A stretch of DNA of 64,000 nt from a bacterium (lineage in GTDB: Archaea > Nanobdellota > Nanobdellia > Pacearchaeales > GW2011-AR1): the NCBI GenBank assembly GCA_036787775.1, contig DAIQOR010000001.1, positions 30,521-94,520 on the forward strand, read 5' to 3'. This document shows, in pieces, positions 1 to 64,000 of the stretch (positions are counted from its first letter, which is position 1; the number at the start of each line of letters is the position of its first letter). Under the pieces are notes generated by a model. That model did no database searches. It was not told the origin of the DNA and saw only the letters and a program-made list of their open reading frames with translations. The translations under genes were made by a program, and so were the position numbers.

Positions 1-25
1 TAAAATATCTTTTTTCTAAATTTAT

Positions 26-1180
26 ATGAAAATAGCCCACATAAATATGTTTTATCTTCCGACTTTTGGAGGGGTTGAAAAAGTGATGCAAGAGCTTGCA
101 GAACGTCAAGTAAAAGAGGGGCACGAAGTTCATGTCTATTGTTGTGATTCAGATAAATATAAAAGAATTGAGAAAAAAGAAGAAACAATAAACGGGGTGA
201 AAATACACCGGTTGCCCTACTGGATGAGGCTATCTTTAAACACATTTGTTTGGCCCTCTCTTTTATGGAGAGTAAAAGAAAAATTTGACATTTTACACAC
301 GCATGTGTCAGGCCACGATTATGTTTTATTTGCAGGAATCTTAGCAAAATTACAAAGTGCCAAACATGTTCACACAACGCATTGCCCCTGGACAGATTCA
401 TCATTTCGTCCAAAAATTTTAAGGCCTTTCATTTTTTTGAATGATTTATTTTTTAATAAATTGTCATTTAAATTAACAGATAAAATTTTTTCAATTACAC
501 CTTGGGAAGTTCCAATTTTAAAAAAATATTGCGAAGAAGAAAAAATAAAAGTTATTCCGAATGGCATGGATGAAATTCTTTTTAAAAAAATAAAAAATAA
601 TAATTTTAGAAAAAGAAACAAAATTACAGAAAAATATTTAGTTTTATTTTTTGGAAGATTAAATCCCACAAAAGGTCCAGAAAAGTTAGTACAGGTAGCA
701 ATTAATATTTCTAAAAAAAGAAAGGACATAGCTTTTGTGTGGGTCGGTCCAGATGAAGGCAAAGCAGAAGAAGTAAAAAGTTTAATTAAATCTCATAAAA
801 ATATGAAATATCTTGGGCCAATTCTGGGAAAGGAAAACATAGCCGAGATGTATCAATCCGCAAATGTTTATGTTCTTCCGAGTTACAGGGAAGGGTTACC
901 TTTAACATTATTCGAAGCGATGGCCTCTGGGCTCCCAATAGTTGCTTCTCCAGTAAATGGAATTCCTTATGAAATGAAAGAACCAGATAATGGATTTTTT
1001 GCTGAATACGGAAATCTTAAAGAACTCGAAAAAAATATTTTAAAAATTTTAGATAACCCCCAATTAGCAAAAAAAATATCCACAAAAAACATCCAAAAAT
1101 CTAAGCAATATTCTTGGGATTTAATTTCAAAAAATTACTTAAATGAATATAAAAACTTAAAAACGAAATTAAAGAGGTAA
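26..1180 (+). CDS. Glycosyltransferase family 4 (GT-B, retaining)
   Basis: C-terminal GT4 signature EGLPLTLFEAMASGLPIVAS (E-x7-E motif), 384 aa; first gene of glycosylation locus. Confidence 0.75.
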   Translation: MKIAHINMFYLPTFGGVEKVMQELAERQVKEGHEVHVYCCDSDKYKRIEKKEETINGVKIHRLPYWMRLSLNTFVWPSLLWRVKEKFDILHTHVSGHDYVLFAGILAKLQSAKHVHTTHCPWTDSSFRPKILRPFIFLNDLFFNKLSFKLTDKIFSITPWEVPILKKYCEEEKIKVIPNGMDEILFKKIKNNNFRKRNKITEKYLVLFFGRLNPTKGPEKLVQVAINISKKRKDIAFVWVGPDEGKAEEVKSLIKSHKNMKYLGPILGKENIAEMYQSANVYVLPSYREGLPLTLFEAMASGLPIVASPVNGIPYEMKEPDNGFFAEYGNLKELEKNILKILDNPQLAKKISTKNIQKSKQYSWDLISKNYLNEYKNLKTKLKR

Positions 1181-1184
1181 CTCT

Positions 1185-2726
1185 ATGAAAATAACGCTAA
1201 TTTCTACTTCCACTTTTCCCTCAGACCAAGGAATAAGAACAATCTCTGCAGTTTTGAAAAGAGAAAGTCATGAAGTAAAAATAATCTTCATGACTTTAGG
1301 CGAAGACTATTCCAGAAACTATTACGAAAAAGAATTATTACAACTTGAGAGATTATGCACGGGGAGCGATTTAATTGGGATAAATGCTTTTGCTTCGACA
1401 TCCGAAAGGGCAAAAAAAATAATAAAATTTCTAAAAAGCAAAATTCCAATTCCAATTATTTATGGAGGAGTACATCCAACACTTTTTCCAGAGAAATGCA
1501 TCGAGTTTGCAGATATGGTCTGCGTAGGAGAAGGGGAGGAAGCAATTATAGAATTAGTTAATGCTCTTGAAAAAGGAAAATCCATAAGTGAAATAAAAAA
1601 TATTTGGTCCAAAGAAAAAAGGGGGAAAATAATAACAAATACAGTTAGGAATTTATTGGATGAAATTGACAAATTACCTCTTCCAGATTATGATTTAGAA
1701 GATCATTATATCCTAAAAAATCAATCAATAAGGAAATTTAAAGAATCAGATTTAGTTGGACAAGTTTTATTTTTAACCGGAAGAGGTTGTCCTTATGGAT
1801 GCGATTATTGTAGCAATAGTTGTTTCAATGAACTTTACAAAGGAAAAAGAAAAAAAATACTCAGATTACATTCACCAAAATATATTATCGAAGGAATTTT
1901 ATATTTCAAAAAAAAGTTCAAGACATTAGGGTATTTTGATATTCGGGATGATACTTTTTCCATGAGACCCTTAGAAAACATAAAAGAATTTTGTAAACTT
2001 TACAAAGAAAGGGTAAACATGAGATTCAAATGTTTAGGAGACCCACACACTATCGACGACGAAAAAATAAAATTATTAGTAGATACAGGATGTACAGATA
2101 TAATCATTGGAATTCAAGGAAGTGAAAAAACAAACAAAGAAATTTATCATAGGAATCAAACAGATAGCGATGTTTTAAGGTCGGCAAAAATTTTACACAA
2201 ATATAAAGATAAGCTTGCAGTGATGTATGATATTATTGCATGTAACCCCTATGATAAGCCAGAATACATTTTAGATTTAATTGATTTAGTAAGAAAAATT
2301 CCCAAACCTTATTTTTTATCCGTCAATAATTTGGTTTTTTTCCCCGGTTCAGCTTTGTATAATCGTGCAAAAAGAGATGGATTGATAAAAACAGAAAAAG
2401 ATGCAGCATACCAATTAAATTATTGGGATAGAGCAAAGCACATAAAATTAAAAGGTAATAATGTTTATCTAAATTTAATTTTGAATTTAATGAGAGGAGC
2501 TGCTAAAGAAAATAGAATTGGTTTTTTACCTAATTTTTTGATGGATTGGGCATTGAAACCAGAAAGGGTTAAGTATCATCTTAAGCACCCAGCATTTTCA
2601 TATTTAGTTCTTTCAATTATTGAAATATATGATAATTTAAGAGAAAGAATATTAAAACCAATTTTTAGAGCTTTACCATTAAGTTTCAAAATATGGCATG
2701 ATAAAGTTAGATACCATTTCAAATAA
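1185..2726 (+). CDS. Cobalamin(B12)-binding domain radical SAM protein
   Basis: N-terminal B12-binding-like Rossmann segment followed by radical SAM CxxxCxxC (GCPYGCDYCSNS); 513 aa. Confidence 0.7.
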   Translation: MKITLISTSTFPSDQGIRTISAVLKRESHEVKIIFMTLGEDYSRNYYEKELLQLERLCTGSDLIGINAFASTSERAKKIIKFLKSKIPIPIIYGGVHPTLFPEKCIEFADMVCVGEGEEAIIELVNALEKGKSISEIKNIWSKEKRGKIITNTVRNLLDEIDKLPLPDYDLEDHYILKNQSIRKFKESDLVGQVLFLTGRGCPYGCDYCSNSCFNELYKGKRKKILRLHSPKYIIEGILYFKKKFKTLGYFDIRDDTFSMRPLENIKEFCKLYKERVNMRFKCLGDPHTIDDEKIKLLVDTGCTDIIIGIQGSEKTNKEIYHRNQTDSDVLRSAKILHKYKDKLAVMYDIIACNPYDKPEYILDLIDLVRKIPKPYFLSVNNLVFFPGSALYNRAKRDGLIKTEKDAAYQLNYWDRAKHIKLKGNNVYLNLILNLMRGAAKENRIGFLPNFLMDWALKPERVKYHLKHPAFSYLVLSIIEIYDNLRERILKPIFRALPLSFKIWHDKVRYHFK

Positions 2727-3417
2727 TTCTTTCAAAATATTCAGTCACATCCTCAACACCTGCCCAATGAAACCCTGCCTGCCTCAATTTACAAGCTAAA
2801 CAAAATCCACAATGTTTTTCCTTTCCAACATAACAACTAAAAGTTTTTTTAAAATCAACACCTAATTTTTTACCTATCAAAATAATATCTTCTTTATCTT
2901 TTTTTATCAGCGGAGCTTTTATTTCAAAATTCCCCGAACAACCAATCTTCGCAAGGCGATTTATTTCTCGAACAAATTCTTTTGTTGTGTCTGGATAACT
3001 TTCATCACCTTCGCATTTGAATCCCACAAAAATATCACAGTTTTCCTTATTTTTCACAAATCTCGATTCCGCAAGTGCAAGAGCATAAGTCAAAAAAATC
3101 GTGTTCCGACAAGGCACATAATATTTTTCCGATTCCTCTTTTGTGTCCTTCAAATCTTTTTTACTAAGTTTTTTTATTTCACCTTCTTTATTAATTAATG
3201 AACCCGAGATTTCTCCCAACCAATCCAATTTTATCTCTTCAAATTCAGCCCCAAGATTTTCAGCACAACTTTTTGAACATTTTCTCTCTGAATCCAAGGA
3301 TTTTTGTCCATAATTAAAAAAAAGCACCAAAAGCTCATAACCCGCGTTTTTCGCGAAATAAGCGGTTGTAACGCTATCAATTCCTCCCGAGCACAGAATT
3401 ATTGCCTTCTTCTTCAT
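2719..3417 (-). CDS. queC: 7-cyano-7-deazaguanine synthase QueC (PP-loop ATPase)
   Basis: N-terminal PP-loop ILCSGGIDSVTTAYF and C-terminal Zn-site C-x7-C-x2-C-x2-C (SCYVGKEKHCGFCLAC). Confidence 0.7.
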   Translation of the reverse strand: MKKKAIILCSGGIDSVTTAYFAKNAGYELLVLFFNYGQKSLDSERKCSKSCAENLGAEFEEIKLDWLGEISGSLINKEGEIKKLSKKDLKDTKEESEKYYVPCRNTIFLTYALALAESRFVKNKENCDIFVGFKCEGDESYPDTTKEFVREINRLAKIGCSGNFEIKAPLIKKDKEDIILIGKKLGVDFKKTFSCYVGKEKHCGFCLACKLRQAGFHWAGVEDVTEYFERII

Positions 3418-3466
3418 AGTATTTCATCTCGGCAAACTTTATAAGTTTTAATTATTCTCCCTCTCT

Positions 3467-3661
3467 ATGAAAAAGAAAGCAAGTGAACTAACAAAAGGTG
3501 ATAAAATAAATTTAGCGAATAAGTCTTTTGTAATAAAAGAGTTCGAACTTTCTGAAATCGGAAAACACGGCAAGCGAAAATGTCGTATTGAAGCAGAATC
3601 CGAACAAGGCGAAAAGATAACAATTATCCGTCCGGAAGACTATCCAGTAGAGACCCTATGA
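3467..3661 (+). CDS. eIF-5A-like mini-protein (N-terminal SH3-like domain only; hypusine-loop-like GKHGK)
   Basis: 64 aa; TKGDKINL...SEIGKHGKRKCRIEAE closely parallels the aIF5A in this window (SKTGKHGHAKCRIEAM); stop TGA overlaps start of downstream GT2 (ATGA). Confidence 0.5.
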   Translation: MKKKASELTKGDKINLANKSFVIKEFELSEIGKHGKRKCRIEAESEQGEKITIIRPEDYPVETL

Positions 3662-4563
3662 TTAATATTATAATCACTTCCTACAACGAACCCAAAGCAA
3701 CCCTTCGGGCGGTAAAAACATTTTTAGACCAAAAAATTAAAGAAGATTTCAAAATAATTGTGGTAGACCCTTTCCAAGAAACAGAAGATTTTCTTAAAAA
3801 AAATATTAAAGATAAACGAGTAAACTTTTTTTTAGATCCGGGAGAGGGAAAAAGTTACGCACTAAATTTGTTATTCCAAGAAAATTTTTCTGAAAATAAA
3901 AACGATTTATTTATTCTAACTGATGGAGATGTTTACGTCTCAGAAAATTCCTTAAATGAAATAATAAAAGCATTCAAGGCTAAAGAAGTCGGATGTGTTG
4001 CAGGAAAACCCACAACTCTAGACTCAAAAAAAACAAAATATGGTTTCTGGTCTCACTTCGCGTTTGAAGGAATCCATCAAGCAAGAAAAAAATTATCCGA
4101 AAATAAAAAATTCTTTGAATGCTCGGGATATTTATTTGCCATAAGAAATTCAGTCCTATTTGACTTTCCTTTGGAATCTTCCGAAGATTCAATAATCCCT
4201 TATTTATTTTGGGAAAAAGGTTACAAAATAAAATATGTTCCAGAAGCAGAAGTTTATGTGAAAAATCCAGACAATTGGAAAGATTGGTTAAATCAAAAAG
4301 TAAGGAACATTAAAGGTCACGAAAATTTAAACAAAATCGCTCCCAACATGCCACGAACTAAATCTCTATTTAACGAAATAAAACATGGATGGAATTTTTT
4401 ATTTTTTTATCCAAAGAACATCCAAGAATTATTCTGGACAATTCAATTATACTTCGCAAGGTTATACCTTTATTTCAAAGCCTTCAAAGAATTAAGATTA
4501 AACAAAAAATATTCCGATGGTTGGAGAGAAACCGAAATAAATTCCACAAAACCTTTAGATTAA
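3658..4563 (+). CDS. Glycosyltransferase family 2 (GT-A)
   Basis: IIITSYNEP N-terminus, DxD-like TDGDVYV, 301 aa. Confidence 0.7.
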   Translation: MINIIITSYNEPKATLRAVKTFLDQKIKEDFKIIVVDPFQETEDFLKKNIKDKRVNFFLDPGEGKSYALNLLFQENFSENKNDLFILTDGDVYVSENSLNEIIKAFKAKEVGCVAGKPTTLDSKKTKYGFWSHFAFEGIHQARKKLSENKKFFECSGYLFAIRNSVLFDFPLESSEDSIIPYLFWEKGYKIKYVPEAEVYVKNPDNWKDWLNQKVRNIKGHENLNKIAPNMPRTKSLFNEIKHGWNFLFFYPKNIQELFWTIQLYFARLYLYFKAFKELRLNKKYSDGWRETEINSTKPLD

Positions 4564-4962
4564 TTTTTTTAGCGCTTTTTTTAACTCTTCAACTGACTCA
4601 AAAATTTTCATAGAACCAATTAAAATTGCGCTCAAATATTCAATTGCATTTTCAACCGGCTCGTCAGTTTTTATTCCAAAAGTAGGCACGCCTTTCGCAT
4701 AAGCATAACCAATCTCCCAAGCAGTTCCAGCACCAACATGAAGCCCGTCAAGATTTGCCAAAACGAAATCACAATTTTCAAAACCTTTAATTATATCTCC
4801 TTCGAAAATTTTTTTTACATCTTGAACCTCGCTATATAATCCAACATCTCTATGGGGCAAAAAAGTTTCAAAACCCAAAGATTCGCACAATTCAGCAAGA
4901 ACTTCCAATCGTTCTCTTTCTGTCTTGTTCGTCAATTTTCCCGCAATATACACTTTCTTCAT
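4555..4962 (-). CDS. Nucleoside 2-deoxyribosyltransferase-like protein (PF05014-like)
   Basis: MKKVYIAGKL... and DGLHVGAGTAWEIGYAYAKGVP motif typical of NDT-like Rossmann family; 135 aa. Confidence 0.55.
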   Translation of the reverse strand: MKKVYIAGKLTNKTERERLEVLAELCESLGFETFLPHRDVGLYSEVQDVKKIFEGDIIKGFENCDFVLANLDGLHVGAGTAWEIGYAYAKGVPTFGIKTDEPVENAIEYLSAILIGSMKIFESVEELKKALKKLI

Positions 4963-4995
4963 AAACCTTATATAACGAACCCCGTTTTAAAGTTT

Positions 4996-6357
4996 ATGAA
5001 GCTTGTAATAATTAAATTAGGCGCATTAGGAGATGTAGTCCGAACGCTCCCTTTAGCAAAAGCGCTAAAACAAAAATATCCCGAGGCAGAATTAACCTGG
5101 ATAACAAATCCAAATGCAATCACAATTTTGGAAAATAATCCCCATATAGATAAAATTTATTCTTCAAATGAAGAAATTTCAGAAACATTTGATAAATTAT
5201 ATAATTTTGATATTGATGATGAAGCAACAAATTTATCATCCAATATTGAATCAAAAGAAAAGTTCGGATTTTACAATTCAGACGGATTTGTTTCAGCTTT
5301 TAATTTAGGTGCAGAATATTACCTAAACACACTTTTTGATGATGAACTAAAAAAGGAAAATAAAAAAACTTATCAAGAGATGATGTTTATGGTTGCCGAA
5401 ATTCCTTATAATCAAGAACACGAGACAATTTATTTGACCAAGGAAGAAATAAAATATGGAAAAAAATTTATTCAAGAAAATAAACTTTTTGAAAAGAAAA
5501 TAATCGGAATAAATATTGGAGCTTCCTCAAGGTGGCCATCAAAAAAATTACATGAAGAAAATTTAAAAGAATTAATAAAAAAATTATCTAAACACGAAAA
5601 TCACATAATTCTTTTAGGAGGTCCAAACGAAGTTGAATATCTTGAAACAATTCATAAAGAATTTCAAGAGTTTCCAAATATAATCAAAAATAATCCTTCA
5701 AATTCTCTAAAAGAATTTACCTCAATAATCAATATCTGCGACGAATTAATTTGTGGAGATACTTTAGCACTACATCTTTCAATCGCGCTAAAAAAACCAA
5801 CAATTGGATTATTTTTCTGTACATCTCATTCCGAAGTTGAAGATTATAATCTACTTAAAAAAATAATTTCTCCAAAATTTGATGAATTTTTTCCAGAGAA
5901 GATGGATCAATATGATGAAGAGTTAGTAAAAAGTATTTCCTGCGAGATGATTTTAAATTCATTAAATAAACCTGTTAAAGTAGCAAATGCCATGATAAAA
6001 AATGGAGACAAATTTTTAGTAATCAAAAGAAAAGATGAAGAAATTCATGCAGGGAAATGGATGTTTCCTGGAGGAGTTTTAGAAGATAATGAAAATTTTG
6101 AAGAAGCATTAAAAAGAGAAATAAAAGAAGAAGTTGGTTTAGAAATAAATCAAATAATAAAAGAAATATCAAATTATAAATACCTTCGACCTGACGGAAA
6201 AATTACCCTTGGAAAAAGTTATTTAGTTAATACAGAAGATTTTAATGTTGAAACTAATGGAGAAGTCGAAGATTTTAAATGGGTGACTTTAGAAGAATTC
6301 GAAAAATTAGATTCAATAGAAGGTTTGGCGGAAGAATTATTAGATACTTTTGAATAA
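4996..6357 (+). CDS. GT9 (heptosyltransferase-like) glycosyltransferase fused to C-terminal Nudix hydrolase domain
   Basis: Start moved to internal ATG (MKLVIIKLGALGDVVRTLP = GT9 N-terminal signature); C-terminal Nudix box GGVLEDNENFEEALKREIKEEVGLE (GX5EX7REUXEEXGU). ORF-track start 4852 overlaps the convergent gene. Confidence 0.65.
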   Translation: MKLVIIKLGALGDVVRTLPLAKALKQKYPEAELTWITNPNAITILENNPHIDKIYSSNEEISETFDKLYNFDIDDEATNLSSNIESKEKFGFYNSDGFVSAFNLGAEYYLNTLFDDELKKENKKTYQEMMFMVAEIPYNQEHETIYLTKEEIKYGKKFIQENKLFEKKIIGINIGASSRWPSKKLHEENLKELIKKLSKHENHIILLGGPNEVEYLETIHKEFQEFPNIIKNNPSNSLKEFTSIINICDELICGDTLALHLSIALKKPTIGLFFCTSHSEVEDYNLLKKIISPKFDEFFPEKMDQYDEELVKSISCEMILNSLNKPVKVANAMIKNGDKFLVIKRKDEEIHAGKWMFPGGVLEDNENFEEALKREIKEEVGLEINQIIKEISNYKYLRPDGKITLGKSYLVNTEDFNVETNGEVEDFKWVTLEEFEKLDSIEGLAEELLDTFE

Positions 6358-6391
6358 AAACAAATAAAAACGCTTTTTGGCTAAATTTATT

Positions 6392-7924
6392 ATGGACGAA
6401 ACTCAGAAAGAATTAGAAAATAGAAAAAAGAAAATTCTAAACAAAATTATTCCCTTCATGAAGGAACCACTAAATCTTGCTTTAGTTACAGTTTTATTAT
6501 TCGCATTTGTCTTAAGATTATATTATTTCATAAAAGTAGGAAACCAGCCTCTTTGGTGGGATGAACTTTGTTATGGAAGTTTAGCAAAAAATTTTATAAC
6601 ACACACGTGGGATAGCACAACCTTAATCTTAGGAGAAACGGCAATAAGGCCAGTCCTTTTTCCCTTACTTTGGTCAATTCTTTTAAGAGTCGGAATTCCA
6701 GAAGGAGGAGTAAGATTTTTTTTAGAGTTTATTCCTTCAATTCTTTCTGTATTTTTTGTTTATCTAATTGGCAAAGAAACATTTAATAAAAGGGTAGGGA
6801 TTATATCCGCATTTATTTTTTCAGTTTTATGGATACACTTATTTTATACAGTTAGATTATTAACACATGCCCCCGCACTAGTATTTTTATTTTCCAGCAT
6901 ATATTTGTTTATGAAAGCTACGGAAACAAAATTTAATTTCAATCTTTTCACCATATCATTAATCCTTCTTTCTCTCAGCACATTAATGAGATATCCAAAG
7001 GGAATAATTTTCTTTGTGTATTTATTTATGTTGGTAATAGATAAAAAATTACTATTAAAAAATTTCAAATTTTGGAAAGCGGGCATTTTAGGAATCTCTC
7101 CAATGATCGTGTTTTTTATTTATAATTTTGTAAAATACCAAAATATATTTCCTGCCCTTTTAGGAGGAGGATATCTGGATAAAGGGGGATCCCCCCTTAT
7201 TAAACCGATTGCGTTTAATCTTTTAAATTTTATTCCAGTTTATCTTAAAACAACTTTCTTTATATTTTTCTTAATTGGTTTATTGTTAATTTTATTTGAA
7301 TTAATCACAGGATACAATTTAATACCAAAGATAAAAAAACTGAAAAATAGTCTAATTTTAATTTTAATTTTAATTTTAATTTATTCATTTTTCATATTTT
7401 ATATGCGAGCTGCTGAAGATAGATGGTTATTTCCAACAATTTTACCATTAGCAATTATAACTTCTTTAGGAATTGATTTTGTCTATAATCAAATAAAAAA
7501 ATATAACAAACAAATAGCAGTCTTATGCGTGATTCTTATTTTAGGATTTGGAGCTTATTCGCAATTAACTTTTGCAGATTCGCTGATAAAAGGAAAGCAA
7601 GAAAGTTACCTTCAGATGAGACAGGCATTCGAATGGATAGGTTCTAACACCCCTGAAGATTCAATCATAGCCGGTTTAGGGATAGAACCTTATACTGTTT
7701 ACTATGCAAAAAGAGATTATATCAATCTCCCCCAGAATTATTCGGAAGTTGGAGTGGCTTTGGAGGCAGATTATCTTGTAGCACATCTTTTTGCGGGAAA
7801 TCCTCCAAAATATTTAAGTGAATATCTTTCTGAAAATCAAGATATTTGGCAGCCCTTAAATGCCTGGTTTTTAGATGAAGCAAAAACTCAACCAGCAGTT
7901 ATTTTATATAAAAAGGTTCAATAG
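6392..7924 (+). CDS. GT-C fold membrane glycosyltransferase (ArnT/PMT-like, GT39/GT83-like)
   Basis: About 12 predicted TM helices, first-loop WWDE acidic motif; ORF track starts at TTG 6377, first ATG at 6392. Confidence 0.55.
   Translation: MDETQKELENRKKKILNKIIPFMKEPLNLALVTVLLFAFVLRLYYFIKVGNQPLWWDELCYGSLAKNFITHTWDSTTLILGETAIRPVLFPLLWSILLRVGIPEGGVRFFLEFIPSILSVFFVYLIGKETFNKRVGIISAFIFSVLWIHLFYTVRLLTHAPALVFLFSSIYLFMKATETKFNFNLFTISLILLSLSTLMRYPKGIIFFVYLFMLVIDKKLLLKNFKFWKAGILGISPMIVFFIYNFVKYQNIFPALLGGGYLDKGGSPLIKPIAFNLLNFIPVYLKTTFFIFFLIGLLLILFELITGYNLIPKIKKLKNSLILILILILIYSFFIFYMRAAEDRWLFPTILPLAIITSLGIDFVYNQIKKYNKQIAVLCVILILGFGAYSQLTFADSLIKGKQESYLQMRQAFEWIGSNTPEDSIIAGLGIEPYTVYYAKRDYINLPQNYSEVGVALEADYLVAHLFAGNPPKYLSEYLSENQDIWQPLNAWFLDEAKTQPAVILYKKVQ
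7354..7383 (+). repeat. Tandem hexanucleotide (aatttt)x4-5 inside GT-C gene, encoding (LI)n
   Basis: aattttaattttaattttaattttaattta read directly; in-frame. Confidence 0.8.
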
Positions 7925-7983
7925 GAAAAATATATTCTTTAGAGAACATAAATCTTTATTAATGAAGCTCATATTTTTCAAAT

Positions 7984-9036
7984 ATGAAAGTCTTGATAAC
8001 TGGCGGAGCAGGATTTATAGGAACTAACGCAGCAGAATTTTATGCTTCAAGAGGGGATGAAGTAGTTCTTTTTGATAATTTAAGTAGGAGAGGAAGCGAA
8101 GCAAATTTATCTTATTTAGAAAAAAGTTTAGGAGATAAAATAAATTTCATAGAAGGAGATATTAGAAATAGGTGGGACATTGAACGAGCTATTTGTAATA
8201 ACCGAGATACGGATTTGATTTTACATTTAGCTGCACAAGTCGCGGTAACAACTTCTGTAAATGACCCACGAGAGGATTTTGATATTAATGCTTTAGGAAC
8301 TTTTAATGTTTTGGAAGCCATGAGAAGTTTAAAAAATAAGTGCGGAGCAAGTCCCATTTTTATTTACGCCTCCACAAATAAAGTTTATGGGGGTATGGAA
8401 GATGTCGGAATAATCGAAAAAGATGGGAGATACACATATGAAAATTTACCAGAAGGAATTAACGAAGAAAGAGGTTTGGATTTTCATAGCCCTTATGGAT
8501 GTTCTAAGGGAACAGGTGATCAGTATGTAAGAGATTACTCTAGGATTTATTGTTTAGATACAATTGTAATGAGGCAATCTTGTATTTATGGAGAAAGACA
8601 ATTCGGGGTTGAAGATCAAGGTTGGTTGGCTTGGTTTACAATTGCACAAGCTTTAGGAAAACCAATAACTGTTTATGGGGACGGAAAGCAAGTACGAGAC
8701 GTTTTATGGGTTAATGATTTAATTGATGCTTACGAAAAAGCAAGACAGAATATAGAAAAAACTAAAGGACAAATATATAATCTTGGAGGGGGCCATAAAA
8801 ATCAACTTTCCTTATTAGAATCTTTTAGTTTACTTAAATCTTTATCTGGAAAAGATATTCCTTTAAAGTATGAAGGATGGAGGCCGGGGGACCAGAAAGT
8901 TTGTTTTATGGATATTTCTAAAGCAGAAAACGATTTTAAATGGAAACCCACAATCTCTCCTTCAGAAGGAATGAAAAAATTATATGATTGGGTGAATTCA
9001 AACAAATCCGAGATAGAAAAATATTTCCCAAATTAA
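7984..9036 (+). CDS. NAD-dependent sugar epimerase/dehydratase (extended SDR; CDP-paratose-2-epimerase / UDP-Glc-4-epimerase-like)
   Basis: VLITGGAGFIGTNAAEF Rossmann, YASTNKVYG and catalytic YxxxK-type region (SPYGCSKGTGDQYV). Confidence 0.7.
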   Translation: MKVLITGGAGFIGTNAAEFYASRGDEVVLFDNLSRRGSEANLSYLEKSLGDKINFIEGDIRNRWDIERAICNNRDTDLILHLAAQVAVTTSVNDPREDFDINALGTFNVLEAMRSLKNKCGASPIFIYASTNKVYGGMEDVGIIEKDGRYTYENLPEGINEERGLDFHSPYGCSKGTGDQYVRDYSRIYCLDTIVMRQSCIYGERQFGVEDQGWLAWFTIAQALGKPITVYGDGKQVRDVLWVNDLIDAYEKARQNIEKTKGQIYNLGGGHKNQLSLLESFSLLKSLSGKDIPLKYEGWRPGDQKVCFMDISKAENDFKWKPTISPSEGMKKLYDWVNSNKSEIEKYFPN

Positions 9037-9037
9037 A

Positions 9038-10171
9038 ATGAAAATAATTCTTTTTTATGAGTTTCTTTCTGAACAAGGGGGTCTAGAGCGAGAGATAATT
9101 AATCACGCAACCTTTCTAAAAGAGGAAGGGTATGAGGTTTTAATTTTAACTTGTCATAAAAGTAAAGATATAGAAAAACTTTTACCCTTCGGAGACTTAA
9201 AAATTGAACAAATATCCTCGGTAAAAACTCCTTTTCAAACAATCAATCTCGCCTTATGTTTTTTAGGTTTTAATAAAATTAAAGAATTTAATCCAGATTT
9301 ATTTCTCAGTTATAGTTTTCCATGCAATTTTCTTTTAAGAAAAAAAAGACAGAAAAAAATAAATTATGTGAACCATTTTCCGCATTATCTTTATCTGAAA
9401 GGAAAAGAAAAGTTAGAATGGGCAAATTCTTTTGATAGAAAAGTTTCACTTGTCTTGGAATTTTTTCTGGGAAGATGGTTAAGAAAGAGAGACAAAGAAT
9501 TATTGAAAGAAAATAAATTATTATTTGTAAATAGCGTATTCACTAAGAAAAAAATAGATGAAATTTATCAAGTAAATTCTATTGTGAGTTATCCACCTAT
9601 AGATCCAAGAATAAAGCCAGTAAAATCAAATCTTCAAGAAAAATTTATTTTCTCTTGTGGAAGAATTATTCCCGATAAAAAATATGAGTGGTTAATTGAA
9701 TCTTGCTCTAAGATGAAAAATAAATTGCCCCTTTATCTTGCAGGCCAAGGAGATAAAAATTATATAGGTTCATTAAAAAATTTAGCTAAGAAATATAATG
9801 TTAGATTAAAATTTTTAGGCAAGTTGGATACGATGAAAATAATAAAATATTATTCTTCTGCAGAAGTTTTCGCTTTTTCGACCCCTGGAGAAGATTTTGG
9901 ATTAGTGCCTGCAGAAAGTTTAACTTGCGGAACTCCTTGTGTTGTGTGGGAAGATTCTTCAGGACCAACAGAACAAATTGTTGAAGGAATTAACGGATTT
10001 TTAGCAAAACCATATGATTTACAAAGTTTTGCAAATAAGTTGGATTTAGTCTTAGATAATAAATTTAAAGAAAAAAATAAAAAGAAAATTTTGGATTCTT
10101 CAAAAAAATTTTCGGCAGAAGAAGTAAAGAAAAGTTTTATTAAGGAGGTAAATTTAATTTTTAAAAGATAA
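9038..10171 (+). CDS. Glycosyltransferase family 4
   Basis: C-terminal GEDFGLVPAESLTCGTPCVV GT4 motif; 377 aa. Confidence 0.7.
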   Translation: MKIILFYEFLSEQGGLEREIINHATFLKEEGYEVLILTCHKSKDIEKLLPFGDLKIEQISSVKTPFQTINLALCFLGFNKIKEFNPDLFLSYSFPCNFLLRKKRQKKINYVNHFPHYLYLKGKEKLEWANSFDRKVSLVLEFFLGRWLRKRDKELLKENKLLFVNSVFTKKKIDEIYQVNSIVSYPPIDPRIKPVKSNLQEKFIFSCGRIIPDKKYEWLIESCSKMKNKLPLYLAGQGDKNYIGSLKNLAKKYNVRLKFLGKLDTMKIIKYYSSAEVFAFSTPGEDFGLVPAESLTCGTPCVVWEDSSGPTEQIVEGINGFLAKPYDLQSFANKLDLVLDNKFKEKNKKKILDSSKKFSAEEVKKSFIKEVNLIFKR

Positions 10172-10173
10172 AA

Positions 10174-11184
10174 ATGGAAGAATTAAAAAAATTTTATTCT
10201 GGAAAAAAGGTTCTTGTAACGGGGGGGGCAGGATGTATTGGAAGTTGTTTAGTTGAAAAATTAGATGAATTTGGGGCACAAATATCAATCTTAGATAATA
10301 TGATGAGGGGTCAGGAAGCCGTTAGAAATTTAGAAGGAGTATTAAATTCTACAAGTACTCCTCCAAAGATATTTATCAAAGATATCACAGATGTTTTCCA
10401 AGTAAAGAATATTTTTAAAAAAGAAAATGGGTTTGATATTGTATTCCATTTAGCAGCATTACCTAGCCACAGACTTGCTTTAGAAGATCCAAGAGCTTAC
10501 ATAGAAACAGATGTAATGGGAACCACAAACATTTTGGAGGTTGCGAGATTATCAAAAACTCCAACGGTAGTTTTTGCTTCGTCAAACAAAGTTTATGGAA
10601 AGCAAACGCCCCCATTTAGGGAAGATAAGCCTTGTTTACCAGAAGGTCCTTATGCTTTAGCAAAGTTTCAATCAGAACAAATATGTCAAATGTATTCTAC
10701 TTATTGGGGGTTAAATACTCCTGTCGTAAGATTCCATCATGTTCTTGGACCACGAACTCAACCAGATAGAGAAATTTCTATTTTTACGGAACAAATAATT
10801 AAAGGAGAGACTCCAAAAGTTCATGGGGTTTATGAAGGAGAGATATTTATTTCCTGCGCAGCAGATTACACAGATGTTAATGATGCTGTTGAAGGAGCTT
10901 TAAGAGCTGGAATGATTAAAGGATTTGATACATTTAATTTAGCTACTGGAAAAGTTACAACTGTTGAGGATATTGCAAAAAAGATTATGGTCAAATTAGG
11001 AAAAGATATCCCAATAGAATATAAAAAAATGTTATCTCACGAAACTTTAGTTCATTTATCAGATATTTCAAAAGCAGAAAAGATTCTTGGATGGACTCCA
11101 AAAAGAACGGTTGATGAATCAGTAAGAGATTATGTTGATTGGAGATTAAAATTTGGTAAAAGGCCAGACGCCTTTTATAAATAA
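10174..11184 (+). CDS. NAD-dependent nucleotide-sugar epimerase/dehydratase (extended SDR)
   Basis: VLVTGGAGCIGSCLVEKL Rossmann, ASSNKVYG, YALAK catalytic motif. Confidence 0.7.
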   Translation: MEELKKFYSGKKVLVTGGAGCIGSCLVEKLDEFGAQISILDNMMRGQEAVRNLEGVLNSTSTPPKIFIKDITDVFQVKNIFKKENGFDIVFHLAALPSHRLALEDPRAYIETDVMGTTNILEVARLSKTPTVVFASSNKVYGKQTPPFREDKPCLPEGPYALAKFQSEQICQMYSTYWGLNTPVVRFHHVLGPRTQPDREISIFTEQIIKGETPKVHGVYEGEIFISCAADYTDVNDAVEGALRAGMIKGFDTFNLATGKVTTVEDIAKKIMVKLGKDIPIEYKKMLSHETLVHLSDISKAEKILGWTPKRTVDESVRDYVDWRLKFGKRPDAFYK

Positions 11185-11189
11185 TTAAT

Positions 11190-12581
11190 TTAAACAAAAT
11201 CTATTGTCAAAGCCATTCTTATATCTTCAAAGAACGTTTTTTCTTTAAAACTTTTTTTAAGTCTTTTTAAAATAAAATTAGGATTAAGATAAACTTTTCG
11301 GTAAAATTTTCTAAAATATTTTTCAATTAAAGGCCAAGATAAATTTTCATGATTATAAATTGATGAAGGCGTTGAATAAAATTTAAATTTTTCCCAGTCA
11401 TGCGTTTTAATCAAATTTTTTTTATCCAATTCATTAAACATTTCTGTGGCAGGTAAAGGAATTGTAATACTTATTTTTGCCAGATCCAAATTAAGTTCTT
11501 TTGCAAAATCAATTGTTTGTTGCATTGTTTCTTTAGTTTCTCCCGGAAGTCCAATCATAAAAAATCCCGCAACTTCCAGTTTTGCCTTTTTAGCCAATTT
11601 TACTGAATTTCTAACTTGCTCTAAAGTTATACCTTTTTTAATATTATTCAAAATTTGTTGGTTTCCAGATTCAATTCCAAAATAAACTCGATAACATCCA
11701 GCTCTTTTCATTTTGTCTAATAATTCGAAGTCAACTCTATCCACTCTTATTCCTGTGATTGTACTCCATGCAAGCTTATTCTTTTTTTCAATCAGCAAAT
11801 CACAAATTTTTTTAGCCCGAGTCATATCTGTGGTAAATCCATCATCTGTGAGATGAACTTCTTTAAAACCCATTTTTTCTATCTTGCTAAACTCTTGTGC
11901 CACTCTTTCAGGAGATTTTACTCTAAACGTTCGTCCAAAACAACTTTTATTACAATAGATGCATCCATAAACACAACCTCTGGAAGTTTCAAGCCAGGCC
12001 ACAGGGTTATTTTTTGCAATTGCCGACGGGACTTTATACTTTTGAATTTCATAGAGGAAATGAGCTGGAAAAGGTAATTCATCTAAATCTTTAATAAAAT
12101 CCGCCCGTTTATTTATTTTGATCTCATTCTTGACCCTATATCCAACCCCTTTAATAAAATTTAATTTTTTCCCTTCAACAAGTTCTTGAATCACAAAATC
12201 TCCTTCCCCAATCACAACGATATCTAAAATTGTTTCCTCTAAAACTTTTTCTGGAAAAGAAGAACAATGGGGCCCCCCGCCAACAAGAATTATTTTTTCA
12301 TTAAAATTTTTAACAATCTTTGCAACCCGATTAGCTTCATTAATTAAAGGTGTAACAAAACTAATTCCCACATAATCTGGATTAAATTCTTCTAATAATT
12401 TTGAAAATTTTTTTTCATCATAAAGATTAAAATCAAAAATTTTCACTTGATGTTTTTTTTCAGTTAAACTTCCAGCAATACAGGCAAGACCTAAAGGAGG
12501 TGTGGAAGGAGCAATCCCTTTCAAACTGGTCTTTTCATAAATTTTTTCAAAAGGAAGATTAACTAAAATTATTTTTTTCAT
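11190..12581 (-). CDS. Cobalamin(B12)-binding domain radical SAM protein
   Basis: N-terminal B12-binding-like domain; CxxxCxxC = GCVYGCIYCNKS; 463 aa; paralogous in architecture to 1185..2726. Confidence 0.7.
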   Translation of the reverse strand: MKKIILVNLPFEKIYEKTSLKGIAPSTPPLGLACIAGSLTEKKHQVKIFDFNLYDEKKFSKLLEEFNPDYVGISFVTPLINEANRVAKIVKNFNEKIILVGGGPHCSSFPEKVLEETILDIVVIGEGDFVIQELVEGKKLNFIKGVGYRVKNEIKINKRADFIKDLDELPFPAHFLYEIQKYKVPSAIAKNNPVAWLETSRGCVYGCIYCNKSCFGRTFRVKSPERVAQEFSKIEKMGFKEVHLTDDGFTTDMTRAKKICDLLIEKKNKLAWSTITGIRVDRVDFELLDKMKRAGCYRVYFGIESGNQQILNNIKKGITLEQVRNSVKLAKKAKLEVAGFFMIGLPGETKETMQQTIDFAKELNLDLAKISITIPLPATEMFNELDKKNLIKTHDWEKFKFYSTPSSIYNHENLSWPLIEKYFRKFYRKVYLNPNFILKRLKKSFKEKTFFEDIRMALTIDFV

Positions 12582-13291
12582 TTTTTAATAAAACCGAGCC
12601 GGTGTTTGAAAATTAACCACAACATTCCTAATCCTATTACAAATGTTTTTTTGAAATCTCCCGTAGCTGAAGAAACTCCGACTCTTCTAAGATATCTAAC
12701 AGGAATTTCAATAAATTTAATATTATTTCGGATAACTTGCAACATCATATCTGGATTAAATTCCATCCCAGTAATTGTAAATTTATTTTTAATTTTCTCA
12801 TAAGCTTTCCGATTAATTAATCTATAAGTGCATCCAACATCTGAAAGAAAATTAGTTCCAAACATAAATTCAACCATTTTTGCAACAGCAAAATTTCCCC
12901 ACTTCAAAAACCACCCCATGTTTGCGCCACGACCAATCATAATCGAAGTTGTCCGAGTTCCAAAAACCACGTCAAAATTATCTGAATAAGCCAAAAATTT
13001 CACCACATCATTTGGGTCAAAAGTTCCATCTGGTTCGGACATAATTATCAAATCTCCAGAAGATTCGTACAACGCTCTACGATACCCCCAACCGAACCCT
13101 TGTTTTTTTTCCAAAAAATATTTCGCATTCGTTTTCAAAATCTCTTCTTTCGTGCCTTCACGAGCGTTGTTATCCACAGCAATCACTTCGTCAACATAAC
13201 CTGTTTTAAACAACCCATCAATAAATTCCCTTATGGAATCTTTTTCATTATACGTCGAAAAAACAACCGAAACCTTTTTTCCTTTCCACAT
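12578..13291 (-). CDS. GT2 polyprenyl-phosphate glycosyltransferase (Dpm1/AglD/AglJ-like)
   Basis: VSVVFSTYNEKDSI, VIAVDNNAREGT, 237 aa soluble GT-A typical of dolichol-phosphate sugar synthases. Confidence 0.65.
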   Translation of the reverse strand: MWKGKKVSVVFSTYNEKDSIREFIDGLFKTGYVDEVIAVDNNAREGTKEEILKTNAKYFLEKKQGFGWGYRRALYESSGDLIIMSEPDGTFDPNDVVKFLAYSDNFDVVFGTRTTSIMIGRGANMGWFLKWGNFAVAKMVEFMFGTNFLSDVGCTYRLINRKAYEKIKNKFTITGMEFNPDMMLQVIRNNIKFIEIPVRYLRRVGVSSATGDFKKTFVIGLGMLWLIFKHRLGFIKK

Positions 13292-13313
13292 AAATTATCA
13301 GAACTTTTTAGTT

Positions 13314-14999
13314 TTAAATAGTTAATTGTTCAAGGTTATAGATATAAAATTCCCCAATTTTCACCTCTGGTTCAAATCCCTCAACAGGATAATATTTTAC
13401 AACATATTTAGATTTTTCTAAAGCTTCCTCTTTTGGAATTGGTTCAACTATTCCAGAATAAATTCCGTTTGGCCAAAAAAATGAATCATTCATTTCAGAG
13501 TTTTCAAAACTTTTTTTAAAATATTCAAATAGATATTTTGAAGAAAAATTTAATAAAGGTTTATCATGATCATTAATATAAAATTTTCCCCCAAAATAAT
13601 ATCCAATTGCTTTGGGGCAAATAACAACATCCTCTTCTTGAGTGTGTTCTTGAAGATAAATTCCAACTTCTTTTATATGTGATTCATACATCACATTTTT
13701 TGTAATGAAATAACCAGAATAACTTAAACTCAATAAAACTAAAATTAAAATTAAAGTAGTCCTTCTTTTTCGTTTATCAATAAATAAAACTCCCATAAAA
13801 GGGATTGAAGCAAAAATATTCATTAAAAAATCTGGAAAATTTGTGGCTTTTATTAATCCTGCACTATTGTAAATTGTTGGTTGGGGATTTAATATTAATA
13901 ATAAAATAATTGAGATTAGAAAACAAATAATTACTATCACAATTTCTTTTTTATCCATGTTTATTTTTTTCAAATTTGAATAAATAAACATCCCAATTAA
14001 AATGAATATTGCAGGCAAAATTGTTGCAAAATAACGAGGATATCCAAAAGCTGGACGAGGAACAAGAAAAAAGAAAATTAAAATAACTAAAGAATAAATT
14101 AATAAAATATTAACGAGGTTACTTTTTCTTTTCAAAAAATAAAAGAAGCTCCAACACATCAAAATTACTACCGGAAAGGTCAAAAGCCGAATAAACTGGG
14201 CAATATTCAAAAAGAAACTTCCAAGATAAATTCCAAGGGTTGAAAATTGAGAACCACCAATATTCGCATTATGAATTAAAAATGAAAAGAAATTTCCAGG
14301 CTCAATAAAAATACTATAAATTCCCCAAATAATCACAAACGAAAAAAAAGAAATAAGCCCAATTTTAAAATAATCATAAAAATCCTTCTTAAACTCCTTA
14401 TTAAAAAAATAATATATTCCAATTCCCACATAAATTAAAAAAGCCATTGGATATCTATTTCCAATACTAAAAAGTAAGAAAAAATAAGATAAATAAAAAT
14501 GAAATTTTTTGTGTTCCTGATGATATCTGAGAATTGAGTAAATAAATCCGAAGGTAAAAAACATAGAAAGAATATCGATATCAATAATCACCGAGGAGGA
14601 AAAAACATAATAATTAATCATAAAAAAAGCACAAGAGATTAATCCAATCCACTTTCCTTTTTCTTCACCAATTATTTTATAACAAAATAAATAAATTAAA
14701 AAGGCAGTTAAAATAACAAAAATAAAATTTAGACTTCGAAGGATAATTTCACTCTCGCCAAATCTCATAAGTAAGGATAAAGTCATAATGTAAGTCGGAG
14801 GATGCCACAAAGCAAGTTCTAAAGGCTGTTGTTCTGAATGATAAAACAAAGGATGGCCTGTTTCTATTAATGCAATTGCCGGATTAACAAAATCTGCTTC
14901 CTCCCCCGTAATCTCATTATTTAGAGAAACCACTCGAAAACCAATGCCCAGTAAAATTAAAACTAAACAAAAAATAATTAACAACTTTTTAATATTCAT
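13314..14999 (-). CDS. GT-C fold membrane glycosyltransferase (ArnT/PMT-like) with C-terminal extracytoplasmic domain
   Basis: Many TM helices then about 130-aa soluble tail; 561 aa; adjacent to Dpm1-like GT2 (donor/consumer pairing). Confidence 0.5.
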   Translation of the reverse strand: MNIKKLLIIFCLVLILLGIGFRVVSLNNEITGEEADFVNPAIALIETGHPLFYHSEQQPLELALWHPPTYIMTLSLLMRFGESEIILRSLNFIFVILTAFLIYLFCYKIIGEEKGKWIGLISCAFFMINYYVFSSSVIIDIDILSMFFTFGFIYSILRYHQEHKKFHFYLSYFFLLFSIGNRYPMAFLIYVGIGIYYFFNKEFKKDFYDYFKIGLISFFSFVIIWGIYSIFIEPGNFFSFLIHNANIGGSQFSTLGIYLGSFFLNIAQFIRLLTFPVVILMCWSFFYFLKRKSNLVNILLIYSLVILIFFFLVPRPAFGYPRYFATILPAIFILIGMFIYSNLKKINMDKKEIVIVIICFLISIILLLILNPQPTIYNSAGLIKATNFPDFLMNIFASIPFMGVLFIDKRKRRTTLILILVLLSLSYSGYFITKNVMYESHIKEVGIYLQEHTQEEDVVICPKAIGYYFGGKFYINDHDKPLLNFSSKYLFEYFKKSFENSEMNDSFFWPNGIYSGIVEPIPKEEALEKSKYVVKYYPVEGFEPEVKIGEFYIYNLEQLTI

Positions 15000-15526
15000 T
15001 TTAAAATTTCAATTTCAAACAAAGCTTCTGAACAAGGAAGAATCCAACAAAAAAATCGCTCATAGATTTCCGGATTTAAATTTATTAAAGGATTCATAAA
15101 AATGTTTAAAAATGGAAATGCTAATCTCGTAAAATTTAATTTTTTACTTATTTCTTTAATAAATATTAATTCCTTTGGCTTTTCATAATTTTTGTTGAAT
15201 TTTTGATAATAATCAAAAGTAAAGTATGAAAAGAAAGTTTTGTGAGTAGCGTCTCGATAAGTCACGCCACAACTAAAATGGGGGACACGAATTATCCACT
15301 TAGCATTATCTTTAGAAATTCTCTTCATTTCAAGCAATGTTCTTTCAAAGTCATTTACATGTTCTAAAAAATGCGACGTATAAATCTCATCAAATTCATT
15401 TGCTTTAAATGGCCACGGAAATTTATTTGTATCAAAAACAACATCAACTCCTTTTTGGTCAACGAAATCCAAATTTACATAGCCTTCTTTTATATCTTCC
15501 CCACAGCCCAAATTAAGTTTTTTCAT
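14996..15526 (-). CDS. Class I SAM-dependent methyltransferase (Methyltransf_11-like)
   Basis: LNLGCGEDIKEGYVNLD motif I, 176 aa. Confidence 0.65.
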   Translation of the reverse strand: MKKLNLGCGEDIKEGYVNLDFVDQKGVDVVFDTNKFPWPFKANEFDEIYTSHFLEHVNDFERTLLEMKRISKDNAKWIIRVPHFSCGVTYRDATHKTFFSYFTFDYYQKFNKNYEKPKELIFIKEISKKLNFTRLAFPFLNIFMNPLINLNPEIYERFFCWILPCSEALFEIEILK

Positions 15527-16311
15527 TTTTTATTTACCAATTTATCGCCAATTATTAAAATGAATTTTACAGGTTTTAAAAGTTCTGCGAAAGGAGAATA
15601 TATTAGTCTCAATCTCACTGCCCCCAAAAGCATCTGAAGAGGAGTTCTTGAAGAAAGAATCTTGGACCCTTTATCATCATCCTCCCATTTTGTCGGAATC
15701 TCTTTAATTTTAAATTTATTATTTTTGCAAACAAAAAGCAAATTTATGTCAAACGCCCATTCGGTCAAAACTAATAACGGATGAATTTTTTCTATAACTT
15801 CTCTTTTGAACATTTTTGCCCCACATTGAGTATCCTTTTGTTTAACCAGCCCCATGCTCCGAACAGCAAAATTAAACACCCTGCTCCGAACATACTTTCC
15901 TGTAGAACGAATAACTTCCGAGCCATTTATCCATCTCGAGGCAATAGTCCCGTCGACCCCTTCAATGTGAATTATTAAGTCATAAAAAGCTTCTGGAGCG
16001 GTCGACATATCCGTGTCGACAAACCCAATTAAATCATTATCTCGCTTCAGAGCGTCCTTAAAACCCTCTGTAATTGCAAATCCCTTACCTCCTTGCTCAA
16101 ATTCTAAAAATCTTATCTCTTTGTACGTCTTTTTATATTCTCTAACAACATCCAAGGTCTTATCTGTGCAAGCATTCAAAACAACGAGAATCTCAAAATC
16201 AGTAATTTCTTTAATTTTCTTCTTCTCTTGAAAAAATTCAGAATAAGCTTCCAAAGTTCTACCTATCCGAAACTCTTCGTTATATGCTGGCATAATAATA
16301 CTAATTTTCAT
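15523..16311 (-). CDS. GT2 polyprenyl-phosphate glycosyltransferase (Dpm1-like)
   Basis: ISIIMPAYNEE, VVLNACTDKT, FVDTDMST DxD-like; 262 aa. Confidence 0.65.
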   Translation of the reverse strand: MKISIIMPAYNEEFRIGRTLEAYSEFFQEKKKIKEITDFEILVVLNACTDKTLDVVREYKKTYKEIRFLEFEQGGKGFAITEGFKDALKRDNDLIGFVDTDMSTAPEAFYDLIIHIEGVDGTIASRWINGSEVIRSTGKYVRSRVFNFAVRSMGLVKQKDTQCGAKMFKREVIEKIHPLLVLTEWAFDINLLFVCKNNKFKIKEIPTKWEDDDKGSKILSSRTPLQMLLGAVRLRLIYSPFAELLKPVKFILIIGDKLVNKK

Positions 16312-16315
16312 CCAA

Positions 16316-17542
16316 TTACCTTAATTTCACGAACAAGAAACTGAATATAAACATTATGGTATTAGAGAACATAAAAGCCAAAGTGTATTCTAACACGTTA
16401 CTATGGAAGAAAGAAAGAAGAACAATCTCAATCACCAAGAATATCACAAGGAATTTGCTATATCTCAAATTGTTTGTTGATAGCCCATAGACAAGAACGA
16501 GGTTACTCAAAGATAAAAGACTAAATGCAATTCCAGAATAAACCAGATAAGGTGCCATTTCAAGGTATTGGGCTCCATACAAAATTTTAATTATTAATTC
16601 CGGCAAAAGATAATAAAATAGGGCTACAATAAAACAAACGAAAGAGATAATTAAAAAAGATTTCTTAAAAATATTTAATGAATTTTTATTGTCGTCACTT
16701 TTTTCAGAAGTTAAAGGGAACATTACCTTATTTATTGCCGCAGTTCCGAAAAAGATTATTTTTCCTAACATCGATAAAACTGCATATTGACCAGCAATCT
16801 CTGGAGAAAAAAATCTTTTTGCCAAAAGAATATCTAAACTAAAAATTAAAAGTATGACGGCCATTGTGACAAAATAAGGAACGCTCTGAAAGTAAATTCC
16901 CTTAAATTCTGTCGCTTTTTCGTCTTTATGTAAAACATCTTTATTTGAATAAATAGCAAATATTAAACTTGCCAAAGTTCCCAAAACGGCCCCAATCATC
17001 GCCCCAAAAACTTTGAATCCAAATAGCACGAAAGAAATAGCAAAAAATAATTTTAAAGTGGATTCAATTATCATGTTTCCTCCCAACGCCCCAAATTTTT
17101 TACGTCCCTGCAAAACACCTCTTGCGACGGGATTAGAAAATGTTACGAAAATTAAAAGGTTGGTAACAAAAATTAACCAAAAACTTATTCTTAAATAAAT
17201 TGAAAGAGGTATTGCAATAAGTGCAAGGATTAAAAAAAGAATTCCTGAGATAGAAACGGATTTTTTCAAAGATTTTTTCAATAAATATTTTATTTCGCCA
17301 ATTTTATTTTTAGCATTTAGATTAGAAGTCAATTTGGTGATAAGATTTTGAATCGCTTCAGCAGGAATAGTATAAATATAAACGAGAGACATTAGCACGG
17401 CAAGCACACCATAACATTCAGGCCCCAACATTCGCCCCATTGCAAAATGAAACAAAAAATTCAAAACATTGTAAATGTTCATAGTAATTAATAATACAAT
17501 AGTCCCTTTTCCTAATTCTCCAAAAAAAGATTTCCCAGTCAT
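16316..17542 (-). CDS. Oligosaccharide flippase (MOP superfamily; Wzx/AglR-like polysaccharide biosynthesis protein)
   Basis: 408 aa, about 12 TM, position immediately upstream of GlcNAc-1-P transferase and aglB. Confidence 0.55.
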   Translation of the reverse strand: MTGKSFFGELGKGTIVLLITMNIYNVLNFLFHFAMGRMLGPECYGVLAVLMSLVYIYTIPAEAIQNLITKLTSNLNAKNKIGEIKYLLKKSLKKSVSISGILFLILALIAIPLSIYLRISFWLIFVTNLLIFVTFSNPVARGVLQGRKKFGALGGNMIIESTLKLFFAISFVLFGFKVFGAMIGAVLGTLASLIFAIYSNKDVLHKDEKATEFKGIYFQSVPYFVTMAVILLIFSLDILLAKRFFSPEIAGQYAVLSMLGKIIFFGTAAINKVMFPLTSEKSDDNKNSLNIFKKSFLIISFVCFIVALFYYLLPELIIKILYGAQYLEMAPYLVYSGIAFSLLSLSNLVLVYGLSTNNLRYSKFLVIFLVIEIVLLSFFHSNVLEYTLAFMFSNTIMFIFSFLFVKLR

Positions 17543-17543
17543 T

Positions 17544-18548
17544 TTAACCAGCGTAAATTCCCCCGAAAAGCATTAATCCGACGAGAATAATAATTATTTG
17601 GAACAAATTAACTATATAAACAACTTCTTTTTCATAAACTTTTCCACTCTTTTTAATTTTCTTCAAAACATAAATTGCAATATGTTCTAATCCATAAAAC
17701 TTTTCGTAAGGAACATCCAAAGTTCCGTCTTCTTGAACTTTCCCAAAACTCTGTTTCCTAAGTTTACCTCTTAATTTTAAACCAGTCTCAAGAATATACG
17801 GAATAAAAAAGAACACTGCTATTTTTTCCACATTTCCTAAAATAGCCATGCAAGCAATCAAAGCACCGACGGAATATGTCAAAACATCTCCAGGGAAAAT
17901 TTTTGCAGGGTATTTGTTAAAAACATAAAAAGCCAACAAACAAAAAATCATCACAAGCCCAATTAATGCCAACCAACTATTTCCAGCAATATAATTAACA
18001 AAAGATAGAGCCCCCAATAAAATTATTCCTTGACTTGTTTCAATTCCATTATAGCCTGCAATAAAATTAAATGTTGAAGATGCTCCAACAACTCCAAGAG
18101 GAATTAAAATCAAAGGATACCATAAACCAAACTCGATTCCTATCATACTCGATTCCCCCGCATTTATTACCATCAAGGGTATTGCTGCGAAAATCAAAAG
18201 TAAAATTCTAAATCTTGCTGAAAGCCCACCCTTAACCCATCCAAAAATGTCGTCGACAAATCCAATAAATCCCGCAAGAAAAACAGTCATAAGCAAAGCA
18301 AATATTTGAGTCGTATAAATATCTGTTTTCAAAATAAATGTTTTCAAAGCAATGTAAAGTAATACTCCAAATAAAAATCCAAATAAAACAATTATTCCTC
18401 CAGAACCAGAAACATTTTTCGGATGCCCTTTTTTATTCATATCTTCCCAAATTAATCCAATGTTTTTTGCCTTCTTAATCCACAAAGGTGTAAAAAATAA
18501 AGTAACAAGAAAACTAAATATCAATGAGATTATAAGTAATGATTCCAT
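17544..18548 (-). CDS. UDP-GlcNAc:dolichyl-phosphate GlcNAc-1-phosphate transferase (MraY/WecA/AglH family)
   Basis: Polytopic; conserved FIGFVDDIFG aspartate motif of MraY/WecA family; start set to ATG at 18546-18548 directly abutting aglB stop. Confidence 0.7.
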   Translation of the reverse strand: MESLLIISLIFSFLVTLFFTPLWIKKAKNIGLIWEDMNKKGHPKNVSGSGGIIVLFGFLFGVLLYIALKTFILKTDIYTTQIFALLMTVFLAGFIGFVDDIFGWVKGGLSARFRILLLIFAAIPLMVINAGESSMIGIEFGLWYPLILIPLGVVGASSTFNFIAGYNGIETSQGIILLGALSFVNYIAGNSWLALIGLVMIFCLLAFYVFNKYPAKIFPGDVLTYSVGALIACMAILGNVEKIAVFFFIPYILETGLKLRGKLRKQSFGKVQEDGTLDVPYEKFYGLEHIAIYVLKKIKKSGKVYEKEVVYIVNLFQIIIILVGLMLFGGIYAG

Positions 18549-18549
18549 T

Positions 18550-21306
18550 TTAGAATTTCCAAGGAACATATTTAGATGAGTCTCTATCAAGATATTTCTC
18601 TTTTGTTTTTTCATCCACGGAAAATCCTTCAGGATATTCAATTTCCCAAATTTTTATTGGGCCCCTAATTCCTTGGTAATAAACAAATTCTGGAAGATTC
18701 ATTCCTTGGCTCCTCAAACTAGAAATAATTAAATCTGATTCAACATGAGCAATTTTAAAATTTGGAAAATTATTGAAAGGGTCATTCAAAATATATTTCT
18801 GAACAAGCATACCCCTCATTAATCTTGGGCTTAAGAAAAGAGCCATTCCAATAGGATTTGTTTGCACATTTTGCCCATTAGAACTTATTGAAGGAAAAAT
18901 AAAAATTGTTGCATTTATGCCGGACTTGAAATCATAAAAACCATCATTTGTTGAAACATACCTAACATTCACTTTGTGTTGAACTCCGTTATAAACCATT
19001 ATGACATATGGTTGAAGAGCAGATAACTTTCCATTTTCGTCTTTTTTAGAAGGAACAATTGCTGCTCCGATGCCAGTATTTCCTGAAGGAAGAAAAATTT
19101 CCTTTCCATTTTCTTCAATAATTAAATCTTCATCCAAAGCAATTCCTCCAGAATACACATAAGTAGTTTCTTCTTTTGTTTCATAAGTTTGTTTTTCATC
19201 CAATCCCATTACTCCTATCCAAGAAACTCTATCAAAATCCTCATCAGAACCGATGCTAGAAAAAGCCCCATATTTTCCAATATCTGAAGAGTCAATTAAA
19301 AAATAATTTGCATCATGAGTATACAAAAATTCCAAAGCATCTTTTTGATTGTCTCCTGTCAGAACTAATCTACCCATCCAATAATTCCAGAAAGAAATAG
19401 CATTCCCTCCATCCAAAACTGTTGCCCTTTTACCAATACTTTGCACCCAATATCCATAATCCCACCAGTGCCCAAAAACAGATTCTTGAGGCGTCTCAGT
19501 TCTAACCCAATCCATCGCCTTTTGCCATTGCTGAGTATAACCCGAAGGAATCATATTATATGATTGAGCCTTTATTTGTCCGTAATATGTCCAGAAAATA
19601 AAAATACTCAATAAAATAATTGTAATTGCAAGGATTCCCAAAATTAATCTCTTTGTCTCATTCTTTTCCTTGAAAAAACTTTCCACACTTTCATAATTCA
19701 AATAAGCCAAAAAAATCGGAGCAATAGGTCCCAAAACCATAATCAATCGAACTGCACCTCTTGCACTAAAAATAGAAATTAATAAAACAACAAGTAAAAA
19801 AATATACTCAAATCTTATTTTTTTCAATAATTTTTTATCTTCTTTATTATATCTCAAATAAATCTTTGTTGCCAAATAGAAAAATAATAAAACTGCTCCA
19901 TAATAAACAAATTTACTTATAAAATTCTCTCCATTAAAAATACTTGAACCAGAATATCTTGAGAAAATCATTCCCAACAACACCAACGCAAAAGAACCAG
20001 TTAAAATCCAAGCATCTTTTTTCTTAAGTCTTTTCAACATTTTTTTAAATAGAGCAATTGAACCAATAACAAATGCCCAGAACATTAAAGCGATTCCTCC
20101 AACATGCGGACCAAAACTTGCTTCCCATTCTATAAAGTAAGGTTGCCTATTTTCTGCAACAGTTGTGTTCCATCTTCCAGTAACTGGTTTAAATATTTGC
20201 TGATGGATTGCCTTTGCTTTATCCATAACAAAAGAAGTGTCTACAAAGACTGTTGCAAAAATAATCACTAAAAGAATGGTGAAAATTAAAGAGATAATTT
20301 GTTTTGGAAGTTTTATCTTTTTTAATGTTTCATTTTTTGAAATTTTTGTATTCCATATTAAAAAGTGAATTACCATTATGATTAAAACCAGGAATGCAAT
20401 TCCCATATCAAGCGAAGTTATCATATTTTTTAATTTCATATATGGTTGAATGATAAGAGTTAGAATTGTTGAAATAAGAATCCATATAATATAGACTGTG
20501 TATTGATTTAAGTCAACCTTATTCAAGATGAATGCAATTAAGACGGATATCGCTAAAGGAATATAAATAAACATTACTCCTCCCCAAATCGCTCCCATAA
20601 GGGATGTTGAAATTCCAGTCAACACCCCAAAAAGAACCGCGAATTTAATCTTTTCACTTTTCCATGCTTTTAAAAATAAATAAAATGTTAAGAACATAAA
20701 GAAAAATGCCGCAGATTCTTTTTCAGGAATTCCAGCAATTGTTCGAGATAAAAATACGGGAGTAACAATCATAAAAAAAGTCGAGATTAAAGCAATAATA
20801 TTCGCCTTAGTTTTGCTCTTAGGACTTTTTCTAACAAAAACTTCTCTAACAAAAAGGAAGAAAGAAATTATTGTCAAAGCAAACATAATCACAGGAAACA
20901 ATGCAGCAGAAAATTCAATATTATTTGCAGAATAAAAAAGATTTGTAATTGAGTAAGTCCAAACAATCATTTTTGGGAGAAGCATGGTTTCTTTTGCTGT
21001 TTCAAAACCAAGAGGGGTATTTCTCATCATGTCTATTTTAGCTACAGAACCATTGTCAATAATTTCCCCTGCATATCGTGTAAATAACCATGGATCTAAA
21101 TCTGGTCCGAGTGTCCAATTATTTGTTGTAAAATCCCACAAACCGGGAAATCCGCCGTGATCCTGCATGGGCAAAGTACGAATATAAATTCCCAAAACTA
21201 AAGCAACAATCAACAATCCAATAACCCAAACTTGCTTCTTCTTTAGAAAATCTAAAACCTTCGCTTTTCTTTTTTCCAAATCCTCGAATGTATTTTCTGT
21301 TTCCAT
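18550..21306 (-). CDS. aglB: Archaeal oligosaccharyltransferase AglB (STT3)
   Basis: 918 aa, N-terminal multi-TM domain, diagnostic WWDYGYW motif (HWWDYGYWVQ), C-terminal periplasmic domain. Confidence 0.9.
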   Translation of the reverse strand: METENTFEDLEKRKAKVLDFLKKKQVWVIGLLIVALVLGIYIRTLPMQDHGGFPGLWDFTTNNWTLGPDLDPWLFTRYAGEIIDNGSVAKIDMMRNTPLGFETAKETMLLPKMIVWTYSITNLFYSANNIEFSAALFPVIMFALTIISFFLFVREVFVRKSPKSKTKANIIALISTFFMIVTPVFLSRTIAGIPEKESAAFFFMFLTFYLFLKAWKSEKIKFAVLFGVLTGISTSLMGAIWGGVMFIYIPLAISVLIAFILNKVDLNQYTVYIIWILISTILTLIIQPYMKLKNMITSLDMGIAFLVLIIMVIHFLIWNTKISKNETLKKIKLPKQIISLIFTILLVIIFATVFVDTSFVMDKAKAIHQQIFKPVTGRWNTTVAENRQPYFIEWEASFGPHVGGIALMFWAFVIGSIALFKKMLKRLKKKDAWILTGSFALVLLGMIFSRYSGSSIFNGENFISKFVYYGAVLLFFYLATKIYLRYNKEDKKLLKKIRFEYIFLLVVLLISIFSARGAVRLIMVLGPIAPIFLAYLNYESVESFFKEKNETKRLILGILAITIILLSIFIFWTYYGQIKAQSYNMIPSGYTQQWQKAMDWVRTETPQESVFGHWWDYGYWVQSIGKRATVLDGGNAISFWNYWMGRLVLTGDNQKDALEFLYTHDANYFLIDSSDIGKYGAFSSIGSDEDFDRVSWIGVMGLDEKQTYETKEETTYVYSGGIALDEDLIIEENGKEIFLPSGNTGIGAAIVPSKKDENGKLSALQPYVIMVYNGVQHKVNVRYVSTNDGFYDFKSGINATIFIFPSISSNGQNVQTNPIGMALFLSPRLMRGMLVQKYILNDPFNNFPNFKIAHVESDLIISSLRSQGMNLPEFVYYQGIRGPIKIWEIEYPEGFSVDEKTKEKYLDRDSSKYVPWKF

Positions 21307-21438
21307 TTAATTTAACAATTCATCAGCGTTAAGATCTTTCATAACCATTTCCTTTCCACAATAAGGGCAAGGCTTGTCTCTTCTCTCGACTTCAGAATCA
21401 AATTTATAATTGCAATTTTTACAAACAAATTTCACCAT
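21307..21438 (-). CDS. Small zinc-ribbon protein (43 aa, CxxC...CxxC), not in ORF track
   Basis: Manual translation: MVKFVCKNCNYKFDSEVERRDKPCPYCGKEMVMKDLNADELLN; stop directly abuts aglB start codon (same strand, upstream). Confidence 0.5.
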   Translation of the reverse strand: MVKFVCKNCNYKFDSEVERRDKPCPYCGKEMVMKDLNADELLN

Positions 21439-21475
21439 AGTTTATGTAAATAATATCGATATATAAAGATTTCTT

Positions 21476-22324
21476 TTAAAAAATAAGTGGTGTTAAATAA
21501 ACCTCAATCACCGCAGCAAGGATTAAAATTACCACCGCTATAAACAATAACACAAATGCATTCTCCAAAACCCTCACAAATTTCTTATTTTTAACGCCGT
21601 GTCGAATAACTCCTACCCCAAATATTCCTCCAGCCAAAGCAGTCACAAAATATGCTGTAATTTCCGGAAATCCATGAATCATATATCTTCCAATTCCAAT
21701 AGGAATTTCTCCCAGAGAATAATTTGTAAAAATTCCTATCGCAGCCGCAATCACACTCGCGTTCCAAATTAAAATAAAAATCGCCCCGGCACCAAATATC
21801 AGCGAAAAAATTAAAGTAAAAATCATCACATAAACATTATTTTCCAAAATTGAAAGGAATCTCATTTCTTTACTTGCTCCTCCTGTTATCCCACCAGAGG
21901 TATATTGTGAAACACAACCCTCAACATTTCCAGGACTATTTATTTGACAATAAGTTCCAATCTGAAAGTTCAATAAATTCGAATCTTGCAAAACAATATT
22001 CCAAAACGAAAAAGCAATTATAAATCCAAGGAACAACCACATCAAAGCATAAATCGCATCCTTGTGCATATTCCAAACACTAAAAAATCCCTCGACGAGT
22101 TCGTCTTCTTTTTCTTCCTGTCTAATTAAATAATACATATATGGAAGTGTGAACATTATACAAAAAGCAATCACAATCATTCCTGAAGCTTTTGACAATT
22201 CAGGGTCCGAAGAAAAAAACCAATGCACCAACAACAAAGAAAGCGAAGCATAAACCAGCCCCACAAAAAGCATTTTCCAAGGTCCTTTCTCACTCTCTTT
22301 TGGATTAATTATCATCTCTAACAT
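21476..22324 (-). CDS. DUF95 / SpoIIM-family integral membrane protein
   Basis: C-terminal IHGFPEITAYFVTALAGG resembles the HGifEipAi...aG motif of PF01944; 282 aa with insertion containing Cys/Gly-rich loop. Confidence 0.45.
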   Translation of the reverse strand: MLEMIINPKESEKGPWKMLFVGLVYASLSLLLVHWFFSSDPELSKASGMIVIAFCIMFTLPYMYYLIRQEEKEDELVEGFFSVWNMHKDAIYALMWLFLGFIIAFSFWNIVLQDSNLLNFQIGTYCQINSPGNVEGCVSQYTSGGITGGASKEMRFLSILENNVYVMIFTLIFSLIFGAGAIFILIWNASVIAAAIGIFTNYSLGEIPIGIGRYMIHGFPEITAYFVTALAGGIFGVGVIRHGVKNKKFVRVLENAFVLLFIAVVILILAAVIEVYLTPLIF

Positions 22325-22383
22325 ATTTAAAGAAGAAGAAAAGGATTTTTAAACATTTGTTAACTTATGAACTTGAGGTGTAT

Positions 22384-23205
22384 ATGAAATCATTTTTACA
22401 AAAAAGAAAACAATTTAATTTAATTGCCAGAGATATAAAATCAATTAAAATTCAAGGTGCAAGAAATGTCGCGAAGTCTGCGTTGAAAGCTTATCACTTA
22501 ATTCCGACGGAGAGGTCAAAAAAGAAACTTCTAAAACTTCGTCCGACAGAACCGATGCTTCAAAATGTTTTGGAAAAAGCAACAACCCAACCTTACAAAA
22601 AAGTTTTAGCTCATTTTGACGAAGCTCAAGAAAAAATAAACAAAAATGTTTTCCAATTAATAAATAATCACAACGTTCTTTTCACACACTGTCATTCCAC
22701 AAATGTTATCAACGCTTTAATTTATTCAAAAAAGAAAGGAAAAAAATTCGAAGTTTACAACACCGAAACAAGACCATTATTTCAAGGAAGAAGAACAGCA
22801 AAAGAATTGAAAAGAAATAAAATTAAAGTAACTATGTTTGTAGATTCTGCCCTAGGAATTGCTTTAAGCAAAGAACAGGGAACAAAAAAAGTAAATAAAA
22901 TTTTTCTCGGAGCTGACGCACTAACAAAAAAAGGAGTAATTAATAAGGTGGGTTCAGAAGTAATTGCACAAATCGCAAAAAATCAAAACATTCCATTTTA
23001 TATCGTCGCTGATTCTTGGAAATACACAAACAAAGATTTATCAATTGAACAAAGAGAATTAAATGAAGTTTGGGATAAAGCACTAGAGCACATCAAAATA
23101 AAAAATCCTGCATTCGAATTTGTCGATAAAAAATATATTACTGGAATTGTAACAGAATTAGGAATTATGAAATATGGGGAATTTGTTAAAAAAATAAAAA
23201 GTTAA
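22384..23205 (+). CDS. eIF-2B alpha/beta/delta family protein (candidate ribose-1,5-bisphosphate isomerase)
   Basis: IF-2B fold motifs FTHCHSTNV, IFLGADALTKKGVINKVGS, YIVADSWKY; ORF track starts at TTG 22357, first ATG 22384. Confidence 0.6.
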   Translation: MKSFLQKRKQFNLIARDIKSIKIQGARNVAKSALKAYHLIPTERSKKKLLKLRPTEPMLQNVLEKATTQPYKKVLAHFDEAQEKINKNVFQLINNHNVLFTHCHSTNVINALIYSKKKGKKFEVYNTETRPLFQGRRTAKELKRNKIKVTMFVDSALGIALSKEQGTKKVNKIFLGADALTKKGVINKVGSEVIAQIAKNQNIPFYIVADSWKYTNKDLSIEQRELNEVWDKALEHIKIKNPAFEFVDKKYITGIVTELGIMKYGEFVKKIKS

Positions 23206-23705
23206 CAACACCCACACTCTTCATCTTCGCAAGTACAATCTTCATCTTCACAGCATTTCTCTTCTTTTCCTTCACACTTACAATTTCCACCACAAGCATG
23301 ACCCCCGTTTTCCATTCCTTGAGCATCCATAACTGCTTTCGTCAATTCTTGATTAATATCTTCCATCGCGTTATCCAATTCAATTCTCGCTTTTCCCAAT
23401 CTCCTGAGTTGTTCTTGAATTAATGCCTTTGTTTCATCGATACTTTTCTTAACTAAATTTTTTTCTCCGACATCCACCAACAAATCCTCAGAAATTAATT
23501 TCGCTTTCGCAAAGATCCCTCGACCAATCGGCGCCATAATTTCCTTCCCTTTAGCACCTTTCAATTCATCAAGTCCTAAATTCAAAGAACTCAACTCAAC
23601 AGTCCCTTTCTCCACTGCCTCAAGCTGTTGCTGAATTTGCTGAATCTGTTGCTCAAACATCTGAAACTTTATCATAAGTTCTTGGTTCATTTCCATAATA
23701 TTCAC
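23202..23705 (-). CDS. pfdA: Prefoldin alpha subunit with Cys-rich acidic C-terminal tail
   Basis: Coiled coil - beta hairpin (KEIMAPIGRGIFAKAKLISEDLLVDVG) - coiled coil; tail HACGGNCKCEGKEEKCCEDEDCTCEDEECGCC. Confidence 0.65.
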   Translation of the reverse strand: MNIMEMNQELMIKFQMFEQQIQQIQQQLEAVEKGTVELSSLNLGLDELKGAKGKEIMAPIGRGIFAKAKLISEDLLVDVGEKNLVKKSIDETKALIQEQLRRLGKARIELDNAMEDINQELTKAVMDAQGMENGGHACGGNCKCEGKEEKCCEDEDCTCEDEECGCC

Positions 23706-23732
23706 AAAATTAGTTTACTTTTAAAACTTCCG

Positions 23733-24137
23733 TTAAGCAACATTCAAAACTTTTCTCAGAATAATACTCGAAGCAATCGCCCCGCCGAAATACCACCAGA
23801 ACCAACTTGCAAGCACTTCGGTATAAATTCCCCTTATCCAAGCGAACACGAGAATCAATGGAATAAAAGTATACAACATCGGTTTCATCGAATGTTTCAT
23901 CATCTCCATCGAGCAAGTCATCATTTCTTTCTGAATCTCGCCCTGCTTCTTCAAATCTCCCTTCGCATCTTTAATCTTAATCTGACACGCCTTCTGCACA
24001 GCCTTCAATTCCTTAAGTCTCTTCTGATCCGTAAACTTCTTCGTAACCAGCGTCATAAAAAGCGTAATCAAAAATGCAACTAAAACAACACTCACTTTCG
24101 CATTAACAATCATCCATTCTTTTATTATTTCCAACAT
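23733..24137 (-). CDS. DUF106 family membrane protein (archaeal YidC/Oxa1/EMC3-like insertase candidate)
   Basis: TM1 - basic coiled coil - TM2 - TM3 topology in 134 aa; immediately upstream of secY. Confidence 0.5.
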   Translation of the reverse strand: MLEIIKEWMIVNAKVSVVLVAFLITLFMTLVTKKFTDQKRLKELKAVQKACQIKIKDAKGDLKKQGEIQKEMMTCSMEMMKHSMKPMLYTFIPLILVFAWIRGIYTEVLASWFWWYFGGAIASSIILRKVLNVA

Positions 24138-24233
24138 AAAATAAAAAAGAAAAAATAGTTTTTAAGAGTTTAGTTTTATTCATCCCCCATTTTTCTTCTT
24201 AATTTTCCCAAATTTTAGATTAAAGAATCAAAA

Positions 24234-25688
24234 TTAACCACCCATGAATTTCTTCATAGCAGGATTCATATCTTCTGCGTGTTTCTGTGCAATGCTCTGA
24301 TAGAACTGGAACATAATCATAATTACCAACAGCATCGCTGTTCCTGCAACCAAAGCACCCATCATGTTTGTTATCGACGCCAAGAAACCAATTGCCGCAC
24401 CACCCATAACTGTCAAAGGCATAATGTATCTATCTAAAATACTTTCTAAAATTCTAATGTCTTGTCTGAAACCTGCAACTTGCAATCCCGAAGCCGCAAT
24501 TTTCTGAGCCTGCGCTTTTGAATCCATCCCGGAAGTTTTAACCCAGAACACCGAAAAAATAGCACAGAAAATAATAAAGAAAAGCATGTGAGTAATTCCT
24601 TGAATTAAATAAATCCATAAAAATCCTCCCCGGATTAATAATTCTAAAATATTAGTTGAACCTAACCAAAACGCCATTCCCGAAACTGCTTGCCCGTCGA
24701 CAAAGTGTCCAAAGAAAGTAAAGTAAGAAGCAATTTTCGCACTGCCAGCACAAACCGCGCCTTCAACAGCATTATCTAAACAAGGTGCCGCAACATTTTC
24801 AATAAGCCCACCGAACAATTGCATATTTGCCAAAAGTGCCGAAACTAAAATAACTGGAATAACTGAAGCATAAAAGAAAGACAACGGCCACTTAATTGAG
24901 TAACCTCTTATTCTTCCAAAAGATAAAGGAATTTCAACTTTCAAAGATTGTGCCCAAACAACAGCCAAGAAAATAACAATTGTAGCAAGAATTGCCGCCG
25001 CCGCCGAAACAAATTCAATAGGATATTTATTTATCACCGACTGAATTAAAACTAAAATTTTCCCCGAGCAAGCGGTGTTCTTAAAATCTAACAAACAATT
25101 TCTTCCCTGAGTATCAACAAACTGCAACGCGCTCGTAATAATTCTCCACGAAACTCCCGCACCAATAAATAAACTAACTCCTGAACCGAAACCCCATTTT
25201 TCAGAAAGTTCGTTCATATAAAAAATCGCCAGTCCTCCAAGAATCAACTGACCAATAACTATCCAAGTAAAACCTGGCAACGCTTGAAGACCCTGCATCA
25301 AAACATAAATCATCGCCTCGAACACAATAAAAAAGAAAGTTAATAATTTCTGAAGTCCCCCGAAAAACTTTTTACCCTCGGCAGTGGTGGTGTCAATATT
25401 AATAATTCCAGAACCCGACAGCAACTGCAAAATAATCGAAGCCATTACGATTGGACCAATACCTAAAGAAATTATTGAACCAAAATCTGTTCCAAGAATA
25501 ATCGCAAGATATTCAAACCGACTCAAAGCATTCGCCGACAAACCGAAAAGCGAAACATTCGCCAAAATAAAAAACGCTCCCAACACAATTAAAGTCCATT
25601 TCAACTTCGTGTTAAAGTCAAGTTTTTTCTCACTAGGACTCTTCACTTCCGGAATGTAATTAAATAAATCTCTCAAAGCCATTTTCAA
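24234..25688 (-). CDS. secY: Preprotein translocase subunit SecY
   Basis: 484 aa, 10 TM, archaeal SecY N-terminus MKMALRDLFNYIPEV...; follows L15 in ribosomal cluster. Confidence 0.9.
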   Translation of the reverse strand: MKMALRDLFNYIPEVKSPSEKKLDFNTKLKWTLIVLGAFFILANVSLFGLSANALSRFEYLAIILGTDFGSIISLGIGPIVMASIILQLLSGSGIINIDTTTAEGKKFFGGLQKLLTFFFIVFEAMIYVLMQGLQALPGFTWIVIGQLILGGLAIFYMNELSEKWGFGSGVSLFIGAGVSWRIITSALQFVDTQGRNCLLDFKNTACSGKILVLIQSVINKYPIEFVSAAAAILATIVIFLAVVWAQSLKVEIPLSFGRIRGYSIKWPLSFFYASVIPVILVSALLANMQLFGGLIENVAAPCLDNAVEGAVCAGSAKIASYFTFFGHFVDGQAVSGMAFWLGSTNILELLIRGGFLWIYLIQGITHMLFFIIFCAIFSVFWVKTSGMDSKAQAQKIAASGLQVAGFRQDIRILESILDRYIMPLTVMGGAAIGFLASITNMMGALVAGTAMLLVIMIMFQFYQSIAQKHAEDMNPAMKKFMGG

Positions 25689-25728
25689 TAATTAAAAATA
25701 AGAACGAGTATTTTTAAAGGTTGTTAGT

Positions 25729-26223
25729 TTAAATTCTCCATCCATAAGCAGAATATAAAATAGCTTGAGGTTCGTAAACAAGCCATTCCCTCAATTTTTT
25801 TCCAATCAAAGTTCTTCCTTCCTGATCTTCCGTGTGACCATCAATAACATGATACAATTCATGCTCTAAACTGCAAACACTAGAATTTTTATTGAATTTT
25901 ATCAAATGTGTTTTATTTCCAATTTTTTTGGCTCCATTCCCTCGCTTATTAAACTCTCCTTCTTCAAGGTTATACGTTTCCAAAAATTCTTTCCACTTGT
26001 CAGGCGTATAAAAATAAATTTCAATTTCTAAATCTTTTTCTGCTTTCAAATCCTCTCGGATTCTTTGAGTTTCCGCTATTAATTCAGTTTGACTCCTTAT
26101 TTTTGGAGAACTTTTTGCACAATCTGTAGCAATACTCTTGAGAGTTTTTACATAACATTTTGGACTAGCCAAAATAATTGCCGTAGCAATTCCCCCATAA
26201 ATACATTTTCTAAGTGATACCAT
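25729..26223 (-). CDS. Hypothetical HExxH zincin-like protein
   Basis: SLEHELYHVIDGH (HExxH) near C-terminus, hydrophobic N-terminus; inserted between secY and rpl15. Confidence 0.35.
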   Translation of the reverse strand: MVSLRKCIYGGIATAIILASPKCYVKTLKSIATDCAKSSPKIRSQTELIAETQRIREDLKAEKDLEIEIYFYTPDKWKEFLETYNLEEGEFNKRGNGAKKIGNKTHLIKFNKNSSVCSLEHELYHVIDGHTEDQEGRTLIGKKLREWLVYEPQAILYSAYGWRI

Positions 26224-26290
26224 GCCTTTACCGCAACTTTTTACTTATTTAAATCTTTCTATATGTAACTATTTTTTAGAGATAACAGAA

Positions 26291-27721
26291 TTATATTTCA
26301 ACTGCATTCCTATCCACTTTTTTCCTTACAACACCATTTTCATCTTTACAAACTTCGCAACCATGAGAAGTATATTTATGAAGTAATGGACAATTGCCTG
26401 GTCCAGAAACGTCCTTTATTGCAAAAGTTTCTTGATGATAACAACAAGAAAATCCTTTTTCACATTCATTAATTGAAAGATAATCATAAGCTTCTTCAAT
26501 AGGTTCTCCAAGAGCAATATAATCGCCCCTTAACAATTTTCTATAGTAGTATCTTACATTCGGTAAGAAAGTTGAATCTCCTGTAAGAACCAATTTATTT
26601 CCTTCTGGAGTATTAACTTCTATGCTCCCCCCAGTTTCTCCAGATTTTTTTTTCTGAGTAAAAAGAGAATTATACTTTGGTTTTGCTCCAAGCACCCCAA
26701 TCCCAAATATTTGCAGTCCTGCATTTGCGGGATCATTCGGATTTTCATAATAAGCATAAATATTAGAAGTCATTCCATCACTAAACGCTCCTCCATTCTC
26801 AATCCTTAATTCAGCTCTAATTTCTTGCCCATCCACATTTCGAGCATCCACATTAACATATTCAGTTACCCCTCCTTTCAAAGGTCTGAATGAAAAATAT
26901 TTCTGATTAGGAATTCTCAAACTATTTTGAAATTCAACTAAAGGGCATTCCAAATCTTCTACTTCGCATCCACTAACAACTGATAAATCTCCTAATGAAA
27001 CATATGTCCCTTCATGTTTTTTTCCATCAAAAAATAAATTAACTCTTTCATTAAAACTTGTAACATCTATTCCCTGTTGAATTTTTTCATATTTTCCTTC
27101 AAAATTTACAACTTCTCGAGGAGCAATATAAACTTGCCCAGATGAGTCAACTCGCACATTCCCATTAATTGGTTCCGCACATTTTTCACAAGTAATTAAC
27201 TGATTAAATAATTCCCCTCCTGCTTGAGGAATGTTTGCAAGTTCCAACGCAACTTCATTTATTGATTGTCCTTTTTCCACAATTACTTGAACTGAAGGTT
27301 TCTTATCTTTTTCATAAACTAATCTCGCACCTTTTGGAACAAAAACTTTTTCTCCCTCAATTACACAAATAGAAGTTTTAGAAGAGACATAATTTGCTTT
27401 AACCACATTAAAACTTTCATCTAATATAAAATTGTTCTCTTCAACACTTATTCCCTCAAAGTTATTTCCAGAAATATCTGAAATTCCATCCGTATTAGCA
27501 AATTCTCCAACTACTGATATCTGGTAATTTCCCCCTTGCTCTGCAATTTTTTCTCCTTCAAAAACATTAATCGTTTCTATATTATTTATCACTCCCGGTT
27601 CAATCCTGATTTTCTCAAGAGAGAATGTTTCGGCCATAACTAAATTGCAAGTCAAGGACAAAAAAAACATTCCAATAATTAGACAAATAATTTTTCTTTT
27701 CATTTTCCGACAAAAATCCAT
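26291..27721 (-). CDS. Secreted hypothetical protein with C-terminal Cys-rich module
   Basis: N-terminal signal/TM (IICLIIGMFFLSLTCNLVMA), 476 aa, C-terminal CEKGFSCCYHQ...GNCPLLHKYTSHGCEVC. Confidence 0.4.
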   Translation of the reverse strand: MDFCRKMKRKIICLIIGMFFLSLTCNLVMAETFSLEKIRIEPGVINNIETINVFEGEKIAEQGGNYQISVVGEFANTDGISDISGNNFEGISVEENNFILDESFNVVKANYVSSKTSICVIEGEKVFVPKGARLVYEKDKKPSVQVIVEKGQSINEVALELANIPQAGGELFNQLITCEKCAEPINGNVRVDSSGQVYIAPREVVNFEGKYEKIQQGIDVTSFNERVNLFFDGKKHEGTYVSLGDLSVVSGCEVEDLECPLVEFQNSLRIPNQKYFSFRPLKGGVTEYVNVDARNVDGQEIRAELRIENGGAFSDGMTSNIYAYYENPNDPANAGLQIFGIGVLGAKPKYNSLFTQKKKSGETGGSIEVNTPEGNKLVLTGDSTFLPNVRYYYRKLLRGDYIALGEPIEEAYDYLSINECEKGFSCCYHQETFAIKDVSGPGNCPLLHKYTSHGCEVCKDENGVVRKKVDRNAVEI

Positions 27722-28413
27722 TTAAATTCTGATTTGGAATCTTCTAAAACAAAAACAATTTCTTCATCATCCTCAAAATTTTCCATATTAAAATCATTTT
27801 CTTCTAATAATTCATTCGAACAAGTCAAGCAATGTCCATACTCATTTGTTGTATCAATCGAAACAATGTTTTCGATAACTTCATACATTTTTCCCATCTT
27901 AATATCAACTTCTGAAGAATATGCTTCTTTTAAATTTGAGGAGGATTCACTACCAATTTTTTTAACGTTTAAATCATAATTTAATTCAGTGGAAACTTTC
28001 AAGTTTTCTATTTCAACATTCACCGAGGGTTGTCGTGAGCTAATTTCTAAATTTTCAAAATTTTCAAAATCTCCGATACAAAGAGAAAAACTTTCCAAAA
28101 TATAATTCGAGATCTCTCCTCCCAAATCTATTTTTGAAGGCAAAAGATTCTGATCTCCAGAATAATAATATGGGAGGCCTTCAGAATTTAAATTTTGTGT
28201 GGAAGGATTTTTTTGCTCACCAAATTCATACATTCCAATTAAACTCGCTTCATCAAAGCAATCTTGAACAAATTCTCTAACACCCTCGACATCTGGTGTA
28301 TAAATTCTATCTTCATTAGATGATTCCCCTCGCAACAAAAAATATCCTCCAACAGCCCCAACTATCACAACAGCAATTATAATAAAAATTGTAACCTGTC
28401 CACTCTTTTTCAT
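27700..28413 (-). CDS. Membrane-anchored hypothetical protein (N-terminal TM, acidic ectodomain)
   Basis: MKKSGQVTIFIIIAVVIVGAVGGYFLL anchor; 22-nt overlap with downstream gene suggests co-transcription. Confidence 0.4.
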   Translation of the reverse strand: MKKSGQVTIFIIIAVVIVGAVGGYFLLRGESSNEDRIYTPDVEGVREFVQDCFDEASLIGMYEFGEQKNPSTQNLNSEGLPYYYSGDQNLLPSKIDLGGEISNYILESFSLCIGDFENFENLEISSRQPSVNVEIENLKVSTELNYDLNVKKIGSESSSNLKEAYSSEVDIKMGKMYEVIENIVSIDTTNEYGHCLTCSNELLEENDFNMENFEDDEEIVFVLEDSKSEFKWIFVGK

Positions 28414-28443
28414 AAATTAAATTAGAATTCACACTATATAAAA

Positions 28444-28953
28444 TTATTTCTTCTTTCTAGCGTGTTTTGGATTTATCACGACGGGAGTTTCAATCACAAA
28501 TTTTTCTTTAACAATTATTTCTCCACCAACTTTCTTTATCTTTTCCATCGCAGATTCAGAAGCTTCAAAAGCAGTTATAAAGAATTTATTTTTAACTTCT
28601 CCAACTCCAAGAATCTTAAAAGAACTCAAATTAATTTCATATTTCTCTCCAACTTTTTTAGCAACGCCTTTCTTAACCAACTTCGCTAAATTCAATTCAA
28701 TAGTTCCAACATTTATTCTATCTCTTTTATCTCTTCTTGTTCCTTTACTTGTGATTCCTTGTTTTCCAAAATATCCATGTCCATATAATTTTGTAACTAA
28801 AGTTTTCTTCTGGTCTGCTCTCTTTCCTGTTCCAGCCATTCCAACTCCACCTTTATGTCCAGACTTTCGCTTGTTCTTTCTCGAACCACTTCCATGAGTT
28901 CCCATATTTTTTCCGTGGAATCTCTTAACTTTTTTTCTCTTCTTAATTTTCAT
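28444..28953 (-). CDS. rpl15: Ribosomal protein uL15
   Basis: Gly/Lys-rich N-term GHKGGVGMAGTGKR, position before secY. Confidence 0.85.
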   Translation of the reverse strand: MKIKKRKKVKRFHGKNMGTHGSGSRKNKRKSGHKGGVGMAGTGKRADQKKTLVTKLYGHGYFGKQGITSKGTRRDKRDRINVGTIELNLAKLVKKGVAKKVGEKYEINLSSFKILGVGEVKNKFFITAFEASESAMEKIKKVGGEIIVKEKFVIETPVVINPKHARKKK

Positions 28954-29315
28954 TATAACATTCTCCTCACTAATTCATTTATTTTATTTTTATTATCTCC
29001 TAAAACTCCTTTTCCAACTCCGAAATGTTTCTTTGTCTCCATTCCCCCTCGAGCAGGATGCAAACCGAAAAAAGGTTTCAACTTTCCATCTTTGTCTTTC
29101 TTTCCTCTTTTTTCGACGAGTTCTTTGTAAGTTTCTTTATCAATTTCTCCGTAAGCAATAAAATCTTTTACGCTTTTTATCATTCCTATTTGTTCAGGGG
29201 TTGGTTTTTCAAAAACAACACAAGCATATTTTTTTCTAAGTCTAAGTCTAAATAAAGTCTCAACGATTTCCTTCTTCAATCCTACTTGACCTCTAATTCG
29301 TATTGCGCAAATCAT
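28953..29315 (-). CDS. rpl30: Ribosomal protein uL30
   Basis: MICAIRIRGQVGL... typical L30/L7e. Confidence 0.85.
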   Translation of the reverse strand: MICAIRIRGQVGLKKEIVETLFRLRLRKKYACVVFEKPTPEQIGMIKSVKDFIAYGEIDKETYKELVEKRGKKDKDGKLKPFFGLHPARGGMETKKHFGVGKGVLGDNKNKINELVRRML

Positions 29316-30148
29316 TTTTTGCCTCCTGATTTAATCTTGTCAGAATCTTTATTTCTCATAGTTGTTTTTTCAAGAGCGTCCATACAAGCTTTAATTAAAT
29401 TGAAAGTAGTTCTTTGCTTTCCAAAAGTTTTACTATAAACATCTTTGATTCCAGCAAGTTTCAAAACTTTTTTCATTTCTCTCGCAACAACTAATCCTGT
29501 TCCCTGTGGAGCTGGAATTAAAGTAACTCTAACACTCCCTGCTTTTCCAGTAACTTCAAATGGAACAGTATGCAATTCTGAACAATCACAATCAAAAGCC
29601 GCGCATCCTCGTTTAACTTTTATCAAATTCAATTTAGCTTTTCGAGTAGCTTTATCTCTTGCTGGCAAAGTTTCTTTAGATTTTCCAACGCCAATACCTA
29701 CGTGCCCATTTTCGTCACCAACAACAGCCATAGTCGAGAAAGTCAAAACATTTCCTTCTTTAGTTTTTCTCTGAGTCTGTCTCCAAGCCCGTCTCTTTCC
29801 ACCACCAAATTTACCTTTAGCTTGACCAATTGATAATAAATCTGCTTTAATAGTTATTAAAGAATCAGAAATTTCTGGTTCAAGAATTCTCATTTTATTA
29901 TCTAAAATATAATCAATGTCCTTAATTTTTCCATCCTTAACATCCTGTCCCAACTTTGTCTTAACTTTCCATCCCGAAACAATTTCCTCTCGAGTGAATT
30001 CTCCTCTTCGATGTCTTCGCTCTTTGTCTCTCTTTTCTTCAAAAGATTCTTCCGCAACCTTTTCCCCGTCTTCAAGAATTTCCTCCGGAATTTCAGCTAG
30101 GTCGTCTTCTTCAATAATTTCCTTTACCATTTTTTCCTTTGCAACCAT
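29312..30148 (-). CDS. rps5: Ribosomal protein uS5 (with acidic N-terminal extension)
   Basis: S5 dsRBD and C-terminal domains (GRRRAWRQT..., VGIGVGKSKE); 278 aa. Confidence 0.85.
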   Translation of the reverse strand: MVAKEKMVKEIIEEDDLAEIPEEILEDGEKVAEESFEEKRDKERRHRRGEFTREEIVSGWKVKTKLGQDVKDGKIKDIDYILDNKMRILEPEISDSLITIKADLLSIGQAKGKFGGGKRRAWRQTQRKTKEGNVLTFSTMAVVGDENGHVGIGVGKSKETLPARDKATRKAKLNLIKVKRGCAAFDCDCSELHTVPFEVTGKAGSVRVTLIPAPQGTGLVVAREMKKVLKLAGIKDVYSKTFGKQRTTFNLIKACMDALEKTTMRNKDSDKIKSGGKK

Positions 30149-30636
30149 TATATTTTCTCCAAGTTTTGTTTAATTGTATTGAATGGAATTTTGTTCTTTA
30201 AATGTTCTCCTTTTATTCGATTTTCTTCTGGAAAACATTCTTCTTTGCAGCTTACATCAATACCGGCGTCAATCAAACCTTTCAAAAACGCGAACACTTT
30301 TGTTTTGTGCAAAGTTTGAATCATTCCGAAATCCACGATAGGACTTTCTTTCTTTTCTTTAAGAAGAATTTTTCCTGCTAAAAATCCAGTTAAATACGAC
30401 GCTGAAACAGATTTCAAACTTCCTTTAGCTTTTTCTGGCCAACCATGTTTCAATAACATCTTTGAACTAAAAGTAAATTCAACTTTATCTTGAGCTTCAT
30501 GACTCAAAACATATTGTGCAGTAGAATATTTGTTAGTTCTTCTAAAAACAAGTCTTGGCCTCTCACTTTTCAAAATTTTCAACCTTCTAAGATAATTAGT
30601 CTTACATTCCCTTCGTCTTCTTTTTACTAATCTCAT
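30148..30636 (-). CDS. rpl18: Ribosomal protein uL18
   Basis: MRLVKRRRRECKTNYLRRLKIL... Confidence 0.85.
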   Translation of the reverse strand: MRLVKRRRRECKTNYLRRLKILKSERPRLVFRRTNKYSTAQYVLSHEAQDKVEFTFSSKMLLKHGWPEKAKGSLKSVSASYLTGFLAGKILLKEKKESPIVDFGMIQTLHKTKVFAFLKGLIDAGIDVSCKEECFPEENRIKGEHLKNKIPFNTIKQNLEKI

Positions 30637-31040
30637 TTGCTTAATCCTCCAATATAATCTTTCAAATTAGCCTTGCTTTTAAACTTCCTGTTTCTAATTC
30701 TCTTACGAATTTCAGTAGATTCTTCCGGAGAAATATTTCCCTGCTTTTTCATTTCAGCAGTATAACTTCTCAATTTTCTTGTCATAATAACATATTCTTG
30801 TTTTCTTTTATTTACTTTTTTCTTAATCTTACCGGTTCCTCTCTTTCTTTTTCTTTTAACAACTTTCTTCCGACCCTTCGGTTCTTTGATTATAATTGCT
30901 CCTTCTGCAGTCAAATCTCGAATATCTTGTTTAGTGATAGCTTCCTTTATTTCGTCAAGTCTCGACTTTAAAAAAACAATTTTCTCTCTTCCAACATCTA
31001 ATGTCCGAGCAGCCAAGGATTTTTTCTTTCCTAAATTCAT
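30633..31040 (-). CDS. rpl19e: Ribosomal protein eL19
   Basis: KSLAARTLDVGREKIVF... L19e signature. Confidence 0.85.
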   Translation of the reverse strand: MNLGKKKSLAARTLDVGREKIVFLKSRLDEIKEAITKQDIRDLTAEGAIIIKEPKGRKKVVKRKRKRGTGKIKKKVNKRKQEYVIMTRKLRSYTAEMKKQGNISPEESTEIRKRIRNRKFKSKANLKDYIGGLSK

Positions 31041-31429
31041 TTTACATTCTCCTTCAAATTTATTTTTTCTAAAAATTTATCGGGATTAATATTATATAAT
31101 TGAATTTTACTTTCTTTTGCTTTCTTCACAATTTCAATTCTTTTCTTATTTCCAACTTTTGCAACAACTCCGATTTGATTTGCTTTTATTTTCAATAAAT
31201 CTTGAATATTCTTAATCATAACTCTCTCCTTGTCCTTTAATTTGTCTCGAACAGCTTTATCACTTCTATAACCAATACTCACACTTACTGGATGCCCTCT
31301 AATCTTTTCCCTCATCTTGTTATCTCTTCCAGTCGGCTTTTTCCATTTCTGCTTTTTCTTTCTTCCTCGTCCCAACTTTGAATGTTTATGCCAAACGTGC
31401 CTCAAAAATTGTTTAATTTTTCTAACCAT
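31037..31429 (-). CDS. rpl32e: Ribosomal protein eL32
   Basis: WHKHSKLGRGRKKKQKWKKPTGRDNKMR L32e signature. Confidence 0.85.
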   Translation of the reverse strand: MVRKIKQFLRHVWHKHSKLGRGRKKKQKWKKPTGRDNKMREKIRGHPVSVSIGYRSDKAVRDKLKDKERVMIKNIQDLLKIKANQIGVVAKVGNKKRIEIVKKAKESKIQLYNINPDKFLEKINLKENVK

Positions 31430-31972
31430 TTACATTTCCTTCCCCGCTTTATTTGTGATATAAATTCCATCTTGGAAAATTCTTTTATCTCTTCCAGTAA
31501 TTCGAGTAACTTTTTCCAAATTTGCCGAAGCTTGCCCAGCAAGTTCTTTATTTACGGAAGTTATGGTAATTATCTCTTTATTCATTTTTATGTCCACTCC
31601 CGACGGCATTCTCACTGATCTAGGAACTTTTTCTCCTAAAAAGTTTTTAACAATTGCCTGATTTCCTTTAAACTCAACTGTAAACGGAAAATGACTATGA
31701 CAAATTTTTAAAGTGTATTCAAATTTTTCCTGAACACCTTTAATCATATTATTAATGTGTGCAAAAATTGAATTCATCATTTTTTTCTCTGCTTTGGTAG
31801 ATCTTTTATTTCCAAAAATAAGTTTATTTCCTTTCTTTTCAAAACTCAATCGAGCCACATTAAATCTTTTTTTCAATTCACCTTGAGGACCTTTAATTGT
31901 CAACAAGCCTTCATCAATAGTCGCTTCAATTCCCGAAGGAATTTCAATTTCTTGGAATAATTCCTTTTTCAT
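31430..31972 (-). CDS. rpl6: Ribosomal protein uL6
   Basis: Two-domain L6; start set to internal ATG (MKKELFQ) 1 nt overlapping rps8 stop; ORF-track start 31996 overlaps rps8. Confidence 0.8.
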   Translation of the reverse strand: MKKELFQEIEIPSGIEATIDEGLLTIKGPQGELKKRFNVARLSFEKKGNKLIFGNKRSTKAEKKMMNSIFAHINNMIKGVQEKFEYTLKICHSHFPFTVEFKGNQAIVKNFLGEKVPRSVRMPSGVDIKMNKEIITITSVNKELAGQASANLEKVTRITGRDKRIFQDGIYITNKAGKEM

Positions 31973-32352
31973 TAGTAAAAGTACGCAATTAAGCATCCTC
32001 CAATATTTTCTTCTTGAGCTTCTTCGTGAGTCATCAAACCTTTGTTTGTCGAAACAATCACTGTTCCCAAATCTCTTGCTGGCAAATATCTTCTTCGGTA
32101 TTTTTCAATTTGAGATTTATCAACGGTGAATCGAGGTTTTATTGCCTTACATTCAAACAAATCGCCCATTGTAACTTCCACAGATTTTCCTTTAGCATCA
32201 ATCTTATATCGAATTACCGCGCCTTTCTGTTTCATGATTTTCAAAATCTCAATTAATAAGTTGGAAATTATGTTTACCTTAACCGTTTCTTTCCCTGCCT
32301 TCTTGGCATTCCGTATCATATTCAAAGCATCTGCAACTATATCGTGTGACAT
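31972..32352 (-). CDS. rps8: Ribosomal protein uS8
   Basis: MSHDIVADALNMIRNA... Confidence 0.85.
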   Translation of the reverse strand: MSHDIVADALNMIRNAKKAGKETVKVNIISNLLIEILKIMKQKGAVIRYKIDAKGKSVEVTMGDLFECKAIKPRFTVDKSQIEKYRRRYLPARDLGTVIVSTNKGLMTHEEAQEENIGGCLIAYFY

Positions 32353-32375
32353 TTTATTTTTCTCCGTTTTCCATT

Positions 32376-32606
32376 TTAACTATATTTTTGAAAGCCGATT
32401 TCAACTGCAACTTCTCTGAAGCAGTGTCGACATAAATTTAATCCGTATGATTTTATGTGAGCGCCGAATCTTCCGCACCTTTCACATTTTTTTGCAGCAA
32501 TTCCAGTTTTTCTATCTTTTGGTTTGTTATGTTTCAAAAACTTTGCCTTAATCGCTGGTTTAGCATTAAGCTGTTTCAAAAACTTTCTCCAATCGCTTGC
32601 AGTCAT
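32376..32606 (-). CDS. rps14: Ribosomal protein uS14 (zinc-binding type)
   Basis: CERCGRFGAHIKSYGLNLCRHCFRE C4 zinc motif. Confidence 0.85.
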   Translation of the reverse strand: MTASDWRKFLKQLNAKPAIKAKFLKHNKPKDRKTGIAAKKCERCGRFGAHIKSYGLNLCRHCFREVAVEIGFQKYS

Positions 32607-33163
32607 TTTTTAATAAACTTCGTACCGAAGTTTTCCTCCATGAATTTAATAATTTCTTCTCTAGAGATTATTTGCTTTTTAGGAATTCTTCCTTTCTTAA
32701 TTTTTCTTAATCTAACTCTTCTTCCAGCTCTCTTGAAAACAACTGTAACATCAAAACCTCGAATACCAATTTCTCTTTGATATTCTATTCCAGGAATTTC
32801 AATATATTCTTTAATTCCAAAAGAGAAATTATTTTCACTAATTTGTTTTGCTTTCAAAACATTATCAATTGTAACCAACATTTTTTTCAAAAATTCATTA
32901 ATGTCTTTTCGAATTGTAACCACTGCTCCAATTTCAAGACCAGGTCTAACATTTAAAGTTGGAATTCTTCTTTTCGACTTCATCTTCGACGGATTTCTAT
33001 CAGGAACAAGTAATTTCAAAAGTTGAAAACCTTTTTGTAAATCCTCTCCAATTCCCCCTACGCTCAAAACAACTTTCTCTATTCTTATTTCTCTCATCGA
33101 ATTTTCCTTATCCATTTTCATTTTGTTTTTTTCCATTTTACTTTTCTCAATTTTTTTAGTCAT
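32603..33163 (-). CDS. rpl5: Ribosomal protein uL5
   Basis: EIRIEKVVLSVGGIGEDL... L5 signature. Confidence 0.85.
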   Translation of the reverse strand: MTKKIEKSKMEKNKMKMDKENSMREIRIEKVVLSVGGIGEDLQKGFQLLKLLVPDRNPSKMKSKRRIPTLNVRPGLEIGAVVTIRKDINEFLKKMLVTIDNVLKAKQISENNFSFGIKEYIEIPGIEYQREIGIRGFDVTVVFKRAGRRVRLRKIKKGRIPKKQIISREEIIKFMEENFGTKFIKK

Positions 33164-33810
33164 TCTAACACCATCAATTGTTTAATTAAAATATTAACAT
33201 CTTCTTTATCAATCTTCAGTTTAGCCATTTTTCTGTCGACTTTAATTTTATCAATTATTCCCTCCGCTCCAGCATATTTACCCTCGAATGCAAGAACCTT
33301 AGATTTTTCTTTCAAAGGCAAACATTTCTCAATTTTTTTATCTTTCAAATTTACTAAAACTGAATCTCCAACATTACATTTTATGTCCGATAAAAAATTT
33401 CTACCATCACTCAAATTTATCTGAACTTTCTTTCCTCTTAAAGTTTTCTTATCTACAATTTTTGCAACTTTAGTATTGATTTCATTTTCTTTAATTTCAA
33501 CCATTTCAAATTTTCCCTGTTTAGATAATTCTAATCTGTAAGCTTTCTTCGACGGGACTAAAAATAAAGTATCAAAAAGTAACATTGCAGTTCTGTCTTC
33601 TTTTACTAATCTATTATTTAATAAAATAGTTTCACTATGAATTGCCCTTTTCACTTCTTTTCTATTTTGAACAACTTTCAAAATATCCCTCAACACAATT
33701 AAAAGTGGAATACCTTTTTCATCGTTTGAACCTGGCTTAACTACAAATGTTGTACCTTTTCTTTGCAAAGGCCATTTCCGAGATATTTCTTGTCTTTTTA
33801 AGTGAGCCAT
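33160..33810 (-). CDS. rps4e: Ribosomal protein eS4
   Basis: MAHLKRQEISRKWPLQRKGTTFVVKP... S4e. Confidence 0.85.
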   Translation of the reverse strand: MAHLKRQEISRKWPLQRKGTTFVVKPGSNDEKGIPLLIVLRDILKVVQNRKEVKRAIHSETILLNNRLVKEDRTAMLLFDTLFLVPSKKAYRLELSKQGKFEMVEIKENEINTKVAKIVDKKTLRGKKVQINLSDGRNFLSDIKCNVGDSVLVNLKDKKIEKCLPLKEKSKVLAFEGKYAGAEGIIDKIKVDRKMAKLKIDKEDVNILIKQLMVLE

Positions 33811-34247
33811 TATTTCTTGTCCTCCTTATTTTCAGGTTTAACTTCCTTTTTAGGAGTTTCCTTTTTCACTTCTGTTTTCAATTTCTTCGCTCTCTTTTTA
33901 TCATCCAAATACAATTCAATTATTTGTAAATTTGAAGCCTTCAAAGGAACATTAACTTTCGAACCATCCATTTTTTTTATTTGCATTCCTTCAACATAAA
34001 TTTTCGCAAGTTTAGTTTTTACTTCAATAACCTTTCCTTGTTTATTTTTGAATTTTCCTCTCATAATTTTAACCTTGTCACCTTTTCTAACAGAGATAGT
34101 TCTCTTTCCATGTTTTGCTCTCAAATCTTTAGACAAATTAGAACCCAAAGTTTTTCTTTTCAAATGTAACGGAGCCTTCGCTAAATACTTCCTCTGTTTC
34201 CGAGGCTGTTTACTTGCTTTCCATGCTGTTGAAAATTCTTTTTTCAT
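33810..34247 (-). CDS. rpl24: Ribosomal protein uL24 (KOW)
   Basis: KOW motif VRKGDKVKIMRGKFKNKQGKVIEV; start set to internal ATG (MKKEFSTAW) just downstream of rpl14 stop. Confidence 0.8.
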   Translation of the reverse strand: MKKEFSTAWKASKQPRKQRKYLAKAPLHLKRKTLGSNLSKDLRAKHGKRTISVRKGDKVKIMRGKFKNKQGKVIEVKTKLAKIYVEGMQIKKMDGSKVNVPLKASNLQIIELYLDDKKRAKKLKTEVKKETPKKEVKPENKEDKK

Positions 34248-34248
34248 T

Positions 34249-34650
34249 TTAATATACAATTGAAGCAATTTTCGCCACTGTTGGCCATCGCTCCATTACC
34301 TCCCTTGCAATTGGTCCCTTGATTTGAGTCCCTTTTGGGTTACCTTTTTCATCTTTGAGTATTGCTACCGCGTTATCCTCAAACATAACTCTTTCTCCAC
34401 TTAATCTTCTATATGATTTTTTTTGTCGCACAATCACTGCATCAAAAACTTTACCTTTCATATCAGGAATCCCTTTTCGAACACTAACCTTAACCCAGTC
34501 TCCGATTTTTCCACAAACCTGCCGACCTTTCTTTGCCTTAGATCTTTTAACTGAAACTAATCGAACAATCTTCGCACCACTATTGTCTGCCGCAACAAGT
34601 CTTGCCCCAAGATTCAACCCAGGTGTTGTTCTCGCCGAAACTGCTTTCAT
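34249..34650 (-). CDS. rpl14: Ribosomal protein uL14
   Basis: GARLVAADNSGAKIVRLVSV... Confidence 0.85.
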   Translation of the reverse strand: MKAVSARTTPGLNLGARLVAADNSGAKIVRLVSVKRSKAKKGRQVCGKIGDWVKVSVRKGIPDMKGKVFDAVIVRQKKSYRRLSGERVMFEDNAVAILKDEKGNPKGTQIKGPIAREVMERWPTVAKIASIVY

Positions 34651-35000
34651 TCTTTCTTTTCTCCAATTTTATTTATTACGACAAAATGTATAATCTTACT
34701 TAATGGACGACATTCTTGAATTTTTACAGAATCTCCGATATTAATTTGTTTTTCCATACAATCTGGAAGTCGAGCGTGAATCTTTGTTCGAGATTTGGCA
34801 TATCGTTCATATTTTCTTATGTAAATCATTCTTTCAAATTCAATTGTAATTCGTTTATGAAACTTTCTAATAACTTTACCCTCGAAAGTTCTACCTCGAA
34901 CTTTTAAGTTCCCATGAATATGACAATTTCTATCGTTACATTCAGTTCCAACTAAGTTTTCCACTTTGCCTTCTGTTTGTTTCTTTGTTTTTTCTTTCAT
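34647..35000 (-). CDS. rps17: Ribosomal protein uS17
   Basis: GRTFEGKVIRKFHKRITIEFERMIYIRKYERYAKSRTKIHA. Confidence 0.85.
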   Translation of the reverse strand: MKEKTKKQTEGKVENLVGTECNDRNCHIHGNLKVRGRTFEGKVIRKFHKRITIEFERMIYIRKYERYAKSRTKIHARLPDCMEKQINIGDSVKIQECRPLSKIIHFVVINKIGEKKE

Positions 35001-35034
35001 TTTGTTTTTTCTGTGTATGCTCTTTTTCCGCGGT

Positions 35035-35334
35035 TCACTCTTCGATCGATTCCTCGTCGAATCCGTGTTTGATCAGAAGAGATTTTATTCTCTTCGTGTG
35101 ATCCCCTTGTATTTCGATTATGTCGTTCTTGTCAGTTCCTCCGCAAGCCAACTCATTTTTCAGAGCCTTTGCGATTTTCTTGACATCGACGCCTTTGTCG
35201 AATCCACTAACAACAGTAACGATTTTTCCATATCGTTTTTTGTCCGTTGTTATCTTTATCCTCTGTGAACTTTTCACAATCTGTTCACACACACAAGCTT
35301 GACTCGGCAAGCCACATTTTGGACATATTTCCAT
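35035..35334 (-). CDS. Translation initiation factor SUI1 (aIF1) with N-terminal Zn-ribbon
   Basis: MEICPKCGLPSQACVCE then SUI1 fold (KIVTVVSGFDK...ELACGGT). Confidence 0.75.
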   Translation of the reverse strand: MEICPKCGLPSQACVCEQIVKSSQRIKITTDKKRYGKIVTVVSGFDKGVDVKKIAKALKNELACGGTDKNDIIEIQGDHTKRIKSLLIKHGFDEESIEE

Positions 35335-35336
35335 GT

Positions 35337-35534
35337 TTATTTGTTGTTCAACACCTCCTTATCTTCTAAGGTGTTGATTGTATGTATTCTTGCAATTATT
35401 TTTTTGATTTCTTTTATCCTCGAACTTCCACCCTTTCCAGTGTTTCCTTTCGACTTAATTAATTCCATTTTTAATTCCTTTAACTTCTTTTCCCTTTCTG
35501 CTTTATTTATTTTTTTTATTTCAGTTACTTTCAT
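35337..35534 (-). CDS. rpl29: Ribosomal protein uL29
   Basis: 65 aa, EKKLKELKMELIKSK helical L29. Confidence 0.8.
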   Translation of the reverse strand: MKVTEIKKINKAEREKKLKELKMELIKSKGNTGKGGSSRIKEIKKIIARIHTINTLEDKEVLNNK

Positions 35535-36202
35535 TTTTTACTTTTCCTTTTAATTTTTTTAAGCAATTCTTCTGGAGCATCCATATTCAATTTCATTTGT
35601 GCAAGCATCTCGTCGTTAACTTCAATTTTATCAATAAGTTTAACATGAGGGGATAATATGCTAACTTTGATTCCAACAGTTCCAGGTTTTGTTTCTGCTC
35701 GTGCTTGAGCTCTATCAACCAATTTTGCCGGCTCACCAGTTTTTTTCAAATAACCTTGAGCGAATCTCCAAGACTTAGCTCTCGCCCCCGGAAGTTTTCC
35801 ACCTAATCTAATTTCAACTCCCATCGCGCCAGCCTTCATAATCTTTTGAAGAGTTTTGTAAGCAATAACCTTGAACTTCATTGGACCAAATCTTTCTAAT
35901 CCTAAAGCAATTTCATCAGCCATAACTTGGGAATCAAATTCCGGTTCAAGAATTTCATAAATCTCTACATGAGGATTTTCCAATTTAAAATTTGCTTTCA
36001 ACATTTGAGTTAACTCGTTAATTTTTTCTCCGCCTCGTCCAATAACCAAACCCGGTTTATGAGTTGAAATTATTACCTTCTCACCGACGGGAGTGTATTC
36101 AATTTTTACCCGACTAACTTTACCCTTTCCTAAATTTTCTTTGATAGCATTTTTAACTGCGAATTCTTCTTTCTTCAAATCAACAGTTTTTCTTTCTTCC
36201 AT
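35531..36202 (-). CDS. rps3: Ribosomal protein uS3
   Basis: KH domain LVIGRGGEKINELT, 223 aa. Confidence 0.85.
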   Translation of the reverse strand: MEERKTVDLKKEEFAVKNAIKENLGKGKVSRVKIEYTPVGEKVIISTHKPGLVIGRGGEKINELTQMLKANFKLENPHVEIYEILEPEFDSQVMADEIALGLERFGPMKFKVIAYKTLQKIMKAGAMGVEIRLGGKLPGARAKSWRFAQGYLKKTGEPAKLVDRAQARAETKPGTVGIKVSILSPHVKLIDKIEVNDEMLAQMKLNMDAPEELLKKIKRKSKK

Positions 36203-36259
36203 TAAAAATAACCTCCCTGCAATTTTTTAATGTATGAAAATCTTTGATTTAATTCCATT

Positions 36260-36886
36260 TTATTTCTTTTTCTCCATTTTTTTATTAACTATTTTCTTTT
36301 TATCTTTTTTAGGTTTAATCATTTTCTTGTCCATAACTTTCAATCGAATATGAGTTCTTTTTCTTTTTATTCCGCCTTTTCCAAAAGGTCTTTGTGCACG
36401 ATTTGCCGAAGCCTCGACGATAACTGGATTTTCCAAACCGTTCATAACTGCGTTTCCCTTCAATCCTTTCAATAAAACGATAAAATGTTCAGAAGCTCTT
36501 TTCGGGAATCTTCCCGACATCATTCCTTTTCCTTTTCGATGAGGAATTTCGCCTTTCATCGGAACAGCTTTTTTCTTAACAATAACTTGCTCCAAATCTG
36601 AGATAGCAGTTTCAATACTTTTATATTTAAGAAATTTACAAATCGCCATAGCATATTTAGTAGAAACATGAACACTCTGAGCATTAATTAAAGCGTGATC
36701 TTTCTTAACAATTTCTTTTTTGATAATCGGTTTTTTCTTTTCTTCTTTAACTTCAGCATTTTCAATTTTTTCTTCTTTAATTTCTTTCTTCAACGGAGCT
36801 TTCTCAACTTTTTGTTTCGCACTATTTTCTAAAGCTGTACCAACTTTTTTCATTTTCTGTTCTGGGTTATAATTTTTTTCTGTCAT
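36260..36886 (-). CDS. rpl22: Ribosomal protein uL22 with N- and C-terminal Lys/Glu-rich extensions
   Basis: Core AICKFLKYKSIETAISDLEQV...; 208 aa versus typical about 150. Confidence 0.8.
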   Translation of the reverse strand: MTEKNYNPEQKMKKVGTALENSAKQKVEKAPLKKEIKEEKIENAEVKEEKKKPIIKKEIVKKDHALINAQSVHVSTKYAMAICKFLKYKSIETAISDLEQVIVKKKAVPMKGEIPHRKGKGMMSGRFPKRASEHFIVLLKGLKGNAVMNGLENPVIVEASANRAQRPFGKGGIKRKRTHIRLKVMDKKMIKPKKDKKKIVNKKMEKKK

Positions 36887-36888
36887 TT

Positions 36889-37290
36889 TTATTTCTTTGA
36901 TTTAGCACGAGAACCTTTCGTCGCACCAACTCCTGATTTACTATGAATAATTCTTGCCCTCGTCGGAGCGAATTCTCCGAATTTATGACCAAGCATTTCT
37001 CCAACAATTTCTACCGGAACAAATTTATTTCCGTTGTAAATTTGAAATTTCATTCCGACCATTTGTGGAACAACAACTAAATCTCTTTTATGAGTTCGAA
37101 TTACTTTCTTACCTTTAGAAAATTTATCATTTGCTCTGCTCACGAAATTTTCTATCTCTTGGAAATTTCTTAAAATTGTTCTCCGATTTCTTGCAGGAAT
37201 AATTTTTGCAAATTCACGAATACTCATTTCTTGTAATTCCTCGATGGTCTTCCCTTTAAATTTGAATTCTTTTTTCTTGTATTCTTCCAT
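36889..37290 (-). CDS. rps19: Ribosomal protein uS19
   Basis: KFVPVEIVGEMLGHKFGEFAPTR. Confidence 0.85.
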   Translation of the reverse strand: MEEYKKKEFKFKGKTIEELQEMSIREFAKIIPARNRRTILRNFQEIENFVSRANDKFSKGKKVIRTHKRDLVVVPQMVGMKFQIYNGNKFVPVEIVGEMLGHKFGEFAPTRARIIHSKSGVGATKGSRAKSKK

Positions 37291-37291
37291 T

Positions 37292-37987
37292 TTATCGTTT
37301 CTTTCCTGTTCTCTTCGGCCTGATTAATCCAACCTTCGCACCAGGAGGAGCATTCCTCTTAGCAATCTTACTCTTAGGATTCTTACCTCTACCACTTCCG
37401 AAAGGATGGTCGATGGCATTCATCTTAATTGCGGATGTTCTTGGCCATAATTTATTTTTGGACTTTTTAATATAAAATTGTTTTCCTGCTTTAAGTAGTG
37501 GCTTCTCAAATTTCCCTTCTCCAGCACAAACACCAATAATAGCTCGACAAGTACCATTAAATTTCTTTTCTTTTTTCGAAGGCATCATAACAAAGATACT
37601 TTCTCCAACAACTTTGTTCAAAACAGCAAAACTTCCCCCACTCTTTATGAATTTTCCTCCATCGAAAGGTCGAGATTCAATGCAATAAATTTTAGTCTTA
37701 ACTGGAATTTCGTTCAACTTCATAATGTTCCCGTTTTTTATTTCTTTCCCTAATTTTATTGTCTCCCCCTCATACATGTTCTTGAAAGCAGGAATGTAAA
37801 AAATTTCAGTTCCAGATTGCACTTTAGCAAGAGGAGTTGAATGTCCGCCAGAACTCAAAAGCTTAAGCACGTTCATTTCATCTCCAAGTATTCGTGGAAT
37901 TTGAGACTTATGTTTGAAAGCACTTTTTTTAACTTTGTAAGTAGTTGTTCCTCTTCCTCGTCGCTGTTGAATAATTCTCTTTCCCAT
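37292..37987 (-). CDS. rpl2: Ribosomal protein uL2
   Basis: MNAIDHPFGSGRGKNPKSK...; 231 aa. Confidence 0.85.
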   Translation of the reverse strand: MGKRIIQQRRGRGTTTYKVKKSAFKHKSQIPRILGDEMNVLKLLSSGGHSTPLAKVQSGTEIFYIPAFKNMYEGETIKLGKEIKNGNIMKLNEIPVKTKIYCIESRPFDGGKFIKSGGSFAVLNKVVGESIFVMMPSKKEKKFNGTCRAIIGVCAGEGKFEKPLLKAGKQFYIKKSKNKLWPRTSAIKMNAIDHPFGSGRGKNPKSKIAKRNAPPGAKVGLIRPKRTGKKR

Positions 37988-38229
37988 TATATTAACCCTA
38001 ATTTCGTAGCCACGTCAATAGCTGGAAATTCCTTTTTTAATTTAACGTAAACATATTTTTTATTATCCCTAACCAAAGTTCTAAGTTTTTCAATTTTAAT
38101 TTTAAATAAATCTTCAATTTCGTTTTTTATGTCTGTTTTATTTTGTCGTCTATCTAAAACAAAAGTTAAAATATTTTGAGACTCTATCATCATTACAGCT
38201 TTTTCAGTTACGATTGGTTTCATGTTCAT
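37987..38229 (-). CDS. rpl23: Ribosomal protein uL23
   Basis: 80 aa, IVTEKAVMMIESQNILTFVLDRRQNKTDIKNEIE. Confidence 0.8.
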   Translation of the reverse strand: MNMKPIVTEKAVMMIESQNILTFVLDRRQNKTDIKNEIEDLFKIKIEKLRTLVRDNKKYVYVKLKKEFPAIDVATKLGLI

Positions 38230-39026
38230 TTTAATTTCGCCCCCAATTCATTTATTGCATTTTCAGTATAAACTGTCAATCTTCCTAATCCACCATTAGC
38301 CAAATCAACAACGCTCAATTTATCTGAATGAACAATTTCAAAAGAGCCAGATTTTAATTTTTCTTCTTTACCGACGACAATCAAAAGTCCAGCATTAGAT
38401 TTATATTTTCTTCCTCGCAACTTTCCGATTCCTGCTCGAACACTTCTTTTCTTTTCAATAGCTGCGAATAAATCTTTTCCAATAATTTGTTTAATACTTT
38501 CAATAAGTTGCTTAGCTTTTAATCCAGTTAATTTTGAATCCACAATAAATGGAACATTAGTAATTTTAGTTTCATTTAATCGAGCATACCTTTTTGAAAT
38601 TAATTTTCCCTCGGCAGTCGCACTCAAAGCCGAAATAATTGCAATTTTCAATTCTTTTTTATTAATTTTATTTGTGTTAATCATAGAAATTACTTTTGGA
38701 GGATGAGCCCTTCGACCGCCTCGAGTGTTTGGAACTGTCGCACCAACCCAATTAAATTGCGAACCTTTTCTCGATAAAGCTTTTCGAGGAATTCTTGACA
38801 TTCCACGACCATACTGACTTTTCCAAACATGTCTATGATGTTTAATTTTTCCCGAGGCTGAAGCCTGATTTCCTGCAACTGGCGACGGAGCGTAAGGCTG
38901 TATTTGTTTTTTAGCTTCAATAACTTTAGCAACAATATCTTCTCGGATTTTACCAGAAAGAACCTTTGGCTTTTCAATCTCCTTTCCTTTCTGCCCTTTC
39001 AAATCATAAACTTTAATTTTTACCAT
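38226..39026 (-). CDS. rpl4: Ribosomal protein uL4
   Basis: 266 aa, GRGMSRIPRKALSRKGSQFNWVGATVPNTRGGRRAHPPK. Confidence 0.85.
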   Translation of the reverse strand: MVKIKVYDLKGQKGKEIEKPKVLSGKIREDIVAKVIEAKKQIQPYAPSPVAGNQASASGKIKHHRHVWKSQYGRGMSRIPRKALSRKGSQFNWVGATVPNTRGGRRAHPPKVISMINTNKINKKELKIAIISALSATAEGKLISKRYARLNETKITNVPFIVDSKLTGLKAKQLIESIKQIIGKDLFAAIEKKRSVRAGIGKLRGRKYKSNAGLLIVVGKEEKLKSGSFEIVHSDKLSVVDLANGGLGRLTVYTENAINELGAKLK

Positions 39027-39970
39027 TATGCTTTAACTCCTAATAATTCGTAATTTTTCTTTTTAGTTCTTTTAGTTTCTCTCAAAGGAGAAGTAATTAA
39101 CAATTGTCTTTTTGCAACACCTTGAATCGAACCTTTAACAATCATATAATTTGTTTTAACTTCCCCGAAATGTTTCAAAATAGGAATTTGTCCCTCGGAT
39201 TTTCCCATATCGATTATTTTATTGTTGTAAATAACTCTGGTAAACATTCCAAGCTGTCCAGCCATTGGAACTCTAAAAGTTACACGAGCAGGATGCCACG
39301 GACCAAGACTACCAGGCCGTCTAACTCCCTTCTCTGACTTGTGTGCCTTAAGATTAATCCCAAATCTTCTTACAGGACCTTGGAAACCCTTTCCTCTTGT
39401 CAAACCTCTCAAATCAACCAATTCGTCTTTAGCAAAAACATTTGTAACGGAAATTTCTTTATCCAAATTTTCTTTAATAAAATTAAGTTTCTCTTCAATA
39501 GTTCCTTTCAGTCCCAATTCAGATAAATCTGGCTTCTTCCTAAATCCAGTTTGTTTTGCAACAGAATAACAAATAACTCTCAAATCATCATATTCATCTG
39601 ATTTAACATCCTCAATTTTTTTCGAATAAGTTTTCGGAACTTTCACCTTTCTTTTTAATTCCTTGTCAAGTTTTCCCGCGAGAACTTCTTTAGCAACTTT
39701 TCCATCTTTATAGAATCTAACTGAAAAAATCTTCATAGAAGGGCACTCAAGAACGGTAGCAGGGATAATTATTTTTTTACCTTTAGTCATGGAGTTAGCA
39801 GAATTATCCAAAACCTCAACAGAAACCATTCCAGCTTTATAACAAATAAACCCTTTCAAATTTTTTCCAGATTTTATTGCATCCCAGTTCACACTCGGTA
39901 AATGTTTTTCTGCACGTTTACGCGGCCAAAACTGTAAACTTCCTTTTCTTGGTGATTTTCTTGATGGCAT
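39026..39970 (-). CDS. rpl3: Ribosomal protein uL3
   Basis: 314 aa, first gene of cluster; GFQGPVRRFG, W..ARVTFRVPMAGQLG. Confidence 0.85.
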   Translation of the reverse strand: MPSRKSPRKGSLQFWPRKRAEKHLPSVNWDAIKSGKNLKGFICYKAGMVSVEVLDNSANSMTKGKKIIIPATVLECPSMKIFSVRFYKDGKVAKEVLAGKLDKELKRKVKVPKTYSKKIEDVKSDEYDDLRVICYSVAKQTGFRKKPDLSELGLKGTIEEKLNFIKENLDKEISVTNVFAKDELVDLRGLTRGKGFQGPVRRFGINLKAHKSEKGVRRPGSLGPWHPARVTFRVPMAGQLGMFTRVIYNNKIIDMGKSEGQIPILKHFGEVKTNYMIVKGSIQGVAKRQLLITSPLRETKRTKKKNYELLGVKA

Positions 39971-40071
39971 AGTTAATATTTGCGGATATCATTTTAGCCC
40001 TGGAATATGGTATGAAGAAAAAATCGGTTTATAAATTGTTCGGTAGTAATCTAACTCTAAATTTCAGAACT

Positions 40072-40770
40072 CTAAGCCTCAAAAGGAATTTCTTGAATCG
40101 TCTCTTTATCATCAATTTTAGCTTCTCGAACAATCTTTCCTTTTCTTTTAGTCATTTCACGAATCTTAGCAAAATCTTTCTCGTCAGTTTTTGGAATAAC
40201 CATTTCGCTAATAAAATAATGATGAACAATCTCTGCCTTCTTGAAATCCGGCCTCTCAAAAACAAAACTCTGTCCCAACTTAGCATCAGCAGTAATTAAT
40301 TTACAAAAATCTGCTTTAGGATTTTCCCCGTCTTTTCCAGGCTTCCCTGATTTCGGTGCCTTCGGCTTAATTTTCAATTTGTCTTCTCCAACATCAAAAG
40401 TCAAAGCAAAAAAAGTTTTCGGAAATTCGTCAAGCAATTTGATAATCTCGTTCCCACTCATTTCTTTATCAATCAAATATCTTTTAACACCCTGAAATTG
40501 TTTAATCTCTTTAAAATCAATTTTGTCTTTCAAATCCGAGGTCGAAACAATCGCTCCAGTAATATTAGTTTTATCGCTTCCTAATTTCTCCGCCATGTTC
40601 CTAACCAACTCATTAGAAAATTCCGAAGAAGTAACGATTGTAAATTTTCCTTTCGATTGTTTAGCATTAATCACGGCCCTGTCCCGAAACTCCCCTTTAC
40701 TAAATTTGGTGAATTGCGCGTGCACAGAATCGTCAATAACACCTTCAACAATTTTTTTTATGAAATTCAT
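40072..40770 (-). CDS. Hypothetical protein (232 aa), upstream of rpl3
   Basis: No recognisable motif by eye. Confidence 0.3.
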   Translation of the reverse strand: MNFIKKIVEGVIDDSVHAQFTKFSKGEFRDRAVINAKQSKGKFTIVTSSEFSNELVRNMAEKLGSDKTNITGAIVSTSDLKDKIDFKEIKQFQGVKRYLIDKEMSGNEIIKLLDEFPKTFFALTFDVGEDKLKIKPKAPKSGKPGKDGENPKADFCKLITADAKLGQSFVFERPDFKKAEIVHHYFISEMVIPKTDEKDFAKIREMTKRKGKIVREAKIDDKETIQEIPFEA

Positions 40771-40850
40771 AATTTCATTTATTCAATTTTACTTATAAAT
40801 CTTTCTTACAAAACTTTATAAATTTCGATAACTACTTTTCATAAGTGAAA

Positions 40851-41888
40851 ATGGATCAAACATCTTTTAAACAAGTTATGTCGGCAGTGATAATCCTCGG
40901 GTTAGCCACGCTTTCATTTTTTATTATAAGACCAATTCTTCTCGCAATGGTTTATGGAGTAATTCTCGCGTTTGTTTTTATGCCAATATATAATTTTATT
41001 TTCAAAAGAACAAAGATGGAAAATTTCTCGGCGATATTTATTTGCGTAACTTTAATTTTAATTATTTTTCTATCTCTTTGGTTTTTTACCCCAATAGTTC
41101 TTAGTCAGTCGTTAAAATTTTATTCAGCGTCGCAACAAGTAAATTTTATTGAACCTCTGCAAAAAATATTTCCTTCTTTTTTTGCGTCGGAGGAATTCTC
41201 TGCCGAGGTTGGTTCAATTTTAAATTCGTTTGTAGTAAAATCCACAAATTCTCTGGTTAATTCTTTTGCAAATGTAATATTGAACTTTCCAACAATCTGT
41301 TTACAATTATTGGTTGTTTTCGTCACTTTCTTTTTTGTATTACGAGATAAAGAAAAATTAATTGATTACATAAAAAGTTTACTCCCCTACTCAAAAGAGG
41401 TAGAAAATAAAATTTTCCACTATACCAAGGGAATAACTTTCTCAGTTCTTTACGGACAAGTTGTAGTTGGAATATTGCAAGGAGTATTAGTTGGTATAGC
41501 ATTTTTTGTATTTGGAGTGTCAAACGCTTTACTTCTAACCCTCCTCGCAACTTTGGCAGGTATTTTTCCAATTATTGGAACAGCGATAGTTTGGATTCCT
41601 GTCGTAATTTTCCTTTTCCTCGCCGGAGATAGTTTTTCTGCGACAGGAGTAATAATTGTAGGACTAATTTCCTCGAATATTGACAACATCCTAAGACCGA
41701 TGATTGTATCAAAAAGAGTCAATATTTCTTCAGCGGTAATTATGATAGGAATGATTGGCGGTTTCTTCTTATTCGGAATCTTAGGTTTTATTTTAGGTCC
41801 GTTAATATTAGCATATCTTCTAATAATCTTGGAAATTTATCGGGACAAAAAATCTCCAGGAATTTTCATTAATGAAGAGGTGAAGTAA
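40851..41888 (+). CDS. AI-2E family transporter (UPF0118/PerM-like permease)
   Basis: 8 TM architecture and N-terminal pattern typical of PF01594; ORF track begins at GTG 40845, first ATG 40851. Confidence 0.55.
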   Translation: MDQTSFKQVMSAVIILGLATLSFFIIRPILLAMVYGVILAFVFMPIYNFIFKRTKMENFSAIFICVTLILIIFLSLWFFTPIVLSQSLKFYSASQQVNFIEPLQKIFPSFFASEEFSAEVGSILNSFVVKSTNSLVNSFANVILNFPTICLQLLVVFVTFFFVLRDKEKLIDYIKSLLPYSKEVENKIFHYTKGITFSVLYGQVVVGILQGVLVGIAFFVFGVSNALLLTLLATLAGIFPIIGTAIVWIPVVIFLFLAGDSFSATGVIIVGLISSNIDNILRPMIVSKRVNISSAVIMIGMIGGFFLFGILGFILGPLILAYLLIILEIYRDKKSPGIFINEEVK

Positions 41889-41894
41889 TTCTAA

Positions 41895-43370
41895 ATGAAG
41901 CTAAAAGTAAAACTATGGAGGTGGTCGGCAGGAGTTCCAGTAGCTATGCTCAATAGCAAAATAGCCCAGGAAATGGGCGTTCACGCGACAGATAGGATTT
42001 CAATAAAAACCTTTGAAAAAAATTCTATGGAATTTTCCACAGTGGTAGACACGATTGGAGTCTTTGTAAAAAAGAATGAACTCGCAATCTCTTTTGAGAT
42101 AAAAGAAATTTTAGGATTAAGAGAAGGACAAATCGTGGACGTGAACATCGCAGAAACTCCAAGAAGTTTAATTTTCATTAAAGAAAAATTAGATAAAAAA
42201 GAACTTTCCAAAAAAAAGATTTTTGAAATAATTGAAGACATTGTAAATAATTCTTTATCCGAAGCTGAAGTCGCACTTTTTATTTCTGCAATGCACATAC
42301 ATGGAATGAATTTTAAAGAAATAACTTATTTAATTGAGGCAATTTTAAATTCAGGGCAAATGATAAGTTGGGGCAAAAAATTAATTGCGGATAAACATTG
42401 TATTGGAGGAGTTGCAGGAAATCGGACAACGCCAATAGTTGTTTCAATTTGTGCGGCGGCTGGCTTAACAATTCCAAAAACTTCTTCAAGAGCAATAACG
42501 AGTGCTGCCGGAACCGCGGATGTAATGGAAGTAGCGGCCAAAGTAAATTTTAACATGAAAGAAATTAAATCAATAGTAAAAAAAACAAATGCTTGCATCG
42601 TCTGGTGCGGAGGATTAGGAATGGTTCCAGCAGATTCAAAAATAATTAAAATTGAAAAACAACTTAAGATAGACCCAAAAGCACAACTTTTAGCATCGAT
42701 AATGTCCAAAAAACTTTCAGTTGGAAGTAATCATATTTTGATTGATATACCCTACGGAAAAAGTGCCAAATTCGATAAGAAAAAAGCTTTGGAATTAAAA
42801 AAAGATTTTGAGAAGTTAGCAAAATATTTTAAGAAAAAAATGAAAGTTGTTTTAACGGATGGTTCTCAACCAATCGGAAATGGAATTGGCCCACGATTAG
42901 AATTAATTGATGTGATTAAAGTTTTAAATCCAGAAGAAAGCGGACCTTTAGATTTAGAAGAAAAGTCAATTTTTCTCTCCGGACAACTTTTAGAATTAAC
43001 TGGAAAAGCAAAGAAAGGAAAAGGAGAAGAATTGGCGAGGAAGATTCTTGTTTCAGGAAAAGCTTTTGAAAAATTCAAACAAATCATCAAAGCCCAAAAT
43101 GGGAGTTTGAAATTAAAAGAGAACGGCAAATTCAAGAAAGATATATTTGCAAAAAAGAATATGATAATAAAATCCATTCACAATAAAAAAATTAATTCTC
43201 TCGCAAGAGTTGTAGGTTGTCCAGTGGACAAATTCTCTGGAATATATCTCTACAACCACGTTGGAGACAAAGTCAAGAAAGGAGAAAAGCTTCTCACAAT
43301 TTACTCAGAATCCAATGCAAGATTATTGGATGCGGTAAAGTTCTATAATGAAGTCAAGCCAATTAATTAA
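41895..43370 (+). CDS. AMP phosphorylase (thymidine phosphorylase family, archaeal DeoA-like)
   Basis: N-terminal extra domain followed by HCIGGVAGNRTTPIVVSICAAAGLTIPKTSSRAITSAAGTADVMEV (phosphate/ribose site of TP family); 491 aa. Confidence 0.75.
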   Translation: MKLKVKLWRWSAGVPVAMLNSKIAQEMGVHATDRISIKTFEKNSMEFSTVVDTIGVFVKKNELAISFEIKEILGLREGQIVDVNIAETPRSLIFIKEKLDKKELSKKKIFEIIEDIVNNSLSEAEVALFISAMHIHGMNFKEITYLIEAILNSGQMISWGKKLIADKHCIGGVAGNRTTPIVVSICAAAGLTIPKTSSRAITSAAGTADVMEVAAKVNFNMKEIKSIVKKTNACIVWCGGLGMVPADSKIIKIEKQLKIDPKAQLLASIMSKKLSVGSNHILIDIPYGKSAKFDKKKALELKKDFEKLAKYFKKKMKVVLTDGSQPIGNGIGPRLELIDVIKVLNPEESGPLDLEEKSIFLSGQLLELTGKAKKGKGEELARKILVSGKAFEKFKQIIKAQNGSLKLKENGKFKKDIFAKKNMIIKSIHNKKINSLARVVGCPVDKFSGIYLYNHVGDKVKKGEKLLTIYSESNARLLDAVKFYNEVKPIN

Positions 43371-43414
43371 TTCAACACAACTAATTTTTTAAATGAGTGA
43401 TTTTATAATTAAAT

Positions 43415-43684
43415 ATGGAAGAGAGTAATCCAATAAGAAAACTTGTAATTTATTTTAAAAAAAATCTGGAGAAAGGATATACCGAGGAATCTCTGAAAGT
43501 GGCTTTAATGAATCAAGGATATTCAAGGACAATGATAGAGCGAGCGGCTGAACAACTTCACCAAGACCTCGCGAGGACAGCACCAATTCTAAAAGACAAA
43601 CCAATAATCAAACACTACATCATCGACGAAAACGACCAACCAATAACAATTAAGAAACCTTTTTGGAAAAAAGTTTTTGGATAA
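43415..43684 (+). CDS. Hypothetical small protein (89 aa)
   Basis: ORF only. Confidence 0.3.
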   Translation: MEESNPIRKLVIYFKKNLEKGYTEESLKVALMNQGYSRTMIERAAEQLHQDLARTAPILKDKPIIKHYIIDENDQPITIKKPFWKKVFG

Positions 43685-43758
43685 AACGCCCTGTTTTTAG
43701 TTGAATTATAGATGATAACGGCGTTTTTAAAAGCTTCTTTTTTTAAACAATTCAATCA

Positions 43759-44502
43759 TTATCTTTGTTTCTCTATGGGTTTCCAATCTCTCGAACTATA
43801 TTCAAGTATTCCCTCGAGTAGTTTTTGCCTAACATATGCAATTATTCCATGAGATTTAATTCCCCTATCTTGTTTTGTATTTGGTATCTCTCTAAGTTTA
43901 TCTAAGAATTTAGAATACTCTGGAAGAACCACCGATTTTATCTCTGCAAGAATATCTCTGGTTGCTTCTCCATGATGTTTCTCATTCAAATATTTTTTTA
44001 AATCTGTAGTTTTATTATTTAATGTAAGAGTATACCATATACTTTCACGCATTACTGGATTTTTCACCTCACTTAATATCTTTCTAAGCAATATTCTATC
44101 AATTATTATATCCGCATAATCTTTACAATTATTTTCTCTTTGGTATATTCCAATAAGAGAAGTTTCTTTTTGTGTGTATGGAAAATCTGGCGATTTAAGT
44201 AATTCCTGCGTGAATGCTTGATACTCTGGTGAAGATTCCCATTTAGTTCTATATCCTTCATCATCATGATAAAAAGCATTTAACCCATCTAAATCAATAT
44301 TTCTTTTCAGTGCATCTTCTTTATGTTTTTCAACAATAGCTAATACGCTCTCTAATGGTTTATCTGTTTCAATTTTTCCACTATAATCTATTTTTTTTAA
44401 AATTAGGGCTTGAGCTTCTCTTGCTCCCCAAGCATCTTTACGATTCATCCATTCATAAATATCTGCTGAAAGATGTTTGTATGTTTCATCCTCATTTGTC
44501 AT
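43759..44502 (-). CDS. Hypothetical protein (247 aa), downstream gene of two-gene operon
   Basis: ATGA overlap with upstream 137-aa gene; no recognisable motif. Confidence 0.35.
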   Translation of the reverse strand: MTNEDETYKHLSADIYEWMNRKDAWGAREAQALILKKIDYSGKIETDKPLESVLAIVEKHKEDALKRNIDLDGLNAFYHDDEGYRTKWESSPEYQAFTQELLKSPDFPYTQKETSLIGIYQRENNCKDYADIIIDRILLRKILSEVKNPVMRESIWYTLTLNNKTTDLKKYLNEKHHGEATRDILAEIKSVVLPEYSKFLDKLREIPNTKQDRGIKSHGIIAYVRQKLLEGILEYSSRDWKPIEKQR

Positions 44503-44912
44503 TTTTGTTTTTCCTCCTGTGCTCTTACATATCCCCCACTACCACGTCCTTCCCAAAATTGACTTTTATAGAAATATTCGACAGATTCATCTGCCCCTTC
44601 AGGCATAAATGGTACGCTAAGGGGAAGATATTCTCTCTTATATCCTGCCTTGAATCCTTGAAAGTAAGGATCAGAAATCAATACTTGAAAATCCTCTTCC
44701 AAAACACTACCCTTTAGCCCTGAACATGAATAAATTATACATGGGGGTAATCCTGCTTCAAAACAGATTCTTTCCAGTTCAAAATTAGCGGGACCAATCT
44801 CCTTATCATAGCTGAATCGCTCTGCTACAACTCTCTTTCCAATTTCAATATCTTCTTTCAATATTTCTGTTATTTCTTTTGTCATTTTCTTGTTTTTTAT
44901 TTTTATTGTCAA
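44499..44912 (-). CDS. Hypothetical protein (137 aa), upstream gene of two-gene operon
   Basis: Translationally coupled to 43759..44502. Confidence 0.35.
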   Translation of the reverse strand: MTIKIKNKKMTKEITEILKEDIEIGKRVVAERFSYDKEIGPANFELERICFEAGLPPCIIYSCSGLKGSVLEEDFQVLISDPYFQGFKAGYKREYLPLSVPFMPEGADESVEYFYKSQFWEGRGSGGYVRAQEEKQK

Positions 44913-45044
44913 GTTAAATTAACTAATGGCTAATTTGTATTAACTTGTTAATAGTATCAGTTATGGATGGTATTTAATATATTGTGGTGGTTATTACCAC
45001 CAATAAAGTAAAGATTTTTATAGTCAATTTTGTTATGTTTTTGT

Positions 45045-45788
45045 ATGCATGAAGAATTGTTTGGAGAGCTTGGATTGAGTTTAAATGAAGCAAAAGTTTA
45101 CGAAGCCTTATTGCAAATTGGAGAATCATCTGTACAAACTATTTCACTGAAATCAAAAGTTCACAGAAGAAATGTTTATGATTCCTTGAGCAAACTAATG
45201 GAAAAGGGACTTGCTTCAGAGGTGTTTATTAAAGGAGAGAAAAATTTCAAGGCGACAAACCCTGATAGATTGCTGGATTTATTAAAAGAAAAAGAGGAAA
45301 AGATAAGTAAAGTTCTTCCTGATTTAAAATCAAAATATGAATCTGTTGAAGAGAAAGAAGAAGCATATCTTTATAGAGGCATTGAAGGATTCAAGAATTA
45401 TCTTAAGGCAATTCTAGAGACAAAGGAAATAGTTTATTTTATAGGGGCAAAAGCTTTTTGGCTTGATGAGAGATTGCAATATTTTATGCCTCATTTTGAA
45501 AAAGAAAGAAAGAAATTAGGAATAAAATTTATGCATCTATTTGATTACGAGATTAAAAAAGAAAAACTAAAAATATTAAAAATGGTTGGTAAACCTTATA
45601 GATTCTTGCCAAAAGAATACTCTTCCAATACTGCTATTGATATTTTTGGTCCATATGTTGTAACATTTGTAGGAGTAAAACCGGGACAACTTCAAGAAGA
45701 GCCATTAATGTTTGTAATGAAAAGCAGAAAACTTGCTGATGGATACAGAAAGTTTTTTCAATTTATGTGGGATAATTGTAAGGAATGA
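45045..45788 (+). CDS. TrmB-family transcriptional regulator
   Basis: N-terminal wHTH LGLSLNEAKVYEALLQIGESSVQTISLKSKVHRRNVYDSLSKLMEKGLA plus C-terminal TrmB-like domain; first ATG used (ORF-track TTG 45030). Confidence 0.65.
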   Translation: MHEELFGELGLSLNEAKVYEALLQIGESSVQTISLKSKVHRRNVYDSLSKLMEKGLASEVFIKGEKNFKATNPDRLLDLLKEKEEKISKVLPDLKSKYESVEEKEEAYLYRGIEGFKNYLKAILETKEIVYFIGAKAFWLDERLQYFMPHFEKERKKLGIKFMHLFDYEIKKEKLKILKMVGKPYRFLPKEYSSNTAIDIFGPYVVTFVGVKPGQLQEEPLMFVMKSRKLADGYRKFFQFMWDNCKE

Positions 45789-45796
45789 ATTTTTAC

Positions 45797-46279
45797 TCAA
45801 TCAAGCCCATACATCTTCTCAAATTCCCCTCTTATCTTTGTTATTTCTTCAAGGGTTATTGTATTAATCTTATTTTTTATTTCCAGAATAAATTCTCTAA
45901 GTTTTGTAATGTCAACATCTACTTTTTTATTCTTCAGGTAATATTGATTATCTATTCTCAAATCTTTATCTTTAGATAATATTTTTGTGAAGCCCTTAGG
46001 AACAATTCCTCTTCCTTCAAGAAATCCACAAACTCCAATTGTGCAGTCATGTATCTCACATTTAATTCCTAACTTTTGAAGAAGAGCATAAATCACAAAA
46101 TACTCGCAGTAATATTTTGTTGTTGCCAGCCACATATTTGACTTGCCTTTTATATCCTGTAAAATCATCAAGGTTTCTTCAGAACTTTTGATATAATCAT
46201 TTGCCAAATTTTCATTGGGTTTGACAATTTTTATCCCGTTCTTTTGTTGACAGCACCACTTTAATTTTTCAGCATCCAT
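45797..46279 (-). CDS. HEPN-domain protein (putative toxin partner of MNT)
   Basis: Helical 160-aa protein immediately downstream of and overlapping (19 nt) a minimal nucleotidyltransferase gene; canonical Rx4-6H not evident. Confidence 0.45.
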   Translation of the reverse strand: MDAEKLKWCCQQKNGIKIVKPNENLANDYIKSSEETLMILQDIKGKSNMWLATTKYYCEYFVIYALLQKLGIKCEIHDCTIGVCGFLEGRGIVPKGFTKILSKDKDLRIDNQYYLKNKKVDVDITKLREFILEIKNKINTITLEEITKIRGEFEKMYGLD

Positions 46280-46818
46280 TTTATAATTTCTTCAGAGTTC
46301 TGAACTATTAAATGTTTATTTATTATTTCTTCTTTTAGAGTTTCGCTTATGTCCGATAAGCTCTTTAAATTGATAATATGAAATTTAACTCCAAACTTTT
46401 TTTCAAATTCTTTTACACTTTTTGAGCTTATCTTACCCTCAAGAATAACATCAATATCATTTGCCTTTTTTGTTCCTTCTACTGAAGATCCAAAAATTAA
46501 GATTTTTCCCGAAGCTTCTCCAAGAAAATAAACTATCTCCTTCATCAGCAAATCCTTATGGATTACTTTAGCTAATCTTTCTTTCTCAATCCAAGTGAGA
46601 TAAACAATTATGCTTGGATTTTTTAATTGGAGTTTATACATGGTCATTCTACCCTTGATTTGCTTGGTAACTAATCCCTGCTTTTCAAACTCATTAAGAT
46701 ATTTTCTAACTGTTGCATGAGGTTTATTTAACTCTCGAGATATTTCAGCCAAATGCTTAGATTCTTTCTGATAAAGCAATGGTTCTAAAAATGACCATTT
46801 GGATATATTCTTGACCAT
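46261..46818 (-). CDS. wHTH-fused minimal nucleotidyltransferase (MNT/MntA-like antitoxin)
   Basis: N-terminal HTH (HLAEISRELNKPHATVRKYL) + NTase motif ILIFGSSVEGTKKANDIDVIL (GS...DxD). Confidence 0.6.
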   Translation of the reverse strand: MVKNISKWSFLEPLLYQKESKHLAEISRELNKPHATVRKYLNEFEKQGLVTKQIKGRMTMYKLQLKNPSIIVYLTWIEKERLAKVIHKDLLMKEIVYFLGEASGKILIFGSSVEGTKKANDIDVILEGKISSKSVKEFEKKFGVKFHIINLKSLSDISETLKEEIINKHLIVQNSEEIIKWMLKN

Positions 46819-47065
46819 ATTGTTATAATTGTAATAATAGTTTTTAAATGCTTTGTTTTTGAAAAAAACGTACTAGAGTAGAGGCGTACAATAGAAAGTT
46901 CGACGCCCTCATCGCCCCCGCCAGTCTCACAACCTTATTTTGATTTCTCAAATTTACTTCAACTTTTAGATATTGCATAAAATCAGATAGCTCGGTCGAA
47001 CTAATAAAAATAATCTTGGAATTTTGTTAAGACTCTTGGAGTAATTGGATTTACAATCCAATAAA

Positions 47066-47145
47066 CGCCCCCGGCAGGAGTCGAACCTGCGAGCCACAAG
47101 GGCCCGGATCTCAAGTCCGGTGCAATACCGTTATGCGACGGAGGC
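47066..47145 (-). tRNA. tRNA-Ser (anticodon UGA), class II with long variable arm, G73 discriminator, no encoded CCA
   Basis: Folded by hand: acceptor GCCUCCG/CGGGGGC, anticodon stem CCGGA/UCCGG with loop CUUGAGA, variable hairpin GCC-CUUGU-GGC, T-arm GCAGG-UUCGACU-CCUGC. Confidence 0.75.
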
Positions 47146-47167
47146 GTAATTACTAAATAAATCTAAT

Positions 47168-47177
47168 ACTTTTAAAT
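47168..47177 (-). promoter_or_regulatory. Candidate TATA box (TTTAAAAG) about 27 nt upstream of tRNA-Ser
   Basis: AT-rich box at archaeal promoter spacing; weak in AT-rich background. Confidence 0.3.
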
Positions 47178-47235
47178 CTAACTTTTTTAAAACAATCACA
47201 ACAATTCTTAAAAAACATCTCAAATAATAAACTTC

Positions 47236-47538
47236 ATGCCAGAGTTAAGATATGGAGAAACTTATAACGCAAACATAACTCGAAGAAGAGAAAGAAAAGA
47301 TGTTAGTTCAAATAGAAAAATACTTTACATAGGTTCAATACAGAAAAAGAGAATGCATTTACGCTGGGGCTATTATACTTATTTTCATCAAGGAAAACCT
47401 GTCCTAAGAAAATTTAACAGTCAAAAATATAATTTTTCCAAAGAAGAGCAATTAATTATAAAAGAATCTCGTTCGGTTTCAACAAATAGATATGAAAAAG
47501 AATATCTCGAAAATATTTTACTAAAACACGGATTTTAA
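47236..47538 (+). CDS. Hypothetical basic protein (100 aa)
   Basis: ORF only. Confidence 0.3.
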   Translation: MPELRYGETYNANITRRRERKDVSSNRKILYIGSIQKKRMHLRWGYYTYFHQGKPVLRKFNSQKYNFSKEEQLIIKESRSVSTNRYEKEYLENILLKHGF

Positions 47539-47592
47539 TCCTTTTTAAAACAACACAACAATTTTTAAAAACTTCAATTTCTTAAATTCAGC

Positions 47593-48198
47593 ATGTCAAA
47601 AAAGATACCTATAATAATAGAAGATGCTGTAAGATATTCTTTAATTGATGACCATTTTTCTTGTGAAGTTTCAAAACGTCCTTTCCAATACAGAAAAGGA
47701 GAAATAGGATTAATTGATCCCGAGATTGTAGATTTTTATTCCAATCTCAAAGAAAATCTAAGAAAGTGCAAACCATCAAGAAAATCAATTTTTAACTTAG
47801 CAGGATTTCCTTCTTCCCACCAAGTAGTTCATAGAATGGAATGGGGATTAGGTTCAATTTTTTATCATTCTTCCCCCGATAAAATTCCAATCCTCGTCTA
47901 TGAAGAATCTTTTCCAAGGGGTTTGAGAACTTTAAGTTATTTATTAATAAATTTAAGAGAAGGGGAATTCAGAGATTTAACAGATTCTGAAAAAAGAAAA
48001 AATTCAAAATTAATTCAGGCACTAAAAACGTGGGAATATCATCACGATGGAGTTCAGGATTTAGCAATGGAAAATGCTCGAGCAGAAATATCTGAAGCAG
48101 AAATTTCAGTCAGAAAAGATTTATTGGAATCTTTCAAAAGATTTGAGGAAAATAGATGGCTTTCTTTTGAGCATGGAAAAAAAATAATAGTGGATTAA
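47593..48198 (+). CDS. Hypothetical protein (201 aa)
   Basis: ORF only. Confidence 0.3.
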   Translation: MSKKIPIIIEDAVRYSLIDDHFSCEVSKRPFQYRKGEIGLIDPEIVDFYSNLKENLRKCKPSRKSIFNLAGFPSSHQVVHRMEWGLGSIFYHSSPDKIPILVYEESFPRGLRTLSYLLINLREGEFRDLTDSEKRKNSKLIQALKTWEYHHDGVQDLAMENARAEISEAEISVRKDLLESFKRFEENRWLSFEHGKKIIVD

Positions 48199-50135
48199 CG
48201 CTTTCCAAAACAATCCAAAACCCGAGTATCGGGGCTCAACAATTCAACTTTATCATCTTTACTCCTAAGTCCACGATAAACTTTTTGTAACAATTCTCTT
48301 CGTGCTTTATCTTTGTAAAAACTCCAATAATGCTGTGGCTTTGTCTTCATCAAAATTTTCCAAAACGCATCCTGCACATTCGGATTAGGATATTTCGTAA
48401 ACACAATACTATTACACTGCTCACCCGGAAAATCCATACCCCGCGACGCCCGAGTCGAAAACAAAACAGTACGATTTCCCGACTTAAATTCCTCAATAAG
48501 ATTTCCCGTTTTATCTTCCGATTGAATTTCCCTCAGTTTCTCACGACTCATTAATTTATTCAATTTAAATTCCCTAATCTCATCCTGCGTCGGCAAATCA
48601 ATAAACGCATTAACATGAACCAACGTCGGACGCTTCGCAACTTCAACGCACTCATTCAAGGTCTTCAAGTAATCTTCCCGAGTAAAATTCCCACTCGAAA
48701 AATTCGCATACTTACAATCCATCTCCGAACCAACTTTTTTAACAATTATATTTCCCTGATCCTGTGTTTCAGCTTCAATCATTTTAAATTTAGTCAATCC
48801 AAAAATATTCCTCAAGACCTCCTCTGAATGAATCGTCCCCGACATCAAAACAATAACTTTATTTTTATCAACCATATCCTTAAATCTTTTTTCAAGATTA
48901 GTTGTAACAATGCTAGCAATCAAATTATTTTCACGCTTCTCAAAAGTCACATAAGAATCCGCAAAAAATCCCTCAAAAATTCGAGCAGTTTCAATAACCT
49001 CTGCCAGATAATTCTCGTCGTCAATTTCAAATAAATTATCTTTCGCCTTCAAAATTTTTTGCAACAAATCAAAAATACTCGTAGTTTTCAAAGGGAGAAT
49101 TTCATTATTGTCCAAGGATTTCTGAATCCTTTCGTCTCTTTTTATTTGCTTCAAATATTCCTGCAATTCGTCCACAACCTCGTAAGTTTCCTTACTAACT
49201 CCCAAAACATGAATCAAAGAATTCTGTAGTCTATCAATATTCAAAGTTCGCTGATTCGAAAAACTATCCAAAAACTCGTCGCACTCGTCGATAATCTCCA
49301 CCTCCGTAAGTGGTTTTCTTCCCAACGCAGATTCAAGTTTATATTTCATAGAATTAAAAACAATTATATCCGAATCAATAAACGAATGAAATTGGTCATA
49401 AAAAGCACAACCTTTTTTTCTCTGATAAAACACAAAATTCGCCCCACCCATTCCAACATAAGTTTTTTTCTTTGTTTCCTCAAAACCTTTTCCCAAATCA
49501 AATTTCTCTGGAAGCACCGGACACCAATAAGGACAAACGCTCGCCACAGGAATTCTTTTCACGTCGCTGATTTCATCATAATTTCTCATATCCACATTTT
49601 TATTTTGCTTCAAATAACTTTTCAAACGATTCCAATTTTTCTCTCTTATTTCAATTTTACACGGAATATTTTGATTGTTCGCAGAAATGTCGTCGCCAAT
49701 CATACTCATCACCTCATCTTTTTTGTCCGCAAAAATATCACTTAAGCGAGAATTAATTTCTTTCTTAAAGACCGGCACAGCATTTTTATTATCTTCTAGG
49801 AATTTACACTTGTGATTGCCTCTCCCAGTTATGACGCTAATATTTAACTTACTTCCGTCGTCCTTCAACAAATATTTACTATCTTCACTTCCATAATCTT
49901 TTTTATATTGTTCTTGCAAATTTCTTATGGGCACCACTACAGAGGTTTTTCCCAACTTCCGCCCAATGTTCAAAGCAATCGCACTTTTTCCAGTTCCACA
50001 AACTCCGTGAATAAAAATTATTTTTTCTCCTTCTTTAATCGCGTCTAAAACTTCTTTCACAACTTCCTCCTGAGATTTCCCACTAGAAAAAACAAGCGGC
50101 TTCAAAAATTCGTTATCTTTATATAAATTCCACAT
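48195..50135 (-). CDS. XPD/Rad3-family (DinG-like) SF2 DNA helicase with putative FeS-cluster cysteines
   Basis: Walker A HGVCGTGKS; Cys cluster (HKCKF, IPCKIE, VCPYWCP); DEAH-like IIDECDEF; VLMSGTI (XPD motif III-like); C-terminal STRASRGMDFPGEQCNSIVFTKYPNP (Helicase_C_2). Confidence 0.55.
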   Translation of the reverse strand: MWNLYKDNEFLKPLVFSSGKSQEEVVKEVLDAIKEGEKIIFIHGVCGTGKSAIALNIGRKLGKTSVVVPIRNLQEQYKKDYGSEDSKYLLKDDGSKLNISVITGRGNHKCKFLEDNKNAVPVFKKEINSRLSDIFADKKDEVMSMIGDDISANNQNIPCKIEIREKNWNRLKSYLKQNKNVDMRNYDEISDVKRIPVASVCPYWCPVLPEKFDLGKGFEETKKKTYVGMGGANFVFYQRKKGCAFYDQFHSFIDSDIIVFNSMKYKLESALGRKPLTEVEIIDECDEFLDSFSNQRTLNIDRLQNSLIHVLGVSKETYEVVDELQEYLKQIKRDERIQKSLDNNEILPLKTTSIFDLLQKILKAKDNLFEIDDENYLAEVIETARIFEGFFADSYVTFEKRENNLIASIVTTNLEKRFKDMVDKNKVIVLMSGTIHSEEVLRNIFGLTKFKMIEAETQDQGNIIVKKVGSEMDCKYANFSSGNFTREDYLKTLNECVEVAKRPTLVHVNAFIDLPTQDEIREFKLNKLMSREKLREIQSEDKTGNLIEEFKSGNRTVLFSTRASRGMDFPGEQCNSIVFTKYPNPNVQDAFWKILMKTKPQHYWSFYKDKARRELLQKVYRGLRSKDDKVELLSPDTRVLDCFGKR

Positions 50136-50260
50136 CTTTTCAATTAGAACACGAACTCCAAAATTTCTTCAGTTATAAAGATTTTGTAATTAATTTTCTA
50201 AAAATTTTAAACCCCAGTTAGAACTATAGAAGCAAGAACTTGGGCACTCATCAAATCAAT

Positions 50261-50545
50261 TTAACCAAAGAGTGCACCAAGTCCTTCAGCAGCAGCAGCT
50301 TTAGGCTCTTCTTTTGGCTTTTCTTCTTTCTTAACTTCTTTAGCAACTCCAACAGGAGCAGCCACAGCCAAACTAGCGCTTTCTAATTCGCTAGCGATAT
50401 CAACGCCTTTCAAACTAGCAATAAGAGACTTAATCTTCGATTCGTCTATCTCAGCACCAGCAGCCGCAAGCACACTTTTCAAACTAGCTTCATTAATCGC
50501 TTTTTCAAGCTTATGCAACAATAGTGCAGCGTATACGTTTTCCAT
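50261..50545 (-). CDS. rpl12: Ribosomal stalk protein P1 (aP1/L12e)
   Basis: Ala-rich hinge, C-terminal EEPKAAAAEGLGALFG. Confidence 0.85.
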   Translation of the reverse strand: MENVYAALLLHKLEKAINEASLKSVLAAAGAEIDESKIKSLIASLKGVDIASELESASLAVAAPVGVAKEVKKEEKPKEEPKAAAAEGLGALFG

Positions 50546-50597
50546 TTATTTTTCCTCTCCTGATTTTATTACAAGAGTATGATTATTATTTTCCATT

Positions 50598-51488
50598 TTA
50601 TCCAAACAGACTAGCAAGACCCGCACCCGCGTCCGCTTTCGGTTCCCCCTTTACTTTTTGCTTAACTTCTTCTTTCACAACAACAGCCTCGGCAACTGGT
50701 TCAGGTTCCCCAGTCCAAATTCTGTTAACCTTTGTTCCATGAGCGTTTGCCTTACCAAGCAAGTGTTTGATTGTGTCCTTCGAAGCATAACCAACATTCA
50801 CCGCGAAAGGCAAAGCTTTCCCATAAGCCGACTTCAAATTTGCAACGGCCTCTTCAGGATTAATTTTAATATTCATATAGAATTTACCTTCTTTAGTATC
50901 AAATGAACTCAAGGGAGTAAATCCAATAGAGAAAGGTTTAATGTCCAACTTTGCCATCAAGTCCGAAGCTTTCTGGGAAATTTTCGCGCCCTCTTTAACA
51001 ATAACTTTTGATTTTGCAATATTAATTTTTCCCTTCTCGATTTTTATTTCAATTCCCAAAGCTCCCAACTCACTAATTGCAGGACCAGGAACTAAATCAG
51101 TAGGACCCTCGGAAACTTCAATATCGTAAGGAGCAATTTGCCCCGGCTTAGCCTTTGCAGGAATTTTACTTTTCAATAATTCTCCAGCCAAATCAAAACT
51201 ATCCAAGTCAGAAAATAAAATCGCACTGTCTGCTTTAATCTGATCTTTCAATTTCTCAAATTCTTTAGTTCCAGATTCATCAATCGCCCTAAAAATTAAA
51301 TTCTTTTTTGGAACTTTAACAATTGCCTTTCCTCTTAATTTTTTACCAATTTCCTGAAACTGCGACGCTGGAAGGTCTTTTATAGAAGCAATTAAAATTG
51401 TAGCTTTACTTTTTATCAAATTTTTCAAAACTTTTACTGAATTAATTTTTCTTTCTGGAATATCTTTTACAACTTTTTTAGTGTTCAT
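50598..51488 (-). CDS. rplP0: Ribosomal protein uL10 (P0)
   Basis: 296 aa, C-terminal GAGLASLFG stalk motif. Confidence 0.85.
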   Translation of the reverse strand: MNTKKVVKDIPERKINSVKVLKNLIKSKATILIASIKDLPASQFQEIGKKLRGKAIVKVPKKNLIFRAIDESGTKEFEKLKDQIKADSAILFSDLDSFDLAGELLKSKIPAKAKPGQIAPYDIEVSEGPTDLVPGPAISELGALGIEIKIEKGKINIAKSKVIVKEGAKISQKASDLMAKLDIKPFSIGFTPLSSFDTKEGKFYMNIKINPEEAVANLKSAYGKALPFAVNVGYASKDTIKHLLGKANAHGTKVNRIWTGEPEPVAEAVVVKEEVKQKVKGEPKADAGAGLASLFG

Positions 51489-52114
51489 TTTAATATAATC
51501 TTTTGAGGTTTAGTCATAGTGAATTTCAATTCAATGTTCTTGATATTCTCTTTTTCTCGAGGAAGAACTTTCACAAGATTATTATAAACAGCCAGAACAT
51601 TTTCAATAATTTCAGAATCTTTCATGCTCTGTTTTGCAATCGCAACTTTAATACTCGGCTCCTTAACTTTAATTTTAATATTAGTAGCAATCTTAGTTTT
51701 CAATTCTTCAATAGTTTTATCATCGACATTAATTATAATTCCTAATTGTGGCGACGGCATTTTTCCAGCGGGACCCAAAATCTTACCGAAAGTTGTCGCA
51801 ACCTTCGGCATCACACTTGCCTGTGCAATAAAGAAATCAAATTTCCTAACAAATTTTTTAATAACTTTTTTATCATTATATTTCTTGAACTGGTCTGGAG
51901 TAATAGTCTCAATATCTTTACGAGCAACTTCCAAAAAAGCACCGATTACTTTCTTTTTCATTTTATGCGGAACAGTAATAAAAAGATTCAAAGGAGTTTT
52001 CTTAACATTAAATTTTTGCAAATTAATCATTAAGTCAACCGTCTGGTCAAACTTTCTTTCCTTGCCTTTTCGCAATTCATTCAAAGCGTTTTGTAATTCT
52101 TCTCTTAGTTCCAT
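51485..52114 (-). CDS. rpl1: Ribosomal protein uL1
   Basis: 209 aa, ...FGKILGPAGKMPSPQLGII... Confidence 0.85.
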   Translation of the reverse strand: MELREELQNALNELRKGKERKFDQTVDLMINLQKFNVKKTPLNLFITVPHKMKKKVIGAFLEVARKDIETITPDQFKKYNDKKVIKKFVRKFDFFIAQASVMPKVATTFGKILGPAGKMPSPQLGIIINVDDKTIEELKTKIATNIKIKVKEPSIKVAIAKQSMKDSEIIENVLAVYNNLVKVLPREKENIKNIELKFTMTKPQKIILK

Positions 52115-52413
52115 TTTATTTTAATCTCCCACATAACGCGCCACGAGCATAGATTTTATCTCGCAACGATGTGGTTCTATCGATTGATTTCTCAAGATGA
52201 GTTGGGTTTATAAAAGTTTGTTTTGGGTACATGGTTAAGTTAAAGGTTGTAAAATCAAAAAATGGAAAGGAATTTAAAGAATAAAAAACAAAATACTAAT
52301 ATGAAAAAGAGGTTGGTTTGTGAGAATAAGGTTTTTTATACAAAAATTAATAAATGCCGAAATATTAATAAATCTATAATTTCGTTGTATTTATACAATG
52401 GAGGAACTTTACT

Positions 52414-52653
52414 ATGAAATTAAGTCAGATAACTTTTAACGAAGAATCAAAACCAGATATTCTTGAACTTTTTGGAAAAACTATTGATGAAGAAGGTTAT
52501 ATTGTTGAAATTGAAAATGTTGAACAAAGAGTATTAACTCCAAAAGGAGAAGAGATACATATTTCTGAATGGGCCGGAGTTATGAAAGGTTCTGAAGCAT
52601 TTGTAAAATCAGATACATTTTCTTTAATGGAAATAGCAAAGAAAATAGAGTGA
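52414..52653 (+). CDS. Hypothetical small protein (79 aa)
   Basis: GGAGGA SD-like 8 nt upstream; stop overlaps GTG of next ORF. Confidence 0.3.
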   Translation: MKLSQITFNEESKPDILELFGKTIDEEGYIVEIENVEQRVLTPKGEEIHISEWAGVMKGSEAFVKSDTFSLMEIAKKIE

Positions 52654-53468
52654 TTATTCTTGACAAATTAAGAACTTTGTTTGAAGGAAAATTTGGAGAC
52701 CTTTTCGCTAATAATACAATAAAACTTTTTGATTTTTCTAAAAATATTAGTAATATATTAGAATTAAAAGATGGGCAAAAATTAAGTTTAGATGTTAGTA
52801 AAGCAACCCCTGAAGAAAAGAAACAAATTAAAAAAGAAATAATTGATGTAATTGTTCAGAATCAAGATGAAACATTCTTTTTAGATAAATCAGAACAAAA
52901 AACTAATCAAATAAAAAGAAACTTGCCAATTAACACCGACGAAGAATTATTAAAGTTTTATAAAGATAAATTAAATCCAGAGATGTTTAAATCATTAGAA
53001 ACATCGATGGTTGTTAGAAATTCTTGGAAAAAAGGAGAAGATATATCTGAATTAAAAAGAGATATTGCTTGGAAATATCCCTCTTTTGGAAATAATCTTT
53101 GTAATTTAGTTACAAGAAATTATTTTGAGGAATATTTTAAAGAATTATATGAGAAGATGTTAGAGCAAGATGATTTTAGCATTATTAATTATCAACAAGA
53201 GGTTGAGAGAATTGTTGAATCATTGCCTTATATGGTTTTTATTAATAGACATAAATCTTACGAAGAATTTAGTGGAGAAGTTAAATTTAAGATTGATAGG
53301 TTAAAAAAATATGGAACCGAGAAACTAAAAATACACGCACTTGGGAAAGATAATGTGGATAAATCATTAAAGATAATTGAGGAATACAAAAATGACGAAA
53401 CAATAACTATTGAAAAAAGAATAAATCACTCAAAAACTATCATCACCGCTATTTTTAGATTTAGGTAA
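52650..53468 (+). CDS. Hypothetical protein (272 aa; GTG start overlapping upstream stop)
   Basis: ORF only. Confidence 0.3.
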   Translation: MIILDKLRTLFEGKFGDLFANNTIKLFDFSKNISNILELKDGQKLSLDVSKATPEEKKQIKKEIIDVIVQNQDETFFLDKSEQKTNQIKRNLPINTDEELLKFYKDKLNPEMFKSLETSMVVRNSWKKGEDISELKRDIAWKYPSFGNNLCNLVTRNYFEEYFKELYEKMLEQDDFSIINYQQEVERIVESLPYMVFINRHKSYEEFSGEVKFKIDRLKKYGTEKLKIHALGKDNVDKSLKIIEEYKNDETITIEKRINHSKTIITAIFRFR

Positions 53469-53659
53469 ATTGATTAACTCCGATAATTTATTTTGGGAAT
53501 TTAATTTATCTTCTACATAGAAATTCCCTTTGTATCTTTTATTCGATTTGCTAACTTTTCTCCTCTAAGAAATCCACACGCGATTTCTGAGCCCCCACAT
53601 TTTTCTTAGTTTTTTAGCAAAGTTTAAAATATCTTAAATCTTAATTGAGGAAGAACAAA

Positions 53660-54280
53660 ATGAATCTAAAACAATTTTATTCAAAAAATAAGGTGATAAT
53701 CCTTATTAGTGCAGGTGTTTTAGGATTTTTTGTTTTGATTTTTCTTTCAATTATTGGAAGCATTTTGATTGTTTCAAATTCTCTTAATTACGAAGACACT
53801 AGCGAGAAATTTCCTGAAGAGATTTTTAAAACTTCTCCCAGCGAGAATAAAATAACCGCGCTCCCAACTTCTTCTCTCCAAAGAATAGAGGAAATTGTTG
53901 GAGATGTTGGGAGGTATGAGGTTATAGTTTTTGATTCAAGTGGAAATTTTGCAACGGAAGATTCAATACCTTATGAGATTATTGTTAATGGGGGATTCAG
54001 CCAATTTAATAATTGTTTTCAAGCAAAAGAAGAGTTATATGAAGTCATGAAAAATTTATATTCAGACGAGATGTTGAAGGGAAAAATTTCAAGAGTTTTA
54101 TTTACAGCCCCAAATTATTTAAGAGCAAGTGCTGGCTATGAAGATGTTAAAGATTTTACTTGGGATTATGGAATTTCAAATTATTGGAAAGTTACTTTAC
54201 AATATAAAAATTATGAAGATGAGTCTGGAACTTTGTCTAAAAGAACTTGGGGAAAGCAAATAGATTCAACCTGCGATTAA
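53660..54280 (+). CDS. Hypothetical membrane-anchored protein (N-terminal TM, about 206 aa)
   Basis: VIILISAGVLGFFVLIFLSIIGSILIV anchor; first ATG 53660 (ORF track TTG 53645), GAGGAAG SD-like upstream. Confidence 0.35.
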   Translation: MNLKQFYSKNKVIILISAGVLGFFVLIFLSIIGSILIVSNSLNYEDTSEKFPEEIFKTSPSENKITALPTSSLQRIEEIVGDVGRYEVIVFDSSGNFATEDSIPYEIIVNGGFSQFNNCFQAKEELYEVMKNLYSDEMLKGKISRVLFTAPNYLRASAGYEDVKDFTWDYGISNYWKVTLQYKNYEDESGTLSKRTWGKQIDSTCD

Positions 54281-54347
54281 TTCTTTTCCAAAAACACAAG
54301 CAATTTCCCACAACAATCCTTAAAAATAATCTTTTGTTCTTTCCATC

Positions 54348-54698
54348 ATGGAATTAATTTGTTTAATCTCTTCAGACACAGAAACATGGCCACAAATCTC
54401 TGGACTCATGACGCATGGAGTGTGGGACAAAGTCGTCCTTGTCGGAGACGAATCAGGAAAACAATTTCAACACGAAAGACCTTTTCAATTCATCCAAGTT
54501 GACACAACTAAAAAAATAAAAGAACTAAGAGAAGAATTCACGCAAAAACTAAAAGGCAAATTTGAAGGGATGGAAGTAGCCTGTTCAATCGCATCAGGCA
54601 CGGGAAAAGAGCACATGGCACTAATCTCGGCAATAATAAATCTCCCAATGGGAATCCGATTCGCCGCACTAACAAAAGAAGGAATTTTAGATTTGTAA
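54348..54698 (+). CDS. Hypothetical protein (116 aa)
   Basis: ORF only. Confidence 0.3.
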   Translation: MELICLISSDTETWPQISGLMTHGVWDKVVLVGDESGKQFQHERPFQFIQVDTTKKIKELREEFTQKLKGKFEGMEVACSIASGTGKEHMALISAIINLPMGIRFAALTKEGILDL

Positions 54699-54699
54699 G

Positions 54700-55014
54700 A
54701 TGGATATAAGTGAAATAGAAAGGAAAATAAAAGAGTTTAAAGCAAAAGGTCTTGAATGGAATGTGGGTTATTCAGAATGGAGAGGTGAATGAGGGAGAAT
54801 TATTTATTATATAGAAGAGCAAGTAAAATTACCTTCTGGAGAATGGATTAGTAAATATAAGATTAGAGAATATTTTGAAAAAAATAAATTAGAATTCGGA
54901 AATACAAAACAAATAGAGTATCTTTTAGCATTAGAATTTTTCGATTTAGTCGAATTTTTTCCTTCCAATTATCCTGCAGGATTAAGTGCGGAATATGTTG
55001 ATTTACTTAGTTAA
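54700..55014 (+). pseudogene. 105-codon reading frame interrupted by a single in-frame TGA at 54790-54792 (pseudogene or recoding candidate)
   Basis: ATG at 54700, 30 codons, TGA, then 74 further sense codons with no ATG and no stop until TAA at 55012; not in ORF track. Confidence 0.4.
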
Positions 55015-55987
55015 TCTTAATCTTCAATCCCTCTTTCCTCTTTCCCAAAACATAAGCTCGACTTCTTTCGTGCGAATCTAAAATTTTCAAACCAGTCTCT
55101 TTAGCCAACTTTTTAACAAACTCCAACATCTCTTTATCTGTGGGCATTTTATCATAACCCAATCTCTCCCGAGCAAACCCAACGGACATAAATCCTTTTA
55201 TTTCAACAAAAAGTGGTTTAGCTTTTCCAATCATCTCAGAATATTCTTTAACATGCTCATCATTCATATTCAAATCTCTAACAAGATTCATCCTAAATAC
55301 CGTTCGACACTTTAAACCAGACATAATTTTCAAACTCTCATTCAACTTCGCCCACGCATCCTTAAACTCGCTTCTATGAAATTCGTTATACAATTTCTCA
55401 TTCGGAGCATTAACAGAAATATACAACTGCGTCGGCAACTGATTCTTCTTCACCAACTCTTTCAACTTCTCAGGATAAAGCCCATTAGTAACCAAAAAAG
55501 AAGTCTTCCCTCTTTTTCTCAGTTCCTCAATTAATCCTCCAATATTTTCATAAAGCGTCGGCTCACCACTCAAACTAATCGCAAACTGCATCGGCTCCTG
55601 TGCCTCCAAATATTTCTTCTGGTTCGCCCGACTCATCTGCTTTTTCTTACTTCGCGAATCAATCTTAAACCCTTTCAACAATTTTCTCTGTGCAAGAATA
55701 CAACCATCAATAATCTCCGACGGAGAATCCAACTTCCCTTTTAACTCACTTCCCAAAGTTAATTCAATCGCCCGCCAACAATGCACACATTTATTCGGAC
55801 ACCACATCACCGACGGCGTCATCTGACAGCAAAGATGCGATTTAATTCCATAAAATTTTTCTTTGTAACACACACCCTCATCCTTCAGCGACCTCTTCGT
55901 CCAACGACAAACCTGCACCGCCGAATGTTTTCCAACAATTTCATAATGTTGTTTTTTCAAAACTTTCTTAACTTTTTCAGGAATCAT
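55007..55987 (-). CDS. taw1: tRNA 4-demethylwyosine synthase Taw1 (TYW1-like radical SAM)
   Basis: CPNKCVHCWR radical-SAM cluster motif characteristic of TYW1/Taw1; second Cys cluster (CRWTK..CYKE..CCQ) upstream; 326 aa. Confidence 0.65.
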   Translation of the reverse strand: MIPEKVKKVLKKQHYEIVGKHSAVQVCRWTKRSLKDEGVCYKEKFYGIKSHLCCQMTPSVMWCPNKCVHCWRAIELTLGSELKGKLDSPSEIIDGCILAQRKLLKGFKIDSRSKKKQMSRANQKKYLEAQEPMQFAISLSGEPTLYENIGGLIEELRKRGKTSFLVTNGLYPEKLKELVKKNQLPTQLYISVNAPNEKLYNEFHRSEFKDAWAKLNESLKIMSGLKCRTVFRMNLVRDLNMNDEHVKEYSEMIGKAKPLFVEIKGFMSVGFARERLGYDKMPTDKEMLEFVKKLAKETGLKILDSHERSRAYVLGKRKEGLKIKIN

Positions 55988-56020
55988 AAAAATAAAATAA
56001 TCAAGAACTAATTTAAACCT

Positions 56021-57448
56021 TTAGAAAAAACTCAAAGCCCAAAACACCATCAACACCAACAACAAAAACAAAAACAAATAAGTCATAAACCCAAATACTT
56101 TCTTAGCAAATTTTTCTTTTCCTGTAATTCCCCAAATTGTTAAATAGAAGAACCTTCCTCCGTCGAAAATTCCAACAGGCAACATATTAACCAAAGCAAC
56201 ACTCACACTAATCAAAACAACCCACCAAAGCAAATTATAAATAAACAAACCAACATTCCCAATCTTAGATTGATAATAAACATTACTATCTTTGAAAGAA
56301 GCCATAAGCATGTAAAGTTTCCCTGCAATGCCTGTTCTTGTTTTGTCCGAAAATCCAACTCCTAACCACGCGTAACCTTCCTCGCCAGGATGCTCGGTCA
56401 ATTCAATTTGATATTCCAAATTTTTCTCCCCATCAAAAGTAATTATCTCAACAACATCTCCAGGAGATTTCTGTTCCAACTCATATTTCAAACTTTCAAT
56501 TCCAGTCATAGCAACTCCGTCAATGCTCAATATTGCTCCCTCCAGATTATTTCTCAACGCAGGCGAATCATAAAATAGCATCATATACTCCTCGCTGTTT
56601 TGCCCTTTCAAGAAATCCGTCTCGGCAACAAAATAAAATCCAGAAACTCCAATCTCATTCAAACCTCCATTCATCAAAGCCATCGCTTCAGAATAAGAAG
56701 GATTATCTAACGGAATTCCATTCACCATTGAAATATCTCCAACGCCCACAACTGCATAAGGATAAGTATCAAACACAACACCTGCAGGAGCAAAAGCCAT
56801 AGAAAAGAAAAGCCACAACGTCGCGAAACCAATTATTGCAGTAATCACATTAGCAAAAGTCCCAGCAGACAAAACCGCCAACTGACCAAACTTACTTTTC
56901 TTCGCCATCTGCTCTTCATCTAATTCAACAAAAGCCGCTAAGAACACAGGAAGGAAAAAAGGAAAAAATCCAAAACCAGTTTTCTTTATTCTAACTTTAT
57001 TATAAGCCGCAAAAATTCCGTGAGCAAACTCGTGAGTAATCGCAATCACAGCCAAGATTACAATCCAATAGAAAAAATAAAACGGCGGCAAAAAATTCAA
57101 GTGAAACATTTGCGGAAGATAAGGAATCAACGGCATAATCGGCGGAACTTTCACCGCACTAACCACGTCGGGTCTAAATAAATAAATTTTAATAATTGTG
57201 TAGAAAAAATAAATCATCGTCGCCATAAGGCAATAACCAATTCCAATAGAAACATAACTAAAAAATTTCAAAGTTCGTTTGTATTTATTACCAATATAAT
57301 CAATTAATTTTATTCCCCAACTCGTTTTATACAAAAGCAACCAGCCCTCTTTCTTAATATTCTGCTTACCTCGATATAAAAATATAGAAACGAAAATAGC
57401 AAAAGCTATTAGCAAACCTATGTCATAAAATATAAAACTCATTTTCAC
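56021..57448 (-). CDS. Site-2 protease (M50 family, RseP-like) with PDZ
   Basis: HExxH in TM (ITHEFAHGIF), C-terminal NLLPVGIFDGG (LDG motif), central PDZ-like segment. Confidence 0.75.
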   Translation of the reverse strand: MKMSFIFYDIGLLIAFAIFVSIFLYRGKQNIKKEGWLLLYKTSWGIKLIDYIGNKYKRTLKFFSYVSIGIGYCLMATMIYFFYTIIKIYLFRPDVVSAVKVPPIMPLIPYLPQMFHLNFLPPFYFFYWIVILAVIAITHEFAHGIFAAYNKVRIKKTGFGFFPFFLPVFLAAFVELDEEQMAKKSKFGQLAVLSAGTFANVITAIIGFATLWLFFSMAFAPAGVVFDTYPYAVVGVGDISMVNGIPLDNPSYSEAMALMNGGLNEIGVSGFYFVAETDFLKGQNSEEYMMLFYDSPALRNNLEGAILSIDGVAMTGIESLKYELEQKSPGDVVEIITFDGEKNLEYQIELTEHPGEEGYAWLGVGFSDKTRTGIAGKLYMLMASFKDSNVYYQSKIGNVGLFIYNLLWWVVLISVSVALVNMLPVGIFDGGRFFYLTIWGITGKEKFAKKVFGFMTYLFLFLLLVLMVFWALSFF

Positions 57449-57613
57449 CTATTTTTTCTTCAAGGGTCTAAACGCCTTCTTTCCACATTTTCGGCATTTA
57501 ACTTTTCCTTCAAGAATTTTAAGCGGACGCGATCTAATTTTACTCCGACAATTTTTACAAACGAAAACATTCTTAAACATTCTGTTTATTGCTTCTTGTA
57601 TTCTGGTTGACAT
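57449..57613 (-). CDS. rpl40e: Ribosomal protein eL40 (L40e), 54 aa, not in ORF track
   Basis: Manual translation MSTRIQEAINRMFKNVFVCKNCRSKIRSRPLKILEGKVKCRKCGKKAFRPLKKK; C4 zinc ribbon. Confidence 0.75.
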   Translation of the reverse strand: MSTRIQEAINRMFKNVFVCKNCRSKIRSRPLKILEGKVKCRKCGKKAFRPLKKK

Positions 57614-57652
57614 AATTAGATTAGAAAAAATTATCTTTTAAACCTTTCTCTC

Positions 57653-58045
57653 TTACAATCTTCGCTTAACAATCTTAGTTCCTTCAACATCCCAATATTC
57701 GCAATTTCCACTTTCTTCAAGAGTATCAAAAACTTCTTGCTCCGGAACTAAAATCTCCAAAGTCTCGAAAGTTTCTAAATCCATAACATTCGCTCTCCCT
57801 TCAGTTTTAGAAAGAACTTGGCCTTTTCTCTTATCAACAATTGGAACTTCCAACCTATCGTGCCCAGGAATAACAAAAACTTTTTTAGAACCACTTATCA
57901 ACGGCATAGCCTCGATTCGGCACTTCGCGTGACCATGTTTTCCAGTCTTAGAAACATCCATACTTTTCACAACACAAGGTGTTCCATCAACAATAATATT
58001 TGTGCCCACCTTTGCATCTGTCGCGCTGATAATTTTTAAAACCAT
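57653..58045 (-). CDS. eif5a: Translation initiation factor 5A (aIF-5A)
   Basis: Hypusine loop SKTGKHGHAKCRIE; start set to internal ATG (MVLKIISATDAK). Confidence 0.85.
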   Translation of the reverse strand: MVLKIISATDAKVGTNIIVDGTPCVVKSMDVSKTGKHGHAKCRIEAMPLISGSKKVFVIPGHDRLEVPIVDKRKGQVLSKTEGRANVMDLETFETLEILVPEQEVFDTLEESGNCEYWDVEGTKIVKRRL

Positions 58046-58102
58046 ATATTCTTTAAAAAAGATATGTTTATAAAAGTTTTTGATTACAATTTTGGATAAC
58101 AA

Positions 58103-58774
58103 ATGGCACTAAATAAAAAAGATTTCATTGAAATAGAATTCACAGCGAGGGTAAGAGACACTCAAGAAGTTTTCGATTCAAATATAAAGAAAGATTTAGA
58201 GAACTCAAATTTAGAAACAGACACAAAACCTTTCATTTTTGCATTAGGGGAAAACATGTTTCTAAAAGGTGTAGAAGATTTTTTACTCGGAAAAGAAATT
58301 GGAAAATATAAAATTGACTTGGAACCAGAACAAGCTTTCGGAAAAAGGGATTCAAGATTAGTTCAAATTGTTCCAATGAAAGTTTTCAGACAACAAAATG
58401 TTCGACCAATTCAAGGTGCAATGTTCAACTTCGACGGCAGAATCGCAAAAATACTCTCGGTTTCAGGTGGAAGAGTAATAGTGGACTTCAATAACCCCGT
58501 ATCAGGAAAAGCTGTAACATATGAAGTAAATGTTTTAAGAAAAATAGAAGACCTCAACGAAAAAATAAAATCTTTCATTCAATTCATTTTCCGAAGAGAC
58601 CTAAAATTCGAATTAAAAGAAAAAGAACTAATTCTTGAAGTAGAAAAAGAAATGAGACAATTTGTAGAACTATTCGCGGAAAAATTCAAAGACATATTTG
58701 GAGTTACTATGACTGTAAAAGAAGTTGGAAAAGAAATCAATGAAATTTCCAAAGAAGTTAATTTACCACAATAA
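58103..58774 (+). CDS. FKBP-type peptidyl-prolyl cis-trans isomerase (long archaeal type)
   Basis: FKBP core (DFIEIEFTARV...VFDSN...FIFALGENMFLKGVEDFLLGKEIG, VIVDFNNPVSGKAVTYEVNV) plus C-terminal helical domain. Confidence 0.65.
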   Translation: MALNKKDFIEIEFTARVRDTQEVFDSNIKKDLENSNLETDTKPFIFALGENMFLKGVEDFLLGKEIGKYKIDLEPEQAFGKRDSRLVQIVPMKVFRQQNVRPIQGAMFNFDGRIAKILSVSGGRVIVDFNNPVSGKAVTYEVNVLRKIEDLNEKIKSFIQFIFRRDLKFELKEKELILEVEKEMRQFVELFAEKFKDIFGVTMTVKEVGKEINEISKEVNLPQ

Positions 58775-58870
58775 TCCTTTATTCAAATTGGAACAATTTG
58801 AAGAAACGAAGTTTCGAGTATTATTATGTATCATAATAATCCTTAAAAAGAAAGATGGAGTATTTTTATA

Positions 58871-59992
58871 ATGAATGAGATGTATAGTCAAAGTGGTGAA
58901 GATTCTATGAGAGAATATGATTCAGATGTTTCATCGGACGTTAAAGCAATTGATAGAGAACTTGAAGAACTTCTAAAAAAACAATCCGCAAAAATAAAAG
59001 TTGTAGGTGTTGGTGGAGGAGGAAATAATTCTTTAGGAAGAATGAGGGAGATAGGAATAAAAGGCGGAGAGTTAATCGCAGTAAACACCGACGCCCAAGA
59101 TTTACTTTATACAAACGCGGACCAGAAAATTTTAATCGGAAAAGAATTAACTTCAGGTTTAGGTGCAGGAAGTAATCCCTCTGTAGGTAGAGAGGCAGCA
59201 AAAGAATCAGCTTCTGAAATAAAAAAGAAATTAAACGGAGCCGACATGGTTTTCATAACTTGTGGTTTAGGTGGAGGAACAGGTACAGGAGCCGCGCCAG
59301 AAATAGCAAAGATAGCAAAAAAACAAGGAGCATTAACAATCGGAGTCGTAACATTACCTTTCACAATTGAAGGAAGAAAAAGAATCGAAAACGCAATGGA
59401 AGGTTTAGAAAGAATGGAAGCAAACGTCGACACTTTAATTGTAATTCCCAACGACAAATTATTGGAACTTGCACCAGAATTACCTCTGCACACAGCTTTC
59501 AAAATATCTGACGAGATTTTAACAAACGCAGTAAAAGGAGTCACAGAATTGGTAACAACTCCAGGTTTAGTAAACTTAGATTTTGCAGACATAAGAGCAG
59601 TAATGGTCGACGGAGGAGTTTCTTTAATTGGAATGGGCGAGTCAGATACCGCGAACCGAGCTTTGGACGCAGTAGAAAAAGCAATAGACAATCCTTTATT
59701 AGACGTCGACATTTCAGGAGCAACAGGCGCGTTAGTAAATATTATCGGCGGAGCCGACATGAGCCTTGACGAATGTAAAGTTGTAATGGAAACCGTAGGA
59801 AACAGATTAAGCCCGAACGCAAAAATGATTTGGGGAGCAAAAATTTCTCCAGATATGGAAAAATCAATCAGAGTTTTATTAATTGTTACTGGAGTTAAAA
59901 GTTCTCAAATCCTCGGACACGGAGAATCAATGAAAGACATAAAACATCGCGAAATCGAGGACGAATTGGGAATTGAATTTTTTGAACAATGA
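58871..59992 (+). CDS. ftsZ: Cell division GTPase FtsZ
   Basis: Tubulin signature GVGGGGNN and GLGGGTGTGAAP; 373 aa. Confidence 0.9.
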   Translation: MNEMYSQSGEDSMREYDSDVSSDVKAIDRELEELLKKQSAKIKVVGVGGGGNNSLGRMREIGIKGGELIAVNTDAQDLLYTNADQKILIGKELTSGLGAGSNPSVGREAAKESASEIKKKLNGADMVFITCGLGGGTGTGAAPEIAKIAKKQGALTIGVVTLPFTIEGRKRIENAMEGLERMEANVDTLIVIPNDKLLELAPELPLHTAFKISDEILTNAVKGVTELVTTPGLVNLDFADIRAVMVDGGVSLIGMGESDTANRALDAVEKAIDNPLLDVDISGATGALVNIIGGADMSLDECKVVMETVGNRLSPNAKMIWGAKISPDMEKSIRVLLIVTGVKSSQILGHGESMKDIKHREIEDELGIEFFEQ

Positions 59993-60441
59993 GAATTGAA
60001 AAACAAAATGATTTAGAATTTTTAATAGCATTAGATAATAAATTAATGAAATCAGAATCAGTGAGGGCACCTCAACCGAACATGTCTTCGAGAGTTGTTG
60101 ATAGAATAATTAAATTTAGAGATTATAGAAGAGATGTAGAAATTACAAATGATGAACTCCAAAGAGTTTTCGAAGTTGTTAGACGGAACAATGAATTAAT
60201 TCTCTATCCTCACCACAATAGATTTATGTTTAATCCAATGTATAGTGTTGGAGAAATACTAAACACACTTCCAGGAATGCCCGTCGAAACTGAGACAAGA
60301 TTATCTATTCACGCAAATCAACTTCCACAAGAATATAATTTTAAAAGAATGTCAGAACAATTTATGAATCCAGAAAATTTAAGGAGAGCAGAATTTGCAG
60401 GAATTAAGATTGAGAATAGAGAATCCAAATATTCTTATTAA
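59989..60441 (+). CDS. Hypothetical protein translationally coupled to ftsZ (150 aa)
   Basis: 4-nt ATGA overlap with ftsZ stop. Confidence 0.35.
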   Translation: MRIEKQNDLEFLIALDNKLMKSESVRAPQPNMSSRVVDRIIKFRDYRRDVEITNDELQRVFEVVRRNNELILYPHHNRFMFNPMYSVGEILNTLPGMPVETETRLSIHANQLPQEYNFKRMSEQFMNPENLRRAEFAGIKIENRESKYSY

Positions 60442-60477
60442 CAAATATTTTAAAAACCCCTCATCCATATTAATTCT

Positions 60478-60654
60478 ATGAAAGTTTGGACGTCAACAAA
60501 ATCATTTTTAGTAAAATGCAAAAGAGTGTGGCACATTTTGAAAAAGCCGTCGAGAAAAGAATTTGAGCAAATTACAAAAGTCTCAGCAATCGGAATTTTA
60601 CTTTTGGGTGCCTTCGGTTTCTTAATTTCAATAATTATGAAGATGTTCTTCTAA
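60478..60654 (+). CDS. secE: Protein translocase subunit SecE (Sec61 gamma), 58 aa, not in ORF track
   Basis: Manual translation MKVWTSTKSFLVKCKRVWHILKKPSRKEFEQITKVSAIGILLLGAFGFLISIIMKMFF; amphipathic N-term + single C-terminal TM. Confidence 0.7.
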   Translation: MKVWTSTKSFLVKCKRVWHILKKPSRKEFEQITKVSAIGILLLGAFGFLISIIMKMFF

Positions 60655-61004
60655 GAAGTTTTATATTTATCTAAAATATCTTTAAATGATTCTCTCGTCA
60701 TATATTCTCGTAATGCATTTATAATGGGAAGGATTAATTCCTTTTGGGGAAATTCCTTTCTTTCCATCAAATAAACTATTTCTTCCAAGTCTTCATCAAA
60801 GTTTGGTCCGTGAATGTCCACACTTGCACAAGGAGAAAGTGTATAACCCAACCCGCCTATATCTTCCTGTCGGTAAATATCCCCCATAATTTTTCTCAAA
60901 AGATTTCTTTTTTTAACAACTTCTTTTCGATTCCAGTTTGTAAGCACGCCTAATTCGTCAACAACCAATTTCAAAACAATAGCGCCATTACTAACCATCT
61001 TCAT
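60651..61004 (-). CDS. Hypothetical protein (117 aa)
   Basis: ORF only; convergent 4-nt overlap with secE. Confidence 0.3.
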   Translation of the reverse strand: MKMVSNGAIVLKLVVDELGVLTNWNRKEVVKKRNLLRKIMGDIYRQEDIGGLGYTLSPCASVDIHGPNFDEDLEEIVYLMERKEFPQKELILPIINALREYMTRESFKDILDKYKTS

Positions 61005-61114
61005 TCGAAATAAAACTAATTTATATAATTTTAGATGTTTTCAGATAATTTTATAAACCATCAATTTTAAATAATACTATCTACTTCTTAGATTTTAAGG
61101 GTAGAGCGAACAAG

Positions 61115-61576
61115 ATGATATTTATCATAAAAGTAATAACAAACAAAGAAGAGCGAGCAGTCGACATGATCAGCGAGAGAGCTCAGAAAAAAGGAATAAA
61201 TATTTTTTCAGTTTCACGACCGCACGGACTTCGAGGATACATTCTTTTAGAAGCTGAAGACCGAGACTCGGCAGAAGAAGCAGTTTTCAATTTACCTTAC
61301 ATCAAAGGAATTATCGGAAAGACAATCGCCTACGAAGAAGTTAAAAACATGCTCGAACCTTCTGTTGCTGCAATCTCAATCAAGGAAGGTGACATCGTAG
61401 AATTAATCGCCGAACCTTTTAAAAAGGAGAAAGCAAAAGTAGTAAGAATAGACAAACAAAAAGAAGAAGTTGTTGTGTCTTTATTAGGAGCAGTTGTTCC
61501 ATTACCAGTAACGGTAAAAATCGACAATGTTAAAGTAATCCGAAGAGATGAATTAGGAGACGAAAATGATAATTAA
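61115..61576 (+). CDS. nusG: Transcription elongation factor Spt5 (NusG) NGN+KOW
   Basis: NGN domain then KOW (IKEGDIVELIAEPFKKEKAKVVRI). Confidence 0.8.
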   Translation: MIFIIKVITNKEERAVDMISERAQKKGINIFSVSRPHGLRGYILLEAEDRDSAEEAVFNLPYIKGIIGKTIAYEEVKNMLEPSVAAISIKEGDIVELIAEPFKKEKAKVVRIDKQKEEVVVSLLGAVVPLPVTVKIDNVKVIRRDELGDENDN

Positions 61577-62207
61577 AATTTTAGCAGACGGTGGAAACAT
61601 GGCGCCAGGGCCAGCATTAAGTCAAAAGTTGGGACCAGCAGGAATTCCAATACCGCAAGTTATTCAAAGAGTTAACGAAGCAACAAAAAATTTCAAGGGA
61701 ATGAAAGTTCCAATAGAATTAGATGTAAACCCGTCGACAAAAACATTCGAAGTAAGAGTTTTCTCCCCACCAGTTTCGGAATTAGTAAAAAGCGAATTAA
61801 AAATTACCAAAGGTTCTGGAAGGCAAGGAACTTTTTATGTAGGCAACGCATCAATTGAACAAGTAATATCAGTAGCAAGAATAAAATTACCAAATTTACT
61901 TTGCAACAATTTGAAAACAGCAGTAAAGAACGTCGCTGGAACTTGTCAAAGTTTAGGAGTTTTAGTTGAAAATAAACCTGCGAAAGAAATTGAAGAAGAA
62001 ATAGATTCAGGAAAATACGATAAACAAATAAACGAAGAGATTACAGAAACTCCAGAAGAAAAGAAAAAAGAATTAGAAGAATATTTCACAAAGATTAAAA
62101 CTCAACAGGACAACCTTCTTAAACAAGAACAAGTAGCTAAAAAAGTTGCGGACGAGAAGGCAAGTAAAAAAGCTGAAAAGGTTTCAGCACCTGCTCCAAA
62201 GAAATAG
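61566..62207 (+). CDS. rpl11: Ribosomal protein uL11 with about 70-aa Lys/Glu-rich C-terminal extension
   Basis: ILADGGNMAPGPALSQKLGPAGIPIPQV... L11 N-domain; 213 aa. Confidence 0.85.
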   Translation: MIIKILADGGNMAPGPALSQKLGPAGIPIPQVIQRVNEATKNFKGMKVPIELDVNPSTKTFEVRVFSPPVSELVKSELKITKGSGRQGTFYVGNASIEQVISVARIKLPNLLCNNLKTAVKNVAGTCQSLGVLVENKPAKEIEEEIDSGKYDKQINEEITETPEEKKKELEEYFTKIKTQQDNLLKQEQVAKKVADEKASKKAEKVSAPAPKK

Positions 62208-62217
62208 TTTTATAAAT
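62208..62217 (+). promoter_or_regulatory. Candidate TATA box TTTTATAAAT about 28 nt upstream of tRNA-Pro
   Basis: Position and sequence consistent with archaeal TATA/BRE spacing. Confidence 0.4.
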
Positions 62218-62240
62218 TACTATTGCTCTCTTTTTCATAA

Positions 62241-62313
62241 GGGGATATGGGGTAGCCTGGTAGCCTTTCAGGTTTGGGACCTGACGACCCCGGTTCAAAT
62301 CCGGGTATCCCCA
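62241..62313 (+). tRNA. tRNA-Pro (anticodon UGG)
   Basis: Hand fold: acceptor GGGGAUA/UAUCCCC, D-loop AGCCUGGUA, anticodon stem UCAGG/CCUGA loop UUUGGGA, T-arm CCGGUUCAAAUCCGG; no encoded CCA. Confidence 0.75.
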
Positions 62314-62329
62314 CTTTACATTCGAGAAA

Positions 62330-62548
62330 ATGACAACAAAAACAAAAAAAGCAAAAGCATCAGGAAGATTTGGAGCAAGATACGGTGGAACAGTAAGAGC
62401 AAGATTATCTAAAGTAGAAGAAAAACAAAGAGTAAAACAAAAATGTCCGTTCTGCGAAAGACCTGGAGCAAAAAGAGTTTCAAAAGGAATTTGGGAATGT
62501 TCAAAATGTAATAAAAAATTCGCCTCGAGCGTTTACCATCTAGATTAA
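62330..62548 (+). CDS. rpl37ae: Ribosomal protein eL43 (L37ae), C4 zinc finger
   Basis: CPFCERPGAKRVSKGIWECSKCNKKFA. Confidence 0.85.
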   Translation: MTTKTKKAKASGRFGARYGGTVRARLSKVEEKQRVKQKCPFCERPGAKRVSKGIWECSKCNKKFASSVYHLD

Positions 62549-62549
62549 A

Positions 62550-62687
62550 ATGACAAAATATAAATGTTTCAAATGTGGAAAGCCAATCAAGAACACTGAT
62601 TTGGACAAAAGATTCGTCTGCCCTTTTTGTGGTAGTAAAATTTTCTACAAACCACGAACAAAAGTAAAAATATTAAAGGCAGAGTAA
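62550..62687 (+). CDS. rpoP: DNA-directed RNA polymerase subunit Rpo12 (RpoP), 45 aa, not in ORF track
   Basis: Manual translation MTKYKCFKCGKPIKNTDLDKRFVCPFCGSKIFYKPRTKVKILKAE; CxxC-x15-CxxC; conserved L37ae-RpoP-PfdB neighbourhood. Confidence 0.7.
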   Translation: MTKYKCFKCGKPIKNTDLDKRFVCPFCGSKIFYKPRTKVKILKAE

Positions 62688-62688
62688 A

Positions 62689-63018
62689 ATGGATTCTAAC
62701 AATAATACTTTTCAAGAAATGCAAATGGTAGAACAAAGTTTGCAAAACATTCTTTACCAGAAGCAAGCTTTCCAAATGGAACTTTCTGAAACTGAATCAG
62801 CGTTGACAGAAATTGAAAAATCTGGCGACGAGGTTTTCAAAATTGTTGGACAATTAATGATTAAATCTGACAAAATAAAAATAAAAAAAGAATTAAAAGA
62901 CAAACAAAAAATTATTCAAACAAGATTAAACGCGATGGATTCTCAAGAAAAAACTCTAACTAAAGAGTTGGAAACTTTAAGAAACGAGATATTTAAATCT
63001 CAAACGAAGAAGAAATAA
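62689..63018 (+). CDS. pfdB: Prefoldin beta subunit
   Basis: 109 aa coiled coil - hairpin - coiled coil; conserved location after rpl37ae/rpoP. Confidence 0.7.
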   Translation: MDSNNNTFQEMQMVEQSLQNILYQKQAFQMELSETESALTEIEKSGDEVFKIVGQLMIKSDKIKIKKELKDKQKIIQTRLNAMDSQEKTLTKELETLRNEIFKSQTKKK

Positions 63019-63079
63019 TATTTTAATACATACAATCTAACCCCGAAATCTTTATAAATATACCACATTTAAATTTACC

Positions 63080-63475
63080 ATGGTTTTCGATAAAATAAAA
63101 AAGGCGTTCTCCGATAAAGGAGATAAAGAGTTCACCGAAGAGTACTTGGAGATTGATTTAGGGCACGAAGAAAAAAGCAAAAAAGTTCTTGTAAAATTAT
63201 TCACATTAAAACAATATGATGATGTTAACGAAATTCTTAGTGCTTTAAGAGAAGGTTACACTATCGCAATAGTAGATATTCAAAATTTAAGAAAAAGAGA
63301 TTCAATCGAATTAAAAAGAGCAATTTCTAAAATAAAGAAAACAGCCGACGCTCTTGAAGGAAACATCGCAGGATTCGGCGAGAACACAGTTATAATCACA
63401 CCTTCTTTCGCAAAGATTGAAAAACAAGCTGAAAGGCCTGCAAACGACAGCCGAGACAAGTTCAACACTTACTAA
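63080..63475 (+). CDS. sepF: SepF-like (DUF552) FtsZ-anchoring cell division protein
   Basis: C-terminal SepF-like segment ...DDVNEILSALREGYTIAIVDIQNL...NTVIITPSFAKI; 131 aa; 3 kb from ftsZ. Confidence 0.5.
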   Translation: MVFDKIKKAFSDKGDKEFTEEYLEIDLGHEEKSKKVLVKLFTLKQYDDVNEILSALREGYTIAIVDIQNLRKRDSIELKRAISKIKKTADALEGNIAGFGENTVIITPSFAKIEKQAERPANDSRDKFNTY

Positions 63476-63540
63476 ATTCTAAAAATGGCTTTGCGTATAA
63501 ATTCAGAAATATTTAAATAATCTAAAAATTTATATTAATC

Positions 63541-63732
63541 ATGGCAGAAGTAATCCTCAAAGTAAATGTTCCAGAAGAATTTAAAGAAAAGTTTGAATTA
63601 TCATTGGAGAAAGCTATGAAACAATTTGTTCGAGAACTTGAGTTTGCTATGGCTGACGAAATTTTATCCAAAAGCAAATTAACTGACGAACAAATTAGCA
63701 AGTTAACAGATGGATTAAAATCAAACATCTGA
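63541..63732 (+). CDS. Putative antitoxin (63 aa) upstream of PIN gene
   Basis: Small helical acidic protein 5 nt upstream of PIN-domain ORF. Confidence 0.3.
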   Translation: MAEVILKVNVPEEFKEKFELSLEKAMKQFVRELEFAMADEILSKSKLTDEQISKLTDGLKSNI

Positions 63733-63737
63733 GAAAC

Positions 63738-64000
63738 ATGACAAATAATTCAAAATCATTAATTTTAGATGCGAATATTATTTTTTCCTTCTTTAAAAAA
63801 GATTCAATGAGAAGACAATTAATCAAGAAATTACTAAGGGATAATTATAAATTACTTTCTCCTGATTTTGTTTTAGAAGAAATACTAAATAACAAAGAGA
63901 AAATTAAAAAATTCTCACAAATATCTGAACCAGAATTTGCATTTTTATTTTACTTATTAAATAAAGAAATAATTACTCTCCCAAAATCTTCATATTCTAA
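63738..64000 (+). CDS. PIN-domain (VapC-like) protein, partial (runs off window end)
   Basis: N-terminal LILDANIIFSFF with conserved Asp typical of PIN. Confidence 0.45.
   Translation, partial: MTNNSKSLILDANIIFSFFKKDSMRRQLIKKLLRDNYKLLSPDFVLEEILNNKEKIKKFSQISEPEFAFLFYLLNKEIITLPKSSYS

Follow-up and report, generated by a model that had tools for sequence, protein, structure and literature searches.

Gene content and organization

The first third of the window, as we call the whole 64,000-nucleotide stretch of DNA analysed here, holds a genuine, tightly packed 21-kb protein-glycosylation gene island from a tiny groundwater archaeon. The host is a Candidatus Pacearchaeota (DPANN), the name borne by proteins identical to those of the island. 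Twenty genes (18 ORFs of at least 80 aa and two shorter ones of 64 and 43 aa) lie back to back at positions 26–21438, in agreement with the count and packing of the first-pass annotation, with 99% of positions 26–21306 coding, intergenic gaps of −9 to +59 nt and four 4-nt start/stop overlaps. They are listed below, with Pfam scores above the gathering cut-off unless marked sub-threshold.

26–1180, plus strand: GT4a, GT-B fold GT4-family glycosyltransferase (384 aa; Glycos_transf_1 115.7 bits, Glyco_transf_4 86 bits; NCBIfam equivalogs sub-threshold)
1185–2726, plus strand: rSAM1, B12-binding-domain radical SAM protein (513 aa; B12-binding 51.2 bits, Radical_SAM 52.2 bits; CxxxCxxC motif CPYGCDYC)
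2719–3417, minus strand: QueC, 7-cyano-7-deazaguanine synthase (TIGR00364 158.8 bits, cut-off 150.3)
3467–3661, plus strand: paralogue of the aIF5A N-terminal domain (64 aa; Pfam IF5A-like_N 19.7 bits, sub-threshold; 4-nt overlap with the GT2a start)
3658–4563, plus strand: GT2a, GT2 glycosyltransferase of the Glyco_tranf_2_3 type (301 aa; Glycos_transf_2 59.2 bits, Glyco_tranf_2_3 55.2 bits)
4555–4962, minus strand: nucleoside 2-deoxyribosyltransferase-like (NDT-like) protein (135 aa; Pfam Nuc_deoxyrib_tr 61.2 bits)
4996–6357, plus strand: GT9-Nudix fusion in a single ORF (453 aa; Glyco_transf_9 67.1 bits, NUDIX 68.7 bits)
6392–7924, plus strand: GT-C1, polytopic PMT_2-family glycosyltransferase (510 aa; PMT_2 45.3 bits; 13 hydrophobic segments; acidic motif WWDE after TM1)
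7984–9036, plus strand: SDR1, extended SDR, CDP-tyvelose (CDP-hexose) 2-epimerase homologue by sequence (350 aa; Pfam Epimerase 158.4 bits)
9038–10171, plus strand: GT4b, GT4-family glycosyltransferase (377 aa; Pfam Glycos_transf_1 103.3 bits)
10174–11184, plus strand: SDR2, extended SDR, GalE/4,6-dehydratase-like (336 aa; Pfam Epimerase 135 bits)
11190–12581, minus strand: rSAM2, B12-binding-domain radical SAM protein with CxxxCxxC, last gene of the aglB string (463 aa; Radical_SAM 96.3 bits, B12-binding 70.3 bits)
12578–13291, minus strand: GT2b, candidate Dpm1/AglJ-like polyprenyl-phosphate sugar synthase (237 aa; NCBIfam AglJ 79.4 bits and Dol-P-hexose transferase 48.7 bits, both sub-threshold)
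13314–14999, minus strand: GT-C2, polytopic PMT_2-family glycosyltransferase (561 aa; Pfam PMT_2 36.6 bits; 11 hydrophobic segments)
14996–15526, minus strand: MT176, small class I SAM-dependent methyltransferase (176 aa; Methyltransf_11 28 bits, weak against a cut-off of 21.2; N-terminal LNLGCG)
15523–16311, minus strand: GT2c, Dpm1/GtrB/PgfS-like GT2 (262 aa; Pfam Glycos_transf_2 69.3 bits)
16316–17542, minus strand: candidate Wzx/AglR-like MOP-family flippase (408 aa; Polysacc_synt_3 59.8 bits, Polysacc_synt 51.5 bits; 12 hydrophobic segments)
17544–18548, minus strand: AglH/Alg7/WecA-family polyprenyl-phosphate HexNAc-1-P transferase (334 aa; Pfam Glycos_transf_4 (PF00953) 103.7 bits; 11 hydrophobic segments)
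18550–21306, minus strand: AglB oligosaccharyltransferase (918 aa; Pfam STT3 50.8 bits)
21307–21438, minus strand: zinc-ribbon ORF, CxxC...CxxC, read from the sequence and abutting the aglB start codon (43 aa)

Every family named beforehand passed its Pfam threshold: AglB with WWDYG, the AglH/Alg7-type phosphosugar transferase, the flippase, two GT4 enzymes, two PMT_2-type GT-C enzymes, the GT9-Nudix fusion, two extended SDRs, two B12-binding radical SAM proteins and, weakly, a SAM methyltransferase. AglB contains all the catalytic motifs (WWDYG at 614–618, the DK motif DIGK at 675, the TIXE motif TVAE at 382, and D69xD71 and E195xE197 in the acidic loops), and its alignment to yeast Stt3 extends through WWDYG. 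The three predicted GT2 genes are likewise present, but the label Dpm1-like fits only two of them: the best PDB matches are DPMS 5mlz and ArnC 9hwj for GT2b and DPMS 5mlz (P. furiosus, 38.3 bits) and GtrB 5ekp for GT2c, whereas GT2a found no relative among solved structures at E≤1e-3. SDR1 matched 9rl0 (335.9 bits, E 2.4e-99) and 1orr (320.2 bits), with the next best at 127 bits, and the best match of SDR2 was the UDP-glucose 4-epimerase 4zrm (123.6 bits). All NCBIfam equivalog models except that of QueC scored far under cut-off, and sugar specificities were therefore left unassigned. Two start codons are internal to the longest ORF, namely Met32 (18548) of the AglH-like protein and Met49 (4996) of the GT9-Nudix protein (longest ORF from 4852), the latter start being conserved and its 453-aa call recurring in other assemblies. 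The fusion has an intact Nudix box (GX5EX7REUXEEXGU) and an N-terminal LGALGDVVRTLP motif.

Four of the twenty genes are non-glycan: QueC, the NDT-like gene, which probably acts in nucleoside metabolism, the zinc ribbon and the 64-aa ORF. The last is 41% identical to the window's own aIF5A over residues 5–43, GKHG loop included, and is called as a gene in three other assemblies. Judged from gene spacing only, nine minus-strand genes appear to form one string running from 21438 to 11190 (zinc ribbon, AglB, AglH-like, Wzx, GT2c, MT176, GT-C2, GT2b, rSAM2; gaps −4 to +22 nt), convergent with a likely five-gene plus-strand string from 4996 to 11184 (GT9-Nudix, GT-C1, SDR1, GT4b, SDR2). GT4a–rSAM1 and the 64-aa ORF–GT2a would be two short plus-strand units, interleaved with QueC and the NDT-like gene on the opposite strand.

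Conservation of the gene blocks

The locus did not split on reassembly: it occurs with the same gene order and 100% protein identity in three metagenome assemblies (ENA ERZ4902915, ENA ERZ909576 and JGI 3300002727). In the proposed synteny comparison with DPANN genomes, the island is collinear in other Pace-/Woesearchaeota. Another Pacearchaeota (locus L012/L092) has the string SpoIIM, Zn ribbon, AglB, AglH, Wzx, GT2, MT, GT-C, GT2 and rSAM at 38–82% identity, including a 45% identical zinc ribbon between the SpoIIM-like gene and aglB and a 57% identical AglH-like orthologue after aglB, and in L013 collinearity extends over almost the entire island (34–84%). GT-C2 orthologues (52–53%) occupy the equivalent position in L012 and L013; MT176 has a 69% identical orthologue in L013 and homologues of 46–47% identity adjoining GT-C genes in L027 and L038.

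On the plus-strand side, the gene just before the rSAM1 orthologue of L100 is a GT4a orthologue (73% identity), and relatives keep GT2a orthologues (42–69%) in the rSAM1 block, the GT9/GT-C block or both. QueC and the NDT-like gene are conserved block occupants, the former in the equivalent position and the latter divergent from GT9 in L013, L093 and L096, where the 64-aa ORF is also kept upstream of GT2a. Nanoarchaeota encode about 50 clusters of fused GT9-Nudix proteins along with many stand-alone orthologues of about 330 aa. GT-C1 comes after GT9 in L013 and L093, and in L096 after three interposed heptose-nucleotide-type genes. Relatives have such genes beside the GT9 or the rSAM1 block. 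Downstream of GT9-Nudix, L096/L097 encode a HAD phosphatase, a PfkB kinase and a CTP_transf_like protein; downstream of rSAM1, L100 encodes a SIS isomerase, a GHMP kinase and a HAD-NTP_transferase-SDR fusion. In one GT9-Nudix homologue, CTP_transf_like is part of the same fused protein. Among the window ORFs scanned, which lie outside the presumed ribosomal-protein operon at 26–40 kb, none was a nucleotidyltransferase gene, a heptose-nucleotide gene or a gene for dolichol-phosphate supply, and the idea of a complete assembly line is thus unsupported. No obvious sequon-rich surface protein was seen among the ORFs examined in that same part of the window.

The bulk of the island is an ordinary archaeal N-glycosylation cluster, and its reading as an aglB-anchored locus of a DPANN archaeon stood; the extension of that role to the whole 21 kb is not supported, as the rSAM2–GT2b(–GT-C) module recurs in bacterial loci lacking an STT3/PglB match within 8–10 kb, and the plus-strand block in relatives lacking aglB within 8 kb. 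It is possible, if rather doubtful, that N-glycosylation is confined to the minus-strand string and that the plus-strand units (GT4a–rSAM1, GT2a, GT9-Nudix, GT-C1, SDR1, GT4b, SDR2) make another surface glycoconjugate, such as protein O-glycans through PMT-type GT-C enzymes, a glycolipid or lipoglycan, or a polysaccharide, the two being neighbours in a glycan "hot spot". Characterized PMT_2 members have Ser/Thr, lipid A or other glycans, not Asn, as acceptors, the two strings converge and are, by spacing, separate transcription units, and relatives L093–L100 carry the plus-strand block with no aglB within 7–8 kb, all of which would fit such a division, as would bacterial loci with homologous modules that lack an STT3/PglB match within 8–10 kb. 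Against it, the plus-strand and aglB blocks adjoin in two species or more (those of the window and of L013), and the 21 kb hold a single flippase candidate and a single initiating phosphosugar transferase, which leaves the plus-strand block without its own enzyme for priming or flipping in this locus. Haloferax moreover shows that GT-C enzymes are able to finish N-glycans (PMC3871713).

The radical SAM modules

Beyond this ordinary part, the island carries two trios of putative sugar-lipid synthase, B12-type radical enzyme and membrane transferase (rSAM1/GT2a/GT-C1 and rSAM2/GT2b/GT-C2), one of them common to bacteria. The first is broken up here by QueC, the 64-aa ORF, the NDT-like gene and GT9-Nudix; in L098/L099 rSAM1, a GT2 (300 aa) and a GT-C (530 aa) are contiguous, and in L100 GT2a-like and GT-C genes follow the rSAM1 orthologue after the heptose-nucleotide-type set. 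As GT2a is not Dpm1-like, this trio is weakened as a "lipid-linked sugar" unit. Relatives of rSAM1 form more than 120 clusters at 65–75% identity, nearly all from Pace-/Nanoarchaeota, while rSAM2 orthologues (63–74% identical) are found in archaea and bacteria. A GT2b orthologue is immediately upstream of rSAM2 in L001/L002, L012/L092, L013, L004 and L090, and the bacterial orthologues (Nitrospiraceae, Falkowbacteria, a "Saccharibacteria" bin, Fibrobacterota) have an adjoining GT2 of about 237 aa and, close by, a polytopic protein, be it a GT-C or another. Since bacteria carry orthologues this similar, the rSAM2–GT2b module is not specific to N-glycosylation; with or without GT-C, it resembles a portable cassette, which would therefore decorate whichever acceptor the host offers.

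Of 80 genome loci with a homologue, 53 had a GT2 neighbour, 33 a PMT_2-type GT-C and 27 a class I methyltransferase, as counted with iterated profiles, which can drift, and a crude TM predictor. In other genomes, orthologues of both radical SAM proteins likewise lie among GT2, GT4, GT-C and SDR genes, which supports a link to glycan genes rather than chance proximity. As to the predicted methylated or otherwise rare sugars, methylation is but one of the candidate chemistries of the radical SAM enzymes. The best NCBIfam match of rSAM2 is HpnJ (231.6 bits), and its AF2 model (pLDDT 91.7) is nearest to MgmA 9ccb and AprD4 6fd2 (TM 0.69–0.77); the best NCBIfam match of rSAM1 is the "lipid biosynthesis B12-binding/radical SAM" family TIGR04072 (93.5 bits). 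These relatives differ in chemistry, MgmA being a peptide methylase, AprD4 a cobalamin-free sugar diol-dehydratase and HpnJ ring-contracting, and C-methylation could thus be one of at least two possibilities, with radical dehydration or rearrangement as the alternatives. By analogy, the enzymes most likely tailor a sugar, plausibly while it is lipid-linked; HpnI/HpnJ and Cds are precedents in which a glycosyltransferase and then a radical SAM enzyme act on a lipid-linked sugar (PMC13459092).

The same precedents would suit a role of rSAM1, rSAM2 and their adjacent GT2s in altering membrane-lipid head groups instead of protein glycans, a lipid-bound hexose being turned into a head group of the cyclitol type or one altered in another way, as in hopanoids (HpnI/HpnJ) and calditol lipids (Cds), with which a lipid-scavenging DPANN cell could remodel acquired lipids. 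We consider this improbable. The best NCBIfam matches are lipid-related, and rSAM1 is unusually conserved, as a housekeeping enzyme would be and a variable glycan-tailoring one would not; however, both scores are far under the family cut-offs (577.6 for HpnJ and 360 for TIGR04072), both enzymes are persistently flanked by GT-C, nucleotide-sugar SDR and GT4 genes typical of glycan assembly, and the translation of rSAM2 appears coupled to that of the aglB string.

Proposed route and comparison with known systems

We favour, with moderate confidence, a chromosomal cell-surface glycosylation island anchored on aglB that would combine N-glycan assembly, a Dol-P-sugar side route and radical SAM tailoring. 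The AglH-like enzyme would load dolichyl phosphate at the cytoplasmic face, and soluble GT4, GT2 and GT9 enzymes would lengthen the glycan, using nucleotide sugars tailored by SDR1 and the GalE-like SDR2 and, for GT9, a putative donor of the ADP- or GDP-heptose type. Wzx would then flip the lipid-linked glycan and AglB transfer it to Asn. In parallel, GT2b and GT2c may put single sugars on dolichyl phosphate for flipping and then for extracellular addition by the PMT_2-type GT-C enzymes, and an O- or N-methyl group may come from MT176.

The suggestion that pairs of GT-C and Dpm1-like genes supply lipid-linked donors gains from the placing of GT2b and GT2c, both Dpm1/ArnC/GtrB-like, beside a PMT_2 GT-C. 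This resembles the Haloferax route from AglD through AglR to AglS, a documented extracytoplasmic addition from a Dol-P-sugar (PMC3871713), and can also be likened to the bacterial ArnC/ArnT and GtrB/Gtr arrangements.

Gene content and chromosomal setting of the aglB locus

ORF listing, translation and Pfam scans of window 26-21438 recovered, item by item, almost all of the enzyme families named in the first-pass annotation, and its count of 20 genes was reached once two small ORFs were added, one of 64 aa and one encoding a 43-aa zinc ribbon. Of the 20, 16 are glycan-family genes, which lie within 21 kb of aglB and place the locus among archaeal agl clusters; the other four (QueC, a nucleoside 2-deoxyribosyltransferase-like (NDT-like) gene and the two small ORFs) are not glycan genes. 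The tight packing with overlapping stops and starts was borne out by gaps of -9 to +59 nt, four ATGA-type overlaps and 99% coding sequence. The genes, numbered per family, are as follows.

26-1180, plus strand: GT4a (Pfam Glycos_transf_1, 115.7 bits)
1185-2726, plus strand: rSAM1, radical-SAM enzyme (Pfam B12-binding and Radical_SAM)
2719-3417, minus strand: QueC (NCBIfam equivalog, 158.8 bits vs a cut-off of 150.3)
3467-3661, plus strand: 64-aa ORF, also predicted as a gene in three further assemblies
3658-4563, plus strand: GT2a (GT2)
4555-4962, minus strand: NDT-like gene
4996-6357, plus strand: GT9-Nudix (Pfam Glyco_transf_9, 67.1 bits, fused to NUDIX, 68.7 bits)
6392-7924, plus strand: GT-C1 (Pfam PMT_2)
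7984-9036, plus strand: SDR1, extended SDR
9038-10171, plus strand: GT4b (GT4)
10174-11184, plus strand: SDR2, extended SDR
11190-12581, minus strand: rSAM2, radical-SAM enzyme (Pfam B12-binding and Radical_SAM)
12578-13291, minus strand: GT2b (GT2)
13314-14999, minus strand: GT-C2 (Pfam PMT_2)
14996-15526, minus strand: MT176, small Methyltransf_11 protein of 176 aa
15523-16311, minus strand: GT2c (GT2)
16316-17542, minus strand: candidate Wzx-type MOP flippase (Pfam)
17544-18548, minus strand: AglH-type PF00953 transferase (Pfam)
18550-21306, minus strand: STT3/AglB (Pfam)
21307-21438, minus strand: 43-aa zinc-ribbon ORF (CxxC...CxxC), kept in another Pacearchaeota

QueC was the sole island protein to score above an NCBIfam equivalog cut-off; sugar specificities were left unassigned because all other models fell far below theirs.

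The region also held together as one locus, with no splitting on reassembly: three independent assemblies (ENA ERZ4902915, groundwater assembly ERZ909576 and JGI 3300002727) carry the genes in identical order with 100% identical proteins, which rules out an assembly artefact. Proteins identical to rSAM2, GT9-Nudix and rSAM1 are recorded under Candidatus Pacearchaeota, on contigs that reach 300,973 bp. A mobile island was ruled out by GC content (0.29-0.32 in the locus vs 0.28-0.36 elsewhere); neither an integrase nor a tRNA was found at the island borders, where the flanks carry SecY, ribosomal-protein and FtsZ genes. Rfam and tRNA scans revealed no structured RNA in 1-21.4 kb, and the only two tRNAs of the window lie far from the locus. 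The island, uniform in base composition, is part of the core chromosome.

The scan of the remaining ORFs covered the window outside 26-40 kb, where a minus-strand run of short co-directional ORFs is presumably a ribosomal-protein operon, and returned archaeal housekeeping genes (SecY, prefoldin, L1, L10, L11, FtsZ, SepF, aIF5A, Spt5) and a Tyw1-like radical SAM gene. Two further flank genes encode an IF-2B family protein (22357-23205, plus strand), for which ribose-1,5-bisphosphate isomerase was the best, sub-threshold, NCBIfam match, and an AMP-phosphorylase-like protein (41895-43370, plus strand; Glycos_trans_3N, Glycos_transf_3 and PYNP_C); both belong to the AMP-salvage route of archaea. 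At 24000-40000 the GC skew is -0.26 to -0.37 and the AT skew is negative from about 26 kb, overlapping the run of short ORFs downstream of SecY, and this is probably a strand and codon-usage effect and not a separate feature. Between SecY and the presumed ribosomal-protein operon lies a gene for a 476-aa secreted-type protein with an N-terminal signal-like hydrophobic segment (26291-27721, minus strand), in which zero N-X-S/T sequons and no Pfam family were found. No sequon-rich substrate candidate was found among seven window proteins examined.

The minus-strand genes from 21438 down to 11190 form one co-directional string in which eight glycan-family genes are joined with aglB at gaps of at most 22 nt. 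The AglB protein scored 50.8 bits against Pfam STT3 (cut-off 24.5) and carries WWDYG at 614-618, a DK motif (DIGKYGAF, 675), a TIXE motif (TVAE, 382), D69-L-D71 and E195-K-E197; an alignment with yeast Stt3 spans the EL2 region and WWDYG, and about 13 TM segments are followed by a C-terminal domain of 300 aa. By domain and catalytic motifs it is thus predicted to be a member of the AglB/STT3 oligosaccharyltransferases. The AglH-type transferase, with 11 hydrophobic segments, belongs to PF00953 (103.7 bits, cut-off 27), the family of polyprenyl-phosphate HexNAc-1-P transferases. As regards a possible UDP-GlcNAc specificity, it lies far below the cut-offs of the WecA, MraY and archaeal MraY equivalog models, and its FNFIAGYNGIE stretch resembles the Alg7/AglH NxxAGxNGxE motif. 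The zinc-ribbon ORF ends exactly at the aglB start. Upstream of it by 21 nt lies a TATA-like CTTTATATAT, whose first base is 27 nt from the ATG, and a 45%-identical ORF occupies the same position in another Pacearchaeota (L012/L092); the aglB transcription unit probably begins with the zinc-ribbon gene.

The radical-SAM enzymes and their GT2 and GT-C neighbours

Three GT2 genes are present as first annotated, and the Dpm1-like label fits two of them. GT2b (237 aa) scored best against NCBIfam AglJ (79.4 bits) and reached 48.7 bits against the Dol-P-hexose transferase model, both below the equivalog cut-offs; its PDB matches were solely the Dol-P-Man synthase (DPMS) of P. furiosus (5mlz) and ArnC (9hwj). 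For GT2c (262 aa), DPMS 5mlz was the top PDB match, followed by other GT2s and GtrB (5ekp), and PgfS was the best NCBIfam match, again below the equivalog cut-off. Both are predicted, at family level only, to be polyprenyl-phosphate sugar synthases of the Dpm1/AglJ/ArnC/GtrB type. GT2a (301 aa) was ruled out as Dpm1-like: its top models were of the PgaC/NodC type, and no solved relative was found at E<=1e-3. The two GT-C proteins belong to PMT_2 (45.3 bits for GT-C1 and 36.6 for GT-C2, cut-off 26.1), with 13 and 11 hydrophobic segments and an acidic motif after TM1 (WWDE and EEAD), respectively.

Both radical-SAM proteins contain a B12-binding domain (PF02310: 70.3 bits for rSAM2 and 51.2 for rSAM1, cut-off 32.1), a radical-SAM domain (PF04055: 96.3 and 52.2 bits) and the CxxxCxxC motif (CVYGCIYC in rSAM2, CPYGCDYC in rSAM1). 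They share only 26% identity, and each is predicted from its domains to have the Class B layout of a B12-binding Rossmann domain and a radical-SAM core. The closest solved relatives of rSAM2 by sequence were MgmA (9ccb, 98 bits) and AprD4 (87 bits), at 22-24% identity. Its AlphaFold model (pLDDT 91.7) superposed over the full length on MgmA with TM 0.69/0.75 and on AprD4, which has the same domain layout, with TM 0.76/0.77; TsrM, CysS, OxsB and TokK were the next folds. Cobalamin is not bound by AprD4, and the target of MgmA methylation is a glutamine in a protein (PMC12931638); the chemistries of rSAM2 relatives include C-methylation, cobalamin-free sugar dehydration and ring contraction (PMC12931638, PMC13459092). 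As MgmA, AprD4 and HpnJ are about equally close, sequence and fold leave the chemistry of rSAM2 undecided.

HpnJ was the top named family for rSAM2, at 231.6 bits vs a TIGR03471 cut-off of 577.6, a score that rules out an HpnJ equivalog. In the HpnI/HpnJ (hopanoid cyclitol ether) and calditol synthase (Cds) systems, a lipid first receives a hexose from a glycosyltransferase, after which a radical-SAM enzyme rearranges the lipid-bound sugar (PMC13459092). That the GT2 and radical-SAM pairs of the island remodel lipid head groups in this manner is suggested by the HpnJ score; it is nevertheless improbable, the neighbours here being GT-C, SDR and aglB genes in place of the hopanoid (HpnI/HpnK/HpnJ) or GDGT genes, and no hopanoid genes were found among the window ORFs scanned.

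Gene context is more informative on the substrate. rSAM2 overlaps the Dpm1-like GT2b by 4 nt, so that the two are translationally coupled, and since the pair co-occurs in archaea and several bacterial phyla, usually with a GT-C gene nearby, a sugar is most likely the substrate of rSAM2, plausibly one linked to polyprenyl phosphate. Orthologues of rSAM2 with 63-74% identity were found in Pace- and Woesearchaeota, Nitrospiraceae, a Saccharibacteria-labelled bin, Desulfamplus, Marinamargulisbacteria and Fibrobacterota, the last on a 405-kb contig that also encodes MurA-type and (faintly) LptD/OstA-type genes; a Falkowbacteria orthologue shares 60-61% identity. A GT2 of about 237 aa adjoins these orthologues (74%, 51% and 48% identity to GT2b at L011, L016 and L017, respectively), and a GT2 is also present at L010. 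Within a few kb of the bacterial rSAM2 genes lies a polytopic protein of about 340-580 aa, either of PMT_2 or without annotation, often accompanied by an SDR and a class I methyltransferase; no STT3 match was found in flanks of 8-10 kb on either side. A scan of a genome collection with an rSAM2 profile gave 80 loci, of which 53 contain a GT2, 33 a PMT_2-type GT-C and 27 a methyltransferase, counts from iterated profiles that may include drift or over-generalisation.

Among archaea, the island is collinear at window 2.7-17.5 kb with a locus labelled Woesearchaeota (L013; 34-84% identity), which runs QueC, 64-aa ORF, GT2a, NDT-like, GT9-Nudix, GT-C1, SDR1, GT4b, SDR2, rSAM2, GT2b, GT-C2, MT176, GT2c and Wzx. 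The Pacearchaeota locus L012/L092 has the order SpoIIM, zinc ribbon, AglB, AglH, Wzx, GT2, methyltransferase, GT-C, GT2 and rSAM2. From this synteny, the island is a lineage feature and not a one-off. The block of QueC, 64-aa ORF, GT2a, NDT-like, GT9 (with or without Nudix) and GT-C recurs in three more Pacearchaeota lineages.

Homologues of rSAM1 formed more than 120 clusters at 65-75% identity, almost all from Pace- and Nanoarchaeota. At L098/L099, rSAM1 is directly followed by a GT2a-like gene and then by a 529-aa PMT_2 gene; L100 runs GT4, rSAM1, heptose-nucleotide-type genes, GT2, GT-C and a small methyltransferase. Taken together, the rSAM1 and rSAM2 neighbourhoods indicate that the window holds two instances of a trio comprising a GT2, a B12-domain radical SAM and a GT-C. 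The first (rSAM1, GT2a, GT-C1) is interrupted here by QueC, the 64-aa ORF, the NDT-like gene and GT9-Nudix. We tentatively propose, as a possibility that we hold to be on the doubtful side, that the trio is an undescribed fourth-component extracytoplasmic system, exchanged between DPANN archaea and bacteria, in which a sugar would be remodelled on polyprenyl phosphate (by C-methylation, deoxygenation or ring rearrangement) and delivered by the GT-C to a surface glycan. The rSAM2-GT2b version would have moved between DPANN and several bacterial phyla, and the rSAM1 version may be near-universal and highly conserved in surface-glycan loci of Pace- and Nanoarchaeota.

Several observations were made alongside. 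Four loci from Woesearchaeota or Nanoarchaeia (L027, L037, L038 and L081) hold 3-5 B12-radical-SAM homologues within about 20 kb, interspersed with GT2 and GT4 genes and usually also with GT-C and a small methyltransferase, a striking investment in B12-domain enzymes for genome-reduced archaea. In Elusimicrobia (L008/L009), a 54%-identical rSAM2 homologue is accompanied by two SDRs and a SPASM radical-SAM gene in mobile or defence-like surroundings (Fic, Mrr-type restriction, NucS-like and recombinase genes), with neither GT2 nor GT-C. The 64-aa ORF is a stand-alone paralogue of the aIF5A N-terminal (KOW/SH3) domain with the GKHG hypusine-loop motif kept; it is 41% identical over 39 residues to the aIF5A of the window (57653-58102) and overlaps the GT2a start by 4 nt, a position kept in at least three other Pace- or Woesearchaeota lineages. 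QueC and the NDT-like gene lie on the opposite strand inside the glycan block, each overlapping its convergent neighbour by 8-9 nt, and this arrangement is kept at 54-68% identity in L013, L093 and L096; it may be inherited synteny or reflect a functional link, e.g. in nucleotide handling with the Nudix domain.

Nucleotide sugars and the proposed glycan pathway

SDR1 matched CDP-tyvelose 2-epimerase over residues 1-339 (335.9 bits to 9rl0 and 320.2 bits to 1orr, E 2e-99) vs at most 127 bits for any other SDR class, and is accordingly predicted from this similarity to be a homologue of CDP-tyvelose/CDP-paratose 2-epimerase (TyvE) and not a generic epimerase. The match suggests a CDP-activated hexose. 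SDR2 stayed generic among extended SDRs in the PDB comparison.

The GT9 domain of GT9-Nudix scored 67.1 bits against PF01075 (cut-off 22), with the GT9 enzyme 3tov as top solved relative, and its Nudix box GVLEDNENFEEALKREIKEEVGL fits all positions of GX5EX7REUXEEXGU (PF00293, 68.7 bits); the HepI/II/III equivalog models remained sub-threshold (72 bits vs 185). Across Nanoarchaeota the GT9 domain is more than 50% identical, with about 50 clusters fused to Nudix and many more stand-alone. Downstream of GT9-Nudix at L096/L097 (9443-11754) lie genes for a HAD phosphatase, a PfkB kinase and a CTP_transf_like protein, which are parts of a split HldE/GmhB ADP-heptose route, and one homologue carries CTP_transf_like, Nudix and GT9 in a single protein. 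Adjoining the rSAM1 orthologue of L100 (8582-12401) are an SIS isomerase, a GHMP kinase and a HAD-NTP_transferase-SDR fusion, a set that we take to resemble a GDP-heptose route. Of the window ORFs covered by the scan (outside 26-40 kb), none was of the heptose-nucleotide type. A heptose has been reported in a Thermoplasma N-glycan (PMC11407970), which gives the idea an archaeal precedent.

On the basis of the observed families, motifs, packing and synteny, we consider it fairly probable that the island encodes a single N-glycan pathway, from priming to external decoration and tailoring; how the steps follow one another, which substrates are used and that the plus-strand units contribute to the N-glycan are our proposal. 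The AglH-type enzyme would prime dolichyl phosphate, the GT4, GT2 and GT9 enzymes would extend the glycan in the cytoplasm using SDR-tailored nucleotide sugars, Wzx would flip the lipid-linked glycan and AglB would transfer it to Asn. The two GT-C enzymes may then decorate it externally from Dol-P-sugars, as in Haloferax AglD/AglR/AglS (PMC3871713), with the radical-SAM enzymes and MT176 tailoring sugars. The plus-strand units (GT4a-rSAM1, 64-aa ORF-GT2a, and GT9-Nudix to SDR2) might instead build a separate glycoconjugate. In relatives these units occur with no aglB nearby, and homologous modules lie in bacterial loci with no STT3 match; the 21 kb, however, contain a single priming enzyme and a single flippase, and we regard a second product as unlikely.

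For tiny DPANN episymbionts the cell surface is the interface of host contact, and the locus provides a concrete, conserved parts list for it. Testable specifics suggested by it are a step catalysed by a CDP-hexose 2-epimerase, the delivery of heptose-type sugars by a GT9 although the organism has no LPS, and radical-SAM tailoring tied to Dol-P-sugars and GT-C transfer. If the radical-SAM enzymes act on polyprenyl-phosphate-linked sugars, this would be a new reaction class in glycoconjugate assembly in both bacteria and archaea, and two large branches of the B12-radical-SAM superfamily that are now orphans would gain a function. The locus also implies that genome-reduced DPANN cells invest in several B12-domain enzymes and may need cobalamin from their surroundings. 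The literature searched yielded no work combining Pacearchaeota, glycosyltransferase and radical SAM, nothing joining radical SAM, GT-C, polyprenyl and cobalamin, and no N-glycan structure or pathway for any DPANN archaeon.

Comparison with known systems

An aglB-anchored cluster as such is of a known type, and archaeal agl clusters are notoriously diverse (PMC11407970). As in the Haloferax volcanii agl cluster (aglJ-aglM, HVO_1517-1531), aglB is here clustered with GT2, GT4 and MOP-type flippase genes, and both contain a SAM methyltransferase (AglP in Haloferax) and sugar-nucleotide enzymes. Haloferax AglD/AglR/AglS likewise combine a Dol-P-sugar synthase with a polytopic transferase by which a sugar is attached extracellularly (PMC3871713). 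In contrast, the initiator of the island is of the PF00953 AglH/Alg7 type, as in methanogens, and its two GT-C genes are absent among the Agl components reviewed (PMC3871713). The GT9-Nudix fusion, the TyvE homologue and the two B12-radical-SAM genes are also absent there (PMC3871713) and lie outside the characterised agl pathway (PMC11407970, PMC3871713). No island protein reached an Agl equivalog model of NCBIfam.

With the LPS heptosyltransferases (WaaC/WaaF/WaaQ), GT9-Nudix shares an above-cut-off GT9 domain in which the N-terminal GD-containing motif is kept, and its relatives adjoin ADP-heptose-type genes (PfkB, CTP_transf_like and HAD phosphatase). It differs in being encoded by an archaeon without LPS, in its fusion to an intact Nudix hydrolase and in its sub-threshold heptosyltransferase equivalog scores. 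AprD4, a sugar 1,2-diol dehydratase, and MgmA/QCMT, a B12-dependent C-methylase, are the solved structures closest to rSAM2, and AprD4 acts on a sugar with a reductase partner. rSAM2 orthologues often adjoin an SDR, and the two might pair as dehydratase and reductase in the manner of AprD4/AprD3; the substrate of neither AprD4 nor MgmA, however, fits the island context.

A parallel to the trios proposed here is found in the bacterial three-component systems GtrA/GtrB/Gtr, ArnC/ArnT, GacI/GacL and PgfS/PgfM, where a small GT2 loads a single sugar onto polyprenyl phosphate for transfer by a GT-C/PMT_2 enzyme at the outer face. The island differs from these in having Wzx as its only flippase candidate in place of a GtrA-type protein, and in the insertion of a B12-radical-SAM gene, often together with a class I methyltransferase, between the GT2 and the GT-C.

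What the first reader, a model, noticed from the sequence alone, without database searches (positions are those of the whole stretch)
1185..2726. Two paralogous cobalamin-binding radical-SAM enzymes embedded in the glycan locus
ORFs 1185..2726 and 11190..12581 share one architecture. Each has an N-terminal B12-binding-like domain followed by a CxxxCxxC radical-SAM core (GCPYGCDYCSNS and GCVYGCIYCNKS). Class-B radical-SAM enzymes typically C-methylate or rearrange unactivated carbons, for example in aminoglycoside or hopanoid tailoring. Two of them sit between glycosyltransferases. This points to C-methylated or branched sugars, or an unusual lipid carrier, which is not a described feature of archaeal N-glycosylation.
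Basis: partly seen in the sequence, partly recalled or inferred. Interest (0 to 1): 0.65.

Follow-up and report, generated by a model that had tools for sequence, protein, structure and literature searches.

The report
Two B12 radical-SAM glycan-tailoring enzymes
A tiny symbiotic archaeon (Pacearchaeota) carries two distantly related vitamin-B12-type radical enzymes inside its protein-glycosylation gene cluster, each paired with enzymes that load a sugar onto a lipid carrier and transfer it outside the cell. This suggests its surface sugars are chemically remodelled in a way not yet described for archaeal N-glycosylation.

Summary
ORF A (1185-2726, +) and ORF B (11190-12581, on the minus strand) both pass Pfam cut-offs for B12-binding plus Radical_SAM domains, and both carry the quoted CxxxCxxC motifs. 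Both fold like class-B radical SAM enzymes (MgmA, TsrM, CysS, TokK, AprD4). They are only 26% identical, so they are old superfamily relatives and not recent duplicates. Neither is an orthologue of HpnJ, BchE, MiaB, MgmA or AprD4.

The host is a Pacearchaeota (DPANN) archaeon. B is the last gene of a tight 8-gene operon led by aglB. A is unusually conserved (median 66% identity), more so than AglB. A 301-aa GT2 accompanies A in 37 of 39 loci, and a GT4 lies directly upstream in 34 of 58.

Each enzyme sits in the same kind of module: rSAM + GT2 + PMT_2 (GT-C). The best reading is that each modifies an unactivated sugar carbon on a lipid- or nucleotide-linked monosaccharide before a GT-C transfers it outside the cell.

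The chemistry is unresolved. The options are C-methylation, HpnJ-like rearrangement, and AprD4-like dehydration. I rate it a new variant of a known kind, of moderate interest.

The parts
26..1180 (+). GT4-family (Glycos_transf_1 / Glyco_transf_4) glycosyltransferase, the upstream partner of A; its stop codon lies 4 nt before A's start
   Evidence: Pfam. An orthologue at >=55% identity lies directly upstream of A, on the same strand, in 34 of 58 loci that have enough upstream sequence. Median identity to the window protein is 72%.
1185..2726 (+). Radical SAM enzyme A (513 aa): N-terminal B12-binding Rossmann domain (~1-130), linker, radical SAM core (~196-400) and a clade-specific helical C-terminal extension (~410-513)
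1785..1820 (+). GCPYGCDYCSNS: the [4Fe-4S] cluster-binding CxxxCxxC motif of A (Cys202, Cys206, Cys209), invariant in 26 orthologues
   Evidence: In some orthologues an intein is inserted immediately before the third Cys.
3658..4563 (+). GT2 glycosyltransferase (301 aa), the most constant companion of A
   Evidence: Pfam PF00535/PF13641/PF13632/PF13506. A relative (32-72% identity) lies downstream of A in 37 of 39 loci of >=9 kb.
4852..6357 (+). GT9 (heptosyltransferase-like) fused to a NUDIX hydrolase domain
   Evidence: Recurs downstream of the GT2 in many A loci.
6377..7924 (+). PMT_2 family GT-C membrane glycosyltransferase (515 aa, about 11-13 hydrophobic segments), belonging to A's module
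   Evidence: Pfam PF13231, 45.3 bits against a cut-off of 26.1. Hydropathy. Recurs after the GT2 in A loci.
7984..9036 (+). NDP-sugar 4,6-dehydratase/epimerase-type extended SDR
9038..10171 (+). GT1/GT4-type glycosyltransferase
10174..11184 (+). NDP-sugar epimerase/dehydratase-type SDR; its stop lies 5 nt from B's stop (convergent)
   Evidence: SDR genes flank B orthologues in L007, L009, L097 and L098.
11190..12581 (-). Radical SAM enzyme B (463 aa): B12-binding Rossmann domain plus radical SAM core; last gene of the aglB-led operon
11943..11978 (-). GCVYGCIYCNKS: the cluster-binding CxxxCxxC motif of B (Cys203, Cys207, Cys210), invariant in 33 homologues
12578..13291 (-). Small GT2 (237 aa), a candidate dolichyl-phosphate hexose synthase; its stop overlaps B's start by 4 nt
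   Evidence: Best NCBIfam matches are AglJ (79 bits) and dolichyl-phosphate hexose transferase (49 bits), both below cut-off. The only PDB sequence hits are Pyrococcus Dol-P-Man synthase 5mlz and ArnC 9hwj. Orthologues at 38-52% identity sit near B in L009, L096 and L097.
13314..14999 (-). PMT_2 family GT-C membrane glycosyltransferase (561 aa, about 10 hydrophobic segments), belonging to B's module
   Evidence: PMT_2 genes sit near B orthologues in L007, L009, L096 and L097.
14996..15526 (-). Class-I SAM methyltransferase (176 aa)
   Evidence: Similar methyltransferases sit beside the small GT2 in L096 and L097.
15523..16311 (-). GT2 glycosyltransferase (262 aa)
16316..17542 (-). Wzx/AglR-like polysaccharide flippase (Polysacc_synt)
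17544..18641 (-). AglH/WecA/MraY-family polyprenyl-phosphate sugar-phosphate transferase. The true start is probably the ATG at 18548, which would remove the overlap with aglB.
18550..21306 (-). AglB/STT3 oligosaccharyltransferase, first gene of the 8-gene same-strand array that ends with B

Best explanation
A and B are two distinct, uncharacterised subfamilies of class-B (cobalamin-type) radical SAM enzymes. Both are dedicated to cell-surface glycan biosynthesis in a Pacearchaeota (DPANN) archaeon.

Each is the tailoring component of a 'side-branch' glycosylation module built the same way:
1. A GT2 loads a monosaccharide onto a polyprenyl (dolichyl) phosphate at the cytoplasmic face.
2. The radical SAM enzyme uses a 5'-deoxyadenosyl radical to attack an unactivated C-H of that sugar. 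This happens either on the lipid carrier or on the sugar's nucleotide precursor. The most likely outcome is transfer of a methyl group from methylcobalamin, giving a C-methyl (branched or chain-extended) sugar.
3. A flippase moves the product across the membrane.
4. A PMT_2-type GT-C enzyme transfers the modified sugar onto the glycan or protein outside the cell.

B's module is the distal end of the aglB operon, so its product most likely decorates the N-glycan. A's module (GT4-A ... GT2 ... GT-C) is a strongly conserved core feature of Pacearchaeota.

Shown: domain architecture, fold, lack of orthology to characterised families, operon structure, conserved gene partnerships.
Inferred: cobalamin binding, a lipid-linked substrate, and the chemistry.
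For: Architecture and fold:
- PF02310 and PF04055 score above cut-off in both proteins.
- The AlphaFold models are confident (pLDDT 87.6 and 91.1) and show a 5-strand/5-helix N-terminal Rossmann domain followed by a radical SAM barrel. This is the class-I B12-rSAM layout described in PMC12931638.
- The top structural neighbours are MgmA, TsrM, CysS, TokK, OxsB and AprD4.
- NCBIfam models of cobalamin-dependent families align through the N-domain of both proteins. The AprD4 model aligns only to the radical SAM core: A 162-411, B 152-391.

Operon: aglB to B is eight same-strand genes with junctions of -4 to +22 nt, and the GT2 stop overlaps B's start.

Partnership for A (85 orthologous loci):
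- A GT2_301-like gene is present in 37 of 39 loci of >=9 kb.
- A GT4 orthologue lies directly upstream in 34 of 58.
- PMT_2 commonly follows the GT2.
- L067 joins AglB-AglH...GT4-A in another genome.

Partnership for B (eight distinct contexts, in archaea, CPR and other bacteria):
- A small GT2 (233-248 aa) is adjacent or near in 6.
- PMT_2 is present in 5.
- SDR genes are present in 5.
- GT2 orthologues at 38-52% identity persist even beside B homologues that are only 51-63% identical.

The small GT2 resembles polyprenyl-phosphate glycosyltransferases only: AglJ and Dol-P-hexose transferase in NCBIfam, DPMS and ArnC in the PDB.

Precedents:
- Haloferax AglD (Dol-P-Man synthase), AglR (flippase) and AglS (Dol-P-Man mannosyltransferase) add the last N-glycan sugar from a separate Dol-P carrier (PMC3871713).
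- HpnJ and calditol synthase are rSAM enzymes proposed to remodel a sugar already attached to a lipid (PMC13459092).
- Most characterised class-B enzymes are methylases, including the sugar C-methylases GenK, GenD1 and MoeK5.
Against: - No experiment shows cobalamin binding. AprD4 and ArsL sit in the same sequence space without binding cobalamin, and AprD4 is structurally as close as MgmA to both proteins.
- B's best curated-family match is HpnJ (231.6 bits), then BchE (178.3). Both are non-methylating.
- The lower-axial-residue criterion was ambiguous. In A, TokK Trp76 aligns to invariant Ser71, but OxsB Asn186 aligns to Phe69.
- The GT2 partners score below all curated cut-offs, and the 301-aa GT2 of A has no PDB sequence hit and no predicted TM segment.
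- The adjacent GT2s in L006 and L095 are not orthologous to the window's GT2_237.
- NDP-sugar SDRs and nucleotidyltransferases beside B homologues fit action on a nucleotide sugar at least as well as on a lipid-linked sugar.
- A's strong conservation (greater than AglB's) is unusual for a glycan-decorating enzyme.
Confidence: 0.5

Rival explanations
1. HpnJ/calditol-synthase-like rearrangement. B (and possibly A) abstracts a hydrogen from a lipid-linked hexose or hexosamine and drives ring opening and re-closure (ring contraction). This converts the sugar into a carbocyclic cyclitol head group or glycan residue, with no methyl transfer.
For: - HpnJ is B's best curated match, and the alignment is nearly full length: 231.6 bits, B 75-448 against model 76-450 of 472.
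- In hopanoid biosynthesis HpnJ also works after a GT2 (HpnI) that attaches the sugar to a lipid. Calditol synthase is proposed to do the same in archaea.
- A's GT2 partner weakly matches the lipid-glycosylating GT21 family PF13506.
Against: - 231.6 bits is far below the HpnJ cut-off of 577.6.
- A scores only 74 bits.
- There are no hopanoid or tetraether lipid genes in the window or in related loci.
- HpnJ's own mechanism is unproven.
- A GT-C partner would need a polyprenyl-phosphate-linked donor, and a carbocycle lacks the anomeric phosphate linkage needed for transfer.
Confidence: 0.15
2. AprD4-like, cobalamin-independent radical diol dehydratase. The rSAM dehydrates a vicinal diol of the sugar to a keto-deoxy intermediate, and a neighbouring NAD(P)H-dependent SDR reduces it (the AprD3 role). 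The result is a deoxy sugar in the glycan.
For: - It is the second-best PDB sequence hit for B, at 1.3e-23.
- SDR genes lie immediately beside B homologues in L007, L009 and L098, and next to the GT2 in L097. One converges on B in the window.
- AprD4 works with the NADPH reductase AprD3 on a glycoside (PMC5461906).
Against: - The AprD4 NCBIfam model scores 112.5 (B) and 31.6 (A) against a cut-off of 500. It aligns only to the radical SAM core and not to the N-terminal domain.
- Both N-domains pass the B12-binding Pfam cut-off, and A's matches true corrinoid domains.
- The flanking SDRs are of the NDP-sugar epimerase/dehydratase type, which is common in any glycan locus.
Confidence: 0.15
3. Lipid modification. 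The enzymes methylate or cyclise the isoprenoid chain of the dolichol carrier or of membrane lipids (like Gmm, GrsA/B or HpnP/HpnR) and do not act on the sugar.
For: - Many archaeal B12-rSAM enzymes act on isoprenoid lipids (GrsA/B, Gmm).
- A's best, though weak, NCBIfam hit is the ladderane-lipid B12-rSAM family TIGR04072, at 93.5 bits.
- Both proteins are strongly basic (net charge +21 and +18), and A has an amphipathic C-terminal helix.
Against: - All scores are far below cut-offs.
- Every conserved neighbour is a glycosyltransferase or sugar-nucleotide enzyme. No lipid-biosynthesis gene appears in about 90 loci.
- DPANN archaea generally lack lipid synthesis (general knowledge, not tested here).
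Confidence: 0.06
4. A is a housekeeping enzyme unrelated to glycans (for example, one that modifies an RNA, protein or cofactor). Its neighbours would then reflect only the frozen gene order of small DPANN genomes.
For: - A is more conserved than AglB or AglH: median 66% against 44-59%.
- It is interrupted by an intein in some lineages, as is typical of core proteins.
- A bona fide QueC (archaeosine pathway) converges on it in about half of the loci.
Against: - QueC is on the opposite strand and is absent from half of the loci. The GT2 (37 of 39) and the GT4 (1-5 nt upstream where examined) are far more constant partners.
- In other genomes GDP-heptose pathway genes are inserted between A and the GT2.
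- There is no similarity to MiaB, RimO, Tyw1 or other housekeeping rSAM families above cut-off.
Confidence: 0.07

Closest known systems
Class-B (cobalamin-dependent) radical SAM sugar C-methyltransferases: GenK and GenD1 (gentamicin), MoeK5 (moenomycin, a lipid-linked sugar)
   Same: The same two-domain architecture (B12-binding Rossmann plus radical SAM core). They act on unactivated carbons of sugars within glycosyltransferase-rich clusters. MoeK5's substrate is a lipid-phosphoglycerate-linked sugar (named among class-B methylases; its similarity to lipid methylases is noted).
   Different: Those are antibiotic pathways of actinomycetes, whereas this is a primary cell-surface/N-glycosylation operon of an archaeon. 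Sequence relatedness could not be tested directly because no curated model or structure of GenK, GenD1 or MoeK5 was available. Neither A nor B reaches the cut-off of any curated methylase family.
HpnJ (TIGR03471) with HpnI (GT2): hopanoid cyclitol-ether formation; and archaeal calditol synthase Cds
   Same: HpnJ is B's best curated family match. Both cases pair a B12-type rSAM with a GT2, and a lipid-attached sugar is the proposed substrate.
   Different: The score is 231.6 against a cut-off of 577.6. There is no hopanoid or GDGT context. A GT-C transferase and aglB are present here but not in the hpn system.
MgmA/QCMT (PDB 9CCB), the methyl-coenzyme M reductase glutamine C-methyltransferase
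   Different: Its substrate is a peptide. The TIGR04014 score is 159 (B) and 22 (A) against a cut-off of 360. There are no methanogenesis genes here.
AprD4/AprD3 radical SAM diol dehydratase plus reductase (apramycin C3' deoxygenation)
   Same: It acts on a glycoside. It is structurally as close as MgmA. SDR genes neighbour B's homologues.
   Different: AprD4 does not bind cobalamin. Its family model aligns only to the radical SAM core of A and B, far below cut-off.
Three-component extracytoplasmic glycosylation: AglD/AglR/AglS (Haloferax N-glycan terminal mannose); bacterial ArnC/ArnD/ArnT and GtrA/GtrB/GtrC
   Same: A small GT2 resembling Dol-P/Und-P sugar synthases, a Wzx-like flippase and a PMT_2-type GT-C sit in one operon with aglB. 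ArnD is a precedent for modifying the sugar while it is on the lipid carrier (general knowledge).
   Different: No known system of this type contains a radical SAM enzyme. Here an rSAM gene is translationally coupled to the GT2 (a 4-nt overlap).

Membership tests
Radical SAM superfamily (PF04055) | CxxxCxxC cluster-binding motif at the start of a partial TIM barrel, with a profile match above the gathering score | tested here: met
   A scores 52.2 bits and B 96.3 bits against a cut-off of 29.5. The motif cysteines are invariant in 26 (A) and 33 (B) homologues and were read directly.
Class-B / cobalamin-dependent radical SAM (class-I architecture) | An N-terminal Rossmann-type B12-binding domain (PF02310) preceding the radical SAM domain | tested here: met
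Class-B / cobalamin-dependent radical SAM (class-I architecture) | Overall fold closest to solved cobalamin-bound class-B enzymes | tested here: met
Class-B / cobalamin-dependent radical SAM (class-I architecture) | Actual binding of a base-off cobamide about 11 A from the cluster | not testable with these tools
   This needs reconstituted protein or a holo-structure. AprD4 and ArsL show that the fold alone is not proof.
Radical (Csp3) methylase subset of class B | A hydrophobic residue beneath the corrin lower face (Trp76 in TokK, Leu in Mmp10) | tested here: inconclusive
   Profile alignments place TokK Trp76 opposite invariant Ser71 of A, but OxsB Asn186 opposite Phe69. MgmA, a true methylase, lacks such a residue. 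No model coordinates were available for superposition.
HpnJ (TIGR03471) | Score at or above the equivalog cut-off of 577.6 bits, and a hopanoid (hpn/shc) gene context | tested here: not met
   B scores 231.6 bits and A 74.3 bits. There are no hopanoid genes in the window or in related loci.
BchE (TIGR02026) | Score at or above 481.35 bits | tested here: not met
   B scores 178.3 and A 74.6.
MiaB/RimO methylthiotransferases (TIGR00089 and equivalogs) | Score at or above 251-357 bits | tested here: not met
   B scores 41.6-62.9 bits. A has no hit listed among its 24 families with E <= 0.01. Structurally, MiaB and RimO rank below the class-B enzymes.
AprD4 diol dehydratase (NF033070) | Score at or above 500 bits over the full length | tested here: not met
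   B scores 112.5 (residues 152-391 only) and A 31.6 (residues 162-411 only).
MgmA (TIGR04014) | Score at or above 360 bits, and an organism with methyl-coenzyme M reductase | tested here: not met
   B scores 159.2 and A 21.9. The host is a Pacearchaeota archaeon by database naming, and no methanogenesis genes were seen among the window ORFs scanned.
GT2 / flippase / GT-C lipid-linked monosaccharide module (AglD-AglR-AglS, ArnC-ArnT, GtrABC type) | A GT2 of the polyprenyl-phosphate sugar synthase type | tested here: inconclusive
   GT2_237's best hits are AglJ (79.4 bits, cut-off 325) and Dol-P hexose transferase (48.7, cut-off 375). Its only PDB hits are DPMS 5mlz (2e-6) and ArnC 9hwj (3e-4). 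GT2_301 gave no informative hit.
GT2 / flippase / GT-C lipid-linked monosaccharide module (AglD-AglR-AglS, ArnC-ArnT, GtrABC type) | A multi-spanning GT-C transferase (PMT_2/ArnT-like) and a flippase encoded alongside | tested here: met
   PF13231 scores above cut-off in both PMT_2 proteins, each with about 10-13 hydrophobic segments. A Polysacc_synt flippase lies in the same operon.
GT2 / flippase / GT-C lipid-linked monosaccharide module (AglD-AglR-AglS, ArnC-ArnT, GtrABC type) | A polyprenyl-phosphate-linked monosaccharide as the donor actually used | not testable with these tools
   This requires lipid-linked sugar analysis or in vitro assays.

The most novel reading that the evidence does not exclude
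Pacearchaeota, and by horizontal transfer some CPR and other bacteria, use B12-dependent radical SAM enzymes to remodel dolichyl/polyprenyl-phosphate-linked monosaccharides at unactivated carbons. A GT-C enzyme then places these sugars on N-glycans or surface proteins. This would be a fourth component of the widespread GT2/flippase/GT-C system, producing C-methyl-branched, chain-extended or carbocyclic sugars not yet seen in archaeal glycoproteins. Because DPANN archaea are not expected to make cobalamin, a core and highly conserved part of their cell surface would depend on a vitamin supplied by the host or community.
Probability: 0.3. Interest if true: 0.75.

Novelty: new variant of a known kind. 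Interest (0 to 1): 0.55.

Why it matters
Radical SAM tailoring of sugars is known from antibiotic pathways and from two lipid head-group systems (HpnJ, calditol). It is not known from protein N-glycosylation or from the GT2/flippase/GT-C route that bacteria and archaea use to decorate surface glycans.

Here an rSAM gene is translationally coupled to the GT2 inside an aglB operon. A second rSAM family is among the most conserved genes of the Pacearchaeota glycan locus, and two thirds of related loci carry further B12-rSAM paralogues.

If the proposed role is right:
- It predicts new sugar structures on DPANN cell surfaces, the interface with their hosts.
- It gives two compact, soluble, orphan class-B enzymes with obvious candidate substrates for enzymology.
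- It points to a cobalamin dependence of envelope biogenesis in genome-reduced symbionts.

Tried and rejected
- Orthology to characterised families. All NCBIfam equivalogs (HpnJ, BchE, MgmA, PhpK/Sden_1168, HpnR, BzaD, AprD4, KedN5, TsrM, ApyD, ArsL, MiaB/RimO) score far below cut-off, so none can be assigned.
- The lower-axial-residue test for methylase against non-methylase. The alignments conflict, and the rule has an exception in MgmA. Model coordinates were not exposed, so no superposition was possible.
- A functional link between A and the adjacent QueC (QueE, in the same pathway, is a radical SAM enzyme). I rejected this as a primary explanation. QueC passes its own equivalog cut-off, lies on the opposite strand, and is absent from about half of the loci.
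- Heptose as A's substrate. GDP-heptose pathway genes follow A in several genomes, but the window has none, so heptose cannot be the obligate substrate.
- A single-protein scan of species-representative genomes returned only two loci, because the patterns were too specific. The planned taxonomic census of A was therefore replaced by 80 metagenome loci.
- The viral-contig scan for B gave only two distant (30% identical) relatives.
- Fusion partners of distant A relatives. Two turned out to be inteins and not functional domains, and one was a class-I methyltransferase. These are informative about conservation but not about the substrate.
- The AFDB fold library was unavailable.
- Rfam found no riboswitch or other regulatory RNA.
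- Sequence searches of both PMT_2 proteins and of GT2_301 against the PDB found nothing.
- Literature searches for rSAM enzymes in aglB clusters, DPANN glycosylation or surface polysaccharide pathways found nothing relevant.
Full report
OBSERVATION. The two ORFs exist as described. ORF A is 1185-2726 on the plus strand (513 aa). ORF B is 11190-12581 on the minus strand (463 aa); the finding omits the strand. The quoted motifs read exactly: GCPYGCDYCSNS at nt 1785-1820 and GCVYGCIYCNKS at nt 11943-11978. Both proteins pass the Pfam gathering cut-offs for B12-binding (PF02310: 51.2 and 70.3 bits, cut-off 32.1) and Radical_SAM (PF04055: 52.2 and 96.3 bits, cut-off 29.5). They share only 26% identity (E = 8e-25). 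They are therefore old relatives within one superfamily, not recent duplicates.

ORGANISM AND LOCUS. Identical proteins are recorded from Candidatus Pacearchaeota on a 301-kb contig. The window has about 31% G+C and archaeal housekeeping genes: prefoldin, an aIF-2B-family protein, SecY, ribosomal proteins and a Tyw1/Taw1-like rSAM.

Positions 26-21306 form a glycan locus:
- Plus strand: GT4 (26-1180), A, GT2 (3658-4563), a GT9-NUDIX fusion (4852-6357), PMT_2 GT-C (6377-7924), SDR (7984-9036), GT1 (9038-10171), SDR (10174-11184).
- Minus strand: AglB/STT3 (18550-21306), an AglH-like phosphotransferase, a Wzx-like flippase, GT2, a class-I methyltransferase, PMT_2 GT-C (13314-14999), a small GT2 (12578-13291), and B.

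The eight minus-strand genes have junctions of -4 to +22 nt, taking the ATG at 18548 as the AglH start. The small GT2's stop overlaps B's start codon. B is therefore the last gene of an aglB-led operon.

WHAT THE PROTEINS ARE. No curated NCBIfam family claims either protein.
- A's best hit is the ladderane-lipid B12-rSAM family, at 93.5 bits against a cut-off of 360.
- B's best hits are HpnJ (231.6 against 577.6), BchE (178.3 against 481), a P-methyltransferase family (160.6) and MgmA (159.2 against 360).
- MiaB/RimO models score 63 bits or less.

By sequence against the PDB, A has almost nothing (TokK and OxsB at E~1e-3). B's best hits are 9CCB (5e-27) and AprD4 (1e-23). 9CCB is MgmA, the cobalamin-dependent glutamine C-methyltransferase of methyl-coenzyme M reductase.

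The AlphaFold models are confident: A has pLDDT 87.6 and B 91.1. Both show a five-strand/five-helix Rossmann domain followed by the radical SAM barrel. This is the class-I layout of B12-dependent rSAM enzymes reviewed in PMC12931638. Structural neighbours:
- Foldseek for A: TsrM, OxsB, MgmA, AprD4, TokK.
- Foldseek for B: MgmA, AprD4, TsrM, CysS, TokK, OxsB.

Models of cobalamin-dependent families align through the N-domains of A and B, whereas the AprD4 model aligns only to the radical SAM core. I therefore accept class-B architecture as shown. Cobalamin binding is likely but unproven, because AprD4 and ArsL share this sequence space without binding cobalamin.

FAMILY A.
- More than 120 database clusters are 65-76% identical over the full length, nearly all from Pacearchaeota, Nanoarchaeota or unclassified archaeal bins.
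- Beyond this tight clade, an exhaustive search found 1,907 representatives at E < 1e-30, about 35-42% identical over residues 1-410. The helical C-terminal extension (about 410-513) is specific to the close clade.
- I examined 85 orthologous loci. Among the 39 loci of at least 9 kb, a relative of the 301-aa GT2 is present in 37 and the GT4 orthologue in 23. Further B12-rSAM paralogues (24-42% identical to B) occur in 25, and SPASM-type rSAMs in 22.
- Of 58 loci with enough upstream sequence, 34 have the GT4 orthologue directly upstream on the same strand. The gap is one nucleotide in the loci inspected and four in the window.
- A PMT_2 GT-C usually follows the GT2.
- Median identity to the window proteins is 72% for GT4 and 66% for A. 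It is 59% for QueC, 49% for the GT2, and 44-59% for AglB and AglH. The GT4-A pair is thus more constrained than the oligosaccharyltransferase itself.
- Locus L067 joins AglB-AglH-...-GT4-A in a different arrangement.
- In several genomes, GDP-heptose pathway genes lie between A and the GT2: GmhA-like SIS, a GHMP kinase, and a 744-aa HAD-nucleotidyltransferase-epimerase fusion. The window has none, so heptose is not an obligate substrate.

FAMILY B.
- Homologues at 50-74% identity occur in Pacearchaeota and also in CPR (Falkowbacteria), Elusimicrobia and bins named Nitrospirota and Planctomycetota.
- There are eight distinct contexts: the window plus L006, L007/8, L009/10, L095, L096, L097 and L098. 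A 233-248-aa GT2 is adjacent or near in six, a PMT_2 gene in five, and NDP-sugar-type SDRs in five. Class-I methyltransferases sit beside the GT2 in the window, L096 and L097.
- The GT2s in L009, L096 and L097 are orthologous to the window's (38-52% identity), although B there is only 51-63% identical. Those in L006 and L095 are not orthologous.
- The window GT2 is most like AglJ and dolichyl-phosphate hexose transferases, though below cut-off. Its only PDB sequence hits are Pyrococcus Dol-P-mannose synthase and ArnC.

MECHANISTIC READING. Both rSAMs sit in the same kind of module: rSAM + GT2 + PMT_2-type GT-C, with a flippase in B's operon. This is the layout of the known route for adding a sugar outside the cell from a separate lipid carrier. 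In Haloferax, AglD makes Dol-P-mannose, AglR helps flip it and AglS transfers it to the N-glycan (PMC3871713). ArnC/ArnT and GtrABC are the bacterial counterparts (general knowledge).

I propose that each rSAM modifies the monosaccharide at an unactivated carbon before it is flipped, either on the lipid carrier or on its nucleotide precursor. Precedents for rSAM action on lipid-attached sugars are HpnJ and calditol synthase (PMC13459092). A precedent for modifying a carrier-linked sugar is ArnD (general knowledge).

C-methylation is the most likely chemistry. The reasons are class-B precedent (GenK, GenD1, MoeK5 and most characterised members) and the fact that both N-domains look like genuine corrinoid domains. 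Two alternatives are live:
- An HpnJ-like rearrangement, since HpnJ is B's closest curated relative.
- An AprD4-like dehydration completed by a neighbouring SDR, since AprD4 is a structural tie and needs the NADPH reductase AprD3 (PMC5461906).

The proposed diagnostic residue under the corrin could not decide between them.

COMPARISON AND NOVELTY. Neither protein belongs to any characterised family; the membership table gives the tests. They work like class-B sugar or lipid-sugar tailoring enzymes. What is new is the setting: an rSAM translationally coupled to a Dol-P-sugar-synthase-like GT2 inside an aglB operon, and a second, very conserved rSAM tied to a GT4/GT2/GT-C set across Pacearchaeota. 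Full-text searches found no description of radical SAM enzymes in aglB clusters, DPANN glycosylation or surface-polysaccharide pathways. That library excludes most subscription papers, so the negative result is not absolute. Public annotation calls both proteins only 'B12-binding domain-containing radical SAM protein'. I rate this a new variant of a known kind.

VERDICT. Interest is 0.55. The finding is not astonishing to a radical SAM or glycobiology specialist. It is widespread, unusually conserved and directly testable, and it has a clear candidate substrate.

Noticed in passing
Proteins P0241 (950 aa) and P0251 (742 aa), orthologues of window 1185-2726; the insertion point corresponds to window nt ~1806-1809: Two orthologues of A (52-54% identical) carry an intein, in P0241 with a LAGLIDADG homing-endonuclease domain, inserted inside the radical SAM CxxxCxxC motif. 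In P0241 the N-extein ends ...GCPNSCTY and the C-extein starts with the third cluster cysteine, which therefore serves as the +1 splice nucleophile.
   Followed up: partly
window 2719-3417 (-): A bona fide QueC (7-cyano-7-deazaguanine synthase; TIGR00364, 158.8 bits against a cut-off of 150.3) converges on A, and their 3' ends overlap by 8 nt. It holds the same position in about half of the Pacearchaeota loci (20 of 39). It looks like conserved synteny of a housekeeping gene and not a functional link.
   Followed up: partly
window 4555-4962 (-): A 135-aa nucleoside 2-deoxyribosyltransferase-family ORF (PF05014, 61 bits) lies on the opposite strand between the GT2 and the GT9-NUDIX gene. It recurs at that position in many related loci as an unlabelled 134-148-aa minus-strand ORF. 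It overlaps the annotated start of the GT9-NUDIX ORF, whose real start may be the ATG at 4996. Its role is unknown.
   Followed up: partly
window 4852-6357 (+); L001-L004: A GT9 (heptosyltransferase-like) domain is fused to a C-terminal NUDIX hydrolase domain. The window has no heptose-nucleotide pathway. Sister genomes carry GmhA-like SIS, a GHMP kinase and a 744-aa HAD + nucleotidyltransferase + epimerase triple fusion next to A.
   Followed up: partly
L001 1-922; L002 3959-6828; L004 5401-6795; protein P0339: Pacearchaeota glycan loci are rich in radical SAM genes, with up to three extra B12-rSAM paralogues and SPASM-type rSAMs within 7 kb of A. L001 encodes an 876-aa DegT-type sugar aminotransferase fused to a B12-rSAM. 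P0339 is an A-like B12-rSAM fused to a class-I SAM methyltransferase.
   Followed up: partly
Family B homologues P0197 (Falkowbacteria), P0214 and P0233 (Elusimicrobia), P0185 (Anaerohalosphaeraceae); loci L007-L010, L096-L098: B's family crosses domains: 50-63% identity between a DPANN archaeon and CPR or other bacteria, sometimes together with an orthologous small GT2. This suggests horizontal transfer of the GT2-rSAM pair. Some bins named Nitrospiraceae or Enterobacteriaceae at 66-71% identity may be mis-binned archaeal contigs.
   Followed up: partly
window 55007-55987 (-): A third radical SAM gene lies in the window: a Tyw1/Taw1-like wyosine-base formation enzyme (PF04055 + PF08608). It is a housekeeping tRNA-modification enzyme unrelated to A and B.
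   Followed up: no
window 17544-18641 (-) and 18550-21306 (-): The mechanically called AglH-like ORF (TTG start at 18641) overlaps the end of aglB by 92 nt. An in-frame ATG at 18548 would start it 2 nt after the aglB stop and is probably the real start.
   Followed up: partly
window 26291-27721 (-), 43759-44502 (-), 52650-53468 (+): Three sizeable ORFs (476, 247 and 272 aa) have no Pfam match at E <= 0.001.
   Followed up: no

What the first reader, a model, noticed from the sequence alone, without database searches (positions are those of the whole stretch)
3467..3661. A 64-aa eIF5A-like mini-paralogue translationally coupled to a GT2
The 64-aa protein matches the SH3-like N-terminal domain of the bona fide aIF5A at 57653..58045. 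It reads ...SEIGKHGKRKCRIEAE, compared with ...SKTGKHGHAKCRIEAM in aIF5A, and keeps the GKHG loop that carries the hypusinated lysine. It lacks the C-terminal OB domain. Its TGA stop overlaps the ATG of the downstream GT2. A second, truncated eIF5A homologue inside a glycosylation operon is unexpected. It could be a decoy for deoxyhypusine synthase or a ribosome-binding regulator.
Basis: seen in the sequence. Interest (0 to 1): 0.6.

Follow-up and report, generated by a model that had tools for sequence, protein, structure and literature searches.

The report
Stand-alone IF5A N-domain protein, QueC/GT2-linked
A real, strongly conserved 64-residue protein of tiny DPANN archaea keeps only the lysine-loop domain of translation factor IF5A and is almost always encoded between a 7-deazaguanine enzyme (QueC) and a glycosyltransferase, which suggests an undescribed, possibly modification-based role.

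Summary
ORF 3467..3661 (+) encodes a 64-aa homologue of the IF5A N-terminal barrel (BLASTP against the window's aIF5A E=8e-9; AF2 pLDDT 90; TM 0.82-0.92 to a/eIF5A and EF-P domain I). Its TGA overlaps the GT2 ATG.

It is one member of a discrete short family. A profile search finds 932 proteins, and the best 120 are all 63-80 aa. All named sources are Pacearchaeota/Nanoarchaeota. The gene is under purifying selection (dN/dS about 0.2). Family-wide invariants are S29, K33 (the hypusine-site equivalent), K38 and R40.

QueC lies divergently upstream and shares a single invariant TTTATAA box with the mini gene, centred in an intergenic region of exactly 50 nt in 66 of 87 loci. A minimal cellulose-synthase-like GT2 follows within 2 nt or less in 59 of 91 loci. 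The module persists in members only about 40% identical.

The module QueCs pass the canonical cutoff but all lack two signature residues.

Function is unproven. My best guess (about 0.3) is that the protein is an acceptor modified on the Lys loop by its neighbours, as happens with EF-P and IF5A. The DHS-decoy idea is not excluded but is disfavoured. I rate it a new variant of a known kind, interest about 0.6.

The parts
3467..3661 (+). Mini-IF5A gene: a 64-aa stand-alone IF5A N-terminal (SH3/KOW-like) beta-barrel protein
   Evidence: ORF. Homology to aIF5A. AF2 pLDDT 90.4 and TM 0.82-0.92 to a/eIF5A N-domain and EF-P domain I. The family has 66 clusters from a single-sequence search and 932 hits from a profile search, nearly all 63-66 aa. 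dN/dS is about 0.2.
3551..3586 (+). Lys loop S29-R40 (SEIGKHGKRKCR). K33 (3563..3565) aligns with the hypusinated Lys of a/eIF5A.
   Evidence: S29, K33, K38 and R40 are the only residues invariant across core and distant members. The invariant residues are encoded by several synonymous codons. Position 34 is Q75/H25, position 30 is D82/E12 and position 31 is I86/V12.
3629..3646 (+). C-terminal R-P-x-x-Y-P motif (RPEDYP here), specific to the core family and absent from aIF5A
   Evidence: It is invariant in the first 66 clusters. In the wider set R-P and Y-P are kept while the middle pair varies: RPEDYP 62, RPSNYP 9, RPADYP 7. It is absent in distant members.
3418..3466 (.). Divergent 49-nt intergenic region with a single central TATA box (TTTATAA at 3438..3444), 24-26 nt from both start codons. 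I infer a shared bidirectional promoter giving leaderless QueC and mini-IF5A/GT2 transcripts.
   Evidence: An ungapped stack of 35 distinct 50-nt regions shows TTTATAA invariant at positions 22-28, with symmetric A-rich and T-rich flanks and no conservation elsewhere. Spacing is 50 nt in 66 of 87 loci and 49-51 nt in 79 of 87. The promoter function and the leaderless transcripts are inferred from the known archaeal TATA position at -26/-27.
2719..3417 (-). QueC (7-cyano-7-deazaguanine synthase family), divergent partner
   Evidence: Pfam QueC E=7.7e-55. TIGR00364 scores 158.8 bits against a cutoff of 150.3. It aligns full-length to 3bl5 and 2pg3. It is adjacent and divergent in about 46 of 50 species genomes and in 44 of 44 GT2-anchored loci with room. 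Clade-wide, the His of YxQxHxxE and the Cys of YPDC are never present.
3658..4563 (+). GT2 glycosyltransferase (301 aa) of minimal cellulose-synthase-like type, co-transcribed with the mini gene. Its ATG overlaps the mini gene's TGA.
   Evidence: Pfam PF00535, PF13641 and PF13632. Invariant D37, D89-G-D91, E176-D177 and Q213-x-x-R216-N. AF2 pLDDT 91; the best folds are hyaluronan, chitin and cellulose synthase cores and PcManGT 6yv7. The mini gene lies immediately upstream in 67 of 69 GT2-anchored loci.
4555..4962 (-). Nucleoside 2-deoxyribosyltransferase-like gene (135 aa), convergent with the GT2; a frequent fourth member of the module
   Evidence: PF05014. PDB 7m5h E=3e-8. Present after the GT2 in about 42 of 50 species loci. 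Fused to a thymidylate-kinase-like domain in L062.
4996..6357 (+). GT9 (heptosyltransferase-like)-NUDIX fusion, a frequent outer neighbour
   Evidence: PF01075 plus PF00293. Present in about 43 of 50 species loci, often without the NUDIX part.
57653..58045 (-). Bona fide full-length aIF5A (130 aa, N-domain plus OB domain) of the same genome. It shows that the mini gene is an extra paralogue and not a split gene.
   Evidence: TIGR00037 scores 107.6 bits against a cutoff of 75.45, covering residues 6-126. Pfam IF5A-like_N E=1.4e-11.

Best explanation
The gene encodes a functional, lineage-specific single-domain paralogue of aIF5A. It is a small beta-barrel whose only universally conserved feature is the protruding Lys loop (S-x-x-G-K-x-G-x-x-K-x-R).

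It is expressed from one shared, symmetric TATA box together with the divergent QueC. It is co-translated in an operon with a minimal cellulose-synthase-like GT2.

My most likely reading is that it is the protein acceptor of a lineage-specific post-translational modification placed on or next to K33 by its neighbours. This would match every characterised EF-P/IF5A-family protein, which is functionalised on this same loop tip by enzymes often encoded beside it.

Of the two neighbours, QueC is the better candidate for direct action on the loop. The proposed chemistry is ATP-dependent activation of 7-carboxy-7-deazaguanine and amide ligation to a protein amine, as shown for the QueC-family enzymes Cap9 and QatC. 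The GT2 could elaborate the adduct or work in the same pathway at the membrane.

Shown: homology, fold, selection, family breadth, module conservation, promoter architecture and QueC signature deviations. Inferred: leaderless bidirectional transcription, any physical interaction, any modification, and the downstream role (ribosome or tRNA binding versus another role).
For: (1) The protein is real and under selection. dN/dS is about 0.2 and invariant residues use multiple synonymous codons. The family is a discrete short one.

(2) The Lys loop is the conserved core. S29, K33, K38 and R40 are the only invariants once distant members are included.

(3) Established knowledge: EF-P and IF5A proteins are modified at this loop (hypusine by DHS; beta-lysine by EpmA, an adenylate-forming enzyme; rhamnose by EarP). 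Domain I alone suffices for enzyme recognition, as shown by EarP:EF-P domain I complex 5wxk among the fold hits. DHS also contacts only the N-domain (PMC10042821).

(4) The linkage is near-obligate. QueC is divergent and adjacent in about 46 of 50 species genomes and 44 of 44 metagenome loci. The GT2 is adjacent in about 47 of 50, and the mini gene is upstream of the GT2 in 67 of 69. The arrangement is retained in three of the four distant members examined, which are 38-43% identical.

(5) A single invariant TTTATAA sits at the centre of a 50-nt spacer. This implies coupled expression of QueC and the mini-GT2 operon.

(6) QueC-family enzymes can ligate CDG to proteins while keeping a canonical core (Cap9; PMC13082051). 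All 53 module QueCs lack the His of YxQxHxxE, giving the YxQ(x)5E spacing described for Cap9, and lack the Cys of YPDC. Both motifs sit at the pocket opening.

(7) Two separate lineages with a 7-aa insertion in the Lys loop both carry changes at otherwise near-invariant QueC positions (D174 and 134-137/153). Their GT2 and NDT-like proteins do not.
Against: There is no direct evidence of any modification or interaction.

The QueC passes NCBIfam's canonical equivalog cutoff. It keeps SGGxDS, VPxRN, the Zn-Cys cluster and the conserved Lys. It may therefore simply be the housekeeping preQ0 synthase. I could not tell whether its two deviations are general among archaeal QueCs.

Cap9 and QatC modify N-terminal alpha-amines of Gly, not a Lys side chain. 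The mini protein starts MKK.

The GT2 fold is that of glycan- or lipid-directed cellulose-synthase-like enzymes, with no protein-directed precedent.

A systematic co-deviation test between the mini protein and QueC or GT2 was negative (Spearman 0.17, p=0.12; Mann-Whitney p=0.59). The loop-insertion hint is post hoc and rests on two events.

Loop-insertion variants show that exact loop geometry is not indispensable.

The GT2 occurs without the mini gene in 2 of 69 loci, and the mini gene occurs without the GT2 or QueC in rare loci (L023, L019).
Confidence: 0.3

Rival explanations
1. Accessory or regulatory subunit. The barrel docks on the GT2 (or on QueC) as a small partner that controls or targets the enzyme. 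This would resemble the beta-barrel PilZ domain that gates cellulose synthase. It would have no role in translation and carry no covalent modification. The Lys loop would bind an acidic or nucleotide ligand or the membrane.
For: Tight co-translation with the GT2: gaps of 2 nt or less in 59 of 91 loci and ATGA overlap in 21. The mini gene is upstream of the GT2 in 67 of 69 loci. The GT2 is a minimal cellulose-synthase-like enzyme lacking the regulatory and channel parts of its relatives. The family-specific R-P-x-x-Y-P motif occupies the segment where aIF5A continues into the linker to its OB domain. That would suit a new docking surface, which is inference from the sequence alignment and the strand layout of the AF2 model.
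Against: No co-variation between the mini protein and the GT2. The middle of the RPxxYP motif is variable and the motif is absent in distant members that keep the GT2. The GT2 exists alone in 2 of 69 loci, and the mini gene persists without the GT2 in L023. This reading does not explain why the hypusine-site loop in particular is the invariant part.
Confidence: 0.22
2. Independent translation or RNA factor. The mini protein binds the ribosome (E-site/PTC side) or tRNA through its basic loop, and tunes or competes with aIF5A. The QueC/GT2 linkage would reflect only co-regulation or inherited gene order.
For: It retains the loop that contacts the P-site tRNA CCA end in eIF5A. The loop is more basic (GK-x-G-K-R-K) than in aIF5A. 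A full-length aIF5A coexists with it. QueC makes a tRNA-modification precursor, so shared regulation of translation-related genes is conceivable.
Against: Ribosome binding of eIF5A uses nearly the whole N-domain plus part of the C-terminal domain (PMC10042821), and the OB domain is missing here. Outer flanks shuffle freely while the three-gene core and its exact 50-nt spacing are kept across lineages down to 38% identity. That is more than inherited order would predict. One distant member (P0075) lies in a different context.
Confidence: 0.2
3. Decoy or competitive substrate for deoxyhypusine synthase. The mini protein would soak up DHS or spermidine-derived modification and so regulate aIF5A activation.
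For: DHS recognises only the N-domain beta-sheet and loop of eIF5A (PMC10042821). G32, K33, G35 and K38 match the eIF5A loop.
Against: The loop differs systematically from SKTGKHGHA at the flanking positions: D/E at the K47 equivalent, I/V at the T48 equivalent, and Q in 75 of 102 at the H51 equivalent. Loop-insertion variants exist. The idea does not account for the QueC/GT2 module. No DHS gene appears in the window or the fetched loci, although whole genomes were not searched.
Confidence: 0.08
4. Spurious ORF, or a mere leader ORF whose peptide sequence is irrelevant and which exists only to allow coupled translation of the GT2.
For: The ORF is small, and leaderless geometry with stop/start overlap would suit a coupling leader.
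Against: Strong amino-acid conservation, dN/dS about 0.2, a confident fold and significant homology to IF5A.
Confidence: 0.01

Closest known systems
Archaeal/eukaryotic translation factor a/eIF5A (N-terminal SH3-like domain with the hypusine loop)
   Same: Homologous sequence and the same fold (TM 0.82-0.92). The Lys is at the same loop tip, flanked by the same two Gly and followed by K-x-R.
   Different: No OB-fold C-terminal domain. Scores are far below the family cutoffs. The loop flanks are D/E-I instead of K-T, and position 34 is mostly Gln. It has its own R-P-x-x-Y-P C-terminus. It is encoded alongside a normal aIF5A and lies in a QueC/GT2 module rather than a translation context.
Bacterial EF-P with adjacent loop-modifying enzymes (EarP rhamnosyltransferase; EpmA/EpmB beta-lysylation), and the EF-P paralogue EfpL/YeiP
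   Same: Same barrel fold. EF-P domain I and EarP:EF-P domain I complexes are among the best fold hits. The principle also matches: a modification enzyme encoded next to the factor acts on the loop tip, and domain I alone suffices for recognition. EpmA, like QueC, works through an acyl-adenylate.
   Different: EF-P has three domains. EarP is a GT-B enzyme acting on Arg, whereas the partner here is a GT-A cellulose-synthase-like GT2. No modification has been demonstrated here.
QueC-family protein deazaguanylation systems (Cap9 in type IV CBASS; QatC/QatB)
   Same: A QueC-family ATP-dependent enzyme is encoded directly beside a small or partner protein. The YxQ(x)5E variant of the signature motif is shared with Cap9 (PMC13082051).
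   Different: The QueC here is full-length (232 aa) and passes the canonical QueC cutoff. No CD-NTase, Cap10, QatA, QatB or QatD genes are present. The known substrates are modified on an N-terminal Gly, not a Lys loop. The setting is an archaeal glycosylation island rather than a bacterial defence island.
PcManGT-type minimal cellulose-synthase-like archaeal GT2 (partner enzyme)
   Same: The partner GT2 has the same size class and fold (6yv7, TMq 0.58-0.67) and the D, DxD, ED and QxxR motif set.
   Different: Sequence identity is only 14-17%. The motif is QxxRN rather than QxxRW. No small IF5A-like partner protein is known to me for PcManGT or other GT2s; I did not search the literature on this point.

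Membership tests
a/eIF5A translation factor (TIGR00037 / NF003076) | N-terminal SH3/KOW-like beta-barrel domain | tested here: met
   AF2 pLDDT 90.4 with six strands. Foldseek TM 0.82-0.92 to a/eIF5A N-domains.
a/eIF5A translation factor (TIGR00037 / NF003076) | Conserved Lys at the tip of the beta3-beta4 loop (G-K-H-G), the hypusination site | tested here: met
   K33 aligns with the hypusine Lys. It is invariant in the aligned family sets, although loop-insertion variants lack the G-K-x-G context. The His is Gln in 75 of 102 loci.
a/eIF5A translation factor (TIGR00037 / NF003076) | C-terminal OB-fold domain | tested here: not met
   The protein ends at residue 64. The profile match covers only positions 6-66 of 129. 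All family members are about 64 aa.
a/eIF5A translation factor (TIGR00037 / NF003076) | Score above the curated family cutoff | tested here: not met
   NF003076 scores 29.5 against 138. TIGR00037 scores 15.3 against 75.45. Pfam PF21485 scores 19.7 against 27.1.
a/eIF5A translation factor (TIGR00037 / NF003076) | Deoxyhypusine or hypusine modification by DHS, and ribosomal E-site binding | not testable with these tools
   This needs biochemistry. DHS presence across whole genomes could not be surveyed.
EF-P/EarP-type glycosylated elongation factor | Glycosyltransferase gene adjacent to the factor gene | tested here: met
   The GT2 is 0-60 nt downstream in about 47 of 50 species loci.
EF-P/EarP-type glycosylated elongation factor | Arg at the loop tip as acceptor, and a GT-B fold EarP (GT104) enzyme | tested here: not met
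   The loop tip is Lys. The partner is a GT-A, cellulose-synthase-like GT2.
QueC-family protein deazaguanylation (Cap9 / QatC systems) | QueC-family enzyme encoded next to its protein substrate | tested here: met
   Adjacency is met: divergent QueC at 50 nt with a shared TATA box. The substrate relationship itself is untested.
QueC-family protein deazaguanylation (Cap9 / QatC systems) | Truncated (about 185 aa, Cap9) or extended and remodelled (about 400 aa, QatC) QueC scaffold that does not make preQ0 | tested here: not met
   The QueC is 232 aa, aligns full-length to canonical QueC and scores above the TIGR00364 cutoff. Only two signature positions deviate. Activity is untested.
QueC-family protein deazaguanylation (Cap9 / QatC systems) | Companion genes (CD-NTase plus Cap10, or QatA/QatB/QatD) and a substrate with an N-terminal Gly | tested here: not met
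   The neighbours are glycosylation genes. PADLOC finds no system components beyond the generic QueC model. The mini protein starts MKK.
Pfam PF21485 IF5A-like_N domain | Match above the gathering threshold | tested here: inconclusive
   The window protein scores 19.7 bits against a cutoff of 27.1. Many family members carry precomputed PF21485 hits, some marked weak.

The most novel reading that the evidence does not exclude
K33 of the mini-IF5A is covalently conjugated to a 7-deazaguanine (a CDG amide) by the adjacent QueC, and the adduct is possibly then glycosylated by the GT2 or the NDT-like enzymes. The product would be a nucleobase- or nucleoside-tipped 'finger' on a translation-factor scaffold. 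It would be the first protein deazaguanylation in archaea, the first on a lysine side chain and the first outside anti-phage defence.
Probability: 0.1. Interest if true: 0.9.

Novelty: new variant of a known kind. Interest (0 to 1): 0.6.

Why it matters
EF-P and IF5A are universal factors whose loop-tip modifications are unusually diverse. A free-standing N-domain that keeps only this loop could point to a new modification chemistry or a new use of the IF5A scaffold. That is especially so because it is expressed from the same TATA box as a 7-deazaguanine enzyme and sits in an operon with a glycosyltransferase across hundreds of DPANN lineages.

It also gives a concrete, testable candidate for protein-directed QueC activity outside bacterial defence systems. 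It assigns a context to a widespread 'hypothetical protein' in genome-reduced archaea, where retained genes tend to matter.

The single symmetric TATA box at fixed 50-nt spacing is in addition a clean natural example of an archaeal bidirectional promoter.

Tried and rejected
- Split-gene idea: rejected. A complete aIF5A with both domains is present at 57653..58045.
- Spurious or leader ORF: rejected on conservation, dN/dS and fold.
- 'QueC linkage is deeper than GT2 linkage': I thought so. Pfam then showed that the two downstream ORFs in L062 are halves of the same GT2, so I withdrew the idea.
- Defence-system reading: PADLOC finds nothing for the mini protein, GT2 or NDT-like gene, and only a generic QueC model.
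- General co-variation between deviations in the mini protein and in QueC or GT2: negative. An apparent 9-deviation QueC (L115) was an artefact of counting gaps.
- RPEDYP as an invariant acidic motif: weakened, since only R-P-x-x-Y-P holds in the wider set.
- Literature searches on aIF5A with DPANN, DHS with DPANN, Pacearchaeota with archaeosine, DPANN with 7-deazaguanine, and PcManGT found no description of this family or module.
- A fold search against AFDB50 was unavailable.
- Complex prediction was not attempted.
- The window and the fetched loci show no DHS, arcTGT, QueD or QueE. This covers only a fraction of each genome and says nothing about absence.

Full report
**1. Observation**

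The ORF at 3467..3661 (+) encodes 64 aa, and its TGA overlaps the ATG of the next gene as ATGA at 3658..3661. The next gene is a GT2 glycosyltransferase (Pfam PF00535, E=6e-16). A full-length aIF5A lies at 57653..58045 on the minus strand (TIGR00037 107.6 bits against a cutoff of 75.45).

The claimed resemblance is statistically real:
- BLASTP of the two proteins gives E=8e-9, with 41% identity over 39 residues.
- NCBIfam IF-5A gives E=4.5e-7. Pfam IF5A-like_N gives E=7.8e-4, below its gathering score.
- A profile of the family searched against all PDB sequences has a/eIF5A chains as its top eleven hits, best Pyrobaculum aIF5A at E=1.3e-7. They make up 29 of the 33 hits at E<=1; the other four are Rrp9 (E about 2e-3) and a Glu-tRNA ligase.
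- An AlphaFold2 model built on 66 homologues is confident (pLDDT 90.4). It superposes on a/eIF5A N-domains and EF-P domain I with TM 0.82-0.92.

The protein is an IF5A N-terminal barrel with the hypusine-site lysine and no OB domain.

**2. It is a family, not an accident**

- A single-sequence search of 5.8 billion proteins finds 66 clusters, almost all 63-66 aa. Those that carry an organism name are labelled Pacearchaeota or Nanoarchaeota.
- An exhaustive HMMER scan of 1.84 billion representatives finds 33 clusters at 50% identity. They are again about 64 aa, and no full-length aIF5A appears at E<=1e-3.
- A profile that includes the most divergent members finds 932 proteins, and the best 120 are all 63-80 aa.
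- Fifty species-representative genomes carry the gene. All are DPANN MAGs labelled Pacearchaeota, Nanoarchaeota or 'Woesearchaeota'.
- Median dN/dS is about 0.2 with dS saturated, and invariant residues are written with several synonymous codons.

In the core family the loop S-[DE]-[IV]-G-K-[QH]-G-x-x-K-x-R and a C-terminal R-P-x-x-Y-P are conserved. Once members at 38-45% identity are included, only S29, K33, K38 and R40 remain invariant. The hypusine-loop equivalent is therefore the functional core.

Two separate lineages carry a 7-aa Lys-rich insertion in the loop.

**3. Context: a conserved module**

The gene sits in a glycosylation island covering roughly 0-21 kb of the window. The island holds GT4, a B12 radical-SAM gene, epimerases, PMT_2 and an STT3 gene. 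The immediate arrangement is far more constant than the island around it.

- In 50 species genomes a QueC gene lies divergently upstream in about 46, and the 301-aa GT2 lies 0-60 nt downstream in about 47. A nucleoside-2-deoxyribosyltransferase-like gene (about 42) and a GT9 gene, with or without a NUDIX domain (about 43), usually follow. The outer genes shuffle.
- I then anchored on the GT2 in metagenome contigs. The mini gene is immediately upstream in 67 of 69 loci that have room, and QueC is divergent and adjacent in 44 of 44. The two exceptions are genuine rearrangements.
- Of four distant members examined (38-43% identity, without RPxxYP), three keep the arrangement as far as their short contigs show. 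P0097 and P0095 have the divergent QueC, and P0097, P0095 and P0082 have the downstream GT2. Only P0075, which lies between a DsbA-like gene and PCNA, differs.

**4. Promoter anatomy**

The distance from the QueC start to the mini start is exactly 50 nt in 66 of 87 loci and 49-51 nt in 79 of 87. An ungapped stack of 35 distinct spacers shows one invariant TTTATAA at positions 22-28. It is flanked by symmetric AAtAAac and gTTT arms, and nothing else is conserved. In the window this is 3438..3444, which is 24 and 26 nt from the two ATGs.

Archaeal TATA boxes sit at about -26/-27. I therefore infer a single shared TBP site driving two leaderless transcripts in opposite directions. That would explain the fixed spacing and would couple QueC expression to the mini-GT2 operon.

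The gap from the mini gene to the GT2 is 2 nt or less in 59 of 91 loci, and a -4 overlap occurs in 21. Co-transcription is therefore conserved, but strict overlap is not.

**5. The partners**

QueC:
- It aligns end to end with canonical QueC structures (3bl5, E=3e-18). It just passes the TIGR00364 equivalog cutoff, at 158.8 against 150.3 bits.
- I compared it with the signature published for canonical QueC (PMC13082051). All 53 module QueCs keep SGGxDS, VPxRN, the zinc cysteines and the conserved Lys.
- None has the His of YxQxHxxE. They have S, T, A, N or Q with one extra residue, which gives the YxQ(x)5E form that the same paper reports for Cap9. None has the Cys of YPDC; they have T, A or S.
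- I could not determine whether these deviations are general in archaeal QueCs.

GT2:
- It has no sequence relative in the PDB.
- Its model (pLDDT 91) is closest to hyaluronan, chitin and cellulose synthase catalytic cores and to the minimal archaeal mannosyltransferase PcManGT.
- It keeps the D, DxD, ED and QxxR(N) motifs.
- Nothing in its fold points to a protein acceptor.

**6. Mechanism**

Function is not established. I rank the readings as follows.

(a) *Acceptor protein, about 0.3.* By analogy with every studied EF-P/IF5A protein, the loop tip would be modified by neighbour-encoded enzymes. QueC is the more plausible direct partner for four reasons.
- It uses acyl-adenylate chemistry, as EpmA does.
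- QueC-family enzymes have precedent for ligating CDG to protein amines while keeping a canonical core (Cap9).
- The residues at its pocket opening are altered throughout the clade.
- The two loop-insertion lineages both change QueC at D174 and at 134-137/153, while their GT2 and NDT-like proteins stay unchanged.

This last hint is post hoc and rests on two events. A systematic co-deviation test was negative.

(b) *Non-covalent accessory subunit of the GT2 or QueC, about 0.22.*

(c) *Independent ribosome or tRNA factor that is merely co-regulated, about 0.2.*

(d) *DHS decoy, about 0.08.* This is structurally possible, because DHS touches only the N-domain (PMC10042821). However, the loop flanks differ systematically from SKTGKHGHA, and the idea ignores the module.

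(e) *Spurious or leader ORF, about 0.01.*

**7. Comparison with known systems**

The protein works like, and is homologous to, the IF5A/EF-P domain I. It fails membership of the a/eIF5A factor family because it has no OB domain and scores below the cutoffs.

It resembles the EF-P/EarP arrangement only in principle. Here the loop residue is Lys rather than Arg, and the enzyme is GT-A rather than GT-B.

It resembles Cap9/QatC systems only in having a QueC next to a small protein. The QueC here is full-length and canonical-scoring, there are no companion defence genes, and the mini protein has no N-terminal Gly.

I found no paper describing this family or module. NCBI calls it a hypothetical protein, and JGI labels it generically as EF-P/IF5A.

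**8. Verdict**

This is a real, widespread and apparently undescribed single-domain IF5A paralogue locked into a QueC/GT2 module. I rate it a new variant of a known kind, with moderately high interest (0.6). It offers a sharp, testable hypothesis about a new loop modification, but no direct functional evidence yet.

Noticed in passing
window 3418..3466 (TATA at 3438..3444); same in L001-L144: A single, near-palindromic TTTATAA box lies at the exact centre of a 50-nt divergent spacer and is conserved in dozens of species. It looks like a natural archaeal bidirectional promoter giving two leaderless mRNAs.
   Followed up: yes
window 2719..3417 (-) and 53 orthologues in loci: The module QueC clade never has the His of YxQxHxxE or the Cys of YPDC, two signature residues of canonical QueC. 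It has the YxQ(x)5E spacing reported for Cap9.
   Followed up: partly
L043, L044, L109, L140 (mini gene around 10001..10216): These are 71-aa variants of the mini protein with a 7-aa Lys-rich insertion replacing the IGK[HQ]G loop tip (SDTITKGKSGANGKRK and SDTAGKSSIKDKKAARK). They occur in two non-sister lineages, and both have QueC substitutions at D174 and 134-137/153.
   Followed up: partly
P0092 (707 aa): A long, low-complexity, eukaryote-looking protein contains two tandem eIF5A N-domain repeats. Each repeat has an SSKTGKHGS loop, and a large unrelated C-terminal region follows.
   Followed up: no
P0085 (84 aa): This ORF has the N-terminus of the partner GT2 (MSMINVIITSYREP...VDPFPEV) fused in frame to the C-terminal half of the mini protein. 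It is either a local rearrangement or an assembly chimera.
   Followed up: no
L062 4716..5674 and 5657..6556: In a distant member's locus the partner GT2 is split into two ORFs of 127 and 178 aa. The NDT-like gene there is fused to a thymidylate-kinase-like domain. GT9 and an HldE-like (PfkB plus cytidylyltransferase) gene flank QueC.
   Followed up: partly
window 4996..6357 (+): This gene is a fusion of a GT9 heptosyltransferase-like domain with a MutT-type NUDIX hydrolase. The NUDIX part matches PADLOC candidate PDC-S07 (E=2.5e-23). Many orthologues lack the NUDIX part.
   Followed up: no
window 1185..2726 (+) vs 2719..3417 (-): A B12-binding radical-SAM gene converges on QueC and overlaps its 3' end by 8 nt. 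It is directly adjacent to QueC in about half of the species loci.
   Followed up: no
L005/L006 8853..10631: A NifU-like gene is interrupted by an intein with a LAGLIDADG homing-endonuclease domain, a few kb from the module.
   Followed up: no
window 57653..58102 (-): The mechanical ORF for aIF5A starts at an upstream TTG and is 149 aa. Family profiles and called genes support the ATG at 58045, giving 130 aa that begin MVLKI.
   Followed up: yes
L063 662..850: P0075 is the one distant stand-alone IF5A-N protein found outside the module. It lies between a DsbA-like thioredoxin gene and PCNA.
   Followed up: partly
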